This document shows, one piece after another, positions 1 through 64,000 of a stretch of DNA of 64,000 bases. The stretch is from Aulosira sp. ZfuVER01 (GTDB lineage: Bacteria > Cyanobacteriota > Cyanobacteriia > Cyanobacteriales > Nostocaceae): NCBI GenBank assembly GCA_034530615.2, contig JAVRCV020000066.1, positions 1-64,000 on the forward strand, written 5' to 3'. Every line of letters begins with the position of its first letter. Within the stretch, counting starts at the first letter, position 1. A model generated the notes under the pieces. It was not told the DNA's origin, did no database searches, and saw only the letters and a program-made list of their open reading frames with translations. A program made the position numbers and the translations under genes.

Positions 1-62
1 AGGCTCAGAAGTTCATTAATGAGGCTCAGAAGTTCGTTAATGAGGCTCGGAAGTTTTTTATG
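1..62. repeat. 21-bp tandem repeat (AGGCTCAGAAGTTCATTAATG-like), about 3 copies, truncated by the window edge
   Basis: Units start at 1, 22 and 43 with no spacers; the third copy is degenerate. Confidence 0.85.
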
Positions 63-342
63 CAATCAAAGGGTGAGTTGATTGTGGTGATAAATGCGAT
101 CGCGATTGCATTTAGACAAACCTCATTTTTTTTACTAACCGCCAAGAGCGCCAAGTTCGCCAAGAATGATTAACCCAAAATCTTGAGTGTTCCTCTCTGC
201 GCCTCTCCGTCTCTGCGTGAGCTAAAACCCTTCTATTAACAAGCAAATTGATTGGAAAAGTATATAGATTTACAGACAACAAATACTAAAACAAAATTAA
301 GAAACTAGGTTTTTAACCTAGCAAAATAATAAAATAAGAAAC

Positions 343-356
343 GTAACTAGGAATAC
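343..356. promoter_or_regulatory. Candidate NtcA-binding site
   Basis: GTA-ACTAGGAA-TAC matches GTA-N8-TAC upstream of the nif satellite operon. Confidence 0.45.
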
Positions 357-401
357 AGATATTCCATTTGTTGCCTCGTTTACCTCATATTTATAAGCAG
401 T

Positions 402-600
402 TGAGTACAGCTTAATATATCGCAAAATAAGTTAGATAAATCGTTGCGAAGTGTTACAGCTAGAGAGTTTTGTGATGAGTACAGAAATTCTTAACCCCCT
501 ACCTCATAAATACTAGTACCCCTAACATAAAAACCTAGCACCCTTACCCCAAGAGCAATTTTAAATGTAGCTGCAATCGGGGTTACAGGGGTTGAGTGCA
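402..600 (+). promoter_or_regulatory. Candidate CnfR (PatB)-responsive nif promoter motifs
   Basis: TGAGTACA at 402-409 and 476-483 and TGAGTGCA at 593-600, all co-oriented upstream of nifP/cysE. Confidence 0.55.
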
Positions 601-708
601 AGCTTAATCAATCCAATAAATCCAATAGACATAGCATAGACTGTCATCTTTCAAGCTGCCTGATATAAGCATAAAAATAACACACGGCTCTTGAACCAGA
701 TAGTACCG

Positions 709-1461
709 ATGCAACAGTCATTAAATAGTATTAGAAATCCCAAGACTGCTATCAAGCCGGATTCTGCAAATACCTCCCTGCTCTTCAATCTACTCTCTGG
801 CAATTTTTTTGAGCCATTATTGAGTGATTTTCGGATTATTTTTGAACGCGATCCGGCGGCGCGTAATTGGCTAGAAGTAGTATTTTGCTACCCTGGATTG
901 CACGCTATATGTTTGCATCGTCTTGCACATTGGTTGCATCGTCGAAAAGTAGTTTTCATCCCGCGATTAATTTCTCACATCGGACGGTTTTTAACAGGAA
1001 TTGAAATTCATCCTGGTGCAGAGATTGGCAAGGGTGTATTTATCGACCACGGTATGGGTGTCGTCATTGGCGAAACTGCGATCGTGGGAGATTACACGCT
1101 AATTTATCAAGGTGTAACCCTTGGCGGTACTGGCAAAGAAAGCGGTAAGCGCCATCCTACCTTAGGGAATAATGTTGTGGTAGGTGCAGGTGCAAAAATT
1201 TTAGGCAATATTCAAATAAGCGATCGCGTCCGGGTTGGTGCAGGTTCAGTTGTATTACGAGATGTCCCCGCAGATTCTACTGTTGTTGGTATTCCCGGTC
1301 GAATTATTTCGCGCAAACAAGGCGAACCTTTGGAACACGGTAAGCTACCCGATGTAGAAGCCAGCGTCATGCGCTCTTTGCTTTCCCGTATAGAACAACT
1401 CGAACAACAACTGCAAGAGTTAAAAGTCCAGAGTCAAAAGTCCACAGCCAATAACAAATGA
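709..1461 (+). CDS. cysE: Serine O-acetyltransferase, nif-associated (NifP/CysE)
   Basis: [39 protein letters not shown] hexapeptide motifs; ATG 709 preferred over TTG 691. Confidence 0.93.
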
Positions 1462-1477
1462 CAAAGGACAGATACTA

Positions 1478-1735
1478 ATGTTACCACCTAGTAGTTATAA
1501 CTCTTTGGGCGATCAAGTTTTGCAAATACCTTTAAGCGATCGCTGGCGCATCTATTACCGCTTGCAAGAATTAATGATTCCCTGTTCCTGTCCGGCTGAT
1601 GGTTCTTTGCGGGTGCAAGTGAATAGTCTGCAAGCTGCCATGCTCGTTCGTAGTACTGTAATGCAATTTCTGGCTTCTCGCCAAGAATTAGTAGACTGGT
1701 TAGAACGTTGCTGGCATGATACTGCTGAGTTTTGA
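1478..1735 (+). CDS. Small conserved nif-cluster protein (Asr1405/Asl0597-like)
   Basis: DRWRIYYRLQELMIPCSC and LVDWLERCW motifs; position after nifP. Confidence 0.75.
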   Translation: MLPPSSYNSLGDQVLQIPLSDRWRIYYRLQELMIPCSCPADGSLRVQVNSLQAAMLVRSTVMQFLASRQELVDWLERCWHDTAEF

Positions 1736-1775
1736 CAGGTTTCATGAAATCAACCATCCTCAGTTCATAGTATCT

Positions 1776-1811
1776 GTCATTGCAACCGGAACGCAGTCAA
1801 GGGAAGCAATC
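1776..1811. repeat. Half copy of the GTCATTGC...GAAGCAATC REP-like palindrome
   Basis: Resembles the left half of the complete element at 54450-54524. Confidence 0.5.
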
Positions 1812-2105
1812 AGCTATGACAACAGACCGCAACTTAGAATAAATCCAAAATTGGATGTTGCCAGCATTATTGATAATTTTTGCACATATGCATAATCATC
1901 TCTGAGGTTTAGAAGTAGAAGTTACTGTTCCCTAGCGAATTTTATTGCAGACTGAGAAAGTAACGCCTCACTTGGGTTGACTCCCGTCTGCTAAATTTGA
2001 AATTTTCTTGACATATTTTGGCAAATAAAAAGGTGAAGTTACAAAGGAGGAGTTGTAATTTCAAATTTTTAATGTTTGCCACAATCCAAAATTGTAAAGT
2101 CCGAT

Positions 2106-2303
2106 ATGCTCATCCGTAACAGCAATATAGAATTACTCAACTTTTTGCATAATGAACTTGAACTTTCCAGCGCTGATATTGCTGTCGCGCTACGACACCG
2201 AGAATTAGATAATGGGCCTTTACCAATGCTGCTTTGGCAGTATGGACTAGTTAATTTAGAGCAGCTTGAGCGGATTTTTGATTTGCTAGATGAGCAAATT
2301 TAA
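2106..2303 (+). CDS. DUF2949-family small protein
   Basis: LPMLLWQYGLVNLEQLERIFD signature; ATG 2106 in frame with the track ORF. Confidence 0.8.
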   Translation: MLIRNSNIELLNFLHNELELSSADIAVALRHRELDNGPLPMLLWQYGLVNLEQLERIFDLLDEQI

Positions 2304-2582
2304 CTATTGTATGAAGGCAGATAGCAGAGGGCAGGAGACAGAAGGAAACATCTGGAAAAGAAATTGTAAATGATACCAACTTTTGGTTTTCTGCCATACA
2401 GATGTTTTGAGTTTTAATGGAGCATAATGAAGAGTCATGAATCATGTCTTATAAGATTCTTAAGCATTTACCGTTACTTTGTTGAAATTATATAGGCATT
2501 TACCATTAGTGGCGATTGCAGATAACCAGTTATGCAATCTAGAAACAATATTAAGAATAATTCCCATAGTGAGATATTTGAG

Positions 2583-3716
2583 ATGAGTCAAATCCTAATT
2601 AATGACACTACATTACGTGATGGCGAACAAGCAGCAGGTGTTGCCTTTAACTTAGAAGAGAAAGTTGCGATCGCTAAGTTTCTAGATGCCATTGGTGTTC
2701 CCGAATTAGAAGTCGGTATTCCGGCGATGGGAGAAGAAGAAACACGCGCTATCTCAGCAATTTCTAACTTGGGTTTACAAGCGAAATTGCTCGGCTGGAA
2801 CCGCGCTGTCATGTCAGATATTAAGGCTTCTATTGTTTGTGGTTTACAGCGAGTACATATTGCCATTCCTGTGTCTGGTATCCAAATTGCTGCCAAATTT
2901 CATGGACAGTGGCGAGTAAGTCTGCAAAAACTCAAAGATTGTGTCAGCTTCGCCGTTGATAATGGTCTTTGGGTAGCAGTAGGCGGAGAAGATTCCTCAA
3001 GAGCCGATGAAAACTTCCTCTTAGACGTAGCGCTATATGCTCAAGAATGGGGTGCATCGCGGTTTCGCTTTTGCGACACTGTCGGAGTTCTCGATCCTTT
3101 TAGTACCTACAATAAAGTCAAGCGGCTAGCTTCAGCTTTGATGATTCCGCTAGAAATCCACACCCACAATGATTTTGGCTTGGCTACTGCTAATGCTCTT
3201 GCTGGTATTAAAGCCGGAGCATCATCAGTTAATACCACAGTTAACGGCTTGGGTGAACGAGCTGGAAACGCAGCTTTAGAAGAAGTTGTTATGGCCATCA
3301 AACGCATTTATGGCCATGATTTAGGTATTGACACTCCCCGATTGTTGGAACTATCTCAACTAGTTGCTTCTGCATCAGGTTGCAGTGTTCCACCTTGGAA
3401 AGCCATTGTTGGCGAAAATACCTTTGCGCACGAATCTGGAATCCATGCTCATGGCGTGTTGCAAAACCCCGTCACTTACGAACCATTTGCGCCGGAAGAA
3501 GTAGGTTGGGAACGCCGTTTAGTAGTTGGTAAACATTCTGGTCGCCACTTAGTATCTAGCGTTTTAGAACAGCACGGGATCTTTCTCAACTCACAAGAAA
3601 CCCAAACTGTCTTAGATGCAGTGCGCCAGCAATCAATCCAGAAAAAACGCAGCCTGACTACAGAAGAACTGTTAAATCTAGCTAGGGAACAGAGGTATTC
3701 TCATGCAACCCGATGA
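2583..3716 (+). CDS. nifV: Homocitrate synthase NifV
   Basis: [36 protein letters not shown]; followed by nifZ/nifT; ATG 2583 likely. Confidence 0.95.
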
Positions 3717-3990
3717 ATTAGAACTTGACTTGCCACCTATTTTTGAAATCGGTCAAAAAGTAAGACTGCGTAAGTTAATCAAAAACGATGGCACATTTCC
3801 CGGTCAAGACATCGGGGTAGTTTTAGCCAAAAAGGGAGATGTCGGCTACGTTGCAAGTATAGGTACATATTTGCAGAGATCCTATATTTATGCCGTGCAT
3901 TTCTTAGATACAGGGTTCGTCGTTGGTTGTCGCAAAAAAGAACTAGAATCTGTTGAGGAAATTAATGAAAGTAATGCTACGGATGAATGA
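3703..3990 (+). CDS. nifZ: Nitrogen fixation protein NifZ
   Basis: [26 protein letters not shown] motifs; overlaps the nifV end. Confidence 0.93.
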
Positions 3991-4168
3991 TGCTGGTCAT
4001 TTGGTTGTCTACGTCGCTAAAAAAGACTTAGAAGAAGAAGTAGTCAAACAAACAGACGGCGCAGAGGGGAAAATTCTCACTCTAGCTAATGGCTGGGAAT
4101 TAGAATTTCGTGAATTGCCAGACCAAAACAGTTTACCTCTAACAGTAGAAGCTAAACGCCTCGCCTAA
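3965..4168 (+). CDS. nifT: Nitrogen fixation protein NifT/FixU
   Basis: MKVML, YVAKKDLEE, LANGW, LPLTVEA motifs; ATG 3965. Confidence 0.92.
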   Translation: MKVMLRMNDAGHLVVYVAKKDLEEEVVKQTDGAEGKILTLANGWELEFRELPDQNSLPLTVEAKRLA

Positions 4169-4212
4169 AATAATGATGGGGGAGATAGGAATTGGGGAAG
4201 CATCTATCTCTT

Positions 4213-4439
4213 ATATCATGTCCTACTAATTACTTGATTGCTATAGATATCTAATTTGGTTTGTCATTTGTCATTTGACTTTGTTCACAAGCCAATAATT
4301 AGGTAATACTATAGTAATTTAGCTGAGAAATATCATGTATCTTTAAATATAGCTAATTTGAACTAATGCGGCAACGCCAAAAGTTTTAATTATTGTTAAT
4401 TTATAGTGCATGATATAGGTATTCTATTGGACATGATAT
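4213..4439. mobile_element. MITE-like remnant bounded by ATATCATGTCC/GGACATGATAT
   Basis: Perfect 11-bp inverted termini at 4213-4223 and 4429-4439, with a similar inner pair at 4330-4339/4407-4416; no ORF. Confidence 0.5.
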
Positions 4440-4495
4440 CACCCGTTTAGATTCAGGTTGAACTAAGTTTAATTTTGAATTGTGAGTTGCTGAAC

Positions 4496-5032
4496 ATGGG
4501 TGAAAAATATCGGACATTATCGGAATTGAACCTTGAGGGTAAATTTCTAGGTTTTGTTGGTGATGAAGGGAAATTTAAATATTTGCGATTAGCAATTCCC
4601 GCCGGGAATTTGCAAGTTAAAGTTCCTAAAGAGTTACGCGGTTCTTTGGGTGTATCTTTAGTACCTGGAGAACAAATTCGCGTTGATGGGATTAGTCAAT
4701 TAAATCCGCACACAGGTAAAATAAAATTCAAAGCATTCCGGGTAAAATCAACTGGTGTTTGCCCAATAGAAAATCTGCCACTTCAAACCAAAGCAAAGAT
4801 AATGGTTTGTCAGAAATCTGGTTGCCTCAAACGAGGTGGCAAAGGTTTAGTGTCAGAATTAGAAAAAACATTGTGCGATCGCGGTTTACTCGACAAAGTG
4901 ACAATTGAGCATACAGGCTGCCAAAAACGTTGCAGCAGCGCACCTAACTGCGTAGTACGTATTGGTAAAAAGCAATACAAGAAAATTCATCCAGAAGCGA
5001 TCGCATCTCTCTTGGAAAATCACTTAACTTAA
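4496..5032 (+). CDS. Thioredoxin-like (2Fe-2S) ferredoxin domain protein
   Basis: C-terminal VCQKSGC...TGCQKRCSSAPN cysteine pattern. Confidence 0.8.
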   Translation: MGEKYRTLSELNLEGKFLGFVGDEGKFKYLRLAIPAGNLQVKVPKELRGSLGVSLVPGEQIRVDGISQLNPHTGKIKFKAFRVKSTGVCPIENLPLQTKAKIMVCQKSGCLKRGGKGLVSELEKTLCDRGLLDKVTIEHTGCQKRCSSAPNCVVRIGKKQYKKIHPEAIASLLENHLT

Positions 5033-5067
5033 GTCCAGGCTTCTTTCTAAATGTATACATTTCTTGT

Positions 5068-5092
5068 TAAAGGGTAAAATTTTTACCCTTTA
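5068..5092. terminator. Inverted repeat, probable terminator after the nif-linked genes
   Basis: TAAAGGGTAAAA-T-TTTTACCCTTTA perfect 12-bp arms followed by a T-rich tract. Confidence 0.6.
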
Positions 5093-5253
5093 TTTGTTGT
5101 GGGTATATTGCCACTGTTGCCAACGAGCGATCGCCTGAGTTAAAACTGTTGCAATCTAAATAATCGTCAGGTGTGTTAGCTGAAGCATAACGCACCGCAA
5201 ATGCTAATTTTTATTTTTAAATTTATATATTAATTCTATTAGTTTTATTCTAA

Positions 5254-6417
5254 ATGTCTTTATTTACTAAATTACTCAATCTGCATTCAGGCGCTAAACC
5301 ACTTGAAGATTTTTTTACTGAGCTCGTGGCTTACTTTTGGTCTTTGAATGAGGGTATTTTAATTGATTGGCTAAAACATCACTCAATTATTAGTGATGAG
5401 CTTTATTCCAAAATCAAGGTTTCCACGCAACAAGAATATCAAGCACTGACGAAGCATACTCAGGATAGTAGGCTTGATATCGTGGTTGAATTATCAAATG
5501 GCTTAAGTACAGATGTAATATTTTTTGAATCAAAAATTGGCTCTTCAGAAGGATGGGGACAATTAGAAAAATATGCTGATATTTTGAGTAACTTACCAAA
5601 CTTAAGATATCGAATTTTAATTTATATCACCCGTGATTATGACCCAAAAGAAGAAATCAAACAATATTGCCTTGAGTTATCACCCAAAGTAAATTTCTTC
5701 CAACTGAGGTGGTATCAGTTTTATAGCTTTCTAGAAAAACGTGCATTTGATAGCTTAGCCGAAGAAATATTAATTTTTATGAGGAATAACAAAATGTCTC
5801 AGAATAACCAATTTTCATCAGTTGACTTATTGACAATGGTGAATTTTAACAAAACTCTCCATCTCATGGAATCAACTCTCAGCGATGAAGTACAGCAAGA
5901 ATTTAAGCTAGCTTTTGGAGGTGTTATCAAAGGCGCAGCAAGTAGGACTCAATGGAAATGGGATGAGAGATATATTATCTACACCCACTTTTCTCCTTCC
6001 ACATGGGACTTATGGTGTGGCGTTGGATACTTCAGTTTGAATCCAAGTAATTTAACTGATTATCCAAATTTAGGTATATTTTTGCAGGTTTCACAGAAGT
6101 TTGAACAACGCCCAAAAATTATTGAATCTATGCAGAAAATAGTTAACGATAAGCCTAATATCTGGACTCCTGTTAATTTAAAAGTTTTGCCAGCTTGGTC
6201 AGGTATATTTTATCGGAAAAGCCTACAAGATTTTTTATCTGAAGAAAACCACATATCTGCTATTAAATTATTTTTTCAAGAGTCAATAAAAGAATTAAAA
6301 ACGGTTCAAGGACAATATTTTGATTTTCCTTGGAAGGGTGTAAGTATAGAAGCAACTACAGAAGCCGATAAAGAAGAAGAGCTAGATATCTGCTCAACTT
6401 CTATCGGTGGAATTTAA
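5254..6417 (+). CDS. PD-(D/E)XK nuclease superfamily protein
   Basis: EDFFTE...RLDI...FFESK...QLEKY catalytic pattern; AT-rich coding sequence. Confidence 0.75.
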   Translation: MSLFTKLLNLHSGAKPLEDFFTELVAYFWSLNEGILIDWLKHHSIISDELYSKIKVSTQQEYQALTKHTQDSRLDIVVELSNGLSTDVIFFESKIGSSEGWGQLEKYADILSNLPNLRYRILIYITRDYDPKEEIKQYCLELSPKVNFFQLRWYQFYSFLEKRAFDSLAEEILIFMRNNKMSQNNQFSSVDLLTMVNFNKTLHLMESTLSDEVQQEFKLAFGGVIKGAASRTQWKWDERYIIYTHFSPSTWDLWCGVGYFSLNPSNLTDYPNLGIFLQVSQKFEQRPKIIESMQKIVNDKPNIWTPVNLKVLPAWSGIFYRKSLQDFLSEENHISAIKLFFQESIKELKTVQGQYFDFPWKGVSIEATTEADKEEELDICSTSIGGI

Positions 6418-6455
6418 TTAAAGCTATTTTAAAATAAAACTAACTCTACATTCTC

Positions 6456-6788
6456 TTAGATGGCAGCTAATTTTTTTCTTGGGGATGACTTGTTCTCAAT
6501 ATTTAAATAGAGTTGCATCCAAAATACGCTGATCGAAGGTTTACTACGACCTTTTATATAATGCTTTGGTACATCAGAATATTGAAACGACTGTTCACTG
6601 ACAAATAATCTACCTGCCACTTTAGCTTGAGTAGAAGAGAGATGATGGTTGCTAGTAGTTTCTTCGACTTCAGGAAGTAAATGTGCAACTCCAAATAGTT
6701 TTCCCAGAGGTGATGTTTTGAGACAAGCTTGCCTTTGAGCATGAGTCATCATCTCACTTGACCCTGCTCTAATTTCATTACTGTTCAT
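6456..6788 (-). CDS. Hypothetical protein (110 aa), translationally coupled to the upstream gene
   Basis: ATG at 6788 overlaps the upstream gene's end by 11 nt; no recognisable domain. Confidence 0.5.
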   Translation of the reverse strand: MNSNEIRAGSSEMMTHAQRQACLKTSPLGKLFGVAHLLPEVEETTSNHHLSSTQAKVAGRLFVSEQSFQYSDVPKHYIKGRSKPSISVFWMQLYLNIENKSSPRKKLAAI

Positions 6789-7347
6789 ATAGCTTTGCTC
6801 CTCCCCATTGACTTTTATGTCGCTGACAGAATTCTGCTGCTGCTGTTCGTGAAAATCTGAAGCCATATAAATCTTCTCCAGGGGTGCTACGTGTGAAACC
6901 GAGATACTCCATCTGAACCTTATCTCTGTAGTATGACACAGCTGTATCTAGAGCTTCTAGGATCACTAGTGGATCATCTGCTTGTGTTTGACAAAATTCC
7001 AAACCAACCTTGGTTGCATACCAAATTAACCATTTACCGATTGGCTCAATTAACCGTTCAGCTTTATCTCCTCGACTTGTAGGATGGGCTTCTATATGTT
7101 CTATTTCTAGAAACTTGGGATATCCAGGATAGGGATAAAGACCATAGTGTACTAATCCCCAAATTTTGCCTTCATAAACAAGTTTGACTATATTTTCACA
7201 TTCAAAATTGGCATTGTTCCAGAAGTTTAACCAGCTACAAGACCAATCAGTTGGCATATCATTTGCTTTAGCTGGAGAGAGAAAAGCTATTTCGTCAGTC
7301 GTCGATTTGATTCGCACTTTGACCTGATAGGAGCCAATGGTAGTCAA
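6778..7347 (-). CDS. Putative GNAT-fold acetyltransferase-like protein
   Basis: LEIEHIEAHP...IGKWLI (motif A-like) and LEALDTAVSYY (motif B-like). Confidence 0.55.
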   Translation of the reverse strand: MTTIGSYQVKVRIKSTTDEIAFLSPAKANDMPTDWSCSWLNFWNNANFECENIVKLVYEGKIWGLVHYGLYPYPGYPKFLEIEHIEAHPTSRGDKAERLIEPIGKWLIWYATKVGLEFCQTQADDPLVILEALDTAVSYYRDKVQMEYLGFTRSTPGEDLYGFRFSRTAAAEFCQRHKSQWGGAKLYEQ

Positions 7348-7467
7348 TTAACTTTTACAACCTTTTATTGGAAATATTTAAGCTCCAAAGATTATAAAGC
7401 GACTACCAAGTTAGATAGCAATTAACAGATTAAGCTAATTCTTAGACTATAATGGTGAAGTTTCTCC

Positions 7468-8874
7468 TTATCCTTCCTTCGCAATCAAATCCTCCATTGC
7501 GTGCTGTAAATCATTGGTCAATTCAGTTACGGCTTGCTTCGCCCCTAAGCGATTACTTTTGTACACTGGATAACGTTCAGACACAGATATCGGCTCACCA
7601 ATGCTGATTTTTACCTGTTGTTTACCCAATTGCGGACGGTGCAATAGGCTATTAGTGCCTTGAATTTTATTTACCATATCCCTCAAAAGTAGGGTGGTTT
7701 CAGCAAACCTTTCTGCTGTGGGTTTGGCTTTAATATAGCTACCAGAAACAGCAACAAAACTTTCTACTAAACGCATATGCCACATTCGGCGGTTTGCTTC
7801 TTCGGCTACACGATCGCCTAAAGCGTGTTCTATGGGAGATAATGCTTTGATATCCTTAAACTCTTCTCTAAAGATATAATTCCAGCCTGCTTGCTCTACC
7901 CGCCGACAACGATCGTTCCAAGCTCCCTTAGGTGCTAAGTCAAAATACTGCTCTGACATTTGTAATGCTATGTGCATCAATGCTTGCAAGCGAGCTGTTA
8001 ACGCTTGATTGCGATCGCTTGTTTCTTCTGGTGCCAAAATAATCTCTGGCAGCTTTTGATGGTAAAACTTTGTGTAAAACTCTTCCATCAACGTCAATAA
8101 CTTTTCTGCCAAAGTCAACAAGCGCGGATAAAGGGACTCAATTGTTGCACTATTGCCATTTTCCGATGGATTTACAGGTAAACCACTAGCCGCTTCTAAT
8201 TCACTTAACAGCTGTGCGATCGCACCCCAAGGCGCAGCAACGTAACTATATTTAATCCCAACTGGTACAATTAAAACCTGCTCGGAGCGTCCAGCTTTGT
8301 GCAAATCTTCAGCACACCAAAAGCCTAATTGAGCAATACCTGGTTCTAGGGGACTGATAATCTCCGATAAACCATTGGTGGCTCCTTCTGGCGCAGCAGC
8401 CATCGGAAATTTCCCATTGGCAAATAAATCGCGCGCCGAACGCAAACCATTCCAGTCAGCTTTCCCTCGCTGGATGGGAGTACCGCCTAAATGCGAAGCC
8501 AGCCAGCCAATATGTTGACCTGCCCATAGAGGAATGCCGCGATCGTAGATAAAATGAGCATGAATTGGAGTTTCAATTTTTATGCCCTGTTCTCGTGCTA
8601 CTTGAGGTACGAGTTGCGAAAGTAAGTAGCCTAAACAAACCGGATCTTCCGTTTTGGGATGGCGAAATGCTAACAAAAAACGAATCTTACCTTCCTGAAA
8701 TTGACGATAGAGATCGGCTAAAATCTCTACGTCGTCAGCTTCAATGTGGGTAATCGCTGTTTTCCAGTTGATCCAGCTTGGAAGTAACAGGTGCGCCAAT
8801 TGGAGTAATAAAGGGTTAAACGCGGGAGGAATAAATTCTAAAGGTGGTTGTGCTTGGTAAATTCCGTTAGACAA
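7468..8874 (-). CDS. Phospholipid/glycerol acyltransferase family protein (PlsC-like)
   Basis: RHPKTED (HX4D), GGTPIQRG and APEG motifs. Confidence 0.8.
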   Translation of the reverse strand: MSNGIYQAQPPLEFIPPAFNPLLLQLAHLLLPSWINWKTAITHIEADDVEILADLYRQFQEGKIRFLLAFRHPKTEDPVCLGYLLSQLVPQVAREQGIKIETPIHAHFIYDRGIPLWAGQHIGWLASHLGGTPIQRGKADWNGLRSARDLFANGKFPMAAAPEGATNGLSEIISPLEPGIAQLGFWCAEDLHKAGRSEQVLIVPVGIKYSYVAAPWGAIAQLLSELEAASGLPVNPSENGNSATIESLYPRLLTLAEKLLTLMEEFYTKFYHQKLPEIILAPEETSDRNQALTARLQALMHIALQMSEQYFDLAPKGAWNDRCRRVEQAGWNYIFREEFKDIKALSPIEHALGDRVAEEANRRMWHMRLVESFVAVSGSYIKAKPTAERFAETTLLLRDMVNKIQGTNSLLHRPQLGKQQVKISIGEPISVSERYPVYKSNRLGAKQAVTELTNDLQHAMEDLIAKEG

Positions 8875-8895
8875 GGTAGTTTGCTCCTAATTAAA

Positions 8896-9155
8896 CAGAT
8901 GAAGGAGATGAGGGAAGAAGAGAGACAAAGGGACGCGGGGACGCGGTGAACCACTTGCGGTGGACGGGTTCCCCGGCATAAGCAAAGTGGTGTTCCCCGG
9001 AGGGGTTCTCGCAGAGTACCCGAAGGGAGAAATAACAAATGACAAAGGACAAATGACCAATGACAAATAACAAATGATACGCAAAGCGCAGTAAAAAATT
9101 CAAATGAATAACACTTTATACTTCATAATTCATACTTCATCATTCATAATTCATT
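8896..9155. repeat. Composite of short tandem repeats and small dispersed repeats
   Basis: GATGA(A/G)GGA, GGGACGCG, AAATGAC and TTCATA(A/C) tracts; a palindromic element at 8951-8990 related to 11983-12027. Confidence 0.75.
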
Positions 9156-9180
9156 AGTAATTCGCGAAAGGGAATAAACG

Positions 9181-10983
9181 ATGCGACTGTCACAAATGTT
9201 ATTCGTTACACTGAGAGATGATCCAGCTGATGCAGAAATTCCCAGTCATAAATTATTACTGCGTGCAGGTTATATTCGTCGCATCGGTAGCGGTGTTTAT
9301 GCTTATCTGCCATTGATGTGGCGGGTATTGCAAAAAGTTTCCCAGATTGTCCGCGAAGAAATGAACGCCACAGGCGCACAAGAATGTTTATTACCGCAAT
9401 TACAACCTGCGGAGTTATGGAAAGAATCAGGACGCTGGGATACTTACACGAAAGCTGAGGGGATTATGTTTTCCCTCATCGACCGTCGAGAGCAACAATT
9501 AGGATTAGGGCCGACTCATGAGGAAGTGATCACTACGATCGCGCGTGATATGATTCGCTCTTACCGTCAGCTACCATTGCATCTCTACCAAATTCAAACG
9601 AAATTCCGTGATGAAATTCGTCCCCGCTTTGGTTTGATGCGCGGACGGGAATTTATCATGAAGGACGGCTATTCTTTCCATGTCGATGAAGAAAGCCTCA
9701 AAGCCACTTACCAAGATATGTACAAGGCTTACACCAATATGTTGCGGCGTGCTGGTTTGGCTTTCCGTGCAGTGGAAGCTGACTCTGGTGCTATTGGCGG
9801 TTCTGGTTCCACAGAATTCATGATCCTGGCGGAAGCGGGAGAAGATGAAGTTCTCTACACTGAAGATGGCAAATACGCCGCTAATGTGGAAAAAGCTGTT
9901 TCTTTACCCGTTGATGCGGTAACTTCACAGTTTACAAGCTATGAGAAACGGGAGACACCAGGAACAGACACCATTGAAACAGTCTGTAAATTGCTCAAAT
10001 GTTCTCCTACCCAAGTGGTGAAGAATGTTCTTTACCAAACAGTTTATGACAATGGCACAACGGTTTTAGTTCTGGTAAGTATTAGAGGGGATCAGGAAGT
10101 TAACGAAGTCAAGTTACAAAATGAATTGACCAAGTTAGCTGCTAATTACGGTGCTAAAACTATCATTGCCTTGAATGTACCCAGTGCGGAAACACAAAGT
10201 ACATGGACAGCAAAATCTCTACCTTTAGGCTATATTGCCCCTGATATCGCCGATGAATATATTAAGGGCGATAAACAGGTACATCCCAAGTTTTTGCGAC
10301 TTGTAGATAAAACAGCTGTTGATTTAAAGAACTTCGTCACTGGCGCAAACGAAACTGGTTATCACGTAGTTGGTGCTAACTGGGGAGAGCAATTTAAATT
10401 ACCTGAGTTTGTAGTAGATATTCGCAAAGCCAGACCAGGCGATCGCGCTCTCCACAACCCAGAACAAACCCTACAAAGCGCTCGTGGGATAGAAGCTGGT
10501 CACATCTTCCAATTGGGGACGAAGTACTCTGTGGCGATGGGTGCAACTTATACCAATGAACAAGGGGAAGAAAAACCTTTAGTCATGGGTTGCTATGGCG
10601 TGGGCGTGTCACGACTAGCGCAAGCGGCTGTAGAGCAATCCTACGATAAAGATGGGATTATTTGGCCAGTAGCGATCGCACCCTATCATGCGATCGTCAC
10701 AATTCCCAACATTAAAGATGCCCAACAAGTGGAAATTGCCGAAAAACTCTACAAAGAATTAAATCAAGCCGGAATTGAAACTTTACTAGATGACCGTGAT
10801 GAACGGGCAGGAGTAAAATTCAAAGATGCCGATTTGATAGGCATACCTTACAGAATCGTCACAGGAAGAGCGATCGCTAATGGCAAGGTAGAAGTTGTAC
10901 AAAGAGCAACTCGTCAATCTCAAGAAATTGACATTAATGAAGTGACAAGTACAATCAAACAATGGATTACAGCAGTGATATAA
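9181..10983 (+). CDS. proS: Proline--tRNA ligase
   Basis: [44 protein letters not shown] motifs. Confidence 0.98.
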
Positions 10984-11350
10984 GTTAATATTTCAACGCA
11001 CAGAGGCGCAAATGAAATTTATGACAAAATCTCTTTGCGTCCCTGTGGATCTCGATTTGGTGCATCTAGCTTAACTGTTAATTTATTAGTTTTCTGCTCA
11101 ACAGCTATCTTGCCTCGACGTTGTAAATTATCTCAATCAACTATGAGATTTACATAATTGGACAGGTGACGGACTAGAAGTACGAATCTAAAATTAAAAG
11201 TAGTCCCTGCGGAAAGAGACATGGCGGCATTGTTGTTATAAATAGCCATCCTCTAAGTGATTGGAAACTCCCCAGTTATAAGTATCGTCCTTAATCAGGC
11301 TGCTCTTCCCACAAAGACCATCTCAGCCCTCAGTCAAGCAGGTTTTAAAT

Positions 11351-11962
11351 ATGAAAGACCAACAAGGAACTAATCGGAACTCTTCAGGTGTAATTGCAGC
11401 CGTCTCAGCAGCGGTGGTAGCGGTCAGTGGCGGCGTAGCTTGGCTTACTTTGCAATCTAATAATCCACCGACACCACCAAATACCTCAAGAACATTAACT
11501 CAGCCAGGAAAATCATCAACAGTACAGCCCGGTCAAGAGCAAACTGCTAATATTTACTGGCTCAAAGATAATGGTAAAAATTTGGCACTGGCTCCCCAAC
11601 CAGTCAAAATAGCTGCTACTCAACCCGACCAAGTTTTAGAAAAAGCTTTTCAAAATTTGTTAGCAGGCCCAACCGAAGGTGCAGAATCTACCACCATTCC
11701 TAAAGGCACTAAATTACTAGGTCTGAAAGTCAACAATGATGAGATTCACGTTAATTTATCTGAAGACTTTACCAGTGGCGGTGGTAGTAGCTCCATGATG
11801 GGTCGTGTCGGTCAGGTTGTCTACACCGCTACCACGATAAATCCCAATGCCAAAGTGTACATTGATGTCAATGGCAAGAAGTTGGATGTTTTAGGCGGCG
11901 AAGGCGTAGTGTTAGATCAGCCACTCACCCGTGAAACCTTTAAAAAAGATTATCCACTTTAG
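11351..11962 (+). CDS. GerMN domain membrane-anchored protein
   Basis: N-terminal TM segment, LLAGP, VNLS.DF..GGGS, QVVYTAT. Confidence 0.8.
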   Translation: MKDQQGTNRNSSGVIAAVSAAVVAVSGGVAWLTLQSNNPPTPPNTSRTLTQPGKSSTVQPGQEQTANIYWLKDNGKNLALAPQPVKIAATQPDQVLEKAFQNLLAGPTEGAESTTIPKGTKLLGLKVNNDEIHVNLSEDFTSGGGSSSMMGRVGQVVYTATTINPNAKVYIDVNGKKLDVLGGEGVVLDQPLTRETFKKDYPL

Positions 11963-11982
11963 TCAAGAGTCAAAGGTCAAGA

Positions 11983-12027
11983 GGAGCCACTGCGTTGCGG
12001 GGGTTCCCCCCGTTGTAGCAAGTAGCG
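11983..12027. repeat. 45-bp small dispersed repeat inserted in an AGTCAA(G/A) heptamer tract
   Basis: Central GC hairpin; a reverse-complement relative lies inside thiL at 16394-16438. Confidence 0.8.
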
Positions 12028-12093
12028 TTCAAGAGTCAAAAAGTATGTATGTTGAGCTTTGGACTTTTGACATTGGACTCTGGACTCTTAATT

Positions 12094-12441
12094 TTAAAGT
12101 TTACTATTCAACACGCGAAAGCTATGGGCTTGCTGTTCTAATCTAGTAGCTAGGCGATCGCAAACCCGATTACACAATTCAAAAATCATTTCATCTTCCA
12201 CTCGGTAATAGGCGCAGGTTCCTTCACTGCGGCGGCTAAGGATACCTGCTTGCCACATTACCTTGAGATGTTTTGAGACGTTTGCCTGAGAAGTCTGTGT
12301 TGCCTCTACCAACTCTTGTACGCATTTTTCTTCATCTCGGAGTAAGTGCAACAGCCGAAGGCGCATCGGTTCACTTAACAGACTGAAGTATTCAGCTACT
12401 TGTTGCACCACTTCTGGTGGTACAGGCAACACTTGTTTCAT
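12094..12441 (-). CDS. ArsR/SmtB family transcriptional regulator
   Basis: LSEPMRLRLL, CVQEL, SQANVSKHL, EG..AYY winged HTH. Confidence 0.9.
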   Translation of the reverse strand: MKQVLPVPPEVVQQVAEYFSLLSEPMRLRLLHLLRDEEKCVQELVEATQTSQANVSKHLKVMWQAGILSRRSEGTCAYYRVEDEMIFELCNRVCDRLATRLEQQAHSFRVLNSKL

Positions 12442-12502
12442 CAGGATTAACCCGTAGTACTGACAACTTTAAAAACGACTCATGTCATATATAGATTAAT
12501 AC

Positions 12503-13054
12503 TTAATCAGGGTTAATTCGCATTAAAGGCTGACCATATTCTACAGGTTCGCCATTTTGCACCAAAATTTCCATTACCTGTCCGGATACTTCAGCCTCAA
12601 TTTCGTTCATCAGCTTCATCGCTTCAATGATACAGACTGTTTGACCACTGCGGACGCGATCGCCTACTTCCACAAATGGAGCCTCACCCGGTGCAGGCGC
12701 ACGATAAAATGTTCCTACCATCGGGGAAGGTACTTCGACTAATCTCTTGTCAATGGCTGAGGGAGAGCCTGACATTTGGGCACCAGAGCCAGCAGCATTA
12801 TCTAAGATGCGACTCGTACCTATTTCTCCTACCGTAGTTGATACTGTCGCAGGTGCAACAGGCGAAACTGATGTTAATCCCACACCAACCACACCGCCTG
12901 ACGCTGCTTGACCTACCGACACAACATGATTGCTGAAACTCACAGCTTTACGTACCGTTAGCTCAAAGTCGTCGCTTTTAAGCGTGACTTCGGCAATATC
13001 TGTTTGTGCAATAGTTGCAAGCAGTTGGCGAATTTCATTAAAGTCCAATGGCAC
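12503..13054 (-). CDS. accB: Acetyl-CoA carboxylase biotin carboxyl carrier protein
   Basis: SPMVGTFY and EAMKLMN biotinylation motif; downstream of efp. Confidence 0.97.
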
Positions 13055-13160
13055 AGTTTTTATTACCTCGACCTGTACGTAAAGAAAAATTTTAAGTGTG
13101 GCAGGGATTTAATCCCTTGATAGGGATTGAAATCGGGATTGCTCTCAAATGAGATGATAA

Positions 13161-13718
13161 TTATTCCCTGCCGAGATATTTATCATCACGGGTATCAATC
13201 TTGATGCGTTCTCCTTGAGCAATAAACAAGGGAACCATTACAGTTGCACCGGTTTCTAGAGTTGCTGGTTTAGTACCACCTGTGGCCGTGTCACCTTTAA
13301 CACCCGGATCTGTTTGCACGATTTCTAACACCACAGAATTGGGAAGTTCAACTTCTAGTACTTGCTCGCCCCAACGAACAACGTTAACTTCCATGCCTTC
13401 TTTGAGGTATTTTACGCGATCGCCAATTTGCGCCGCGCTCAATCTACCTTCTTCGTAGCTTTCCATATCCATAAAGACGAATTCATCACCTTCTTTATAG
13501 GTATGTTGCATCGTGATTTTTTCTAGAGTCGCTTGCGGTACTGTTTCCCCAGCCCGGAAAGTTCTTTCTAAAACCTTTCCACTCTGGACATTTTTGAGTG
13601 TTGTCCGCACAAACGCCGAGCCTTTACCTGGCTTAACGTGGAGGAAATCAATTACTCGCCATACAGACCCATCTAAAACAATTGAGACACCGGGGCGAAA
13701 GTCGTTACTGGAGATCAT
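13161..13718 (-). CDS. efp: Translation elongation factor P
   Basis: [12 protein letters not shown] and PGVKGDTA motifs. Confidence 0.98.
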
Positions 13719-13934
13719 GAAACTTTCAAGTTTTGGAAGACAATCGGCATTTATTGTACCCTTCCAGGGTAGTCAATGGTCATTAGTCATTAGTCAATGG
13801 TCAAGAAATTCTAGGCTTTGGACTATTGACTCTGGACTTTTGACTCTGGACTCAGAACTCAGCACTCCTACTGTGGGAAGATAAGTGATGGGTTACGTCC
13901 AGTTAACAATTTGATGCTGCATTTAAGCCATACC

Positions 13935-15041
13935 ATGTTTAACATATTAAAATCCTGGCTGAAGAACAGCCTCATGGCAATACTGCTGGTAACAATATTT
14001 TTAGGCATAAGTACAGCTGGGTGGACTCCCTCCAGTAGCGCCGCCCTACCAGCTGGGAATGCAATTACTGATGGCAGATCTCTGTTGCGGTATGCACTCC
14101 CGATAGACAATGAACCTGTGAGGCAATTACAAGCCAGTTTAGAAGATATCTCCAACCAACTGCGGGCAAATCGGCGGTGGGGTGCTATCTCCAAAGACCT
14201 CAGTAAAGCGTCCAGAGTTCTCGACCAACCATCCAAAATCCTAGCAAGCGTTCCCGAAGAACGCCAACCCCAAGCCAAAGCTTGGATTGAAGAATTGCAA
14301 TCTGGCGTTAATACACTGCAAGAATTAGTCAAAGTCAAAGATAAAGAACAAATCCAAGCAGAACGCAATAAACTCCTCAACCTTGTGACTCTTATCGAAG
14401 AGTCAATGGTGAAGGAATTTCCTTTTGAAGTACCTAAGGAGTACAGTAACCTACCTCAACTCAAAGGTCGGGCTACTGTGGACATTAAAACCAATAAAGG
14501 CAATCTTACCGTTGTTGTAGATGGTTATAGTGCCCCTGTTACTGCTGGTAACTTTATTGATTTAGTACAACGTGGTTTTTATAATGGCTTAGAATTTACC
14601 CGTTCGGAAGAATCCTACTTTTTACAAACAGGAGATCCACCAGGTAAAGATGTCGGTTTTATCGATCCCAAAACTGGTAAATACCGCTCTATTCCCTTAG
14701 AAGTTCTAGTTGAAGGCGATAAAGCGCCCACCTACGGCATTACACTCGAAGAAGCTGGACGTTACATTGATATGCCCGTTCTGCCTTTCTCTTCCTTCGG
14801 TGCTGTAGTTATGGCCCGTCCTGAAAGTCAAGTCAATGGTGCTTCGTCACAATTTTTCTTCTTCCTATTTGAACCAGAACTCACCCCTGCCGGACGCAAC
14901 CTATTAGATGGTCGCTACGCAGTTTTTGGCTATCTTACCGAAGGGCAAGAAGTTTTGGATCAACTCAAAGCAGGAGACAAAATTGAGTCAGCCACCGTCG
15001 TTCGAGGTATAGAAAATTTAGTGCAGCCGCAAGCAGCATGA
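13935..15041 (+). CDS. Cyclophilin-type peptidyl-prolyl isomerase with N-terminal helical bundle (TLP40/CYP38-like)
   Basis: Signal peptide, LLRYALP, DGYSAPVTAGNF, QTGDP, LDGRYAVFG. Confidence 0.88.
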   Translation: MFNILKSWLKNSLMAILLVTIFLGISTAGWTPSSSAALPAGNAITDGRSLLRYALPIDNEPVRQLQASLEDISNQLRANRRWGAISKDLSKASRVLDQPSKILASVPEERQPQAKAWIEELQSGVNTLQELVKVKDKEQIQAERNKLLNLVTLIEESMVKEFPFEVPKEYSNLPQLKGRATVDIKTNKGNLTVVVDGYSAPVTAGNFIDLVQRGFYNGLEFTRSEESYFLQTGDPPGKDVGFIDPKTGKYRSIPLEVLVEGDKAPTYGITLEEAGRYIDMPVLPFSSFGAVVMARPESQVNGASSQFFFFLFEPELTPAGRNLLDGRYAVFGYLTEGQEVLDQLKAGDKIESATVVRGIENLVQPQAA

Positions 15042-15084
15042 ATCAAGGATGAAAGATGAAGTCTCAAATTTCAGCCTTCATCTT

Positions 15085-15657
15085 TCAACTGAGATTTCCA
15101 GAACTCAACACTAGATCAACAGCGATCGCTAATTCGGGAAAAGTCTGCGATACAATTTTCTCTTCAGCCGTAAATACTGTCTCTTCGTACAGTCCTTCTT
15201 CCAGTAACAGCACAGAAATCTTTCTTTCTAACGGGTCTACAATCCAATATTCGGGCACTTCAACCGCTGCATATTCAGAACGCTTATAGCGATAGTCTCG
15301 CTTGATTGAATCTGGGCTAACTACCTCTACGATTAGTAATGGTGGGGTCTCGAACACAGCTGAAGCTTTTAGTAATTGTCTTGCTTGCTCCTGCGTCACC
15401 ATACACAAGTCAGTCAACCTAGACTTATTTTTCCCTGTCCTCGTACCACTTTCCCTAAAAGTTAGCCAAGGTAAACTCAACCGATGAATTTCTGCTGTGA
15501 ATGTGGTGTCTAAAAAAGCAACAATCAAAAAATGTTCAATCGTCGGAGGATTCATTAATTCCAGCCTGCCATCCACCAGTTCATAGTGAAAACCACTGCC
15601 ATCATCATAGTTTAAGTACTCTTCAAATGTGAGCTTTGTTACTGGTGTAGAGACCAT
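15085..15657 (-). CDS. Uma2 family endonuclease (DUF820)
   Basis: LTFEEYL, YELVDG, VEVVSP, DY..K..EY, PEYWIVDP. Confidence 0.9.
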   Translation of the reverse strand: MVSTPVTKLTFEEYLNYDDGSGFHYELVDGRLELMNPPTIEHFLIVAFLDTTFTAEIHRLSLPWLTFRESGTRTGKNKSRLTDLCMVTQEQARQLLKASAVFETPPLLIVEVVSPDSIKRDYRYKRSEYAAVEVPEYWIVDPLERKISVLLLEEGLYEETVFTAEEKIVSQTFPELAIAVDLVLSSGNLS

Positions 15658-15737
15658 CCCAACATTCCCTTAGACGATACCATTATCCTAACTTGAGGGG
15701 TTAGGAAGTGCAGAGGTACAGAGGCGACTATTGAGTA

Positions 15738-16805
15738 ATGACTAAAGTAAAAGATATTGGCGAACAAGGCCTGTTAGCTCGATTGCAGCGCTTTTGCCCT
15801 CAAGACATTATTGGCGATGACGCAGCAGTGCTATTGACGGCACCAGGGCAATCTTTGGTAGTAACGACAGATGTCTTAGTTGATGGCGTACATTTTAGTA
15901 ATATCACCACCTCTCCAGAAGATGCTGGTTGGCGTGCTGCTGCTGCCAATTTATCCGATTTAGCGGCGATGGGTGCTTTACCTTTGGGGATCGTTGTGGG
16001 GTTAGGAATTCCCGGAGATGTTAGCGTTAGCTGGGTTGAGCGTTTGTACCAGGGAATGACAGAATGCCTGCAAAAGTATAATACTCAAATTGTGGGTGGT
16101 GATATTGTGCGATCGCCTGTTACTACTTTATCTATCACCGCATTTGGTCAAGCCGATCCTAGCCGCATTATCCGTCGTTCTGCTGCCCAAGTCGGAGATG
16201 CGATCGTCATCACAGGTATTCATGGAGCCTCCCGCGCTGGCTTAGAGCTACTCTTGCATCCCGAAATAGGACAAAACCTCAAAGATTCAGAGAAAGCGGC
16301 TTTAATCACAGCACACCAACGTCCCCAGCCAAGATTAGATATCTTACCCACACTCTGGGAAATTGTAGACTCCCAATCCCAAATCCCCAATCACACCACT
16401 TGCTACAACGCGGGTTCCGCGCGCAACGCAGTGGCTCCCAAATCTAAAATTTCTGTAGCTGGTATGGACAGCAGCGATGGTTTGGCCGATGCTATTTTGC
16501 AAATCTGTCGTGCTAGTCAAGTTGGCGCTATTATTGAAGCCAAGCAAATACCCTTCCCAGAAGCTTTTGAACATTGGCTAACTCCAGAGCAAGCCCTAAA
16601 CTACACCCTATACGGTGGCGAAGACTTTGAATTAGTGCTGTGTTTGCCAACAGATGCAGCCTCAGCTTTGGTAAAACAGCTCGGCCAGGATACGTCGATT
16701 ATCGGCACAATTACATCAGGAACAAAAGTACTATTACATGATGAAAATACAGAAATCCCTGACCAAGTTTTAAATCTTAGTCAGGGATTTCAACATTTTA
16801 GTTAG
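15738..16805 (+). CDS. thiL: Thiamine-phosphate kinase with an in-frame repeat insertion
   Basis: IGDDAA, NLSDLAAMG, GGD, DSSDGL, GGEDFEL. Confidence 0.95.
   Translation: MTKVKDIGEQGLLARLQRFCPQDIIGDDAAVLLTAPGQSLVVTTDVLVDGVHFSNITTSPEDAGWRAAAANLSDLAAMGALPLGIVVGLGIPGDVSVSWVERLYQGMTECLQKYNTQIVGGDIVRSPVTTLSITAFGQADPSRIIRRSAAQVGDAIVITGIHGASRAGLELLLHPEIGQNLKDSEKAALITAHQRPQPRLDILPTLWEIVDSQSQIPNHTTCYNAGSARNAVAPKSKISVAGMDSSDGLADAILQICRASQVGAIIEAKQIPFPEAFEHWLTPEQALNYTLYGGEDFELVLCLPTDAASALVKQLGQDTSIIGTITSGTKVLLHDENTEIPDQVLNLSQGFQHFS
16394..16438. repeat. 45-bp small dispersed repeat inside the thiL coding frame
   Basis: Reverse complement closely matches 11983-12027. Confidence 0.85.
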
Positions 16806-16834
16806 CGGTCATTTGTCAAATGATCAATGACAAA

Positions 16835-17848
16835 TTATTGCCACTTAACAGCTACGAGTTCTGCCAAATCCAGAACTCGTTGGCTATAACCCCACTCGTT
16901 ATCGTACCAAGCCATAACTTTTACTAAGTCACTACCCATAACCAAAGTCAAGCTAGCATCGACAATCGAAGAAGCATCAGTACCTTGATAGTCGGATGAT
17001 ACAAGTTGTAGCTCACTGTAATCCAAGATACCTTTGAGTGGACCTTCGGAAGCATCTTTTAAGGCTTGATTAACTTCTTCCGTAATAGTACGCTTCTCAA
17101 CCTGGACTACGAAATCTACCATTGAGACGTTTGGGGTAGGTACACGTAAGGCTACGCCATTCAGCTTGCCTTTGAGATCTGGGATCACTAATGCTACAGC
17201 TTTTGCTGCACCAGTAGAAGTGGGTACAATATTAATAGCTGCTGCTCTAGCCCGGCGGACATCACGGTGAGAAGCGTCTAATAAGCGCTGATCCCCTGTG
17301 TAGCTGTGAGTAGTGGTCATCGTACCTTTGATGATCCCGAATTTTTCATTCAACACCTTGGCAATAGGAGCCAAGCAGTTGGTGGTACAGCTGGCGTTGC
17401 TGATAATGTGGTGAGTGTTGTGGTCATAATCATGATGATTTACACCCATCACAAAGGTGCCATCTTCATTTTTACCAGGGGCGGTGATTAGAACCTTCTT
17501 GGCTCCAGCATTTACATGCTTCATTGCGCCTTCTTTGCTGGTAAAAACACCTGTTGCTTCGATAATTAGATCGATTCCCCAATCTTTCCAGGGCAAGTTT
17601 TCTGGATTGCGATCGGATACGCACTTAATGGTTTTACCGTTAATGATGATCGAATTATCATCCGCTGTAATGTCAGCATCCTTTAACTTCCCTAGCATGG
17701 AGTCATACTTCAGCAGGTGAGCGTTCGTTCTAGGGTCTGATGTGTCATTAATAGCGACAAGGTCGATGTTGCTGTTCTGTCTACCGACCCAGCAGCGTGC
17801 AAAGTTACGCCCAATCCGCCCGAAACCGTTGATTGCGACTCTAATCAC
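16835..17848 (-). CDS. gap2: Glyceraldehyde-3-phosphate dehydrogenase, NAD(P)-dependent cyanobacterial Gap2 type
   Basis: [31 protein letters not shown]-loop, WYDNEWGYS. Confidence 0.93.
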
Positions 17849-17974
17849 AGTGTCTTGCCCTCTGTATTTATGCCTATAAGTTTATTTCATTGACCCCAAT
17901 CATATCGCAAAGGGGGGGAGCATTAATAACCGGAAAGTGTTAGATCCAGAAAAAAACACATAATTTATTCAGAT

Positions 17975-18592
17975 TTATTTTGAGTAAAGGTTGTGGGCAC
18001 AGATGTACGACCTCACCGGCTCTGGAACTAGATATCGAATAGACTGGCGTTCGCGGATTAATTCACGAATTAGACTTGACGAAACTCCTACTAAAGGTAT
18101 ATGCAGTAATTGCCAACTAATGCTAATAGACTGATTTATCAATTGTTGCTCTACTTGCTTGCAGATTAACTCACTTTGAGCTATAGTCTCACCACCTAGG
18201 AGTCGGGGTGCAATTAACCAATCACACATCTGAGCTAGTTCGTGCCCACGGTACCAATGGGGTAAGGTTTGGAATGCATCTAAACCAACAATCCAGTACC
18301 AGTGAGTCTTGGGATAAGCAGCAGATAAATCAATCAGTGTATTGATGGCATAAGATGTTCCAGGGCGATTGACTTCAATTAGTGAAACAGTAAATGCAGG
18401 ATGATCTTTTGTAGCTTGTTGTAGCATTGCTACTCGATGCTCAAACAAAGCTGCTTGTTTATGTGGAGGATTTAGCGATGGCACCCAAATTATCTGTTCT
18501 ACAGGTACTTGATGCAAAGCTGTCTCGCCTATAAGTAGGTGTCCCCAATGTATAGGATCAAATGTGCCACCAAAAATTGCTAATTGCTGCAT
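17975..18592 (-). CDS. nadD: Nicotinate-nucleotide adenylyltransferase
   Basis: GGTFDPIHWGH, PPHK, VSSS.IR. Confidence 0.93.
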   Translation of the reverse strand: MQQLAIFGGTFDPIHWGHLLIGETALHQVPVEQIIWVPSLNPPHKQAALFEHRVAMLQQATKDHPAFTVSLIEVNRPGTSYAINTLIDLSAAYPKTHWYWIVGLDAFQTLPHWYRGHELAQMCDWLIAPRLLGGETIAQSELICKQVEQQLINQSISISWQLLHIPLVGVSSSLIRELIRERQSIRYLVPEPVRSYICAHNLYSK

Positions 18593-18995
18593 CCAGTTAA
18601 ATTGGGCTTCTATTCAATTTCAAAAAAATTCACTATCAATGTACTATTGTAGTCAATTCAATCCTAGGTTTTATCTAATTTAAAAGCAGTTTCACCAGAG
18701 ATAGACTATTGTAGCCAATTCTAGTAAGGACGCTAAAATATGTGTTTCTTATTACAAGAATTTCTTTCCCGATGTGGCAGAAATTTTCAGAATAATCATA
18801 AGATACAGTTCAGAAATAGCAAAAACCTCTAACAAAGGTAAAATCATTCTGAACCAAAAAAACAAGAGGAGAAAAATTTACGAAACTGAAAAAATTAAAT
18901 ACATACAGGAGCAGTTACAGGAAAAATCCAATTCCTGTTATGATACCCGTGTCATTTGTGATTATGGTGTGGTGTGGTGTAAGAGGAGTAATCGA

Positions 18996-20456
18996 ATGAA
19001 TAATTCTGTAGATTTTAGCGGTAGACCGTTTCATTTCATCGGCATCGGCGGCATAGGTATGTCTGCTTTGGCTTATGTTCTTGCCAAACGTCAATTGCCA
19101 GTATCAGGTTCAGATCTTCGCCCAAATCACATTACGCGAAAGTTAGAATCTATCGGAACTCATATTTTTAGTAGACAAGAAGCCAGTAATCTGGAATTTT
19201 TTCGCCCTAGAGTTACCTCTGGAGTGGCATTAAACTCACTCTCAGAATTACCTGCTGCGGAAAACGTAGCACTGCCTCAAGTAATATGTTCAACAGCAAT
19301 TAACACTACTAATTTAGAATACAAAGCAGCACTAGAATTAGGTTGCCCAATTTTACATCGTTCAGATGTACTAGCTGCTTTAATTGCCGATTACCATAGC
19401 ATTGCAGTGGCAGGAACCCACGGCAAAACTACAACCAGTAGTATGATTGGCTATATGCTACTCAAAGCTGGTTTAGATCCAACTATTCTCGTGGGTGGTG
19501 AAGTTAATGCTTGGGAAGGTAATGCCAGATTAGGAGAAAGTCAGTATCTCGTAGCCGAAGCAGATGAATCAGATGGTTCTTTAGTAAAACACGCTCCAGC
19601 AATTGGCATCATCACCAATATTGAACTCGATCATCCCGACCACTATGAAACATTAGAAGAAGTTGTTGATATCTTCCAAAAGTTTGCTCATAGTTGTCAG
19701 ACCTTGGTAGGTAGCATCGATTGTGCAACAGTACGCGATCGCCTAAAACCAACAATCACCTACAGCCTACAGCCAGATACCAACGCTGACTATACTGTCA
19801 CTAATATTGACTATCGATCTGATGGTACTACAGCCCTAGTTTGGGAAAGAGGCAAAGCTTTAGGGATGTTGAATTTGCGCCTACTTAGTAAGCACAACCT
19901 CAGCAATGCTTTAGCAGCTGTAGCAGTAGGTCGAGTATTGGGCTTAGAATTTGGGGAAATTGCCAAGGGTATTGCTACCTTTGAAGGCGCAAGACGGCGC
20001 TTTGAATTCCGAGGTGAAGTTGATGGCATTACCTTCATTGATGACTATGCCCATCACCCTAGTGAAATTCGTGCTACTCTAGCTGCGGCACGTTTGCAAG
20101 CTAGACCCGGACAAAGAGTTGTAGCGATTTTTCAGCCCCATCGCTATAGTCGTACACTTACCTTTTTAGAAGAATTTGCAGAATCTTTTACTCATGCTGA
20201 TTTGGTTGTGCTGACTGATATTTACAGTGCCGGAGAACCCAATCTAGGCCAAATTAGTGGTGAAATATTAGCAGCAGCAATCGCCAAACAGCACCCACAG
20301 GTTGTTTATCAACCAACCTTGCCTTTGGTAAACGAATTCTTAGTAAAAACATTGCGTCCTGGAGATTTAGCACTGTTTCTCGGTGCAGGGAACTTGAATC
20401 AAGCCATTCCCGAAATAATTGCTACACTTTGCGAACCAGCAAAAGCCACATCTTAA
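18996..20456 (+). CDS. murC: UDP-N-acetylmuramate--L-alanine ligase
   Basis: GIGGIGMS, AGTHGKTTT, EADESD, DDYAHHP, FQPHRYSR; AGGAG upstream of ATG 18996. Confidence 0.97.
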   Translation: MNNSVDFSGRPFHFIGIGGIGMSALAYVLAKRQLPVSGSDLRPNHITRKLESIGTHIFSRQEASNLEFFRPRVTSGVALNSLSELPAAENVALPQVICSTAINTTNLEYKAALELGCPILHRSDVLAALIADYHSIAVAGTHGKTTTSSMIGYMLLKAGLDPTILVGGEVNAWEGNARLGESQYLVAEADESDGSLVKHAPAIGIITNIELDHPDHYETLEEVVDIFQKFAHSCQTLVGSIDCATVRDRLKPTITYSLQPDTNADYTVTNIDYRSDGTTALVWERGKALGMLNLRLLSKHNLSNALAAVAVGRVLGLEFGEIAKGIATFEGARRRFEFRGEVDGITFIDDYAHHPSEIRATLAAARLQARPGQRVVAIFQPHRYSRTLTFLEEFAESFTHADLVVLTDIYSAGEPNLGQISGEILAAAIAKQHPQVVYQPTLPLVNEFLVKTLRPGDLALFLGAGNLNQAIPEIIATLCEPAKATS

Positions 20457-20586
20457 GTGATGACACTGTTAATGTCTCTTTTGAGACAAGTGTCTAGCTA
20501 ATTTGTTACAGTTTCATAAAAATTTCATAGTACAGCCGTATTATTACGGCGCATAAATGTAAAAATTTCTCTAAATCGACCTAAAA

Positions 20587-21585
20587 ATGACAACCTTCCA
20601 GGCAGATAGCAGCGTCTGCACAGTTTCTACATTGACTTCAGAGAAACAGGAAACAGCTAATTCCGTCGAAAGTCCGGTAATTTATTTACCTGGTACTGAT
20701 TGCGCTATTAAGTCTCAGGCTTCTTTGTCAGCATATACTTCCTATAGGGTGGGTGGAGCAGCACAACTATATATTGCCCCCCGCAATATAGAAGCAATGC
20801 AAGCAGGGTTAAAGTATGCAAAAGAACGTGGTATTGTAGTAACAATACTAGGTGCAGGTTCTAACTTATTGGTAAGCGATCGCGGTCTACCGGGCTTAGT
20901 TATTGCCACTCGTCATCTGAGATATAGTCACTTTGACCCTCAAACAGGTCAATTAACCGTTGCTGCGGGTGAATCAATTCCGAGCTTGGCATGGCAAGCA
21001 GCCGATTTAGGCTGGGAAGGACTAGAATGGGCTGTCGGCATCCCTGGAACGGTTGGGGGTGCTGTAGTGATGAATGCCGGGGCGCACAATAGCTGTACCG
21101 CAGATATGTTAGTCAGCGCTCAAGTACTTTCACCCGATGGCGCTCTGGAAACTCTTACTCCTGCGGAATTGGGTTATAACTACCGGACTTCATTATTGCA
21201 AGGTAGCGATCGCATAGTTACCCAAGCCACCTTTCAATTGCGGCCAGGTGCAGACCCAGCAAAAGTGTTAGCAGCAACCAAGGAGCACAAACAGCACCGA
21301 CTGACTACCCAACCCTATAACTTCCCTAGTTGTGGTAGTGTGTTCCGCAATCCCAAGCCTTACTCTGCTGGCTGGTTAATTGAACAAACTGGGTTAAAAG
21401 GCTTCCAAATTGGTGGCGCACAAGTAGCACAACTCCATGCTAATTTTATCGTTAACCGTGGCGGCGCAAAAGCTAGCGATATCTTTTGTCTCATTCGTCA
21501 TATTCAGCAGCAAGTGCAAGACCGTTGGTCAATTCGCTTAGAGCCAGAAGTCAAAATGCTGGGAGAATTTCAGCTAGCTTGTTGA
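20587..21585 (+). CDS. murB: UDP-N-acetylmuramate dehydrogenase
   Basis: [38 protein letters not shown]. Confidence 0.96.
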
Positions 21586-21724
21586 GCTTGGAGAAATTCA
21601 CCATCACAGCGGTCAGCAATCAATGCTCTGAAGCATTAATTATGAGTAAAAAAAGAGGCAATTTGCCTACCGCATCTATAATTGAATTTGATTTGTTATT
21701 TAACGCACACGCGGACTATCTATT

Positions 21725-22072
21725 ATGACAGGTAAAGGACAGGGTTTTGGCTTTGGCTTGGGAAAAATGAAAGAACTAGCCGAAGCTTTCAAAAAAGCAC
21801 AGCAAGTTCAAGAAGGCGCAAAGCGTCTCCAAGAAGAATTGGAGCAAATGGAGATTCAAGGAGAGTCTGGCGGTGGTCTGATCAAGGTAATTGTCAGTGG
21901 CAACCAAGAACCCAAACGAGTAGAAATTTCTCCAGACGCTTTAGGAGAAGGAGCAGAAGTACTGTCCGACCTAGTGACAGTGGCGATGAAAGACGCCTAC
22001 AACAAGTCCACAGCTACAATGCGGGAACGCATGGAAGATTTGACCAGTGGGCTGGAATTGCCTGGATTTTAG
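21725..22072 (+). CDS. YbaB/EbfC family nucleoid-associated protein
   Basis: AQQVQ...GESGGG.IKV..SG pattern. Confidence 0.9.
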
Positions 22073-22168
22073 TCGTTAGTCAAGGGTCAAGAGTCAAAAG
22101 TCAAAAGCCAAAATAGGTTACTTTTAACTTTGGACTCTTGACTTTGGACTGAGAGAAGCAAAATACTT

Positions 22169-22654
22169 ATGCCCTACAAACTACTTTTTGTCTGCCTGGG
22201 TAATATCTGTCGTTCGCCATCGGCAGAAAACATCATGAATCATCTGGTTGAACAGGCAGGCTTAAGCAATAGTATTGTCTGTGACTCGGCGGGGACATCT
22301 AGCTATCACATTGGTAGCCCGCCTGACCGCCGCATGAGTGCCGCATCTGAGAAAAAGTTGGGGATTAAACTGCGCGGTCAAGCCCGTCAGTTACGGAAAT
22401 CGGACTTTCAAGACTTTGACTTGATTTTGGCAATGGATCGGGACAATTATCAGGATATTCTGGCACTTGACCCATCTCAGCATTATCGCGATAAAGTCTA
22501 TTTAATGTGTGATTTTTGCTCTCAGTACAGCCTGAAAGAAGTTCCAGATCCTTACTATGGTGGTGCAGAAGGATTCGATCGAGTAATCGATCTGCTAGTA
22601 GATGCTTGTGATGGTCTGCTGCAAAAAATTATTAGCGAGCAACTAAATAAATGA
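22169..22654 (+). CDS. Low molecular weight protein-tyrosine phosphatase
   Basis: VCLGNICRS P-loop, DSAGT, DPYY. Confidence 0.95.
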   Translation: MPYKLLFVCLGNICRSPSAENIMNHLVEQAGLSNSIVCDSAGTSSYHIGSPPDRRMSAASEKKLGIKLRGQARQLRKSDFQDFDLILAMDRDNYQDILALDPSQHYRDKVYLMCDFCSQYSLKEVPDPYYGGAEGFDRVIDLLVDACDGLLQKIISEQLNK

Positions 22655-22695
22655 GTGCTGAGTAAAGTTAGAGTGCAAACTCATTACTCAGCACT
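22654..22695. terminator. Inverted repeat between convergent genes
   Basis: AGTGCTGAGTAA...TTACTCAGCACT. Confidence 0.55.
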
Positions 22696-22703
22696 TTGTT
22701 GTA

Positions 22704-23387
22704 CTATTCCACTAGACCATGCTTGATCGCAAAACGCACCAGTTCAGCTCGGTTACTAGTTGCTGTTTTTCTCAATAAGCTACTAACGTACTTTTCTACT
22801 GTACGCGCACTGAGGTGTAGCTGTTGGCCCATGTCAGCATTAGAAAGACCATGCGTTAACAGTTCTAGGACTTCCTGCTCTCTAGGAGTCAAAATTGAGA
22901 GCATTTGAGATTTCTGACTATGAGTAATTTCAGCAGGATGGGCTTCTGCTGTTTTTGTTTGGCTAGAATGGCCCAAGTTTTCTTGATGAGAAAAGCGGTA
23001 CTCTGATTGAATAATTTGCGATCGCTCCAGCAGATTACGAATAGCTGCTGCTAACTCTTCTAACTCAAAAGGTTTAGGCAAATATAAATCGCATCCCGAC
23101 TGATAGCCCAAAATTCTTTCCTGAGTTTTAGTCCGCGCTGTTAATAAAATCACAGGTAATAAACGGAACTCTGCTTTTTGACGCACCCGGCGCACTAATT
23201 CATAGCCATTCATTCTTGGCATAACAATATCAGTGACAATCAAATCAGGATGGTACTCCTCCACCATCACCAACGCCTCTTGACCATCATTCGCCGTAAT
23301 CACTGAGTAGCCAGACAGTTCAAGATAATCGCTAATCGACAGACGAGTGCCCAGATCGTCATCCACTACAAGGATCGTCAAGGGCAT
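22704..23387 (-). CDS. NarL/LuxR family response regulator (Ycf29-like)
   Basis: REC domain (VVDDD, TDIVMP, PKP) plus LTPREQEVL HTH; ATG 23387 likely. Confidence 0.9.
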   Translation of the reverse strand: MPLTILVVDDDLGTRLSISDYLELSGYSVITANDGQEALVMVEEYHPDLIVTDIVMPRMNGYELVRRVRQKAEFRLLPVILLTARTKTQERILGYQSGCDLYLPKPFELEELAAAIRNLLERSQIIQSEYRFSHQENLGHSSQTKTAEAHPAEITHSQKSQMLSILTPREQEVLELLTHGLSNADMGQQLHLSARTVEKYVSSLLRKTATSNRAELVRFAIKHGLVE

Positions 23388-23865
23388 GGACAGTACACCC
23401 CTAGCATTTTTTTTACTTAGAAATTGGCTTGTTTGAGCACTATTAGTGAACACAGGCAAGAATGATGTGCTCTTATTTTTCATACTATGACAGGATTACC
23501 CGCTAATTACTGCCTCAGGACTGATTTATAAAGAAAATCTTAATTCTTTAGAAATTGTTAATAAATTTTAACGCAGTGTTCCATTCTACTGCTTGGCAAA
23601 GATAAATAATGTAGCAATTCATAACAACTAAGCAACACGATAGGGTAATCTTTTACCCTACTGTAAATTAAAATTTACCGAATCGACTGTCTAGTTGAGA
23701 CAAAATTTGCTGGAAAATTTCTCATTGAGAACTTGAAAAAGCTAAATTAAGAATATAACTCTCTTACCTAGAGTAACCATTTATAGTGGTCTAATATAGC
23801 CTGAAGCAATTTTTCTACCGACTCAAACAAGATTTTAGACACATTTTAAGTACGCATGATTTTCC

Positions 23866-24333
23866 ATGAGTGACAAAAGCGAAGGTTACAAAGTAATTAG
23901 CGATAATCGACAAGCCCGTTATTTATATGAAATCCTGGAAACTTACGAAGCTGGAATTCAATTGACGGGAACAGAGGTAAAATCGATTCGTGCAGGTAAA
24001 GTCAATCTTCAAGATGGCTATGCGTTGATTCGCAATGGCGAAGCATGGTTAATTAACGCGCATATTTCACCTTACACTGCTAGCGGACAATATTTTAATC
24101 ATGAACCACGGCGGACGCGCAAGCTGTTACTGCATCGTCAGGAAATCCGCAAGCTAATTGGTAAAGTCGAACAGCAGGGTTTGACTTTAGTTCCTTTAAA
24201 GATGTACTTCAAGCGTGGCCGCGTAAAAGTGAGTATAGCCCTGGGCAAAGGTAAAAAGCTCCACGATAAGCGAGAAGACCTGAAAAAACGCCAAGATCAA
24301 CGCGATATTCAACGAGCAATGAAAAATTATTAA
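23866..24333 (+). CDS. smpB: SsrA-binding protein
   Basis: EAGIQLTGTEVKS, RKLLLH, GKKLHDKR. Confidence 0.98.
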   Translation: MSDKSEGYKVISDNRQARYLYEILETYEAGIQLTGTEVKSIRAGKVNLQDGYALIRNGEAWLINAHISPYTASGQYFNHEPRRTRKLLLHRQEIRKLIGKVEQQGLTLVPLKMYFKRGRVKVSIALGKGKKLHDKREDLKKRQDQRDIQRAMKNY

Positions 24334-24471
24334 GCATTCTTGGAAAAAGTGCGGTGTATATCCTCAGTCAGAGTTAAGAAAAAGCCGATTTTATCGCCAC
24401 AGATTGATTTTGTTATCTCTGGAACTCGGTAAAGTGGTGAGTAATCTTGGAAGGGATGAGGAACTTTCACC

Positions 24472-24753
24472 ATGACACGCAATTTCACTAAAGCGATAGG
24501 CACTGGCGTTCTCACCTTGAGTATGGCAATGTTGTCCTTAACTCTACCTGTACAAGCTCAAAGTACTACTACTGACCCTGGAACCCGGACTACCCCAAGC
24601 ACAACAACCTACGATCGCAATGATTTTGATTGGGGTTGGCTGGGATTAATTGGTTTATTAGGTCTTGCTGGGTTGACAGGTAGAAAGCGTGATGACGAAC
24701 CAACCCGTTACCGCGATCCCAATGCACCAGGTGCTACTAGCTACAGGGAGTAA
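24472..24753 (+). CDS. Secreted protein with WGxxGxxG-CTERM domain
   Basis: Signal peptide, Thr-rich linker, FDWGWLGLIGLLGLAGL followed by RKR. Confidence 0.85.
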   Translation: MTRNFTKAIGTGVLTLSMAMLSLTLPVQAQSTTTDPGTRTTPSTTTYDRNDFDWGWLGLIGLLGLAGLTGRKRDDEPTRYRDPNAPGATSYRE

Positions 24754-24773
24754 GTAATTGGTAAATTTTATAC

Positions 24774-24810
24774 AGTAAGTTGTCAGTTGTTGGGTGACTG
24801 ACAACTTACT
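24774..24810. terminator. Bidirectional terminator-like hairpin
   Basis: AGTAAGTTGTCAGT...ACTGACAACTTACT between convergent genes. Confidence 0.7.
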
Positions 24811-24814
24811 CCTT

Positions 24815-26242
24815 TTAGTTTGCTGCTGGTTCAGAACTAACCGAATTTAGCTCTAAATTCTTATTTTGATTTAAAGGTGTCCAGTAACTGGCAATCAAAG
24901 CCACTAAGAACCACCAGAGACTGTTAACCTCGGGACGAAACCAGACAGTATCAAAAGTCCCATGAGCAAGCATACCGACAATAGATGCGATCGCTCCAAT
25001 TAACCAAAATCCCTCTACGCTTCTTAACTGCCGCAATCGTCGCATTTGCATATAACCTGTATTCAAAGTCACAATCAACAGCCACAGAAAACAGCCTAAA
25101 CCAATAAAACCAGTTTCTACAGCAATTTCTAGCAAAATCGAATAGGCACTCAAAGCACTATAACGGGGGCGTTGATAGAGAGGGTAGATTTTATTAAAAG
25201 CATTGTGACCAGGGCCAATACCGAGAATCGGGCGATCGTGAATCATCTCAAAAACAGCATCCCAGACATTCCTGCGAAAATTATTACTGCTATCTTGACG
25301 ATCGGCAAAAATACTCAAAACTCGCAAACGTACTGGCTCAACAAAGATCACCGCTAGCACTAATATCCCAATTAAACCTCCGAGAATAATTGGCAATGAC
25401 CAAGTGCGCCAAAAAGGCGGCATTTGCACACTCCACCAATAAATGAGCAATGCCATCACTGTTAATACTGCCGCCACTAAACCAATCCAGCCACCACGAC
25501 TAAAGGTGAGAACTAAACAGGCACTATTGACAATTAACGCTGTTAATGCAAGAGCTTTCTTAAACCAGCTTTGCCAAGCAAAAATTGCCACCAAACTGAA
25601 AACTACTGCTGGGAGAAGATACCCTGCCAATAAATTGGGATTACCCAAATAACTATAGACCCTAGTCGTTTTAGACAAAGGCGATTCGGGGTCAACCCAA
25701 GTGGCTAAGGCTGTTGCACCAAAAAACCATTGCCGCAACCCATATACGCTAACAATTAGCGACACGTGCAGGTAGAGAGCGATCAGCCAAGACCGCAGGC
25801 GGGATGACCTCAGCACCCTAGCACAAAGCGCAAATAGCAGCAAATAGAGCGTTAAAGTGAATAAATCGTTCAACGCCGCCTTTTTTACTGGTGAGAATGC
25901 TGTAGCAACTGCGGCAATTGCCCAATAGAGCAATACCAGCAGATGAATAGGGGTAAATGATGAGGCATTGGTTGATGTTGCTTCATCAGATAAAGTTAGC
26001 AATAGCCAAAATCCTACACAAGCTGCCAGCAAGAACCCGATCAAAGTAGTTGAAACAAAGGGTGCCAGTCCATACACTAGACTAAGTAAGGCAACCGCAA
26101 TTGTGTCTCCCCACTGGAGCAACATACTACTTTGCCGCCAGGAGGATAACAGCCCCACCAAAGAGTTGTGGAGGTAGCTGGTAGCAAAATATTCTTTGAC
26201 TGTTAAATAAGATAACGTGAACCTTTGCCAGACTAAATTCAT
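24815..26242 (-). CDS. ictB: IctB family membrane protein (O-antigen ligase/Wzy_C-like)
   Basis: RVYSYLGNPNLLAGYL, TFSRGGW, DSSNNFRRNVW, GIGPG; multiple TM segments. Confidence 0.9.
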   Translation of the reverse strand: MNLVWQRFTLSYLTVKEYFATSYLHNSLVGLLSSWRQSSMLLQWGDTIAVALLSLVYGLAPFVSTTLIGFLLAACVGFWLLLTLSDEATSTNASSFTPIHLLVLLYWAIAAVATAFSPVKKAALNDLFTLTLYLLLFALCARVLRSSRLRSWLIALYLHVSLIVSVYGLRQWFFGATALATWVDPESPLSKTTRVYSYLGNPNLLAGYLLPAVVFSLVAIFAWQSWFKKALALTALIVNSACLVLTFSRGGWIGLVAAVLTVMALLIYWWSVQMPPFWRTWSLPIILGGLIGILVLAVIFVEPVRLRVLSIFADRQDSSNNFRRNVWDAVFEMIHDRPILGIGPGHNAFNKIYPLYQRPRYSALSAYSILLEIAVETGFIGLGCFLWLLIVTLNTGYMQMRRLRQLRSVEGFWLIGAIASIVGMLAHGTFDTVWFRPEVNSLWWFLVALIASYWTPLNQNKNLELNSVSSEPAAN

Positions 26243-26626
26243 AAAAAACGCTGTGACTGATTAGCACGCCCGCCTAGAACTTGGAATCGATCATAATGCG
26301 GGTAGTTACAAAAGGGTAATAATGCAGATTGGGAATTTCATCAATAGTCCATAATCATTATTCAATATTGATGACTTTTGAATTCTTGCCCATCATCTAA
26401 CACATTTCCACTCGTGCTAGTTCCATCAGCGGATTTTAAACAGTGCTGAATAAAAAATATGAGTCGTTAATAGCTAATCCAAAATCGTATTATTCATGCG
26501 TCCTGGTGAAGCAGTGCTAGAGACGCTTTCCCACTAAAGACAAACCTCGCGTACTCAGTTGGGCGTATTCCCAAAGAGAATGCTTAGGGTAGGATTCACC
26601 AGGAGGATGTACGCACTTGATGATGC

Positions 26627-26722
26627 TATAGCGTTTCCTAGTCTACTGAGGTACAAATTTATCTGTATTCATCTGGGGTTAACTAAATTTTTCTGTACTT
26701 CACTGAAATGAGAAATGCTATA
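26627..26722. mobile_element. Short MITE-like palindromic element
   Basis: TATAGCGTTTC/GAAATGCTATA termini and inner TGAGGTACA/TGTACTTCA arms. Confidence 0.5.
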
Positions 26723-26740
26723 TTTAGCAGCTTGCCCTAA

Positions 26741-28300
26741 TTAGACATCACTAACTGCTTCTGAGGAAGCCACAACTTGTAATGGCAAAGACAGCACATA
26801 ACGGTATCCTGCTTCTGGAGAACCTTGAATCGAAATTTGTCCACTGTGTAATTCTGCTAGCTGACAGCTAAGTAATAGACCTAAGCTTTCGCGAGATAAA
26901 CTACTATGTGGCTGATTAACATCTATTCTAGAATTGACAGTCAAGACATCTGAGTGGGAATCACCCAAGTTTTTTGACTTTTCCATGACTAGCGGTAAAT
27001 GTCCTGCAAGTTCATGGTTGTCTGCATGGATATTATAGTTTGCTACCTCGCCTGTTAGCTCCAGCAAAGACAAGGGGCTAAGACGAAAATAGGGATCAAC
27101 CTCAGTTATACCGTCCCCCAGCCAAGGATGGGAAACCCAAACCGTAATGTTGAGTGTATTTTCTTTGTAAGAGACATGAATGCGCACTACACTACCTGTA
27201 GCAGAAAGTTGAATCACGCTAAAAATTAGGTGATACAACATTTGTCGTACCTTATCTTTATCTAAAGGACAAATGCGACTGTGTCCCGGTTCGATAGATA
27301 GGCGAATATCTTGTTCGCGGCGATTAGCAGCTTCTTCTAGAGTATTGATAGCTTGTTGACATACCATCTCAATATCTACAGGAGCTATATTCAAATCGGT
27401 TGAACCGTCATCCATTGCTCCTAGTTCAGTAATTTCATTGACCAAGGATAGTAAATATCGACCGCTGTGTTGGATGATATCGAGATATTCTCTTTGCTTA
27501 GTCGTTAAAGGCCCGTAAATTTCACGTCCTAGGACGCTAGCCATTCCTAGTACAGAGGTTAAGGGTGTACGTAACTCCTGAGTTAGCTGTCCTAACAGTT
27601 CTAGTTTTAGTTGCTTCGTAGAAACAGAATCTTGTGTTAAAGCAGGTGGGGTAATTTTGATCTCACTGCTACTGTCGTCGCTGAACGATAAGCTAATTGT
27701 GTTTTTGGGAATATTGATTTCTGACTTGGCTTTTAGCAGTCGATTACGCTCAAACTCACTCATGCTCCAACGAGCTATGATTTGTAAAAATTCAATATCG
27801 CGAGTGGTAAAGTTACGCGGTACTAAATCCATCACTGCCAATGCACCCAAACAATGACCGGAAGCATCAATTAATGGCGCTCCCAAGTAAGCACGAATGC
27901 CATAATCCTGTATCAACTTGCTAGAAGCTAATACCGAATCAGTAATTTTATGTGTATCATTAATCACTAAAAATTGAAAGCTGTCTACCACTTGGGTGCA
28001 AAAAGATTCCCGGCGTAATAATTGACGGCTTTGTGCTAAATGATTCATTAGTCCCAGCCTAGATAAACCTACGGCTGACTTGAACCAATGACGTTCTTGA
28101 TCGACAAAACCCAAAATAGATATGGGTGCTTCCAAAAAATGAGCAGCGGTTTGAGTGGCTTCTTCAAAGACAGGAATTGTTTCTGATTGCCGCAAACCTA
28201 AATCTGACAATGCTTCGAGGCGTTGTTTTTCTCTTGTTTCTTGGGAAGCCCAACCATCTTTTAGGGCAGATAATTTGTTTTCAGGCTCTACCATTGCCAC
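26741..28300 (-). CDS. GAF-domain histidine-kinase-like protein (probable pseudokinase)
   Basis: GAF (RESFC, YLGAPL, GALAVMD), H-box TQELRTPL without His, degenerate ATPase boxes. Confidence 0.85.
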   Translation of the reverse strand: MAMVEPENKLSALKDGWASQETREKQRLEALSDLGLRQSETIPVFEEATQTAAHFLEAPISILGFVDQERHWFKSAVGLSRLGLMNHLAQSRQLLRRESFCTQVVDSFQFLVINDTHKITDSVLASSKLIQDYGIRAYLGAPLIDASGHCLGALAVMDLVPRNFTTRDIEFLQIIARWSMSEFERNRLLKAKSEINIPKNTISLSFSDDSSSEIKITPPALTQDSVSTKQLKLELLGQLTQELRTPLTSVLGMASVLGREIYGPLTTKQREYLDIIQHSGRYLLSLVNEITELGAMDDGSTDLNIAPVDIEMVCQQAINTLEEAANRREQDIRLSIEPGHSRICPLDKDKVRQMLYHLIFSVIQLSATGSVVRIHVSYKENTLNITVWVSHPWLGDGITEVDPYFRLSPLSLLELTGEVANYNIHADNHELAGHLPLVMEKSKNLGDSHSDVLTVNSRIDVNQPHSSLSRESLGLLLSCQLAELHSGQISIQGSPEAGYRYVLSLPLQVVASSEAVSDV

Positions 28301-29308
28301 CGTTACCTTGATAATTGCTCGATACTGTAGTTTATATAACCACTGTTGGTGGATTATTATTTGCTATTTTTAAGCATTCCCCAATTTCACCTCCGATAAA
28401 CAAGCTGAAGATAAAAATTTTTTCTCCCGAGGATCAACAGATAATTTAATCGGCTTTCGTCCCTAGAAAATGTCAGTAAATATTCTAGTTAGCACTGGTG
28501 AAATTTGTATTGCTTTAGCTTTTACCACTAGACAGCGTTAGTTTTATTTTCAAGCTGGGTAATATAACACTAAGGAGGAAGATAAAGTCTATCCCCTTGT
28601 TATCTAGAACAGGTGTGTTTTTTGTGTATTTTCTCTATTCTCATTTAAGTAAAATAGTTATATGTTGGAGTTTCCTAGTGCAATCTTTGGAAGCATAAAT
28701 AATAGTTGCCAATAATTATGAATGGTGTATTGAGACTAAGGTTTCATAAATCAAAAGATATGGAATTCTACTCCAGATTTTATAACAAAGAAAGTTTTTC
28801 ACTAATTGAAGAAAAAATATAAATAGAAATTATCATTATAAATAAGAAAAGCTTATCTAAAGCAATCAGGATTTTGATTAAAAAGTCAATACATCAAACA
28901 TGGATAAACTAAACTTCATCTTAAACCTACAAAAATCATTGATAGAAAAGTTTTATTTTCACCAAGTATTTCAGCCGAAAAATTTATTTATATATTTCAA
29001 TATGTAAAAATGTTTATTTTTTTAATAAAAAACTATATAAGCACAATACTATTTAACTATATATGCTTAAGCATTTTGACTTTAGCTATTAATTAATCAT
29101 TTAATATCAATATTTTTGAGAGACAGAAAATACCTAATTTAATAATGGTTAGTTCTTATCTTTTTAATTTCTGCTACACCAATATAAAATTATGATTTTT
29201 ACTAAAACTTTATCAATATAGTTTGCCTATTTTGACCAGATAAGCCATAAATGAATTAGCTATTTTTAAACTAGGCTTTCGCCATCTAAAGTTTGAGGCT
29301 ATCTGGCA

Positions 29309-30475
29309 ATGAATAAAAAGACTATTAAAATTCCTTTTGTAGATTTGAATTTACAACACCATCCTATTCAAATTCAACTAGAGCAAGCAATACAGGCTGT
29401 ATTAACAAAAGGAGATTTTATTTTAGGGCAAGCACTTTCAGACTTTGAGGCAGCTTTTGCAGCAGCATCGGGGACAGAATATGGTGTAGGGGTGGCATCT
29501 GGAACCGATGCGATCGCTCTCGGTTTGCAAGCCTGCAATATTGGCAATGGAGATGAGGTTTTATTACCTGTTAATACATTTGTTGCAACCCTAATTGGAG
29601 TGTTACGTGTTGGGGCTAAACCAATTTTGGTAGATTGCGATCCCCAAACCGCTTTAATTGATTTAGAAGCAGCAGCAAAAGTAGTTACACCTCGGACGAA
29701 AGCAATTATTCCTGTACATCTTTATGGTCAAATGGTGTCACCTCGACAGCTATTGGATTTTGCTAAAATCTACAACTTGCTCATTTTTGAAGATGCAGCA
29801 CAAGCACATTTAGCAGAACGAGAGGGATATCTTGCTGGTTCAGTGGGAATAGCAGCAGCTTTTAGCTTTTATCCCAGTAAAAATTTGGGAGCATTTGGCG
29901 ATGGTGGGATGCTATTAACGCGAGATCCAGATGTTGCTCAAAAAATGGTGCGCTTGCGGAATTATGGCGCATCACAAAAGTATTTTCATGTTGAAGCGGG
30001 TACAAATAGCCGCTTAGATACCTTGCAAGCAGCAGTATTACTAGAAAAGCTACCATATTTATCCCAGTGGAACTGCGATCGCAATAGTATTGCCCAACAG
30101 TACGATCGAGAATTATTACCCTTAGCATCTGCTGGCATTATCCCTCTACAAAATCACAGCGCTACAGGACATATTTATCATCTTTATGTAATTAAAATTG
30201 ATGACTCTTGCCCTTTAACACGCGAGCAAATTCAAGAAAAACTTACAGCAGATGGAATTCAGACTGGTATTCATTACCCAATTCCATGCCATCTTCAGCC
30301 AGCATTCACTTATTTAGGCTATCAACCAGGAGATTTCCCGCAAGCAGAAAAGTTGGCACAGCAAATTTTATCTTTACCTATGTATCCAGGTTTAAGCAAT
30401 AGTCAAATTACTGAAGTTGTGAAAGCGATCGCATCTAATTTAAGTAGCGAACAACAACAGTTGTTGTGCATTTAA
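29309..30475 (+). CDS. DegT/DnrJ/EryC1/StrS family sugar aminotransferase
   Basis: SGTDA, PVHLYGQ, EDAAQAH, FSFYPSKNLG, NSRLD. Confidence 0.95.
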   Translation: MNKKTIKIPFVDLNLQHHPIQIQLEQAIQAVLTKGDFILGQALSDFEAAFAAASGTEYGVGVASGTDAIALGLQACNIGNGDEVLLPVNTFVATLIGVLRVGAKPILVDCDPQTALIDLEAAAKVVTPRTKAIIPVHLYGQMVSPRQLLDFAKIYNLLIFEDAAQAHLAEREGYLAGSVGIAAAFSFYPSKNLGAFGDGGMLLTRDPDVAQKMVRLRNYGASQKYFHVEAGTNSRLDTLQAAVLLEKLPYLSQWNCDRNSIAQQYDRELLPLASAGIIPLQNHSATGHIYHLYVIKIDDSCPLTREQIQEKLTADGIQTGIHYPIPCHLQPAFTYLGYQPGDFPQAEKLAQQILSLPMYPGLSNSQITEVVKAIASNLSSEQQQLLCI

Positions 30476-30573
30476 TTAGTTCGTAGTCAGGGCTTTAATC
30501 CGGAACAATTAAATCACTAAATTGCTTACTACTAAAGCATTAACAATCAATAAATTTTGCATTGCTTAAAATT

Positions 30574-31476
30574 ATGGCAATCCAGCAACAGGTAAAAAAT
30601 AGAAACACTTCCCAATTGCTCAGTTTGGCAATTTTAGGCGTTTTAGTTCTGCTTTATGCGCCTTTGTTACTACACTGGCTGGATGGTTGGTTGCACAAAA
30701 ATATTAGTACAGAACATGAATATTTTAGCCACGGTCTGATTGGTTTACCGTTTGCAGCTTACTTAGTTTGGCTGCAACGCAAACAATGGCAACGTTTACC
30801 AGATACGATCCATCCTCTAGGCCCTGTTCTGCTGTTAGTGGGGGGAGTTTTTTATTTGAGTGGTGTAGCTGAGTGGGTTAACCTTTCTCTCCCCGCTATT
30901 TTAGCCGGATTGTGCTTGTGGTTTAAAGGTATGTCAGGTTTAAAATTGCTAGGATTTCCTCTACTGCTAATATTTTTCGCAACCCCAACAGCTGGGCCAT
31001 ACTTAATTGCTCCTTACACCTTACCCCTACAAAGTTTCATTGCTGGTACAGCAGGCTTCATACTGAATCAGTTTGGTATGGAAGTAACTGTTGATGGGGT
31101 AAATCTGTACGTGGGTGGACGGATTGTAGAAGTTGCGCCTTATTGTGCAGGGCTGAAAATGTTATTTACTACCATGTACGTCAGCTTAATGTTGCTTTAT
31201 TGGACAGGTGCTTTGTCTTCACGTCGCACAACTAGTTGGTTTTTAGTAATTGCTGTTTTGATTAGCATTAGTGCCAATATACTTCGCAATACTGCATTGA
31301 CTTTCTTTCATGGAACAGGTCAAGAAGCAGCGTTTAAATGGTTGCACGAAGGTTGGGGTGGCGACCTCTACTCTGGTTGTATGTTGCTGTTATTAGTACC
31401 TTTACTAAATCGGATTAATAGCTATTTCTCAGCAATTACAGATATTGAACCCGAAGCAGATAGTGATAACCCCTAG
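30574..31476 (+). CDS. crtB: Cyanoexosortase B
   Basis: EYFSHG, VAPYCAGL (Cys), ANILR (Arg), LHEG (His); multi-TM. The symbol refers to the exosortase, not phytoene synthase. Confidence 0.85.
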   Translation: MAIQQQVKNRNTSQLLSLAILGVLVLLYAPLLLHWLDGWLHKNISTEHEYFSHGLIGLPFAAYLVWLQRKQWQRLPDTIHPLGPVLLLVGGVFYLSGVAEWVNLSLPAILAGLCLWFKGMSGLKLLGFPLLLIFFATPTAGPYLIAPYTLPLQSFIAGTAGFILNQFGMEVTVDGVNLYVGGRIVEVAPYCAGLKMLFTTMYVSLMLLYWTGALSSRRTTSWFLVIAVLISISANILRNTALTFFHGTGQEAAFKWLHEGWGGDLYSGCMLLLLVPLLNRINSYFSAITDIEPEADSDNP

Positions 31477-31574
31477 AAACAACAGTAATCATTGCAGTAT
31501 GACTGTTAGGATTACTGAACTCATAGCCTAATTTTGCCAAGTAAACTTTTGCCTAAATATTACAAATTTTATTA

Positions 31575-32288
31575 ATGATTTCCTTATCTAAATTCTTCAA
31601 AGAAAGCCAATGGAATCAAGTAGTAGCACTTGTATTATTGCTACTGCTATTTGCTATTGGAAGTGTTCCCGGATACCTAACAGGACACTGGCAATGGAAG
31701 CAGCCACCACCAATAACCAGCCTGAAAGCATTGAAACATATACGCAATTCTGGGTTAAGTCTTCCTGGTTGGCAAACTATTGAGCAGGCGGAACAACAAG
31801 TTGGCGAACACAAATGGTCGCTACAGCTAATTAAGAAACAAGACTCACAAACTCAAGCGATATTGCTGCTGCTACCCCAAAATGGCCCGATGGATCAACC
31901 TGAAGTGGAGTGGACGGAAGTTAACGGTTGGGGAAAATCCCGTTGGGGAAAGTGGGATATAGCTCAATATCGCTCGGCTCAATTTACTGTGAAACACTCT
32001 AAAGAAACTCAGGTAGAAGCTAGATTCTTTCGCGCTTCTACAAAACAAGATACTTTTGGCGTATTGCAGTGGTATGCTCTACCGAATGATGGCAACCCAT
32101 CACCTTTACGTTGGTTTGTAGCCGATCAATTAGCACAGTGGCGTAAGCAGCGAGTTCCTTGGGTTGCGGTGAGTATTCTCGTTCCGATGGAACCTTTAGG
32201 TCAGGTAGAAAAAATTTGGCCTTTAGCTGAGTCTATTGGTCAAACGGTACAAGCTGCATTAATGGCAGAGTCTCTAAAGAGCAATTAA
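31575..32288 (+). CDS. Cyanoexosortase B system-associated protein
   Basis: N-terminal TM, PGYLTG.WQW, PEVEW, QWYA; directly after the exosortase. Confidence 0.75.
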   Translation: MISLSKFFKESQWNQVVALVLLLLLFAIGSVPGYLTGHWQWKQPPPITSLKALKHIRNSGLSLPGWQTIEQAEQQVGEHKWSLQLIKKQDSQTQAILLLLPQNGPMDQPEVEWTEVNGWGKSRWGKWDIAQYRSAQFTVKHSKETQVEARFFRASTKQDTFGVLQWYALPNDGNPSPLRWFVADQLAQWRKQRVPWVAVSILVPMEPLGQVEKIWPLAESIGQTVQAALMAESLKSN

Positions 32289-32483
32289 CGAGTAGTTGAT
32301 GCAGAGATGGTGGTAATTATGCGATCGCCCATTGCTGAGTAAAAGTATGAATTGATTTTGGCTCACATTCGGGAATGCAGGCGATCGCTTTTTCTTCATG
32401 TAATATTTTACCATCTTTGGATATAGTAATTTCTCGGTGAAGTAAGAGACATTTTAAGTATTACCAGAGTAGAATAGCGACTC

Positions 32484-32508
32484 AGCAAGACTCATTATGA
32501 GTCTTGCT
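32484..32508. promoter_or_regulatory. Perfect inverted repeat upstream of the Wza-like gene
   Basis: AGCAAGACTCAT-T-ATGAGTCTTGCT. Confidence 0.45.
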
Positions 32509-32543
32509 TTCCTATACAAATGTTTATATTTTACGATTTTTAT

Positions 32544-33869
32544 ATGCGTGCATTCAGCGCTCTGTGTTTTGTGAGCCTTCAACTAGGCGTTTTCTGGACA
32601 ACAGCGTTTCAAGTTGTTGCTCAACCTCAACCTCTACCTTTTCCAGAAAAACCTTCTGGGTTTCCCTCGCCTCCTGAAGTTGCACCCACGGGTTTAAACA
32701 ACGAAATTTCTCCCCAACTCAACCGCTACGTTTTAGGGCCAGGAGATGCAATTAGCATTGTGGTTCAGCGCCCTCCTGGCCCTTATCGCTTAGGGACAGG
32801 AGATGACATTAGCGTTGTAGTTCAACGCTTTCCAGATTTGAGTTTCCAAGCGACAATTAATCCCGAAGGCAACATCATAGTACCGCTAATCAAAACAGTG
32901 CCGCTACAAGGTTTAACTTTGCTAGAAGCACAAGAAAAAATACGCTCGTTACTCAATCGTTACGTAGTCGAACCAGTAGTAGTTTTATCATTAGCAGGGC
33001 AGCGTCCCGATTTAAGCTTTCAAGCCGTGATTAATCCGGAGGGGAATATTTTAGTACCGCAAGTAGGAACAGTATCCCTACAAGGCTTGAGTGTGGAAGA
33101 AGCACAAGAAAAAATTCGTTTAGCTTTAAGTCGCCTGTTAGTAGATCCAATTGTGGCAGTGTCATTGGCAACACCACGACCAGTTCAGGTAACAATTAGT
33201 GGGGAAGTGTTTCGTCCGGGGATTTATCCAATGGCATCGCCTACACCTCGTGTTGGGGATGCTTTGCTGACATCTGGTGGGACGACTATCAACGCAGACC
33301 TAAGACAAGTGCAGGTGCGTAGGCGGTTAGTTGATGGTTCTGTGATTTCCCAAAATATTGACTTGTACACAACATTACAAAATGGCAGTTCAGTACCTAA
33401 TTTCCGGCTACAAGACGGCGATGCGATAATTGTCCCACGTCGTGAAATTGGCACTGATGATGGTTATGACCGCAATCTGATTGCTCGTTCAACTTTAGCC
33501 ATACCACAGATTAGAGTCAGGGTTTTAAACTATGCAGCCGGAGGCATTGCCAATCAAGTTTTACCTAATGGCAGCACATTTATAGATGCATTAGGCGGAA
33601 TCAATCTTGATACTGCTAACCTGCGAGATATTGCTTTAGTACGCTTCGATCCCGAACGAGGTCAAGCTGTTACCCAAAGACTTGATGCGAAAAAAGCTTT
33701 AGGTGGCGATGTGTCTCAAAACGTGCCGCTTCAAGATAATGATGTTATCGTGGTTGGTCGTAACCTGATTGGTAGAATTACCAATGCTCTCAGTACAATT
33801 ACGCAACCATTCTTTAATGTTCAGAGCTTTATTCGCTTCTTTGACTTCTTTACAGGCGGATCGAAGTAG
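32544..33869 (+). CDS. Polysaccharide export protein (Wza/OPX family, SLBB domains)
   Basis: Y.LG.GD and INPEGNI (duplicated), GEV.RPG.Y, LQDGD. Confidence 0.88.
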   Translation: MRAFSALCFVSLQLGVFWTTAFQVVAQPQPLPFPEKPSGFPSPPEVAPTGLNNEISPQLNRYVLGPGDAISIVVQRPPGPYRLGTGDDISVVVQRFPDLSFQATINPEGNIIVPLIKTVPLQGLTLLEAQEKIRSLLNRYVVEPVVVLSLAGQRPDLSFQAVINPEGNILVPQVGTVSLQGLSVEEAQEKIRLALSRLLVDPIVAVSLATPRPVQVTISGEVFRPGIYPMASPTPRVGDALLTSGGTTINADLRQVQVRRRLVDGSVISQNIDLYTTLQNGSSVPNFRLQDGDAIIVPRREIGTDDGYDRNLIARSTLAIPQIRVRVLNYAAGGIANQVLPNGSTFIDALGGINLDTANLRDIALVRFDPERGQAVTQRLDAKKALGGDVSQNVPLQDNDVIVVGRNLIGRITNALSTITQPFFNVQSFIRFFDFFTGGSK

Positions 33870-33884
33870 TGGGGATATGTGGGG

Positions 33885-33960
33885 GATGGGGGAGACAAGG
33901 AGGACAAGGAGGATAAGGGGGACAAGGGGGAAATAACTAATACCAAATGACCAATGACCG
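33885..33960. repeat. Short tandem repeats (GGGGACAAG-like 9-mer, AATGACC heptamer)
   Basis: Visible tandem units between the wza-like and wzc-like genes. Confidence 0.7.
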
Positions 33961-34052
33961 AAAACGAAATGGATTGAACCACGTAAATTTATTTATGAGG
34001 GTCATTAATTTTGAATTTTAAATTTTGAATTTTGAATTCGGAGCGCAGCGAC

Positions 34053-36227
34053 GTGACCCCACCAATTGTTAAACGCTATATTATTGCCTTTGAAAAGTAT
34101 AAATTGATTGGATTGGCCAGTTTTGTCTTAGTTGTAGCTGGTTCAACAGTGGTGGCGTTACAACCAGATCCACCAGCTAGCTATGTAGCCAATGCTGCGC
34201 TTACCTACAATCGTCCGCCAGTGTCATTCTCGGTAACTGGTAGTGAAATCCAACAACAAGGGCAGGAATTGAATGAACAAGTTTTGCTATCAGATCAGTT
34301 GATCGAAGCTGTGTCAGCAAAAGTCAACGTTAAACCTAAAAAACTTGGTGCAAGTGTTGCTCTTTCTATACCTAAGAAAAATTCTCGGACTGGACAATTA
34401 GATTCCACGATCATAGAAATTAAATATAAAGATAGTGATTCCAAGCGAGCTGTAGAGGTTTTGCAGGCATTAATGCAAGCAATGGTCAAGCTCAGTGGTG
34501 ATATTAATACAGGGCGATTAAAAGCAATTATTTCCAAAATTAATGAACGTGTACCACAGACTAAGTTAGAACTGCAAGCGGCAGAGAGGAGGCTAGAACA
34601 GTACGATCGCAGAGAACGACCTGCAATATTAGCATCGGAAAATGGGAGTTTACTGACTGCGGTGACTAGCAGTCAAACTCAGCAACGTCAAATTAAACTC
34701 ACTATCGCTGGTATTAATGCCCAAATTCGCAGTTTGCAAGATAAGTTAGGATTAAATGTCGGTCAAGCTTACGTTTCTTCGGCTTTGAGTGCCGATCCGA
34801 TTCTAGCTAACTTGCGATCGCAAATTTATCAAATTGAGTCACAAATTGCTGTTCTTCGCAGAGATTTGCGACCAGAACACCCGACAATGATTCAGTTGCA
34901 GCGTCAGAAACAAGCGGCTGAAGAATTACTGCAACAACGGGCGGCGGAAGTAGTAGGTGGTGGAGGTACAGCAGCACCTCTGACTGGTAATGTTTCTAAT
35001 ATTCGTGCCCAAAGTAACTTAGATCCAGCACGCCAAGAATTGGCAAACCAGATGGTGGCTTTGCAAACTCAAAGGGAGACGCTACAACAACAATTAACTC
35101 AACAAGTTCAAGAAGAAGCACGATTGCGGCAGGTATATTCTTTAATACCTAACAAACAATTAGAGCGATCGCGTTTAGAACAAGAGGTAGCTCTGAAAAA
35201 AGCTATCTACGATAAAATGCAGGCGAAGCTAGCCGATGCGAAAACCGCAGAAGCAGAAACTGTCACTAGCCTCAGTATTGCTAGACCACCGACCGTACTT
35301 GCTGATACCGTCAAACCTAAAAGTATACCTGTGACATTGGCTGTTGGTGGCTTTATGGGATTAGCGATCGGTGGTGGCGTCATCTTCTTGTTGGGTTCGC
35401 TAGAAGGAACTTTCAAAACCAGAGAGGATATCCGCGAAAGCCTGAAGCAGCGAGAAGTCGCACGGCTAGGAGAAATACCTTTAATGCCAACTGATGATTT
35501 GGAGCCAGAAGCTATACCAGTTATAGTTTCCCCGGATTCTCCTTATTTAGAATTTTATGAGAAGTTCCGCAGTAATATGCGGCGGATAGGCGGTAAAAAT
35601 CTCAAAGTAGTTTTGATTACTAGCGTGAGTAACTCTGAGGGTAAGACTACAAGTGCTTATAACTTAGGCATAGCTTCTGCCCGTGCTGGTAAAAGAACAT
35701 TGATTATTGAAACAGATTTGCGATCGCCTTCTGGTTGTTCATCCTTAAAAGTTAATGCCGATCCAGATGCGAATATTGAACCTCTGCGCTATTATGCCAG
35801 CCTCAGTGAATGTATTCGCTTAGTTCCTGAGGTAGAAAATTTATATATTCTTCCTAGCCCCGGCCCTTTACGACAATCTGCTGCAATCCTTGAGTCTAGT
35901 GAAATGCGACGGCTCATGGAGGATGTTCGAGAGCGCTACGATCTAGTAATTTTAGATACTAGTCCACTGAGCTTATCTAATGACCCTCTGTTAATTCAAC
36001 CCTACAGTGACGGCATGATAATTGTGGCGCGACCAAACTATACCCAAGAAAATATGTTAGGTGAAGCGATCGATCAATTAGTCGAATCGGAACTGGGGCT
36101 TTTAGGGGCTGTGATTAATGGTGCTGATATCATAGTCTCTGTGCCTCAGTCGATTGACAAATCACCCGCCGCTTCACCGCAAGAAAAATCAGACGCAGAA
36201 GTTTCAATAGGTGCTAATAATAACTGA
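34053..36227 (+). CDS. Polysaccharide co-polymerase / BY-kinase-like protein (Wzc/GumC family)
   Basis: Two TM segments, coiled-coil periplasmic region, HP..I.L, EGKTT Walker A, DLR.P, ILDTSP; GTG 34053 with GGAG upstream. Confidence 0.88.
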   Translation: MTPPIVKRYIIAFEKYKLIGLASFVLVVAGSTVVALQPDPPASYVANAALTYNRPPVSFSVTGSEIQQQGQELNEQVLLSDQLIEAVSAKVNVKPKKLGASVALSIPKKNSRTGQLDSTIIEIKYKDSDSKRAVEVLQALMQAMVKLSGDINTGRLKAIISKINERVPQTKLELQAAERRLEQYDRRERPAILASENGSLLTAVTSSQTQQRQIKLTIAGINAQIRSLQDKLGLNVGQAYVSSALSADPILANLRSQIYQIESQIAVLRRDLRPEHPTMIQLQRQKQAAEELLQQRAAEVVGGGGTAAPLTGNVSNIRAQSNLDPARQELANQMVALQTQRETLQQQLTQQVQEEARLRQVYSLIPNKQLERSRLEQEVALKKAIYDKMQAKLADAKTAEAETVTSLSIARPPTVLADTVKPKSIPVTLAVGGFMGLAIGGGVIFLLGSLEGTFKTREDIRESLKQREVARLGEIPLMPTDDLEPEAIPVIVSPDSPYLEFYEKFRSNMRRIGGKNLKVVLITSVSNSEGKTTSAYNLGIASARAGKRTLIIETDLRSPSGCSSLKVNADPDANIEPLRYYASLSECIRLVPEVENLYILPSPGPLRQSAAILESSEMRRLMEDVRERYDLVILDTSPLSLSNDPLLIQPYSDGMIIVARPNYTQENMLGEAIDQLVESELGLLGAVINGADIIVSVPQSIDKSPAASPQEKSDAEVSIGANNN

Positions 36228-36231
36228 TCGG

Positions 36232-36909
36232 TTAATATTCATCGCGCCTAAACAACCCAAATAAGGGAGCAAGAATCAGCCCAAAAACAAAGCCACCAAT
36301 GTGTGCCCAGTAAGCAACGCCACCTGTTTCCACACTCATATTGGCAGCTGTTTGCAGACTAGCAAAACCAGAGAGAAGATTCTGAATCACGAACAGCCCG
36401 ATCAATATCATGGCTGGAACTCGGATTGTAGTGACGAAAAATCCCAAGAAAACTAAGGTCATAACTCTAGCTTGCGGGAACCGGATAATGTACGCACCCA
36501 AAACTCCCGCGATCGCACCACTTGCACCCAAAGAAGGAATAGCAGAATTCATCCCAACAAACCACTGGCATAAAGCAGCTAAAGCACCACAAGCCAAATA
36601 AAAAATCAGATATTTGAGATGACCTAAGCGCTCTTCAATATTGTTACCAAAAATCCAGAGAAAAACCATATTCGAGATTAAATGCCACCAACCACCGTGT
36701 AGGAATTGTGATGTAATTAACGTCGTCCACTCTCCGGCAAAGTTACTAGTTAATTCTCGTGGTACTAATGCATATAGCTGGAAAAATTGCTCTATTTGTG
36801 GGCCACGTAGGCTGACTTCATGAAAAAAAACTAAAATGTTCATCCCAATCAACCCGTAAGTTACATACGGGTTGATTCGCGTTGGATTTTCGTCGTAGAG
36901 AGGAAACAC
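36232..36909 (-). CDS. Rhomboid family intramembrane serine protease
   Basis: FLHGGWWHLISNM, GASG, AHIGG. Confidence 0.93.
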   Translation of the reverse strand: MFPLYDENPTRINPYVTYGLIGMNILVFFHEVSLRGPQIEQFFQLYALVPRELTSNFAGEWTTLITSQFLHGGWWHLISNMVFLWIFGNNIEERLGHLKYLIFYLACGALAALCQWFVGMNSAIPSLGASGAIAGVLGAYIIRFPQARVMTLVFLGFFVTTIRVPAMILIGLFVIQNLLSGFASLQTAANMSVETGGVAYWAHIGGFVFGLILAPLFGLFRRDEY

Positions 36910-37055
36910 AGGTGTTTTTCCTAATCATTGATTAACTGCAATATAGCTTGAGTGGCTAGCAGTTGCGAAGTACAAGGTTGTCATTAGGCATGGGGCATTG
37001 GGCATTGGGCATTGGGCAATAATTATTTCTTTCCTTCCTCTGCTCCCTTGCTCCC

Positions 37056-37778
37056 TCATCCCCAGTTCCTCATTTCTGATTTAGGCTTATCGCTAAACAA
37101 ACCCAACACAGGGCCGAGAATTGCGCCAAAGAGGAATCCGCCTGCATGGGCCCAGTAAGCGATACCACCGCTTTCCATACCGATGTTAGTAGGTGTTTCT
37201 AAACTGGCGACACCGTAGAAAGCTTGTTGGAGAAACCAGAAACCGAGAAAGAAATATGCAGGTACTCGGAAAGTGGGGAAGAAAAACCCTAAAGGTATGA
37301 CACCGAGAATTTCGGCTTGGGGAAAGCGCAGAATGTATGCTCCCATAACACCTGCGATCGCACCACTCGCCCCCAAAGAAGGAATGTTAGAATTCTGGGA
37401 AAAATACCACTGGCTTAATGATGCCAAAACTCCGCAAGATAAGTAGAAAAGCAAATACTTAAAATGACCTAGCTTATCTTCTACATTGTTACCAAAAATC
37501 CAGAGAAACAACATATTGCCAGCTAGGTGCAATAAACCGCCGTGTAAAAATTGTGAGGTAATTAAAGTTGCCCACTCTGGTACAGGTTGATGTACAGATA
37601 CACCAGCAAAGCTTAAAGTGAGTTCTTGCGGAACTACCGCTGCTAAGTGCAAAAACCCATCTAATGCTCGTGGGGGAAGACTGGCTTCATAAATAAAAGC
37701 GAGAACATTTACAGCAATTAGCCCAAAAGTTACATAAGGGGTGATTGATGTGGGATTATTATCTCTAATTGGAACCAC
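37056..37778 (-). CDS. Rhomboid family intramembrane serine protease (tandem paralog)
   Basis: FLHGGLLHLAGNM, GASG, AHAGG. Confidence 0.93.
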   Translation of the reverse strand: MVPIRDNNPTSITPYVTFGLIAVNVLAFIYEASLPPRALDGFLHLAAVVPQELTLSFAGVSVHQPVPEWATLITSQFLHGGLLHLAGNMLFLWIFGNNVEDKLGHFKYLLFYLSCGVLASLSQWYFSQNSNIPSLGASGAIAGVMGAYILRFPQAEILGVIPLGFFFPTFRVPAYFFLGFWFLQQAFYGVASLETPTNIGMESGGIAYWAHAGGFLFGAILGPVLGLFSDKPKSEMRNWG

Positions 37779-38020
37779 AGGCTCTTTTCCTTACATATAA
37801 GCAACTAGCCTCACAATACTGGCTATTACTACTAGTTGCTTCTACCTGGTGGATAGATATTACAAATGATGAATGCTTCTCAAGGATGGGTAGCTCTTGC
37901 CCAAAATTCACTATATTACAGTGTGTTTACTTTGTTACTGGTAGTTCTAATTCAGTAAAATAGTCTGGTTGTACTGCTGTGGGCAAGGGTGCCAGGTAGT
38001 TAGGTATAAGCATTGTCATC

Positions 38021-38614
38021 ATGAACTGGTTAGCCCACTTGTTATTGTCTGAACCAAACGTTGAGAGTCGCTTAGGTAATCTCCTGGCCGATATTGTCAA
38101 GGGAACGGCTCGTCAGGATTTAAACTCTCATATCCAGCGCGGAATTGCTTGTCATCAAGTAATTGACAAGTTTACAGACAATCACATAGTTGTACAACGA
38201 AGTAAAGAGCGCATCAATTCAAGCTACAGAAGATTTGCTGGTGTATTGGTTGATGTATTTTACGATCACTTCCTCGCAAAAAATTGGTCGCAATATTGTT
38301 ACATATCTCTTGATGAGTTTACAGCAGAGATTTATGAATCGTTTCGAGCCTATCAAGGTCATATACCCCCAATAGTCAGGGAAGTAATTTCTCGCGTAGC
38401 TGCTGAAGATTGGTTGGGATCTTACCGCAATGTATCTGGTGTAGAAAATGGTCTGTTTCGGATATCAAGACGTTTATCACGGCGATGCAACAGACATTTT
38501 AGTTTAACTCCAGCTATCAATGAACTCATTACCCACTACGATGCTCTGGAGTATGACTTTCAAGAATTCTTTCCACAATTATTTTTTCATGTGCAGAATT
38601 GGTGTATTTCTTAG
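38021..38614 (+). CDS. ACP phosphodiesterase (AcpH/DUF479 family)
   Basis: MNWLAH, GNLLAD.VKG, H..ID.FTD.H, DVFYDHFLA. Confidence 0.88.
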   Translation: MNWLAHLLLSEPNVESRLGNLLADIVKGTARQDLNSHIQRGIACHQVIDKFTDNHIVVQRSKERINSSYRRFAGVLVDVFYDHFLAKNWSQYCYISLDEFTAEIYESFRAYQGHIPPIVREVISRVAAEDWLGSYRNVSGVENGLFRISRRLSRRCNRHFSLTPAINELITHYDALEYDFQEFFPQLFFHVQNWCIS

Positions 38615-38725
38615 TTGACCCTAATAAATACCCTGCTTTTTCTTGGCGTACTTGGCGGTTAGTTTTTTAATTAAGTCCAAATTCATAGAGAATTGGTATT
38701 AAATGCACATCTGCCAATCAAACTC

Positions 38726-39346
38726 ATGTTTTTTACCAATTCTTTAGAAAATCAACTCCAGCGTTGGAATGACATTATTCGCAATCAGCCACAAAATCCT
38801 AATGCTTATATTCGTCGCGGTATGGTCAACTTCCAACTTGCGAAAATTGATGAATCTATTCAAGATTTTGATACAGCAGAACAACTAGATGCTCGTCTTA
38901 AACCATATCTGTGGCAACGTGGACTATCTTACTATTATGCAGAAAGATTTGCTGAAGGCGCTCAACAGTTCGAGATAGATTTGACAGTTAATGCCCAGGA
39001 TGTAGAAGAAACAGTATGGCGATATCTCTGCATAGCTCGCCTTTCTGGTGTGAAAGAAGCCTCTAATTCACTATTAACTGTGAAAAATGACCCCCGCCGT
39101 ATTATGCGGAGCGTGTATGATTTCTATGCGGGAAATGCCACACCAGATGATGTTTTAAATGTTGGGAAATCAGAAGGAGTAAAAGGTAATTTTTACAGCC
39201 ATCTTTATTTAGGATTATATTATGAAGCTGAAAATAGTCGGGAATTAGCACAGGAATATATAGTTAAAGCTGCTGATAATTATAAAATTGATGATTATAT
39301 GTGGTATCTGGCGCAAGTACATAAAAACCTGCGGAAATGGTCTTAA
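38726..39346 (+). CDS. TPR protein (NlpI-like)
   Basis: AYIRRG, YLWQRGLSYYY, DVEE.VW, HLYLGLY. Confidence 0.75.
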   Translation: MFFTNSLENQLQRWNDIIRNQPQNPNAYIRRGMVNFQLAKIDESIQDFDTAEQLDARLKPYLWQRGLSYYYAERFAEGAQQFEIDLTVNAQDVEETVWRYLCIARLSGVKEASNSLLTVKNDPRRIMRSVYDFYAGNATPDDVLNVGKSEGVKGNFYSHLYLGLYYEAENSRELAQEYIVKAADNYKIDDYMWYLAQVHKNLRKWS

Positions 39347-39469
39347 AATTCGGTTTCAAACTGCACTTGTCGGTACAAATCAGCTTAGTCCTAGCCCGTC
39401 GTAGACATCGCATATCTACTATAGGAATCCGATTTGATTATTGAAAAAATCTAAGTATGGGTAGTATGT

Positions 39470-39547
39470 GTAGGGTGCGTTATCACGAAGTGTAACGCAC
39501 CGCATTCTAGACCTTGGTGCGTTGCGCTACGCGACAACACACCCTAC
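39470..39547. repeat. REP-doublet (GTAG-type) palindromic element
   Basis: GTAGGGTGCGTTA...TAACGCACC and GGTGCGTTG...CAACACACCCTAC; a related half copy lies near 5170-5196. Confidence 0.75.
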
Positions 39548-39678
39548 TGGCGTGTCTAGACTAAAATGTGGTAAATTCCCAATTTTAGTCAACACATACA
39601 ACAATAATTTGTACAGTGCGTAAGTCCTAGCACTAACAAATGCAGCGTTGGTACAAGCTGATTTGGACAACACAACCT

Positions 39679-40080
39679 TTACGGCTGCTGTTGCGGTTTA
39701 AGTTTCTGTTGCAGCCTTAATACATCCATTTGCTGTCTTTGTTGTAGTAGTAATTGGTCTTGTCTAAATTGTCCAAACGGGTGTTGTCTAAAATTTCCAA
39801 AACGCTGTTGTTGTCGTAGTTCATTTTGTTGTCTAAATAGTTCGAGACGCTGTTGTTGTCGCAACATTTGTTCATCTTGCTGCTGTCTAAATTGTTCCCA
39901 TTGTTTTTGAGAACTTGGAGAAGATACTTGTTTGTTTAACTGTTTCTTTTCTGGTTCTAGTTGCTGTTGATTTTGAGGTATTGTCTGAGCTATGTCTGCT
40001 CTTACAGGAGAATAAATCGCTAAATCTATTGTCAGGATAGTAAGTAGTAGCCCTGATTTAACTAAGAATGAATTAGTCAC
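39679..40080 (-). CDS. Secreted Gln-rich hypothetical protein
   Basis: Signal peptide ending VRA, repeated FRQ motifs; GTG start with GGAG 9 nt upstream. Confidence 0.65.
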   Translation of the reverse strand: MTNSFLVKSGLLLTILTIDLAIYSPVRADIAQTIPQNQQQLEPEKKQLNKQVSSPSSQKQWEQFRQQQDEQMLRQQQRLELFRQQNELRQQQRFGNFRQHPFGQFRQDQLLLQQRQQMDVLRLQQKLKPQQQP

Positions 40081-40354
40081 GTCGCTTCGCTCCGAATTTA
40101 AAATTCAAAACTAATGATTGCCACAAATAAATTTAGGAATCAATTGATATTACTGTCCTTGCTTCTCACTATGCTAAGTCTGGCTATATTTTGGCTGAAA
40201 ATTTTTCAAGTTCCACTAAAGCGATCTATATATTATTTTACAAAATCTTCCCTTGATAAACTTCTGACTTCCGGTACAAAAACTTAACTTTGTTGACGTT
40301 GGGAATGTACTGAGAATACGGTGAAGTTAATTGTAGAGTCTACTGCTGCTAGCC

Positions 40355-43300
40355 ATGCCCCTGACATTTACCTTCGCCCTGAGTCAACAGCAAACCTTTG
40401 AACTGCGCTGTAATTATGGTTCACGTCGCTTGGATAAACCGGAGTTAGCAGCACTGATTGATTTATCGGAGCAAAATTACTACACTCAACAAACAGACCG
40501 CTTACCTTATCTCACTCAGTTAGGACGGCAGCTTTATCAATGGCTGGATGGGAAGGAAGGATGGCTGAGAAGGGCGCTGGATGAGGCGGATGAGCAAACG
40601 ATTTATTTAGATTTGATTCAAACTAGTGAAGCGCAGGGGTTAAACGCAGATACCGAACGGGTGGCGTTGGGATTGGCGCATTTACCTTGGGAATTGCTAC
40701 ATGATGGTAATGGGTTTTTAATTGAACGCCGGGATATTTCCGTATTACCTGTGCGTGCTGTGCAGCAGCGTCAAACTCAAGTAATTGGCGTGCAAAATCG
40801 CCCGTTGCGGTTGCTGTTTATGGCGACTTCTCCCGAAGATCCGCGAGTTCCGCCGTTAAAATTTGAGCAAGAAGAAGCGAATATTTTACAAGCAACCAAG
40901 GATCAGCCTTTGGCGTTGATTGTTGAGGAAAGTGGCTCGGTTGCAGAGTTAGCCAATTTAGTGAAATCATATCCAGAAGATTATTTTGATGTTTTTCACC
41001 TCACGGGACACGGGATAATTTATACCCAAAAAGACTACGGCTTTTTGCTACCAAAAGGAGAAAGCCTACCAGATAATACTCCCTGCTTTATCACTGAAGA
41101 TGAGGTGGGGAATTTGCAACTTACCACCGTCAATGACTTAGCTAAAGCCTTTCGCGGACGCTGGCCGCGTGTAACTTTTCTTTCTGGCTGTCATACGGGA
41201 CAGGTTCCTAACAAAGGGACAGTACCCTCAATGGCGCAGGCGTTGGTGAAAGCGGGCGCGGGTATGGTTTTAGGCTGGGCGCGTCCGGTGTTCGATAATA
41301 CGGGTATTGTAGCGGCACAGGCACTTTATCAAGCTTTGGCGACGGGGGCGACTGTGGAAGCTGCTGTGAAAGCGGCGCAGCAGGAGATGATTGACAAAGA
41401 ACGCACGGACTGGCATTTGTTGCGGGTGTATCGGGATACGCGAGAGATTGCCGAACTGGTGACACCACTGAGAACACCAAAGCGCGAAAAGCTGAAGTTT
41501 ACAGTTCCAGAGCAAGAATTCCTCGATGAGCATAATCAAGTTAAAGTTGCCAGTCGGTTGGAATTTGTGGGACGCAGGCGACCTTTGCAACGGTGTCTGC
41601 GGGCGTTGCGGGAAACTAGCGAGCAAATCGGCGTATTTATTGCGGGGATGGGGGGACTGGGGAAAAGTACTCTGGCGGCGCGGTTATGTACGCGGGTTGA
41701 GGCGCAGCGTCCCAACTTTGCGCGGGTGGTGTTGATTGGCGTTTTGGATGAAAGCGGTTTGCTGAATAAGCTTTCTAGTAAGTTTGAACGGTTTGCTGAT
41801 GTTCCCGCACTGTTGAATAAACCAAAGGTAACACTCAAAGGGCGGTTGCAAAACTTTTTTGCGGCGATTGAACAAGAACACAATCAACCTTTGCTGCTGG
41901 TACTGGATGATTTTGAGCAAAATATCCCCAAAGCTAATATTGAGGATGGCTCATTGCGGATGACGGCACAAACTTATGAGATTTTAGAGGCGATTTGTGC
42001 GGCATTGGCAGAGAATGGGGGAGAAAGTCGGCTGATTGTTACCTGTCGCTATTTAAAAGCAGATACCTTACCACCTCATCGCCTGCACTTGGAATCTTTG
42101 GCAGGGATGAGCAGCAGTGATATTGATAAAATTTGCTTTGCTTTAGATAAGGAAGTCAAGCAGCAGTTAAGAACGCAACGGATTCTCAAGATTGCGGATG
42201 GAAATCCCCGCTTGCTGAAGTGGCTTTTGGAGGTGATTCAGCAGCCAGGAATAGCGGCGGATGAATTGCTGAGTCGGTTGGAGGCGACTGAGCAGAAATT
42301 CCGGGAGGATGTTGTGGCGCAAACTCTGCTGGATGCTTTGGATGTGGAGGAGCAAAAGTTTCTCGCGCGGTTGAGTGTGTTTAATTTGCCTGTGACAGAG
42401 GAGATTGTGCGGGCAATTTCTCCCGTCAATGACTTGGCAGTTTTAGGCAAGTTAACCAGCCTTAGCTTAGTTGAATCTGCCACCACTTACCCCAACCAGC
42501 CGGTTAATTACAGGGTGACGACAATATTAGAACCGTTGTTAGAACCAGTGTTGACTGAAGAAGAATGGCAAGCAACTCAAAAGGAAGCGGTGAGGAAAAT
42601 CCATCAAGCTTGGTGGGAGGAGTCTGAGCAAACAACGGAAGCAAAAGCAATGGAAATTGTGCGGTTGGGACTGCTGGCAATAGAACAGGAAATTACTACC
42701 AGAATTGGGGCTGGTATTGCAAGCCATTGGATGAATAATTCTCGGTTTGTGGAAGCTTTTGATTTATGTGAGCAAGTGCTGGCAGTTTTTACGGACTACC
42801 GCATCTTGGGAACAGTCGCCCATGCAGAAAAGGTTTTGGGTTTGGTGCAAGAGGCTGTGACCCATTATCAAAAAGCCTTAGACCTCTGTCCGGAAGACGA
42901 CTTCCAAGAAAAAGCCAGTATCCTCAACAATATGGCAGGAGTATTCGCCCACCAAGGGGAAATCCCAAAAGCGATGACACTTTGGGAACAATCCTTGGTA
43001 ATATCTCAGCAGATTTATGATGTCGGTGGCAAAGCCAGTATCCTCAACAACATGGCTTCTGTAATCGCCCAACAAGGGGAAATCCCAAAAGCCATAGCAC
43101 TTTGGGAGCAATCTTTGCAAATAAAAGAGCAGATTGGCGATGTTGGTGGTAAAGCTACTGTCTTCAACCACATGGCACAGGTAATTGCCCAACAAGGGGA
43201 CATACCCAAAGCGATGACACTTTGGGAGCAATCCTTGGAAATATCTCAGCAGATTGGTGATGTTCTTGGCAAAGCTACTATCTTCAACAACATGGCATTG

Positions 43301-44182
43301 GAATTTGCTCACCAAGGGAACATCTCAAAAGCGATGACACTTTGGGAGCAATCCTTGGAAATATCTCAGCAGATTGGTGATGTTCTTGGCAAAGCCAGTA
43401 TCCTCAACAACATGGCATTGCAATTCGCCAATCAAGGGGACATCCTAAAAGCGATTGTACTTTGGGAGCAATCCTTGGAAATATCTCAACAGATTGGTAA
43501 TGTCAAAGGCAAAGCCAGTATCCTCAACAACATGGCAGCAGTAATCGCCCAACAAGGGGACATCCCAAAAGTGATCGCACTTTGGGAGCAATCTTTGGAA
43601 ATATTTGAGCAGATTGGTGATGTTGGTGGCAAAGCTGCTACTCTCAACAACATGGCACAGGTATTCGTCCAACAAGGGGACATCCCAAAAGCGATCGCAC
43701 TCTGGAGGCAAGTCGTTTCCATACTTGTACAAATACGGGCTTATAGTAATTTGGTGACAGTACTGTGGAACTTAGGCATAACGGCTGAAAGCAACGGTTT
43801 GGTTTACTTAGCGCAAGCACTCTGGCTGACGCTGAAGATTCAAGCGCCCTTAGCAGATACCATTAACCTAATCCGTGCTCTTTATAGGAGAGTGCCTCAA
43901 GGCGATGAACTACAAGCTTTACTAGGGACAATGGCAATATTCTTTTGTAGTGGACGAGGTGAAGGTAATCCGCAGTTAGAGGAACTTCAAGAGCGTAGTT
44001 GGCAGATGATATTAGGGGCAGCGGGTGTCCAAGAAATTGATACACAGGAAGCGTTTGAGGCTTGGTTTGTCCAGCAACGCCTGAATGATCCAGAATATTT
44101 CCTTCCCCGACTCAATCAACGCCTAGAGGAGATTGTTGGCGATGGGTGGGTGTTTGAGCGTAGTCAGGTTGTGGGGGAATGA
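40355..44182 (+). CDS. CHAT (caspase-like) protease - STAND/NB-ARC-like ATPase - TPR protein
   Basis: LPWELL, HLTGHG and LSGC dyad; FVGR, GMGGLGKST, LLVLDDFE, VTCR, GNP; 40-aa TPR repeats. Confidence 0.88.
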   Translation: MPLTFTFALSQQQTFELRCNYGSRRLDKPELAALIDLSEQNYYTQQTDRLPYLTQLGRQLYQWLDGKEGWLRRALDEADEQTIYLDLIQTSEAQGLNADTERVALGLAHLPWELLHDGNGFLIERRDISVLPVRAVQQRQTQVIGVQNRPLRLLFMATSPEDPRVPPLKFEQEEANILQATKDQPLALIVEESGSVAELANLVKSYPEDYFDVFHLTGHGIIYTQKDYGFLLPKGESLPDNTPCFITEDEVGNLQLTTVNDLAKAFRGRWPRVTFLSGCHTGQVPNKGTVPSMAQALVKAGAGMVLGWARPVFDNTGIVAAQALYQALATGATVEAAVKAAQQEMIDKERTDWHLLRVYRDTREIAELVTPLRTPKREKLKFTVPEQEFLDEHNQVKVASRLEFVGRRRPLQRCLRALRETSEQIGVFIAGMGGLGKSTLAARLCTRVEAQRPNFARVVLIGVLDESGLLNKLSSKFERFADVPALLNKPKVTLKGRLQNFFAAIEQEHNQPLLLVLDDFEQNIPKANIEDGSLRMTAQTYEILEAICAALAENGGESRLIVTCRYLKADTLPPHRLHLESLAGMSSSDIDKICFALDKEVKQQLRTQRILKIADGNPRLLKWLLEVIQQPGIAADELLSRLEATEQKFREDVVAQTLLDALDVEEQKFLARLSVFNLPVTEEIVRAISPVNDLAVLGKLTSLSLVESATTYPNQPVNYRVTTILEPLLEPVLTEEEWQATQKEAVRKIHQAWWEESEQTTEAKAMEIVRLGLLAIEQEITTRIGAGIASHWMNNSRFVEAFDLCEQVLAVFTDYRILGTVAHAEKVLGLVQEAVTHYQKALDLCPEDDFQEKASILNNMAGVFAHQGEIPKAMTLWEQSLVISQQIYDVGGKASILNNMASVIAQQGEIPKAIALWEQSLQIKEQIGDVGGKATVFNHMAQVIAQQGDIPKAMTLWEQSLEISQQIGDVLGKATIFNNMALEFAHQGNISKAMTLWEQSLEISQQIGDVLGKASILNNMALQFANQGDILKAIVLWEQSLEISQQIGNVKGKASILNNMAAVIAQQGDIPKVIALWEQSLEIFEQIGDVGGKAATLNNMAQVFVQQGDIPKAIALWRQVVSILVQIRAYSNLVTVLWNLGITAESNGLVYLAQALWLTLKIQAPLADTINLIRALYRRVPQGDELQALLGTMAIFFCSGRGEGNPQLEELQERSWQMILGAAGVQEIDTQEAFEAWFVQQRLNDPEYFLPRLNQRLEEIVGDGWVFERSQVVGE
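42911..43705 (+). repeat. 120-bp coding tandem repeat, about 6.6 copies (TPR units)
   Basis: Units start at 42911, 43031, 43151, 43271, 43391, 43511 and 43631. Confidence 0.95.
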
Positions 44183-44382
44183 GGGAGATGAGGGGGAGTG
44201 CGATCGCGTTAATCTTAAATTAATGGCTGACAATGCGATCGGCTAATGCAATCCTTCAATATCACACTACCAGATGCAATAAAGCCTTAGTTTCTCAGGT
44301 TTGGGGATCGTCTTTTGAGTGAATCCTAGCCTACGATTAAGTTGAGAGAATCCCAAGAAGGCAGTTCTGGAGTGAGGCATTT

Positions 44383-47300
44383 ATGAGCCAGTATCTTTCC
44401 AGTAATCTCACTGGTACTGAAGAAACAGAGGTTTTTGTTTTTGCCGCTTCTTTTGCCCAGCAACGGTTATGGTTTCTCAACCAGTTAGTACCAGGCAATC
44501 CATTTTATAATGTGCCAACAGCACTTCGCCTGAGCGGTTCCCTCAACTTCACCGCCTTACAGCAGACATTTAACGAAATTGTCCGCCGCCACGAAACCTT
44601 ACGCACTACGTTTGTAATGGCAGAAGGGCAACTTCTACAGGTAATAGCTCCCACCTTAACCATACCTTTGCCTGTCATAGACCTGCGCAATTTTGAGAGC
44701 CAAGAACGCGAACAACAAGCGCAGCGACTCGCAACCGTAGAAGCTCAACATTCTTTCAATCTGAACACCGGGCCATTGTTGCGATTGACGCTGCTACAAC
44801 TTGATGCAGCAGAATATATCCTACTGCTGAATTTGCATCATATTGTTGCTGATGGTTGGTCTATTGGCGTGCTAATTAGAGAACTAGGCGCACTATATAA
44901 AGCATTTGTCGAGAATAAACCATCGCCTTTGCCAGAACTAACCATTCAGTATGCAGATTTTGCCGAATGGCAGCGGGAGTGGTTGCAACAAGTTGGAACT
45001 AACGGCTGTACACCCCTTGAAACTCAATTAGCTTACTGGAAACAACAGTTAGATGGGGTTTCGCTGCTGAATCTTGCCACAGACAAGTTAAGGCCGGCGG
45101 TTTCCACCTATCAAGGTGCGAAACAATTTATAGAACTACCGCAGTATTTAACTCACAAGCTAGAGCAACTTAGTCAGCAAACAGGTGTTACCTTATTCAT
45201 GACTCTGTTAGCAGCATTCGGGACTTTACTTTATCGCTACACCCAGCAAGAGGATATTGCTGTTGGTACGCCTATTGCCAATCGCAACCGCAGCGAAATA
45301 GAAGGTTTAATTGGTTTTTTTGTTAATAGTTTGGTGTTACGTACTGATTTTTCCGGCAATCCGACGTTTCGAGAATTGTTGCAGCGGGTGCGCGAGGTAA
45401 CTTTGGCAGCATACAACCATCAAGAATTGCCTTTTGAAAAGCTGGTTGAGGAACTGCAACAACAACGAGATTTAAGTCGCCATCCTTTGTTTGGGGTAGT
45501 ATTTAGCCTGCAAAATACTCCCATTCAAGCGCTAGAGTTACCAGGGTTGAGGCTTTCGCAGTTTGATTTCGATAGCAAAACAGCCAAGCTCGATTTAGAG
45601 TTTCACCTGTGGCAAGATTTAGAAAGTCTCAAAGGAGAAGTAGTTTATAGCACCGATTTATTTGATGATATTACTATTACTCGGATGCTGGGGCATTTCC
45701 AAACACTGCTAGAAAGTATTGTTGCCAATTCAGAACAGCGCTTAACAGACTTGCCTTTATTAACTGCAAATGAACAGCAGCAGTTATTGATTGAGTGGAA
45801 TGATACTAAAAGAGAATACGCAGAGAATAAGTGTTTTCATGAGTTATTTGCAGCACAGGTAGAGAAAACGCCGGATGCGATCGCGCTAGTATTTGAACAG
45901 AAACAGTTAACCTATCGCGAACTCAATACTCAAGCCAACCAACTTGCAAGCTACCTACAACAATTGGGAGTACTCCCAGATAGTTTAGTTGGGATTTGCG
46001 TAGAGCGTTCGCTAGAGATGATAGTTGCACTCTTAGGCATCTTCAAGGCTGGTGGTGCATACCTACCTTTAGATCCTAGCTATCCTCAAGAACGTCTTCA
46101 ATTCATGCTAGAAGACACAAAAGTATCAGTTTTGGTAACTCAACAGAAATTTGTTGAGCTTTTTGGGAACGCGGCAATATCTGTAGTTTACTTGGATCGG
46201 GATAGAGAAATAATGGCTTCCCAAAGTCAAGAAAACCCAAATAGCTATGTAACATCTAGCAACTTAGCTTATGTTATTTACACCTCTGGCTCAACAGGCA
46301 AGCCTAAAGGCGTTTTAATCGAACATCGAGGACTTTCTAACTTAATAAAAGCTCAGATTGAAGTTTTTAACTTGCAGCGAAGTAACCGTATTCTGCAATT
46401 TGCATCCTTAAGTTTTGATGCGGCAATTTTTGAGATTGTCATGGCGCTGGGAACAGGAGCAACTCTATATTTAGCAAAGCAAGAATCCCTGCTACCCGGT
46501 CAAAGTTTAATTCAATTATTGCGCGAAAACGCTATTACTCACATTACCCTTCCACCTGCTGTTTTGGTAGTTCTTCCTACAGAATCACTTCCCGCATTGG
46601 AAACTATCATTTGTGCAGGTGAATCTTGTTCCCAGGAGATTGTAAAACGTTGGTGGAGTCCTAATCGGAGATTTTTTAACGCTTACGGCCCAACTGAAGT
46701 AACCGTTTGGTCAACTATTGCTGAAATTAATTCTATTTGTGAAAAACCGCCCATTGGTCGCCCTATTGCTAACACTCAAATTTATATACTAGATAAACAT
46801 TTACAATCTGTACCAATCGGAATTCCTGGTGAAATATATATTGGTGGTCAGGGAATTGCACGAGGCTACCTCAACCTTGATGAATTAACTTTTGAAAAGT
46901 TCATCTCTAATCCTTTTGCCAAAGTAGAAGGAAGTCGTCTATATAGAACAGGTGATTTAGCTCGTTATCGACCAGATGGCAATATTGAATTTTTGAGTCG
47001 CATCGATAATCAAGTAAAAATTCGCGGCTTCCGTATTGAGTTGTTAGAGATTGAATCAGTACTAAATCAGCATGAAAGTGTGGCAGAAGCAGTAGTGGTG
47101 GCTCAAGAAATTGTATCTGGTGAAAAGGACTTAGTAGCTTATATTGTTCCCAAATTAAAGCAGACAGAAATAACAAATAAACTACGAATATTTATCAAAG
47201 ATAAATTACCAGAATACATGGTTCCAAAAATCTTTGTAATATTAGATTCTCTACCCCTCACTCCTAATGGCAAAGTTAACCGCCAAGAACTAGCAGAACT

Positions 47301-48465
47301 TGATATTTCAAATAGCCGTTCCATAGATAAAATCTTTATCGCTCCTCGTAATTCAACCGAGTTAAAGTTGGCAGAAATTTGGGCTGAAGTGCTGAAAATT
47401 GAGCGTATAGGTATTTATGATAACTTTTTTGACTTGGGAGGTAATTCATTACTGTCTGTACGTTTATTAGAACATATACATCAGCAATTTGAGCGTGATT
47501 TACCGTTATCTACCTTATTTTTAAACCCAACAATTGAAAGTTTAGCTACTTCTTTATCAACAAAAACAGATTCTCTACCTTGGTCGCCTTTAGCTAAGAT
47601 TCAGCCTACTGGCTCCAATCCACCTTTTTTCTGTGTTCATCCTATTTTTGGTGTTGTCTTTCCTTATTACGAATTAGCTCATCATTTAGGAAATAATCAA
47701 CCATTTTATGGGTTGCAATCTATAGGTATTGATGGGAAAAATGCTCCGCTAACTAGTATTGAAGATATGGCTAGCCACTACATTAAAGCATTACGTCAAG
47801 TGCAGCCAAAAGGCCCTTATTTTTTAGGCGGTTGGTCTTTTGGTGGTTTCGTTGCTTTTGAAATGGCTCAACAACTTCTAAAGTCTGGGGATGATGTGGC
47901 TCTAGTTGCTATGCTAGACACTTTAGCACCACTTCCTGAAAATATACCTTCCTTAGGTAAGAGCTTGAAGTTTCTTCTTACTACCGTGGCGCGAGATATA
48001 TGGCCTTTTTTCTTGCAATATTGTTGTCTCATAGCGGCTTATATCAAAACTAAAATTAATAATTTAATTTCTCAAATTTTTAATAAATTTAATGAAGCGT
48101 CAGAGACTAATTTATTATCGCACATACTTTTAAAACAGGGTTCTAGAATCAAGTTAATATCTGAGAGGAAGAATTTAGGTCTGTTAAATGAATTAGCAAT
48201 TATCCCAATCTTGCGTACTTTCTACGCTAATAGCCAAGCAGTTATCAACTATATTCCACAAGTGTACCCTAAGCAAATTACTCTGTTTAAAACAAGTAAG
48301 ACATCACGTATGGCTGAGAAGGATTTGAGTATGGGGTGGGATAAGTTGGCTGTCGAGAAAACAGAAATTCATACTATTCCCGGTAATCACCTCACCATTT
48401 TGAGAAAGCCTAATATCCAAGTTCTGGCTGCAAAGTTGAAAGCTTGTATTGAAAAGAGGATTTAG
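44383..48465 (+). CDS. NRPS termination module C-A-T-TE
   Basis: HHIVADG, YTSGSTGKPKG, NAYGPTE, GGNSL, TE GWSFG and GNH; hand-read code DAFTIAAVWK. Confidence 0.95.
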   Translation: MSQYLSSNLTGTEETEVFVFAASFAQQRLWFLNQLVPGNPFYNVPTALRLSGSLNFTALQQTFNEIVRRHETLRTTFVMAEGQLLQVIAPTLTIPLPVIDLRNFESQEREQQAQRLATVEAQHSFNLNTGPLLRLTLLQLDAAEYILLLNLHHIVADGWSIGVLIRELGALYKAFVENKPSPLPELTIQYADFAEWQREWLQQVGTNGCTPLETQLAYWKQQLDGVSLLNLATDKLRPAVSTYQGAKQFIELPQYLTHKLEQLSQQTGVTLFMTLLAAFGTLLYRYTQQEDIAVGTPIANRNRSEIEGLIGFFVNSLVLRTDFSGNPTFRELLQRVREVTLAAYNHQELPFEKLVEELQQQRDLSRHPLFGVVFSLQNTPIQALELPGLRLSQFDFDSKTAKLDLEFHLWQDLESLKGEVVYSTDLFDDITITRMLGHFQTLLESIVANSEQRLTDLPLLTANEQQQLLIEWNDTKREYAENKCFHELFAAQVEKTPDAIALVFEQKQLTYRELNTQANQLASYLQQLGVLPDSLVGICVERSLEMIVALLGIFKAGGAYLPLDPSYPQERLQFMLEDTKVSVLVTQQKFVELFGNAAISVVYLDRDREIMASQSQENPNSYVTSSNLAYVIYTSGSTGKPKGVLIEHRGLSNLIKAQIEVFNLQRSNRILQFASLSFDAAIFEIVMALGTGATLYLAKQESLLPGQSLIQLLRENAITHITLPPAVLVVLPTESLPALETIICAGESCSQEIVKRWWSPNRRFFNAYGPTEVTVWSTIAEINSICEKPPIGRPIANTQIYILDKHLQSVPIGIPGEIYIGGQGIARGYLNLDELTFEKFISNPFAKVEGSRLYRTGDLARYRPDGNIEFLSRIDNQVKIRGFRIELLEIESVLNQHESVAEAVVVAQEIVSGEKDLVAYIVPKLKQTEITNKLRIFIKDKLPEYMVPKIFVILDSLPLTPNGKVNRQELAELDISNSRSIDKIFIAPRNSTELKLAEIWAEVLKIERIGIYDNFFDLGGNSLLSVRLLEHIHQQFERDLPLSTLFLNPTIESLATSLSTKTDSLPWSPLAKIQPTGSNPPFFCVHPIFGVVFPYYELAHHLGNNQPFYGLQSIGIDGKNAPLTSIEDMASHYIKALRQVQPKGPYFLGGWSFGGFVAFEMAQQLLKSGDDVALVAMLDTLAPLPENIPSLGKSLKFLLTTVARDIWPFFLQYCCLIAAYIKTKINNLISQIFNKFNEASETNLLSHILLKQGSRIKLISERKNLGLLNELAIIPILRTFYANSQAVINYIPQVYPKQITLFKTSKTSRMAEKDLSMGWDKLAVEKTEIHTIPGNHLTILRKPNIQVLAAKLKACIEKRI

Positions 48466-48600
48466 GACATTTTTAAATTCACAAGGGAATTTTTGACTTT
48501 TATAGTCGTATTCAGCAATGCGAAATTTTAACTTTTGCGATCGCACTCCAAAATCTGAGCTAGCGTAAAAATATTATGCTTATGCAACCATCTATAGCTT

Positions 48601-49602
48601 GTGGACACGCAAAAAGTCGCAGTCTTGAATAGTCCGGCTTGCTACTTCCCCCTGATGAACGGACGCTACGAAGTTAAGCCAGGGATGATGGCGTTTGGCT
48701 CTGATTTCGGTAATGGTGAAGCTGATAGACAAGTGTTTCAAATTGATGAAAATTTTGCTGATTATCGCCAGGCTAAACTTTTAGCGCGTGCCGAACGGTT
48801 GAGTAAATACTACCAGACCTATAAATATTCTACAGTTGTGGCAGGTGCGATCGCTCGTTTGATAGTTGAGCGTCTCACCCAAGATCATCCACAATACTTT
48901 GGCTACCAAAAATCAACAGCAAACACCTTGATATTTCATAGCCAACTCACCAAAGAAACGCTTTATCTAGATGCAGACTGGCAATTACAGCAAGTCGAGG
49001 GTAGTTCAGTTTTTCCAGCTTACACTTCTACCCTTGATGCTCTAGCAGGACAGATACAAGAAGACCTCACAGTTATCTGTCGTGGAAACAATGGTTGCAA
49101 TTGGCTGAGTGCGGTTCATTTATGCTATCCCAATCATTGGTCAGCTGAGGACAAAATTGGTAAAGATTTTGCAGCCATCCATACGCCTGTTGCAGGTATA
49201 GAAAAAATTAATCACCGAGCAGATGCGATCGTTAAGACTATGATTACTAATAAACCAATGGTGCGTTTTGCTTGGGGTTTGAGTACCGATACTCGCCTAA
49301 ACCACCATCCCGAACCACCGCCTGGTTTTTCAGTTAACCAGTGGCAAGGTAGAAACTTTGATCCTCAAAATCCTAGACTTTACTTGCGAATTGAGCGCCA
49401 AGTAATTTGGGGACTACCAGAGTATGAAGCAGCATTATTTACTATTCGTACTTATTTCAGAGATTGTAGCTCAATCAAAAAAGATTCACAGTTACGAGTT
49501 AAACTGTTTGCTGCGATTGAGTCTATGACACCAGAATCACTGGTTTATAAGGGATTAGCAGCCAGTAAAGCTAGTATTTTACATTGGCTAAATGAAGTTT
49601 GA
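48601..49602 (+). CDS. DUF3445 / heme-dependent oxidative N-demethylase alpha-subunit-like protein
   Basis: QEDL, LCYPNHW, KIG..F..IH.PV, R..W, LRIERQ, LFTIRTY motifs. Confidence 0.75.
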   Translation: MDTQKVAVLNSPACYFPLMNGRYEVKPGMMAFGSDFGNGEADRQVFQIDENFADYRQAKLLARAERLSKYYQTYKYSTVVAGAIARLIVERLTQDHPQYFGYQKSTANTLIFHSQLTKETLYLDADWQLQQVEGSSVFPAYTSTLDALAGQIQEDLTVICRGNNGCNWLSAVHLCYPNHWSAEDKIGKDFAAIHTPVAGIEKINHRADAIVKTMITNKPMVRFAWGLSTDTRLNHHPEPPPGFSVNQWQGRNFDPQNPRLYLRIERQVIWGLPEYEAALFTIRTYFRDCSSIKKDSQLRVKLFAAIESMTPESLVYKGLAASKASILHWLNEV

Positions 49603-49713
49603 AAAATTACCAAAATAGTAAATATTGTTTGATATAAGACTTACACATTTGCATAAAATACCCAATATGTATGATTTAAGAAACCACATTGATTGTAGGG
49701 GTTTAGCATTGCT

Positions 49714-49903
49714 CACTGGTGTCAACTTAAGCTTAGAAGCATACAGCGTAAGTCTTTGGGGTTCTCTCTCTTAACACCATAAACTTTTGATCCCCCCTAA
49801 CCCCCTTAAAAAAGGGGGAATTAGAATCTTAGCCCCCTTTTTAAGGGGGTTGGGGGATCAAATATCTTACAACAAAGGGTTTCACGTTAAGTTGACATGT
49901 ATA
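49714..49903. mobile_element. 190-bp MITE inserted into a REP palindrome
   Basis: TGTCAACTTAA/TTAAGTTGACA inverted termini; AGCATTGCT direct repeat at 49705-49713 and 49904-49912; internal palindrome at 49786-49862. Confidence 0.8.
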
Positions 49904-49978
49904 AGCATTGCTAAACCCCTACAGTGCTAACAATTTTTAATCCAAAATATAAAATTCAAAATTGATATAAGGTGCAAT

Positions 49979-52900
49979 ATGTCTTCTGAAGAAGTTTTTG
50001 TCTTTCCAGCATCTTTCGCTCAACAACGGCTGTGGTTCCTCGAGCAGTTGAATCCCGGTGATAGTATTTACAATGTGCCTACAGCAATTCGTTTAACAGG
50101 TTCGCTGAACTTAGCGGCGCTAGAGCAGACGTTTAACGAAATTGTGCGTCGCCACGAGGTTCTCCGTACTAGCTTTACAGTGTTGGATGGACAACCTTTG
50201 CAAGTTATATCACCCAGCTTAACAATACCTCTTAGTCTATTAGACCTACAGCAATTACCAATTGATACACGGGAGGCTGAAGCAAAACGCATTATTAGCG
50301 CCGAAATAGAACATCCTTTTGATTTGTCCTTCGGGCCGTTGCTGCGAGTAATATTACTTGAGCTTTCCCAGACAGAACATATTCTATTGCTGAATATGCA
50401 CCACATAATTTGTGATGATTGGTCGATTGGCTTGCTAATTCGGGAAATCAGCCTTATCTACACAGCTTTTACCCAAAACCAACCCTCGCCTTTGTTAGAA
50501 CTACCTCTTCAGTATGCTGACTTTGCCCATTGGCAACGCGAGTGGTTGCAAGGAGAAGTTTTAGAAACCCAATTAGCTTACTGGCGGCAACAATTGAACG
50601 GTATTTCAATGCTAGATTTGCCTAGCGATAAAAAGCGGCCAAATATACAAACCTATCAAGGAGCAATAGAATTTTTAGAGTTACCGCCACAGCTAACTAA
50701 TGCACTCGAAGCACTGTCCCAGCAAGAAGGTGTCACTTTATTTATGACTATGCTGGCAGCATTTCAAACTTTACTTTATCGCTACACCCATCAAGAAGAT
50801 ATTACAGTAGGTTCGCCAATTGCTAACCGTAACCGTAGTGAAATTGAAGAATTAATTGGTTTTTTTGCAAATAGTTTGGTGTTACGTACTGACCTCAGTG
50901 GAAACCCAACTTTTAAAGAACTGCTAGGCAGAGTACGAGATGTCACCCTCGGAGCATACAGTCACCAAGATTTACCTTTTGAAAAATTAGTTGAAGAACT
51001 GCAGCCAGAGCGAAATTTGAGCCACAATCCCCTATTCCAAGTGGTGTTTGGTTTCCAGAATGCCCCAATGTCAGCACTAGAACTGCCTGGGCTAGTGCCT
51101 AGTTTTATGAATATTGACTTACAAAAAATCCGCTTTGATTTAGAGTTGAACTTGTGGAAGTGTTCTGAAGATTTCCGAAGCCTATGGGGAGGTAAATGGC
51201 AGCTTTCTGAAGGTATTAGAGGTGTAATGGTTTACAACACAACTTTGTTTGAAAAATCTACCATTACCCGGATGTTAGAACATTTTAAAATATTGTTATC
51301 AAGCATTGTGAGAAATGCAGATCAACCTATCAGTAATTTCTCATTACTGAGTGGACAGGAGCTACATCAGATATTAGTAGAGTGGAATGATACTCAGGCA
51401 GATTATCCTCTAGATAAGTGTATTCATCAATTATTTCAAGAGCAGGTAAAGCAGTATCCCGATTGCATAGCTGTAAGCTTTAATAATCAGCAACTCACTT
51501 ATCGAGAGTTAAATAATCGCAGTAATCAACTTGCTCACTATTTACAAAAACTGGGTGTAAAATCTGAAGTTTTAGTAGGAATTTCTGTAGAGCAATCAAT
51601 AGAATTTATTGTAGGTTTACTGGGGATTCTCAAAGCAGGCGGAGCATATCTGCCATTAGACTCTAACTATCCTCAAGAACGCATTAATTTCATGTTGGCA
51701 GATGCAAAAGTTTCTGTGTTACTGACCCAAGAAAAGTTTCTCAAGCATTTTATAGAATTTCCGCATCCAAGTATTTGTATAGATAAAGACTGGGGAATGA
51801 TCACTCAAGAGAGCGAAGAAAATATTACAAGCAACGTCAGCAGCAATAATTTAGCTTATGTAATTTACACTTCTGGTTCTACAGGGAAACCTAAAGGAGT
51901 AGCTGTAACTCACAAAGCTGTAAATCGGTTGGTGTGCAATACCAACTATATAAATTTAGAACCTACTGATAAAGTTGCTCAAGCCTCAAATATTTCCTTT
52001 GATGCAGCAACATTCGAGATTTGGGGAGCGCTACTGAACGGCGCTCAACTTGTTGGCATTAGCAAAGATGTCATCCTTTCACCTCAAGAATTGACATTAC
52101 AGCTAAAACAAAAAGGCATCAGCGTTCTGTTTTTAACTACTGCTTTATTCCAACAAATTGCCAGAAATACTCCCCAAGCTTTTGCAACCTTGCGCTATTT
52201 GCTGTTTGGTGGCGAAACTATTGATATTAGATGGGTAAGAAAAATTATTAAACATGGTGCGCCAAAGCAGTTAATTCATGTATATGGGCCTACAGAAAGT
52301 ACAACATTTTCTGCTTATTACCAGGTGCAAGAAGTACCAGAATTAGCTATATCTATTCCTATCGGTCGCCCAATTACAAATACGCAGATTTATCTACTGG
52401 ATGCTAATTTACAACCTGTTCCCATTGGTGTTGTTGGCGAGTTGTACATTGGGGGTGATGGACTAGCGCGAGAATATCTCAACCGACCTGAGTTAACTGC
52501 TGAATCCTTCATTACAATTCCGGAAACAGGGTTTATTGCAGAGGAAAGACTTTACAAAACAGGTGACTTAGGTCGCTATTTAATAGATGGCAATATTGAA
52601 TTTTTAAGTCGCATTGATAACCAAGTCAAGATTCGCGGTTTCCGCATTGAATTGGGAGAAATTGAAGCAGTACTAAGTGAACATCCAGCAGTGCAGCAAA
52701 CTGTAGTAATTGCGGCTGAAGATATCCCTGGAGAGAAGCAATTGGTAGCTTACATTGTTCCTCATCAAGAACAAAGCCCAACAAGCGTTGAGTTACGTCA
52801 ATTCATGGCAGCAAAGTTACCAGAATATATGCTACCAACAGCTTATATATTACTAGAATTTCTACCATTATCACCCAATGGTAAAGTGGATCGCCGTGCT

Positions 52901-53239
52901 TTACCTGCACATGATACACTCACTTTTAATCAACAAGATTATGTAGCACCCAGAACGCAGATTGAAGATTTACTTGCGGAAATTTGGGCTAAGGTTTTAG
53001 GAAAAGAACAAGTAGGTATTCATGATAATTTCTTTGAATTAGGTGGTCATTCTTTACTAGCGACTCAGTTAGTGTCTCGAATTCGAGATACTTTGCAAAT
53101 AGATGTGCCTGTACGCAATTTATTTGAAGCGCCAACTGTAGAACAACTGGCTAGATATATTGAAACAATGTCTTGGTTAACACAAGGATTAGATAGATCT
53201 GAAGGTGGCGGAACTCAGCGCGAGGAAGTGGAATTTTAA
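49979..53239 (+). CDS. NRPS module C-A-T (Ile-type code)
   Basis: HHIICDD, YTSGSTGKPKG, YGPTE, GGHSL; code DAFFLGVTFK; C-terminal REEVEF. Confidence 0.95.
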   Translation: MSSEEVFVFPASFAQQRLWFLEQLNPGDSIYNVPTAIRLTGSLNLAALEQTFNEIVRRHEVLRTSFTVLDGQPLQVISPSLTIPLSLLDLQQLPIDTREAEAKRIISAEIEHPFDLSFGPLLRVILLELSQTEHILLLNMHHIICDDWSIGLLIREISLIYTAFTQNQPSPLLELPLQYADFAHWQREWLQGEVLETQLAYWRQQLNGISMLDLPSDKKRPNIQTYQGAIEFLELPPQLTNALEALSQQEGVTLFMTMLAAFQTLLYRYTHQEDITVGSPIANRNRSEIEELIGFFANSLVLRTDLSGNPTFKELLGRVRDVTLGAYSHQDLPFEKLVEELQPERNLSHNPLFQVVFGFQNAPMSALELPGLVPSFMNIDLQKIRFDLELNLWKCSEDFRSLWGGKWQLSEGIRGVMVYNTTLFEKSTITRMLEHFKILLSSIVRNADQPISNFSLLSGQELHQILVEWNDTQADYPLDKCIHQLFQEQVKQYPDCIAVSFNNQQLTYRELNNRSNQLAHYLQKLGVKSEVLVGISVEQSIEFIVGLLGILKAGGAYLPLDSNYPQERINFMLADAKVSVLLTQEKFLKHFIEFPHPSICIDKDWGMITQESEENITSNVSSNNLAYVIYTSGSTGKPKGVAVTHKAVNRLVCNTNYINLEPTDKVAQASNISFDAATFEIWGALLNGAQLVGISKDVILSPQELTLQLKQKGISVLFLTTALFQQIARNTPQAFATLRYLLFGGETIDIRWVRKIIKHGAPKQLIHVYGPTESTTFSAYYQVQEVPELAISIPIGRPITNTQIYLLDANLQPVPIGVVGELYIGGDGLAREYLNRPELTAESFITIPETGFIAEERLYKTGDLGRYLIDGNIEFLSRIDNQVKIRGFRIELGEIEAVLSEHPAVQQTVVIAAEDIPGEKQLVAYIVPHQEQSPTSVELRQFMAAKLPEYMLPTAYILLEFLPLSPNGKVDRRALPAHDTLTFNQQDYVAPRTQIEDLLAEIWAKVLGKEQVGIHDNFFELGGHSLLATQLVSRIRDTLQIDVPVRNLFEAPTVEQLARYIETMSWLTQGLDRSEGGGTQREEVEF

Positions 53240-53432
53240 CGTCGCCTAAGAATTTCTCATACTATCAGCCTTATGGTTGGTAGTTTTAAGTATAAATACT
53301 TGTCTTCTGCTGAAAGATATATTTACACACATAATATTTTATGAAAAAATGTATTATATATCACTCTCTAGGTTAAAGATAACCGTATAGCAAAACTATG
53401 AAATAGAGACAGCAGATAATATCTAATTTTTT

Positions 53433-53801
53433 ATGAACTATATTTTGATTTGTGATGATGTTTTGGATAACTGTATTTTCCTTCAAACAATTTTAGAATT
53501 AGAAGGTTATACAGTTGAGGTTGTCACATCTGGAATCGACGCCATCAATAGAATTAGGCATCAAAAGCCTGATTTGTTAATGTTAGACTTAATGATGCCT
53601 GATATTAATGGTTTTGAAGTTGCTAATATCATTCAACAAGATAAACATTTACAATCTTTGCCTATTTTGATCGTTACCGCGTATCAAGAAGCAATTGAAT
53701 CAAAGCCAGTTCATATAAAAGTAAATGGAATTTTAGAAAAGCCTGTAGATGTTGATACCTTGGTTCAAAAGGTTCAAGACATTTTAAATGTTGTAAAATA
53801 A
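53433..53801 (+). CDS. Single-domain response regulator
   Basis: ICDD, LDLMMP, VTA, KP. Confidence 0.88.
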   Translation: MNYILICDDVLDNCIFLQTILELEGYTVEVVTSGIDAINRIRHQKPDLLMLDLMMPDINGFEVANIIQQDKHLQSLPILIVTAYQEAIESKPVHIKVNGILEKPVDVDTLVQKVQDILNVVK

Positions 53802-53802
53802 G

Positions 53803-54189
53803 CTAATCTAAAATTTTTCTAACTTGATAAGTTACAGTATCAAAGTCAACAGGTTTTTGAATATATCCGTCAATCTTTAACTCAATATATTTTTTGTTAT
53901 TTATATCAAAAAAATCTTCCTTCCATCCTGTTACTAATAAGATAGGAATATCTTTGAATTTATCAGATTGTCTAATCTTACTTGCAACTTCAAACCCATC
54001 CATTACAGGCATCAACACATCTAATATTATTAAGTCTGGTAAGTTAATACTATTTTTTAGAAAAGCAAGTACTGCTGCAGCTGAATCGACTATTTCAATA
54101 TAACAGTCATCTGCTAATAGTATTGCTTCTAAAAGTCTTGCATCATCAGCAACATCATCGCAAATTAAAATCTGCTTTACAGTATTCAT
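53803..54189 (-). CDS. Single-domain response regulator
   Basis: ICDD, LDVLMP, VTG, KP. Confidence 0.85.
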   Translation of the reverse strand: MNTVKQILICDDVADDARLLEAILLADDCYIEIVDSAAAVLAFLKNSINLPDLIILDVLMPVMDGFEVASKIRQSDKFKDIPILLVTGWKEDFFDINNKKYIELKIDGYIQKPVDFDTVTYQVRKILD

Positions 54190-54449
54190 GAGTATCTTGT
54201 AGCGGTAAGAAGCTACAGGAGAAAATATTTAATAATTTCCGAAAAAATGCTTTATTCCAATTGAAATTATCATACATTTGTTTATAACGGTAATAAAAGT
54301 AGAAGTTACCGTATAGTTGATGACGGATTTCCTAATTCAAATGCTCAGAGTATTTGAAAAAGTAAAACACACCTGCCCTGGCAAATGAAATTCGCGCGCC
54401 AGTTGCTTTAAGAGTATTCCAAAAAATAAATTATCCAGAATCAAAACCT

Positions 54450-54524
54450 GTCATTGCGAGCGAAACGGAGTGTAGCGAAGCAATCTCAAGCTCTCTGCGA
54501 TTGCTTCGCTACGCTCGCAATGAC
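54450..54524. repeat. REP-like palindrome within a patchwork of repeat remnants
   Basis: GTCATTGCGAGCG...GAAGCAATC / GATTGCTTC...CGCTCGCAATGAC. Confidence 0.8.
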
Positions 54525-54707
54525 TGTAATTAATTTTGCGTGGTTACTTATATTTGCTAGTTTTCGCCTTCTTTGCAAAAAACTGAGATGCTCCTCATTC
54601 CTATAGATATATATAGCCAATCTATATTAATTACTTCTAAAGCTAAATACTAAAGTAAAGAATATCAACTTTAATATTATTAATTACTAAAATACGATCT
54701 ACTCATC

Positions 54708-54971
54708 ATGAGAGAAATTGTAACTTTTTTCTTTGGCTTAGGTTTTGTATTTAATGCTAGCTTGTTTATTCCACAAGCTTGGCGAATATTGAAAACCAAA
54801 AGCGCTAGGAATATTTCTTTAATTACTTTCGCTGGGTTTAATCTTATTCAGTTCGATGGAACTCTCTATGGATATTATCAAAATGATTTGATTTTGATGT
54901 ACGGTAATTTAATTAGTTTTATTAGCTGTGGAATAGTAACATTGTTGGCAACATACTATAGAAATAAATAA
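54708..54971 (+). CDS. PQ-loop / SemiSWEET-like small membrane protein
   Basis: FIPQ..RI.KTKSA..IS, three hydrophobic segments, YG, GN. Confidence 0.75.
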   Translation: MREIVTFFFGLGFVFNASLFIPQAWRILKTKSARNISLITFAGFNLIQFDGTLYGYYQNDLILMYGNLISFISCGIVTLLATYYRNK

Positions 54972-54997
54972 CTTGGCGTCTTAGCGATTTATTCCTG

Positions 54998-56116
54998 CTA
55001 ATGATTGACTCTACACTCAGCACAAAAATTGCTGACTGCTTCAGCAAACTGCTGGTTTTGCTCCATTAATGCCATGTGTCCGCCAGGTGTGATTGTAACT
55101 CTCTGAGAATAAGGTAACTCTGCTTTCATGCGATCGCTCGCCACTGGTTTAGTTGCTATATCGGAAGCACCACACACAACCAACGCTGGAACGTTAATAT
55201 TTGCCAGCGTTTTGGTTTCATCGAACTTGAACATTGCTAGTGTGCCACGAGCCAGAACACCAGGGGAACCCAAAGCTGATAACAACCCAGCAAAATTGAG
55301 TTGACCGCGTGTTTCTGTACCCGTAAATCCAGAAAGTTCTACAGTGATGTAGAGCGAACCATTGAGATAAGAAAGCCAAGTCATTAACCACAAAATTGGT
55401 GATAGCACAGTAGTCAGGTACAACAGCGGTTCCAGCAACGGCTTTTGTAATTTACGTACTACACCGCTAAAGATACAAGTTTTCAACGGATTAGTGTAAG
55501 TCGTATCGACAAGAATTAAGCCAGCAACTCTGCGTCCCAAATGCTCTGGAAACAGGCGGCAAAATGTTAGGTTAATCATGCCACCCATGCTGTGTCCTAA
55601 TAAAATCACAGGCTTATCCCCGGCGATAGCAACAACAGCTTCTAAATCACGGGCATATTTTTCTAAAGAATAATCCTTGTTTTTTGGTCTAGAGGATTTT
55701 CCCAAGCCTGGTAAATCCCAAACAATCACGCGAAAGCGATCGCTTAATTGTCGTTTGGCATAATACCATACAGTACTGTTTGGCCCCCAACCATGTGAAA
55801 AGATAATCGGTTGACCATCCTCGGGGCCAAAAAACTCTACTTGCAGTACGCTACCATCTGGTCGTGACAAACGCTGTACGCTTTGGCTACGCATGAACTG
55901 CGGTTCGTCTGAACCAGGACGGCGCAGTAATGGCAAACTGATAAAACGACCGCCAAAAGACCACAGTACCATTACTAGTCCAGCCACCAAGTAGGAAGTT
56001 CCTACAATTTCTCGTTCATACCATTCATAGAGAATGTAGATTCCCCCGCTAAGTATTCCAACCGACAGCAGTTGAACTAGCCATATCAGCAGGAAATTAT
56101 GAGGCATGAATATCAT
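54998..56116 (-). CDS. Membrane-anchored alpha/beta hydrolase
   Basis: Two N-terminal TM segments, HGWG, DLPG.G.S, GHSMGG, GH. Confidence 0.88.
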   Translation of the reverse strand: MIFMPHNFLLIWLVQLLSVGILSGGIYILYEWYEREIVGTSYLVAGLVMVLWSFGGRFISLPLLRRPGSDEPQFMRSQSVQRLSRPDGSVLQVEFFGPEDGQPIIFSHGWGPNSTVWYYAKRQLSDRFRVIVWDLPGLGKSSRPKNKDYSLEKYARDLEAVVAIAGDKPVILLGHSMGGMINLTFCRLFPEHLGRRVAGLILVDTTYTNPLKTCIFSGVVRKLQKPLLEPLLYLTTVLSPILWLMTWLSYLNGSLYITVELSGFTGTETRGQLNFAGLLSALGSPGVLARGTLAMFKFDETKTLANINVPALVVCGASDIATKPVASDRMKAELPYSQRVTITPGGHMALMEQNQQFAEAVSNFCAECRVNH

Positions 56117-56228
56117 GAGCCTAAACCTTGCGCACTGTGTTGTCTTTATAGCTACATAACACAGTTATAAAGATGAATCTTTCAACCCCAGGAATGATTT
56201 ATCGAGTGCTATGGGTGTGATAAAAAGG

Positions 56229-56392
56229 CATTTGTCATTCGTCATTTGGCGTTTGGTATTTGTTATTTCTCCCCTGCTCCCCTTCGGGTGACGCTCCTTC
56301 GTCGCTAACGCTGCGCTAACGCCAGTCCCTCATCGGGACGGAGATCGCCAAGACGGGGTCTGGTCTCACCTGCTTCCTGCCCCCTGCCTCTT
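56229..56392. repeat. STRR and small-dispersed-repeat composite upstream of the third NRPS
   Basis: (C/T)ATTTG(T/G) heptamers, CCCCTGC units, CCCTTCGGG and GCTAACG palindromic pieces. Confidence 0.65.
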
Positions 56393-56408
56393 ACCCAAGG
56401 GTTTCATT

Positions 56409-59400
56409 TTGAAAACGTTTGAATTCTTATCTTATCTTCGCAACTTAGATATTCAAGTTTTTATTGATGGCGAAATATTGCGCTGTAATGCTCCTGAAGG
56501 AAGTTTAACAGCAGAACTCCGTAGAGAAATTCAAGACCGTAAAGCAGAAATTATTGAATTTTTGCAAACTGCTAATCGTACTAATAATTATACTTCTACT
56601 CCGCTTCTACCTATTTCCCGCACCGGAAATCTTCCTCTATCCTTTGCTCAACAAAGACTGTGGTTTCTCGATCAACTATTACCTAACAATCCTTTTTATA
56701 ACGTTCCGGCAGCATTGCATTTAAAAGGTAGGCTTAATTTAGCAGCGCTAGAGCAAAGTTTTAACGAAATTGTGCAACGTCACGAAGCTTTACGCACTAA
56801 TTTTGTTATGCAGTCCGGGAAACCAGTTCAGGTAATTAAATCCCTATTAAAAATATCATTACCAATCATAGATTTGCGGCAACAGCCACCAGCCGAACTC
56901 GAAACAGAAGCACAAAAACTTATTACCCAAGAAGCTCAAAGACCTTTCAATTTAGCAACAGATTCTTTACTACGAGTAAGACTGTTGCAATTGGATGAAG
57001 CAGAATATATCTTGCTGTTGAATATCCACCACATTGTTTCCGATGGTTGGTCTATTGGGGTGCTATTTCAAGAAATTGCCGCACTCTACACAGCTTTTAC
57101 TAATAAACAGCCTTCTCCTTTACCGCAACTAAAAATTCAATATGCAGATTTTGCTCAATGGCAACGCCAATCACTGCAAGGGGAAGTTTTAGAAAATCAA
57201 TTAGCTTACTGGCGAAAGCAATTAAGTAATATTTCTATACTCAATTTACCTACCGACAAACCACGGACAGCCGTTCAATCTCACCGAGGTGCAAGGCAAT
57301 TTATAAAACTACCTAAAAGCTTGAGTGCAGCGCTTTTAACTTTTTCCCAGCAGGAAGGTGTAACTTTATTCATGACTCTGCTGGCGGCATTCCAAATATT
57401 ACTTTACCGCTACACTCAGCAAGAAGATATTGCTGTCGGTTCACCTATTGCCAACCGAAACCGCAGTGAAATTGAAGGATTAATTGGATTTTTTGTGAAT
57501 AGTTTGGTGTTGCGTACCAACTTCAGCGGAAATCCAACTTTTAGAGAATTATTGAGGCGAGTTAAAGAAGTCGCTTTAGGAGCTTACGCTCATCAAGATT
57601 TGCCTTTTGAAAAGCTGGTAGAGGAACTGCATCCAGAACGAAATTTAAATCAAAACCCTTTATTTCAAGTAGCATTTGCAGTACAAAATGCGCCGATGTC
57701 GGCGTTAGAGCTACCTGAATTAACAGTCAATACTTGGCCCTTTGATAGTGGAACAACGCGCTTTGATTTAGAGTTTCACTTGTGGGAGCCGGAAAAAAAG
57801 AATGGTTTCTGGGTAGATAGTTCGGAAGAAATTAGCGGTTTTGTGATTTACAGCACTGAGTTATTTGATGATGCTACTATTACTCGGATGCTGGAACATT
57901 TCCAAATATTACTTGAGGGTATAGTTGCAAATCCAGAACAAAGAATCGCTGAGTTACCCCTTTTAAGTGAATCGGAGTTACATCAGTTATTAGTGGTATG
58001 GAATAATACCAGAGTAGATTATCCTCAAGATAAGTGCATCCATCAATTATTTGAGGAAATTGTAGAGCAAAATCCCGATGCACAAGCACTTGTATTTCAA
58101 GAGCAACAACTTACCTATCAAGAGTTAAATCAACGCAGTAACCAACTTGCACATTATCTCAAAAAATTAGGCGTTGGAAGCGAAGTTTTAGTAGGGCTTT
58201 GTGTAGAACGTTCTTTTGATATGGTAATCGGGATGTTAGCTATCCTGAAAGCAGGCGGAGCATACTTACCTTTAGATCCAAACTATCCGCCTGAGCGTTT
58301 AAAATTTATGCTTGCAGATGCGCAAGTGTCAATTTTATTAACTCACCAGCAATGGGTTGAACGTTTAGGCGATTACAATTCGCAGATAATCTGTTTGGAT
58401 AAAAATTGGAAAGTTATTGCTCAAGAAAGTGAAGATAATCTTTCTAGCAAAGTTACAGTAGAAAACCTTGCTTATGTCATTTATACCTCTGGCTCCACAG
58501 GAAAGCCTAAAGGTGTAGAAATTGAGCATAGAGGATTGTTAAATCTAATTTTTTGGCATCAAAAAGCTTTTACAATTTCATCTCATGACCGAGTAACACA
58601 GATTGCTGGGATTGCTTTTGATGCTTGCGGTTGGGAAATTTGGCCTTACCTAACTGCTGGGGCAAGTATTTATATTGTAGATGATGAAATTAAGCGATCG
58701 CCTGAGCATCTCAAAGATTGGCTGATATCAAAAGCTATCACAATTTCTTTTTTACCAACACCTTTGGCTGAGAAGATTATATCATTAAATTTTTCTCAAC
58801 ATTCAGCTTTAAGAATATTACTAACAGGTGGAGATAAACTACATGAATATCCTTTAGCTTCCCATACTTTCCAGGTAGTTAACAACTACGGGCCTACAGA
58901 AAATACAGTTGTGACAACTTCCGGGCAAGTTAATGTTAAAAATCAAGGTAATATAACACCTACAATTGGTCGTCCCATTGCGAATACACAAGTTTATATA
59001 CTAGATAAAAATTTACAACCTTTACCTATTGGCGTTCCTGGGGAATTATACATTAGTGGTGATGGTTTAGCGCGTGGATATTTAAACCGTGCAGATTTAA
59101 CTGCTGAATGCTTTATGAAGGCAGAGGGCAGATGGCAGAAGGCAGAAGAAGGAAGAGAAGCAGGAAATCGTTTGTACAGAACAGGTGATTTAGTTCGCTA
59201 TCAATTAGATGGCAATATTGAATTTTTAGGTCGCCTTGATGAGCAGGTAAAAATTCGCGGCTATCGCATTGAGTTGGGAGAAATTGAAGCAGTAATAAAT
59301 CAGCATCCAGCAGTAGAGCAAACTGTAGTAATAACTTATGAGGATGCAGGTGAGAAACGTTTAGTAGCTTATGTTGTTCTGAATAGTGAATCCAGCAGCA

Positions 59401-61139
59401 AGCAAGAAAATCAGCAGTTAATGGAATTGCAAGAGGAGCAGGTTTTGCAATGGCAAATGCTCTATAACGAAACTTATCATCAATCTGCTGCCGATTTAGA
59501 TCCAAAATTTAATTTTATTGGCTGGAATAGTAGTTATACAAATAAGCCTATTCCAGTAGAGCAAATGCGTGAGTGGATAGATAACCAAGTCGCGCAAATT
59601 TTAGCTTTGCAACCACAGCGAGTATTAGAAATTGGGTGTGGAACAGGTTTAGTGCTTTTTAGAATTGCTCCTCACTGTTCTCAATATTATGGAACAGATT
59701 TTTCTCCGATTTCAATTAACTACATCCAACAGCAGTTGGCAAAGCAAGCAATACCGCAAGTAACGCTACATCAAAAGATGGCTGATGATTTTGCGGGAAT
59801 AGAAGCAGCAGCTTTTGATGTGGTAATTATCAACTCTGTTGTGCAATATTTTCCTAGTATTGATTATTTAATTCGCGTAATAGAAGGTGCTGTAAAAACA
59901 ACTGCGCCTGGTGGTTTTATCTTTTTAGGAGATGTGTGTAACCTACGACTTTTACAAGCTTTTCATGCATCTGTGCAACTATATCAAGCTGAACCTTCTT
60001 TAACCCGCGCCGAGTTGCAGCAACGGGTACAAATGCAACTTTTCCAAGAGACAGAGTTAGTCATCGATCCTGCTTTTTTTAATGCATTGAAGCAGCAATT
60101 TCCCCAAATTAGCCACGTACAAATTCAACTGATTCGGGGAAAAGAAAGTAATGAGTTAACTCAGTTTCGTTACAATGCTATTCTTCATATTAGCAGCGAA
60201 CAGCAGGAAAGCAGAGAAATACAATGGCTAGACTGGCGTGAAAACAATTTAACAATATCATCAGTAGATCGGTTATTAAATGAGAAGCAACCAGAGATTT
60301 TAGCTATTACCAATGTACCGAATGCACGGGTAATAGCAGCAGTGAAAACAGCAGCATGGCTAGCAGGTGAAGAAGATTTGCAAACAGCAGGCCAGATGCG
60401 TAAGGCTTTGCAAGAAATAGAGAATTTAGGAGTAAATCCCGAAGAATTTTATGAGCTGGCTAATCTACTTCCTTACAGAGTAAATATTAGCTGCTCAGAT
60501 TCTAGTAGTGAAGGAGATTATGATGTAGTTTTTGTACAGGAAGAAGCAATAAATCAAAAAATTGTTTTACCACACAGCACCCAACAACGTGCATGGTCTT
60601 CTTATGCAAATAATCCCCTACAAGCTAAAGCAGCACGTAAGTTAGTACCGCAATTGCAAACTTATTTAACGCAAAAGCTGCCGGATTACATGATACCGTC
60701 TATGTTTGTAGTGCGATCGCACTTACCTCTGACGGCTAATGGTAAAGTCGATCGTCGTGCTTTAAAAGTACCCGATTTCATCAACTCAGAATTAGCCGCA
60801 GGTTATGTTGCGCCTCGAACTCCCGTAGAACAAGTATTAGCGAAAATTTTTGCTGAGGTGCTAGGAATCAAGCACGTTGGTATTCACGACAATTTCTTTC
60901 AGCTAGGCGGACATTCTTTATTAGCAACTCAGCTTATTTCCAGAGTACGCGACAGCTTTGGCTTGGAGTTACCTTTGCGCAGTATATTTGAAGCATCGAC
61001 AATTGCAGAGTTATCTCAGGTCGTGGAAAGCTTTAAACAAAGCAATACTCAAAGTCAAGCCCCAGCTTTAGTACCATTATCCCGTGAAAGTCGGCGGATG
61101 AAGTTGTCTTCTTTAAATAAAGAGAGTCAGGAGAATTGA
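56409..61139 (+). CDS. NRPS module: TubC_N-type docking domain - C - A(Leu-type) - N-methyltransferase - T
   Basis: N-terminal LRCNAPEGSL...KAEII, HHIVSDG, code DAWFLGNVVK, GWNSSY / VLEIGCGTG / NSVVQYFP / NEL..FRY nMT motifs, GGHSL; TTG start. Confidence 0.95.
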   Translation: MKTFEFLSYLRNLDIQVFIDGEILRCNAPEGSLTAELRREIQDRKAEIIEFLQTANRTNNYTSTPLLPISRTGNLPLSFAQQRLWFLDQLLPNNPFYNVPAALHLKGRLNLAALEQSFNEIVQRHEALRTNFVMQSGKPVQVIKSLLKISLPIIDLRQQPPAELETEAQKLITQEAQRPFNLATDSLLRVRLLQLDEAEYILLLNIHHIVSDGWSIGVLFQEIAALYTAFTNKQPSPLPQLKIQYADFAQWQRQSLQGEVLENQLAYWRKQLSNISILNLPTDKPRTAVQSHRGARQFIKLPKSLSAALLTFSQQEGVTLFMTLLAAFQILLYRYTQQEDIAVGSPIANRNRSEIEGLIGFFVNSLVLRTNFSGNPTFRELLRRVKEVALGAYAHQDLPFEKLVEELHPERNLNQNPLFQVAFAVQNAPMSALELPELTVNTWPFDSGTTRFDLEFHLWEPEKKNGFWVDSSEEISGFVIYSTELFDDATITRMLEHFQILLEGIVANPEQRIAELPLLSESELHQLLVVWNNTRVDYPQDKCIHQLFEEIVEQNPDAQALVFQEQQLTYQELNQRSNQLAHYLKKLGVGSEVLVGLCVERSFDMVIGMLAILKAGGAYLPLDPNYPPERLKFMLADAQVSILLTHQQWVERLGDYNSQIICLDKNWKVIAQESEDNLSSKVTVENLAYVIYTSGSTGKPKGVEIEHRGLLNLIFWHQKAFTISSHDRVTQIAGIAFDACGWEIWPYLTAGASIYIVDDEIKRSPEHLKDWLISKAITISFLPTPLAEKIISLNFSQHSALRILLTGGDKLHEYPLASHTFQVVNNYGPTENTVVTTSGQVNVKNQGNITPTIGRPIANTQVYILDKNLQPLPIGVPGELYISGDGLARGYLNRADLTAECFMKAEGRWQKAEEGREAGNRLYRTGDLVRYQLDGNIEFLGRLDEQVKIRGYRIELGEIEAVINQHPAVEQTVVITYEDAGEKRLVAYVVLNSESSSKQENQQLMELQEEQVLQWQMLYNETYHQSAADLDPKFNFIGWNSSYTNKPIPVEQMREWIDNQVAQILALQPQRVLEIGCGTGLVLFRIAPHCSQYYGTDFSPISINYIQQQLAKQAIPQVTLHQKMADDFAGIEAAAFDVVIINSVVQYFPSIDYLIRVIEGAVKTTAPGGFIFLGDVCNLRLLQAFHASVQLYQAEPSLTRAELQQRVQMQLFQETELVIDPAFFNALKQQFPQISHVQIQLIRGKESNELTQFRYNAILHISSEQQESREIQWLDWRENNLTISSVDRLLNEKQPEILAITNVPNARVIAAVKTAAWLAGEEDLQTAGQMRKALQEIENLGVNPEEFYELANLLPYRVNISCSDSSSEGDYDVVFVQEEAINQKIVLPHSTQQRAWSSYANNPLQAKAARKLVPQLQTYLTQKLPDYMIPSMFVVRSHLPLTANGKVDRRALKVPDFINSELAAGYVAPRTPVEQVLAKIFAEVLGIKHVGIHDNFFQLGGHSLLATQLISRVRDSFGLELPLRSIFEASTIAELSQVVESFKQSNTQSQAPALVPLSRESRRMKLSSLNKESQEN

Positions 61140-61230
61140 TTCAGAAAGGCAGAAGGCAGGGGGCAGAGGGCAAAAGGTTTTAGGATTAAAATAGCAGGTA
61201 AAATAAGAGAGTCTAAAACCATGCACAGCC

Positions 61231-61482
61231 ATGACCACTAAAATTACATTAGAAATTGATGAAGCTTTGCTCCAAAAAGCAGAACGTTGGGCGAAGCAAC
61301 AACAATTGTCGCTTTCTGATGTAATTTCCAATTTTCTACGTCAGTTACCAGAATCTGATTTAATAGCCCAAAATGAACATGCTTTAGCAAAGTTTGCTGG
61401 AATTTTGAGTGATTCTGAAGCTAGAGAATTACAGCAGGCGATCGCAGCAGAGTTTGACCAGATAGACACAAATGAATGGTAA
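61231..61482 (+). CDS. Putative RHH-type antitoxin
   Basis: KITLEIDE.L...A..WA.....SLS pattern; overlaps the PIN gene. Confidence 0.75.
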   Translation: MTTKITLEIDEALLQKAERWAKQQQLSLSDVISNFLRQLPESDLIAQNEHALAKFAGILSDSEARELQQAIAAEFDQIDTNEW

Positions 61483-61861
61483 TGTAGCCTTGGATACTTC
61501 TGTCGCAGTGCGTTTTTTGAATGGCGATGAAGCAGTTGTGGCTCAGGTATTAGCATTGACAAAAGTTATTCTACCAACTGTGGTTGTGGGTGAATTATTG
61601 TTTGGTGCGGAAAATTCAAGTCGTTCTTTACAAAATCTACCGCGTTATCTAGAGTTTATTGAAACCTGTGAAGTAGTAACTTTAGGTCGAGAAACTGCGG
61701 TAATGTATGCTCGAACTCGGTTGGCATTGAAGCAGAAGGGGCGACCGATTCCAATGAATGATGTTTGGATTGCAGCCCAGTGTTTAGAACATGGTTGGCG
61801 GTTGGTCACGGATGATTCAGATTTTGCCTATGTAGATGGGCTGATCTTGGAAAGATGGTAA
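61472..61861 (+). CDS. vapC: PIN-domain toxin, VapC family
   Basis: LDTS, GEL, NDVWIAA, LVTDD acidic residues. Confidence 0.9.
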   Translation: MNGNVALDTSVAVRFLNGDEAVVAQVLALTKVILPTVVVGELLFGAENSSRSLQNLPRYLEFIETCEVVTLGRETAVMYARTRLALKQKGRPIPMNDVWIAAQCLEHGWRLVTDDSDFAYVDGLILERW

Positions 61862-61940
61862 TAGAATTCTATACAATTGCTTGTTACAGATACACAATGC
61901 ACTAGAACCAACAGTTTAAAGTTTATTCAACACTCAAAAT

Positions 61941-62771
61941 ATGCCAAGTGGTGTTCATGATTCAGCCTTGATTGTTAACGCTTTTCGCGCCAGAAAAATT
62001 CATATTAGTGCCGATAAATTTGCAGCATTATGGATTTCACCAGAAAGCGATATCTGGGCAAATAAGTATGCAGAACAAGTTGGCTCGACGGAAATTTTAG
62101 TACACGCCCTGCGCCATAGATTTTTTCTTGAGTGTTTAAATAAATTTTTTGATAAGTCTTCAGATGGCGTATTTATTAATATTGGCGCTGGATTTACAAA
62201 CTATCCCTACCTAATATCATTAAAAATTCCTTGCTGTGAAATTGATACAGAAGTCAACATCAAATTCAAGCAGCAAAAGCTAGCCGAGTTTGAACTTAAG
62301 GGCAATTTTCCTTATCGCCAGCTTCAATTTATAACTGTGAATGATTTGAACGATTTGCCTGAGATTTCTCATCTGGAGTTAGTTTTGAGAGAATGGATAG
62401 GCGATCGCTCCTCATTTATACTTTTTGAAGGTGTGTTCTTTTACTTAAAAATTGAAGCGATCGGTCATTTTTATAGAATGTTAGCTGCTCTACAGCAGAG
62501 AGGCGATATTGTAGCTAGCACTTCATTTCGTCCAGAAGAATGTAACAAATTAATGTTTCAAAGGCTGGTAGATTATTGCAGAACAGATTACAAAATGAGG
62601 AATTTTACACCTACAACAATTTCTACAAGCTTTTATTCTCAGCAATCAAACTATTCCTTAGTCACTCATAAAAATTATTACAGTTTGTGCCAGGAGTTTG
62701 CTTTGGCAGAAACACTAGAAAATCCAGAGGAAGTTTTAGAGGAAGACTGCTATGTCCTAGAACGGCTGTAG
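61941..62771 (+). CDS. Class I SAM-dependent methyltransferase (LCM/TcmP-like)
   Basis: SALIVNAFRA, LRHRFF, INIGAGF, EID, FEGVFFYL. Confidence 0.75.
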   Translation: MPSGVHDSALIVNAFRARKIHISADKFAALWISPESDIWANKYAEQVGSTEILVHALRHRFFLECLNKFFDKSSDGVFINIGAGFTNYPYLISLKIPCCEIDTEVNIKFKQQKLAEFELKGNFPYRQLQFITVNDLNDLPEISHLELVLREWIGDRSSFILFEGVFFYLKIEAIGHFYRMLAALQQRGDIVASTSFRPEECNKLMFQRLVDYCRTDYKMRNFTPTTISTSFYSQQSNYSLVTHKNYYSLCQEFALAETLENPEEVLEEDCYVLERL

Positions 62772-62882
62772 TCTATCTCAGCAAGGCGTTGGGGAGAAAT
62801 GAACGCAGTTGTTAACAGTAAGGGCGATCGCTCACAGAATACCAAATATTTTAACAATGCTAGCGATCGCTACAAAAGCCAG

Positions 62883-63260
62883 TTAATCTTCAGCATTATC
62901 ATATTTACTTCTAGCAGCTTCTACCTGTTGAAAGTTGGCGGTTGACCATTGACAAAGACTTTTTAACACCTGATTCAAACTTTCTCCTAAGGGGGTTAAG
63001 GAATACTCAACCATTGGTGGTATAACCGGATATACCTTGCGCTCAATCAGTCCATTCCGTTCCAAGTCACGCAGGGTACGAGTGAGCATTCGTTGAGAAA
63101 TATCGCCAATCTCTCGCTGCAACTCACCATAACGCTTTGTACCCTGAGAAAGAACATACAAGGCGGCTACAACCCATTTATCAGCAACGAGGTCAAGAGT
63201 TTGTCGCAGATAAGGGTGAGAGTCAAGCACATTGGAAGTAGGTGTTTCAGGTTTATGCAT
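62883..63260 (-). CDS. HxlR family winged-helix regulator
   Basis: DKW, RYGEL, ISQRMLT..LR.LE..GL, PP.VEYSLT. Confidence 0.9.
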   Translation of the reverse strand: MHKPETPTSNVLDSHPYLRQTLDLVADKWVVAALYVLSQGTKRYGELQREIGDISQRMLTRTLRDLERNGLIERKVYPVIPPMVEYSLTPLGESLNQVLKSLCQWSTANFQQVEAARSKYDNAED

Positions 63261-63351
63261 ACATTTTTGTGCGTATAGCACTATTTTGTTTCTACTTGCT
63301 CATTGGAGGAAACATACACAATAATCTTCCCGTAACTTCATGTGACTGAAA

Positions 63352-63948
63352 ATGAAAAGTAAGTTTACTGTTCATGATTCAGCTATGCTGTTGATTGACC
63401 ATCAGCAAGGCACAATTAAACTAGCTCGAAATTTACCACGAGAAGAAATTGTTAAAAATACCCGCGCTCTTGCTCGCACTGCTAAAGAAACAGGTATGCC
63501 ACTTGTTTTAACTAGCAGTATGGAAACCGAGTTTCAAGGTTTATTGCTGGAAGATTTACAAGCCATTGCGCCAGAAGAATACGCACAGAGAGTTAAACGT
63601 CCTGGTGTTGTGGATTGTTGGGAATATGAAGAATACAAACAAGCAGTTGAAGCGACGGGTAAAAAGAAGCTGATTATGGCAGGATTAACCAATGATGTTT
63701 GCATTGTATATCCAGCAATCAGTGCTGTGGAAGATGGGTATGAAGTGCAAGTTGTAGTTGATGCAGGAGGATCGCCAACGACGCTTGCCGATGAAACTGC
63801 TTTGCGCAGAATGGAAAATCATGGTGTCACACTCACTTCCACAAATCAAGTGATGGCAGAGTTAGCGGTATCTTGGTCTCATGATTTTGGCAAAACGATC
63901 CAGACAATTATGTACCAAGAAATTCTCTCCAAATTGATAACTGAGTAG
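63352..63948 (+). CDS. Isochorismatase family hydrolase (YcaC-like)
   Basis: LLIDHQ, LTSS, AGL.NDVC, VVDA.G; divergent from the HxlR gene. Confidence 0.88.
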   Translation: MKSKFTVHDSAMLLIDHQQGTIKLARNLPREEIVKNTRALARTAKETGMPLVLTSSMETEFQGLLLEDLQAIAPEEYAQRVKRPGVVDCWEYEEYKQAVEATGKKKLIMAGLTNDVCIVYPAISAVEDGYEVQVVVDAGGSPTTLADETALRRMENHGVTLTSTNQVMAELAVSWSHDFGKTIQTIMYQEILSKLITE

Positions 63949-64000
63949 TTAGAGTTAGTGGTTCAGTAGAATGAGCGATCGCCCGATTATTTTAACAGTG

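What the first reader, a model, noticed from the sequence alone, without database searches (positions are those of the whole stretch)
44383..62771. Orphan three-gene monomodular NRPS pathway predicted to build an Ile / N-methyl-Leu / Phe-like peptide
Seen: three co-directional single-module NRPS genes (C-A-T-TE; C-A-T; dock-C-A-nMT-T), with a DUF3445-like gene and an LCM-type methyltransferase in the same orientation. No epimerase, PKS, MbtH, PPTase or obvious loading module lies in the window. Specificity codes read by hand against GrsA positions are DAFTIAAVWK, DAFFLGVTFK and DAWFLGNVVK. Established: the last two match the Ile and Leu codes of cyanobacterial NRPSs; the first resembles Phe/Tyr codes but has an unusual Trp at position 331. 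Inference: a short, hydrophobic N-methylated peptide with oxidative and methyl tailoring. I cannot match this architecture to a characterised cyanopeptide from memory.
Basis: partly seen in the sequence, partly recalled or inferred. Interest (0 to 1): 0.8.

Follow-up and report, generated by a model that had tools for sequence, protein, structure and literature searches.

The report
Widespread orphan three-module cyanobacterial peptide synthetase
Three single-module peptide-synthetase genes here belong to a set kept by many soil and freshwater cyanobacteria, predicted to make a still unidentified small N-methylated peptide (isoleucine, N-methyl-leucine, then a phenylalanine-like residue), possibly in a loop that repeats the first two steps; the two neighbouring 'tailoring' genes are passengers.

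Summary
The set is not rare: module 2 occurs in 33 of 151 family genomes, and all three genes are intact in 34 genomes from 7 families. It is probably Calteau's orphan family CF-39 (not verified by sequence). It is self-contained: closed genome G173 has no other condensation domain and no modular PKS. Docking ends, and the gene order in distant relatives, give the assembly order 49979 (Ile), 56409 (NMe-Leu), 44383 (Phe-like, TE). The tailoring claim fails. DUF3445 lies beside the NRPS in 2 of 80 loci, and the LCM gene was not found in 9 of 9 other carriers. The oddity is the first module's condensation domain. It has no outside donor, yet it is LCL-type, keeps its docking head, carries an acidic HHxxxD[D/E] motif in 40 of 40 orthologs, and is as constrained as the working domains (dN/dS 0.15). 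A loop giving (Ile-NMeLeu)n-Phe is my best guess (0.4); a silent or acylating domain remains open. Earlier scan notes held nothing on this system.

The parts
49979..53239 (+). Module 1 of the line (N2): C-A(Ile code)-T. Atypical C motif HHIICDD; C-terminal docking tail REEVEF
   Evidence: first in the collinear clusters of distant relatives
49991..50017 (+). N-terminal acceptor head EVFVFPASF of N2, same type as the head of N1
   Evidence: E at -7 in 40/40, F at -3 in 40/40, F at -5 in 37/40 N2 orthologs
50399..50419 (+). Active-site motif HHIICDD (Gly replaced by an acid)
   Evidence: D or E in 40 of 40 N2 orthologs; G in 41 of 41 N1 and 38 of 38 N3
56409..61139 (+). Module 2 (N3): TubC_N docking domain-C-A(Leu code)-N-methyltransferase-T. 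TTG start; basic C-terminal tail
   Evidence: (the MT matches 5wmm, E 5.8e-53)
61062..61112 (+). C-terminal tail PALVPLSRESRRMKLSS of N3, predicted donor docking element
   Evidence: P, R, R invariant in 34 of 34 aligned; a similar tail/head pair occurs at a gene junction in another cluster of this genome (C8)
44383..48465 (+). Module 3 (N1): C-A(Phe-like code, Trp331)-T-TE, termination module
   Evidence: Trp331 in 41 of 41 orthologs
54998..56116 (-). Alpha/beta-hydrolase with a hydrophobic N-terminus (Ser176/Asp319/His347 by motif). The conserved but dispensable accessory gene
   Evidence: in or beside the cluster in 17 of 44 genomes fetched
48601..49602 (+). DUF3445/HODM-like gene: passenger, not part of the pathway
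53433..54971 (.). Two response regulators (seen here only among the fetched loci) and a SemiSWEET (genus-level passenger)
61231..62771 (+). VapB/VapC pair and LCM-type methyltransferase: strain-specific insert, not part of the pathway

Best explanation
Three single-module NRPS proteins form a self-contained set that is predicted to load Ile (49979), add N-methyl-Leu (56409) and finish with a Phe-like aromatic residue released by the thioesterase (44383), and the first module's condensation domain likely takes chains back from the second module, which would give (Ile-NMeLeu)n-Phe with the tripeptide as the shortest member. Shown: domain content, codes, co-occurrence, gene order in relatives, lack of an outside carrier donor in a closed genome, conservation of the N2 head and acidic motif, and passenger status of DUF3445 and LCM. 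Inferred from established NRPS logic: the order N2-N3-N1, the residues, and TE release (about 0.85 for this core). Inferred and untested: the loop. The hydrolase probably trims or turns over the product (speculative).
For: Order: the N2 tail REEVEF faces the TubC_N domain of N3, the N3 basic tail faces the EVFVF head of N1, and 8 distant genomes have the genes adjacent as N2-N3-N1. Self-contained: closed genome G173 has 3 C domains (the trio), 5 carrier domains and no modular ketosynthase. Its two other carriers are a small ACP beside FabF and an ACP in an unrelated acyl-ligase locus, whose tail does not match. For the loop: N2-C is LCL-like (388 bits to Txo2; 68 to the RzmA starter domain 7c1h and 51 to CDA-C1; fold search agrees). 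It keeps both His and the Asp, and its head is as conserved as N1's. dN/dS is 0.15 against 0.15 and 0.16 for the working C domains. In G196 its C-terminal part is 96-100% identical to N3's in three 50-column blocks. An HHxxxDE domain is active and still accepts Leu, 75% against 92% for the Gly mutant (PMC8097023, passages). Single-module RXP subunits do iterate (PMC9872161, passages).
Against: No product, expression or binding data. The acidic residue lowers acceptance of bulky acceptors in FscG, and Ile is bulky. The head and the low dN/dS could be kept by structure alone or by gene conversion among the three paralogous C domains. HHxxxD[DE] is not unique: 19 of 237 motif matches among 120 homologous proteins. 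The residue calls rest on recalled code tables, and DAFTIAAVWK was not found in print. The extra C-less A-MT-T module of G196 carries an N2-type tail, which fits N2 being only a replaceable starter.
Confidence: 0.4

Rival explanations
1. Strictly linear tripeptide Ile-NMeLeu-Phe (free, or cyclo-dimerised by the TE). N2's C domain is silent or a gatekeeper that holds the Ile amine and supports its A domain; the acid blocks back-transfer.
For: An initiation C domain thought to be inactive exists in nostocyclopeptide NcpA1 (PMC7551626, passage). In FscG the acid binds the acceptor amine and disfavours Leu. G196's alternative C-less starter has the N2 tail. No MbtH was found in the genome, so C-A contact may be structural.
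Against: NcpA1 has lost its catalytic His (HQIVGDL); N2 keeps HH and D in 40 of 40. Head and dN/dS are no more relaxed than in the working domains.
Confidence: 0.27
2. N-acylated lipotripeptide: N2-C transfers an acyl group from acyl-CoA or the fatty-acid ACP to Ile, and the hydrolase removes it or detoxifies the product.
For: It is the first C domain with no carrier donor, and a serine hydrolase with a hydrophobic N-terminus is often linked. Acyl-Ile starts are recalled from nostopeptolide (no call).
Against: The domain is far from solved starter domains, groups with N1-C and N3-C (SH-aLRT 93, quick tree), and its C-terminal part is interchangeable with N3's in G196. No acyl ligase or GNAT is tied to the trio. 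Many carriers lack the hydrolase.
Confidence: 0.22
3. One reading: DUF3445 oxidises and the LCM enzyme methylates the peptide.
For: Both genes are co-oriented with the NRPS in this window. DUF3445 sits right after N1 in two same-genus genomes (G004, G113).
Against: DUF3445 is beside the NRPS in 2 of 80 loci; an MMADHC-like gene occurs in 46 of those 80 loci. An intact copy was not found in 9 of 21 trio genomes. LCM was not found in 9 of 9 carriers, including the two nearest, and lies in an insert with VapBC.
Confidence: 0.05
4. The trio is the peptide half of a larger hybrid (microginin or nostoginin type) whose loading PKS lies elsewhere.
For: The genes work when separated by up to 341 kb. 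An acyl-X-NMe-X-aromatic pattern resembles microginins (PMC9594780, passages) and cycad BGC 5 (10.1101/121160, section 18).
Against: G173 and G386 have no modular ketosynthase. G173, G425 and G196 have only the trio's three C domains. No acyl-AMP ligase-sized gene beside an ACP was seen in G356 or G386.
Confidence: 0.04

Closest known systems
Cluster family CF-39 of Calteau et al. 2014 (PMC4247773; passages and supplementary table rows read; Figure 5 not held)
   Same: NRPS-only, 11.5-22.5 kb, 4-6 genes, a conserved hydrolase, synteny kept in filamentous strains and shuffled in heterocystous and unicellular ones, product unknown.
   Different: Identity was not checked by sequence. The passages I read give no assembly order, atypical C motif or docking logic; their Figure 5 with substrate calls could not be seen. 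They list 8 clusters; here 34 intact sets.
Rhabdopeptide/xenortide (RXP) NRPSs of Xenorhabdus and Photorhabdus (PMC9872161, passages)
   Same: Two to three single-module subunits, each with an N-terminal C domain, non-polar residues, embedded N-methyltransferase, docking-guided transfer; iteration is shown there.
   Different: RXPs end in a terminal C domain that adds an amine; here a TE. Only N3 has a TubC_N-type domain and its own tail is of another type, so self-iteration of N3 is not expected; any loop would be N3 back to N2.
Fuscachelin FscG C3 domain with HHxxxDE (PMC8097023, passages)
   Same: Acid in place of Gly after the catalytic Asp, in an LCL-like domain (7kvw among N2-C's matches).
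   Different: FscG C3 is internal and takes Gly. N2-C is first in line, has no outside donor and precedes an Ile module.
Microginins / nostoginins (PMC9594780, passages)
   Same: Short linear peptides; a predicted N-methylated aliphatic residue followed by an aromatic one recalls them (residue patterns recalled).
   Different: [quoted passage not shown]

Membership tests
CF-39 | NRPS-only cluster of 11.5-22.5 kb with 4-6 genes | tested here: met
   three NRPS genes plus hydrolase; N1 start to N3 end is 16.8 kb
CF-39 | Conserved hydrolase gene in the cluster | tested here: met
   in or beside the cluster in 17 of 44 genomes fetched
CF-39 | Synteny kept in some lineages; shuffling, domain recombination and duplication in others | tested here: met
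CF-39 | Presence in the eight named strains, over 52% identity, same A-domain calls | tested here: inconclusive
   a Microcoleus vaginatus protein is in a homologous hydrolase cluster, but none of the eight strains appeared by name; Figure 5 is not held and the tree supplement gave 429 characters
RXP NRPS | Single-module subunits C-A(-MT)-T for non-polar residues | tested here: met
RXP NRPS | Release by a terminal C domain with an amine | tested here: not met
   TE with GWSFG in 40 of 41 N1 orthologs and GYSFG in one
RXP NRPS | Iterative use of subunits | not testable with these tools
Microginin (mic) | FAAL/ACP/PKS making a 3-amino fatty acyl starter | tested here: not met
Starter (lipo-initiation) C domain | Sequence closer to solved starter domains than to LCL domains | tested here: not met
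   388 bits to Txo2 against 68 (7c1h) and 51 (4jn3); subtype labels of these entries are recalled
Degenerate initiation C domain (NcpA1 type) | Loss of the catalytic histidine | tested here: not met
   HH and D kept in 40 of 40

The most novel reading that the evidence does not exclude
An old, class-wide cyanobacterial three-protein NRPS runs as a two-protein loop with an exit. N3 hands its chain either back to N2, whose acid-substituted C domain sets the odds, or on to N1-TE, giving an undescribed series of alternating N-methylated peptides (Ile-NMeLeu)n-Phe. It works even when its genes lie hundreds of kilobases apart.
Probability: 0.33. Interest if true: 0.72.

Novelty: new member of a known kind. 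Interest (0 to 1): 0.47.

Why it matters
About one in five sampled genomes of this family, and members of six other families, keep this set with nearly fixed specificity codes, yet no product was found in the papers searched. In G173, G425 and G196 its three C domains are the only ones in the genome, which suggests a basic role in terrestrial cyanobacteria. It needs only three genes (12 kb), so it is an easy expression target. The first C domain offers a direct test of what an acid in the HHxxxDG motif does before a bulky acceptor, and of whether split cyanobacterial NRPSs loop through shared docking heads. The Trp331 code would add a new entry to A-domain prediction.

Tried and rejected
Paper searches (10 of 10 used): DAFTIAAVWK gave 0; HHxxxDD with condensation domain 0; six code variants gave 1 unrelated hit; CF-39 gave only Calteau 2014; a five-of-six-term genus search 0; DUF3445 with cyanobacteria 0; the tripeptide search gave 5 listings whose titles and abstract openings did not point to this system, none opened; a broad search gave 33 papers, 20 listed. 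The library lacks most subscription journals, and MIBiG and antiSMASH were not available, so a described product cannot be excluded. PMC4558948 (passages) gave nothing specific. PMC10212144 and PMC3547906 (passages) gave only motif background. One paper on Nostoc metabolomes was not held. Cycad BGC 5 was rejected as a match: it is described as exclusive to those strains, Val/Ile/Tyr, with a peptidase. A GNAT beside the cluster in 4 genomes was rejected: it is in 70 of 151 genomes and not found in carriers G020, G021, G007 and G017. A sucrose-synthase-like glycosyltransferase beside it in 4 genomes is not conserved. The FAAL-ACP locus of G173 and G196 is a separate acylation locus. No RNA holder was listed, which is no evidence on expression. 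Complex prediction of N2-C with the N3 tail was not available, so docking is untested. The C-domain tree is the quick version and the careful run did not finish; N1, N2 and N3 are not clean clades. The AlphaFold model of N2-C (pLDDT 82.5) shows an ordinary C fold with the N2 insert as a short helix. Three look-ups of earlier scan notes returned unrelated findings.

Full report
Observation. The ORFs and domains are as stated. I call them N1 (44383-48465, C-A-T-TE), N2 (49979-53239, C-A-T) and N3 (56409-61139, TubC_N-C-A-MT-T). An ungapped alignment to GrsA (1AMU) fixes the pocket positions, and a script reads DAFTIAAVWK, DAFFLGVTFK and DAWFLGNVVK. That the last two mean Ile and Leu is recalled from code tables, not from a call. 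N1's A domain is 64% identical to this genome's DAWTIAAVCK domain and 59% to its DASTIAAVCK domain (Phe and Tyr labels recalled), so an aromatic residue is likely. Trp239 to Phe with Cys331 to Trp looks like a swap of pocket bulk (inference). The MT matches the interrupted A-MT domain of 5wmm (its N-methylating role is recalled). Carrier serines, A10 lysines and the TE triad motifs are intact. The contig holds no further NRPS. The genome has one PPTase elsewhere and no MbtH was found. Named relatives place the genome among Nostocales.

Distribution. In 151 genomes of the family, the N1 query matched 39, the N2 query 37, of which 33 at 69% identity or more, and the N3 query 29; only 7 candidates per genome were scored, so these are lower bounds. 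In 401 genomes of the class the N2 query matched 17. I fetched regions for a subset. Of 44 genomes with at least one near-full-length gene, 34 had all three, from 7 families. The ten others include cases cut by contig or fetch ends and cases with broken genes. Codes are nearly fixed: Trp331 in 41 of 41 N1, DAFFLGVTFK in 32 of 40 N2, DAWFLGNVVK in 30 of 37 N3 read, with DAF[IL]IGAIWK in 6 N3 from distant families. Of the 120 best protein-database hits to the N1 TE region, 108 carry DAFTIAAVWK and three named ones are plasmid-borne. Kin are not independent, so these counts are descriptive.

What belongs. DUF3445 matched 60 of 151 genomes, but among 80 loci around it only 2 hold these NRPS genes (many loci are cut short by contig ends). 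An MMADHC-like gene occurs in 46 of 80. In four close relatives DUF3445 is followed directly by the SemiSWEET, with no NRPS within 10 kb. An intact DUF3445 was not found in 9 of the 21 family genomes with the intact trio (G021, G025, G039, G044, G060, G065, G120, G135, G150). The LCM gene was not found in 9 of 9 other carriers, with G000 as positive control. In G004 and G113, N3 is followed almost directly by the genes that here come after the VapBC-LCM-HxlR-YcaC block. The minus-strand hydrolase lies in or beside the cluster in 17 of the 44 genomes. It matched 18 of 151 family genomes, 14 of which carry trio genes and 4 of which do not; many carriers lack it. So it is linked but dispensable.

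Self-contained. Closed genome G173 has exactly three C domains, five carrier domains and no modular ketosynthase. The two extra carriers are a small ACP beside FabF and an ACP in an unrelated acyl-ligase locus. G425 and G196 also have only three C domains. The 'fragment of a larger cluster' and microginin readings therefore fail for G173 at least. In the family the genes are often shuffled and dispersed, by 155 kb in G069, 177 kb in G060 and 341 kb in G021, yet stay intact, which fits free proteins meeting through docking ends.

Order. N2 ends in REEVEF-like tails, and N3 begins with a TubC_N domain. N3 ends in a basic tail with invariant P, R and R, and N1 begins with an acidic EVFVFPxSF head. 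A similar tail/head pair joins two genes of another cluster in this genome. Eight distant genomes have the genes adjacent as N2-N3-N1. The line is thus predicted to run Ile, NMe-Leu, aromatic, TE.

The oddity. N2 is first, yet it begins with a C domain and with the same head as N1, equally conserved. Its motif has Asp or Glu in place of Gly in 40 of 40 orthologs, against Gly in all 79 N1 and N3. It is LCL-like, not starter-like, and keeps both histidines, unlike NcpA1, whose first C domain is suggested to be inactive (PMC7551626, passage). Its dN/dS against seven relatives has a median of 0.15, equal to N1-C (0.15) and N3-C (0.16) and below the A domains (0.20-0.25). In a quick tree the 45 trio C domains group apart from seven other C domains of this genome (SH-aLRT 93). 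In G196 all three cluster together, with near-identity of N2 and N3 in the C-terminal part while the motif region stays distinct. In FscG an HHxxxDE acid contacts the acceptor amine, helps Gly and lowers Leu from 92% to 75% (PMC8097023, passages), so such domains are active but disfavour bulky acceptors. Such motifs make up 19 of 237 matches among 120 homologues, so the motif is uncommon but not unique. In G173 the only carrier with a tail matching N2's head is N3. The simplest active role is therefore a return of the chain from N3 to N2, as iteration occurs in the RXP single-module systems (PMC9872161, passages). Against this, gene conversion or structure could keep the domain, and G196 has an extra C-less A-MT-T gene with N1's code, N3's MT (83%) and N2's tail, which could simply replace N2 as starter. 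I rate the loop 0.40, a silent domain 0.27 and acylation 0.22.

What is known. Calteau et al. 2014 (PMC4247773; main-text passages; table rows; PDF supplement searched) list CF-39: 8 NRPS clusters of 11.5-22.5 kb, 4-6 genes, a conserved hydrolase, shuffled in heterocystous and unicellular strains, product unknown. Size, hydrolase and shuffling all fit, but their Figure 5 and the domain-tree supplement could not be seen, and they bear on identity; I put it at about 0.8. No other paper in the library holds the term with cyanobacteria and NRPS, and searches for the codes and motif found nothing relevant. MIBiG could not be searched.

Verdict. This is a real, intact member of a widespread and probably already listed orphan family. 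The new elements are the assembly order, the breadth of the family and the conserved acid-substituted first C domain without an outside donor. Interest 0.47.

Noticed in passing
L044:9257-11011 and other loci: An MMADHC-like (cobalamin-trafficking family, PF10229) gene occurs in 46 of 80 DUF3445/HODM loci, usually directly upstream of it. This may point to DUF3445's real role in Nostocales. In this genome the two genes are on different contigs (C30 and C66).
   Followed up: partly
window 56409-56411: N3 starts with TTG here and in 20 orthologous loci where the start could be placed by pattern, most behind a GAAG[GA]GG-like site. This could set N3 below N1 and N2 in amount.
   Followed up: partly
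L239:12541-15744 (-), G196: Chimeric C-less A-MT-T gene upstream of N2: N1-type code, N3-derived MT and T, N2-type tail.
   Followed up: partly
L233-L236, L238, L240, L241: In distant families the N3 A domain carries DAF[IL]IGAIWK and resembles N1's A domain, which suggests a domain swap that changes residue 2.
   Followed up: partly
window 51152-51208 (N2 residues 392-410) and the matching N3 loop: N2 and N3 share a Leu-Trp-containing insert in the C domain that N1 lacks; it is modelled as a short helix.
   Followed up: no
L001:7748-9742 (-), contig C66 beyond the window: A 664-aa protein-arginine deiminase (PAD and PAD_M domains, E 2.4e-155).
   Followed up: no
L001:1956-2286: Low-complexity tandem repeat reading as STAANAS-like units on one strand, just past the YcaC gene.
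   Followed up: no
window 49694-49923 and 54436-54538: Nested inverted repeats in the spacers before N2 and before the SemiSWEET, probably small dispersed repeats.
   Followed up: no
window 40355-44182: CHAT-NTPase-TPR protein (1275 aa) at higher GC (46%) directly upstream of N1, not seen beside N1 in the nearest relative G004.
   Followed up: no
G150:C13 and G069:C1: G150 carries two inverted copies of the trio with identical scores on one 105-kb contig; G069 has two copies of the hydrolase with identical scores.
   Followed up: no
G000:C30:14586-20371: Two tandem A-like-T-TE proteins (887 and 880 aa) with divergent adenylation domains.
   Followed up: no
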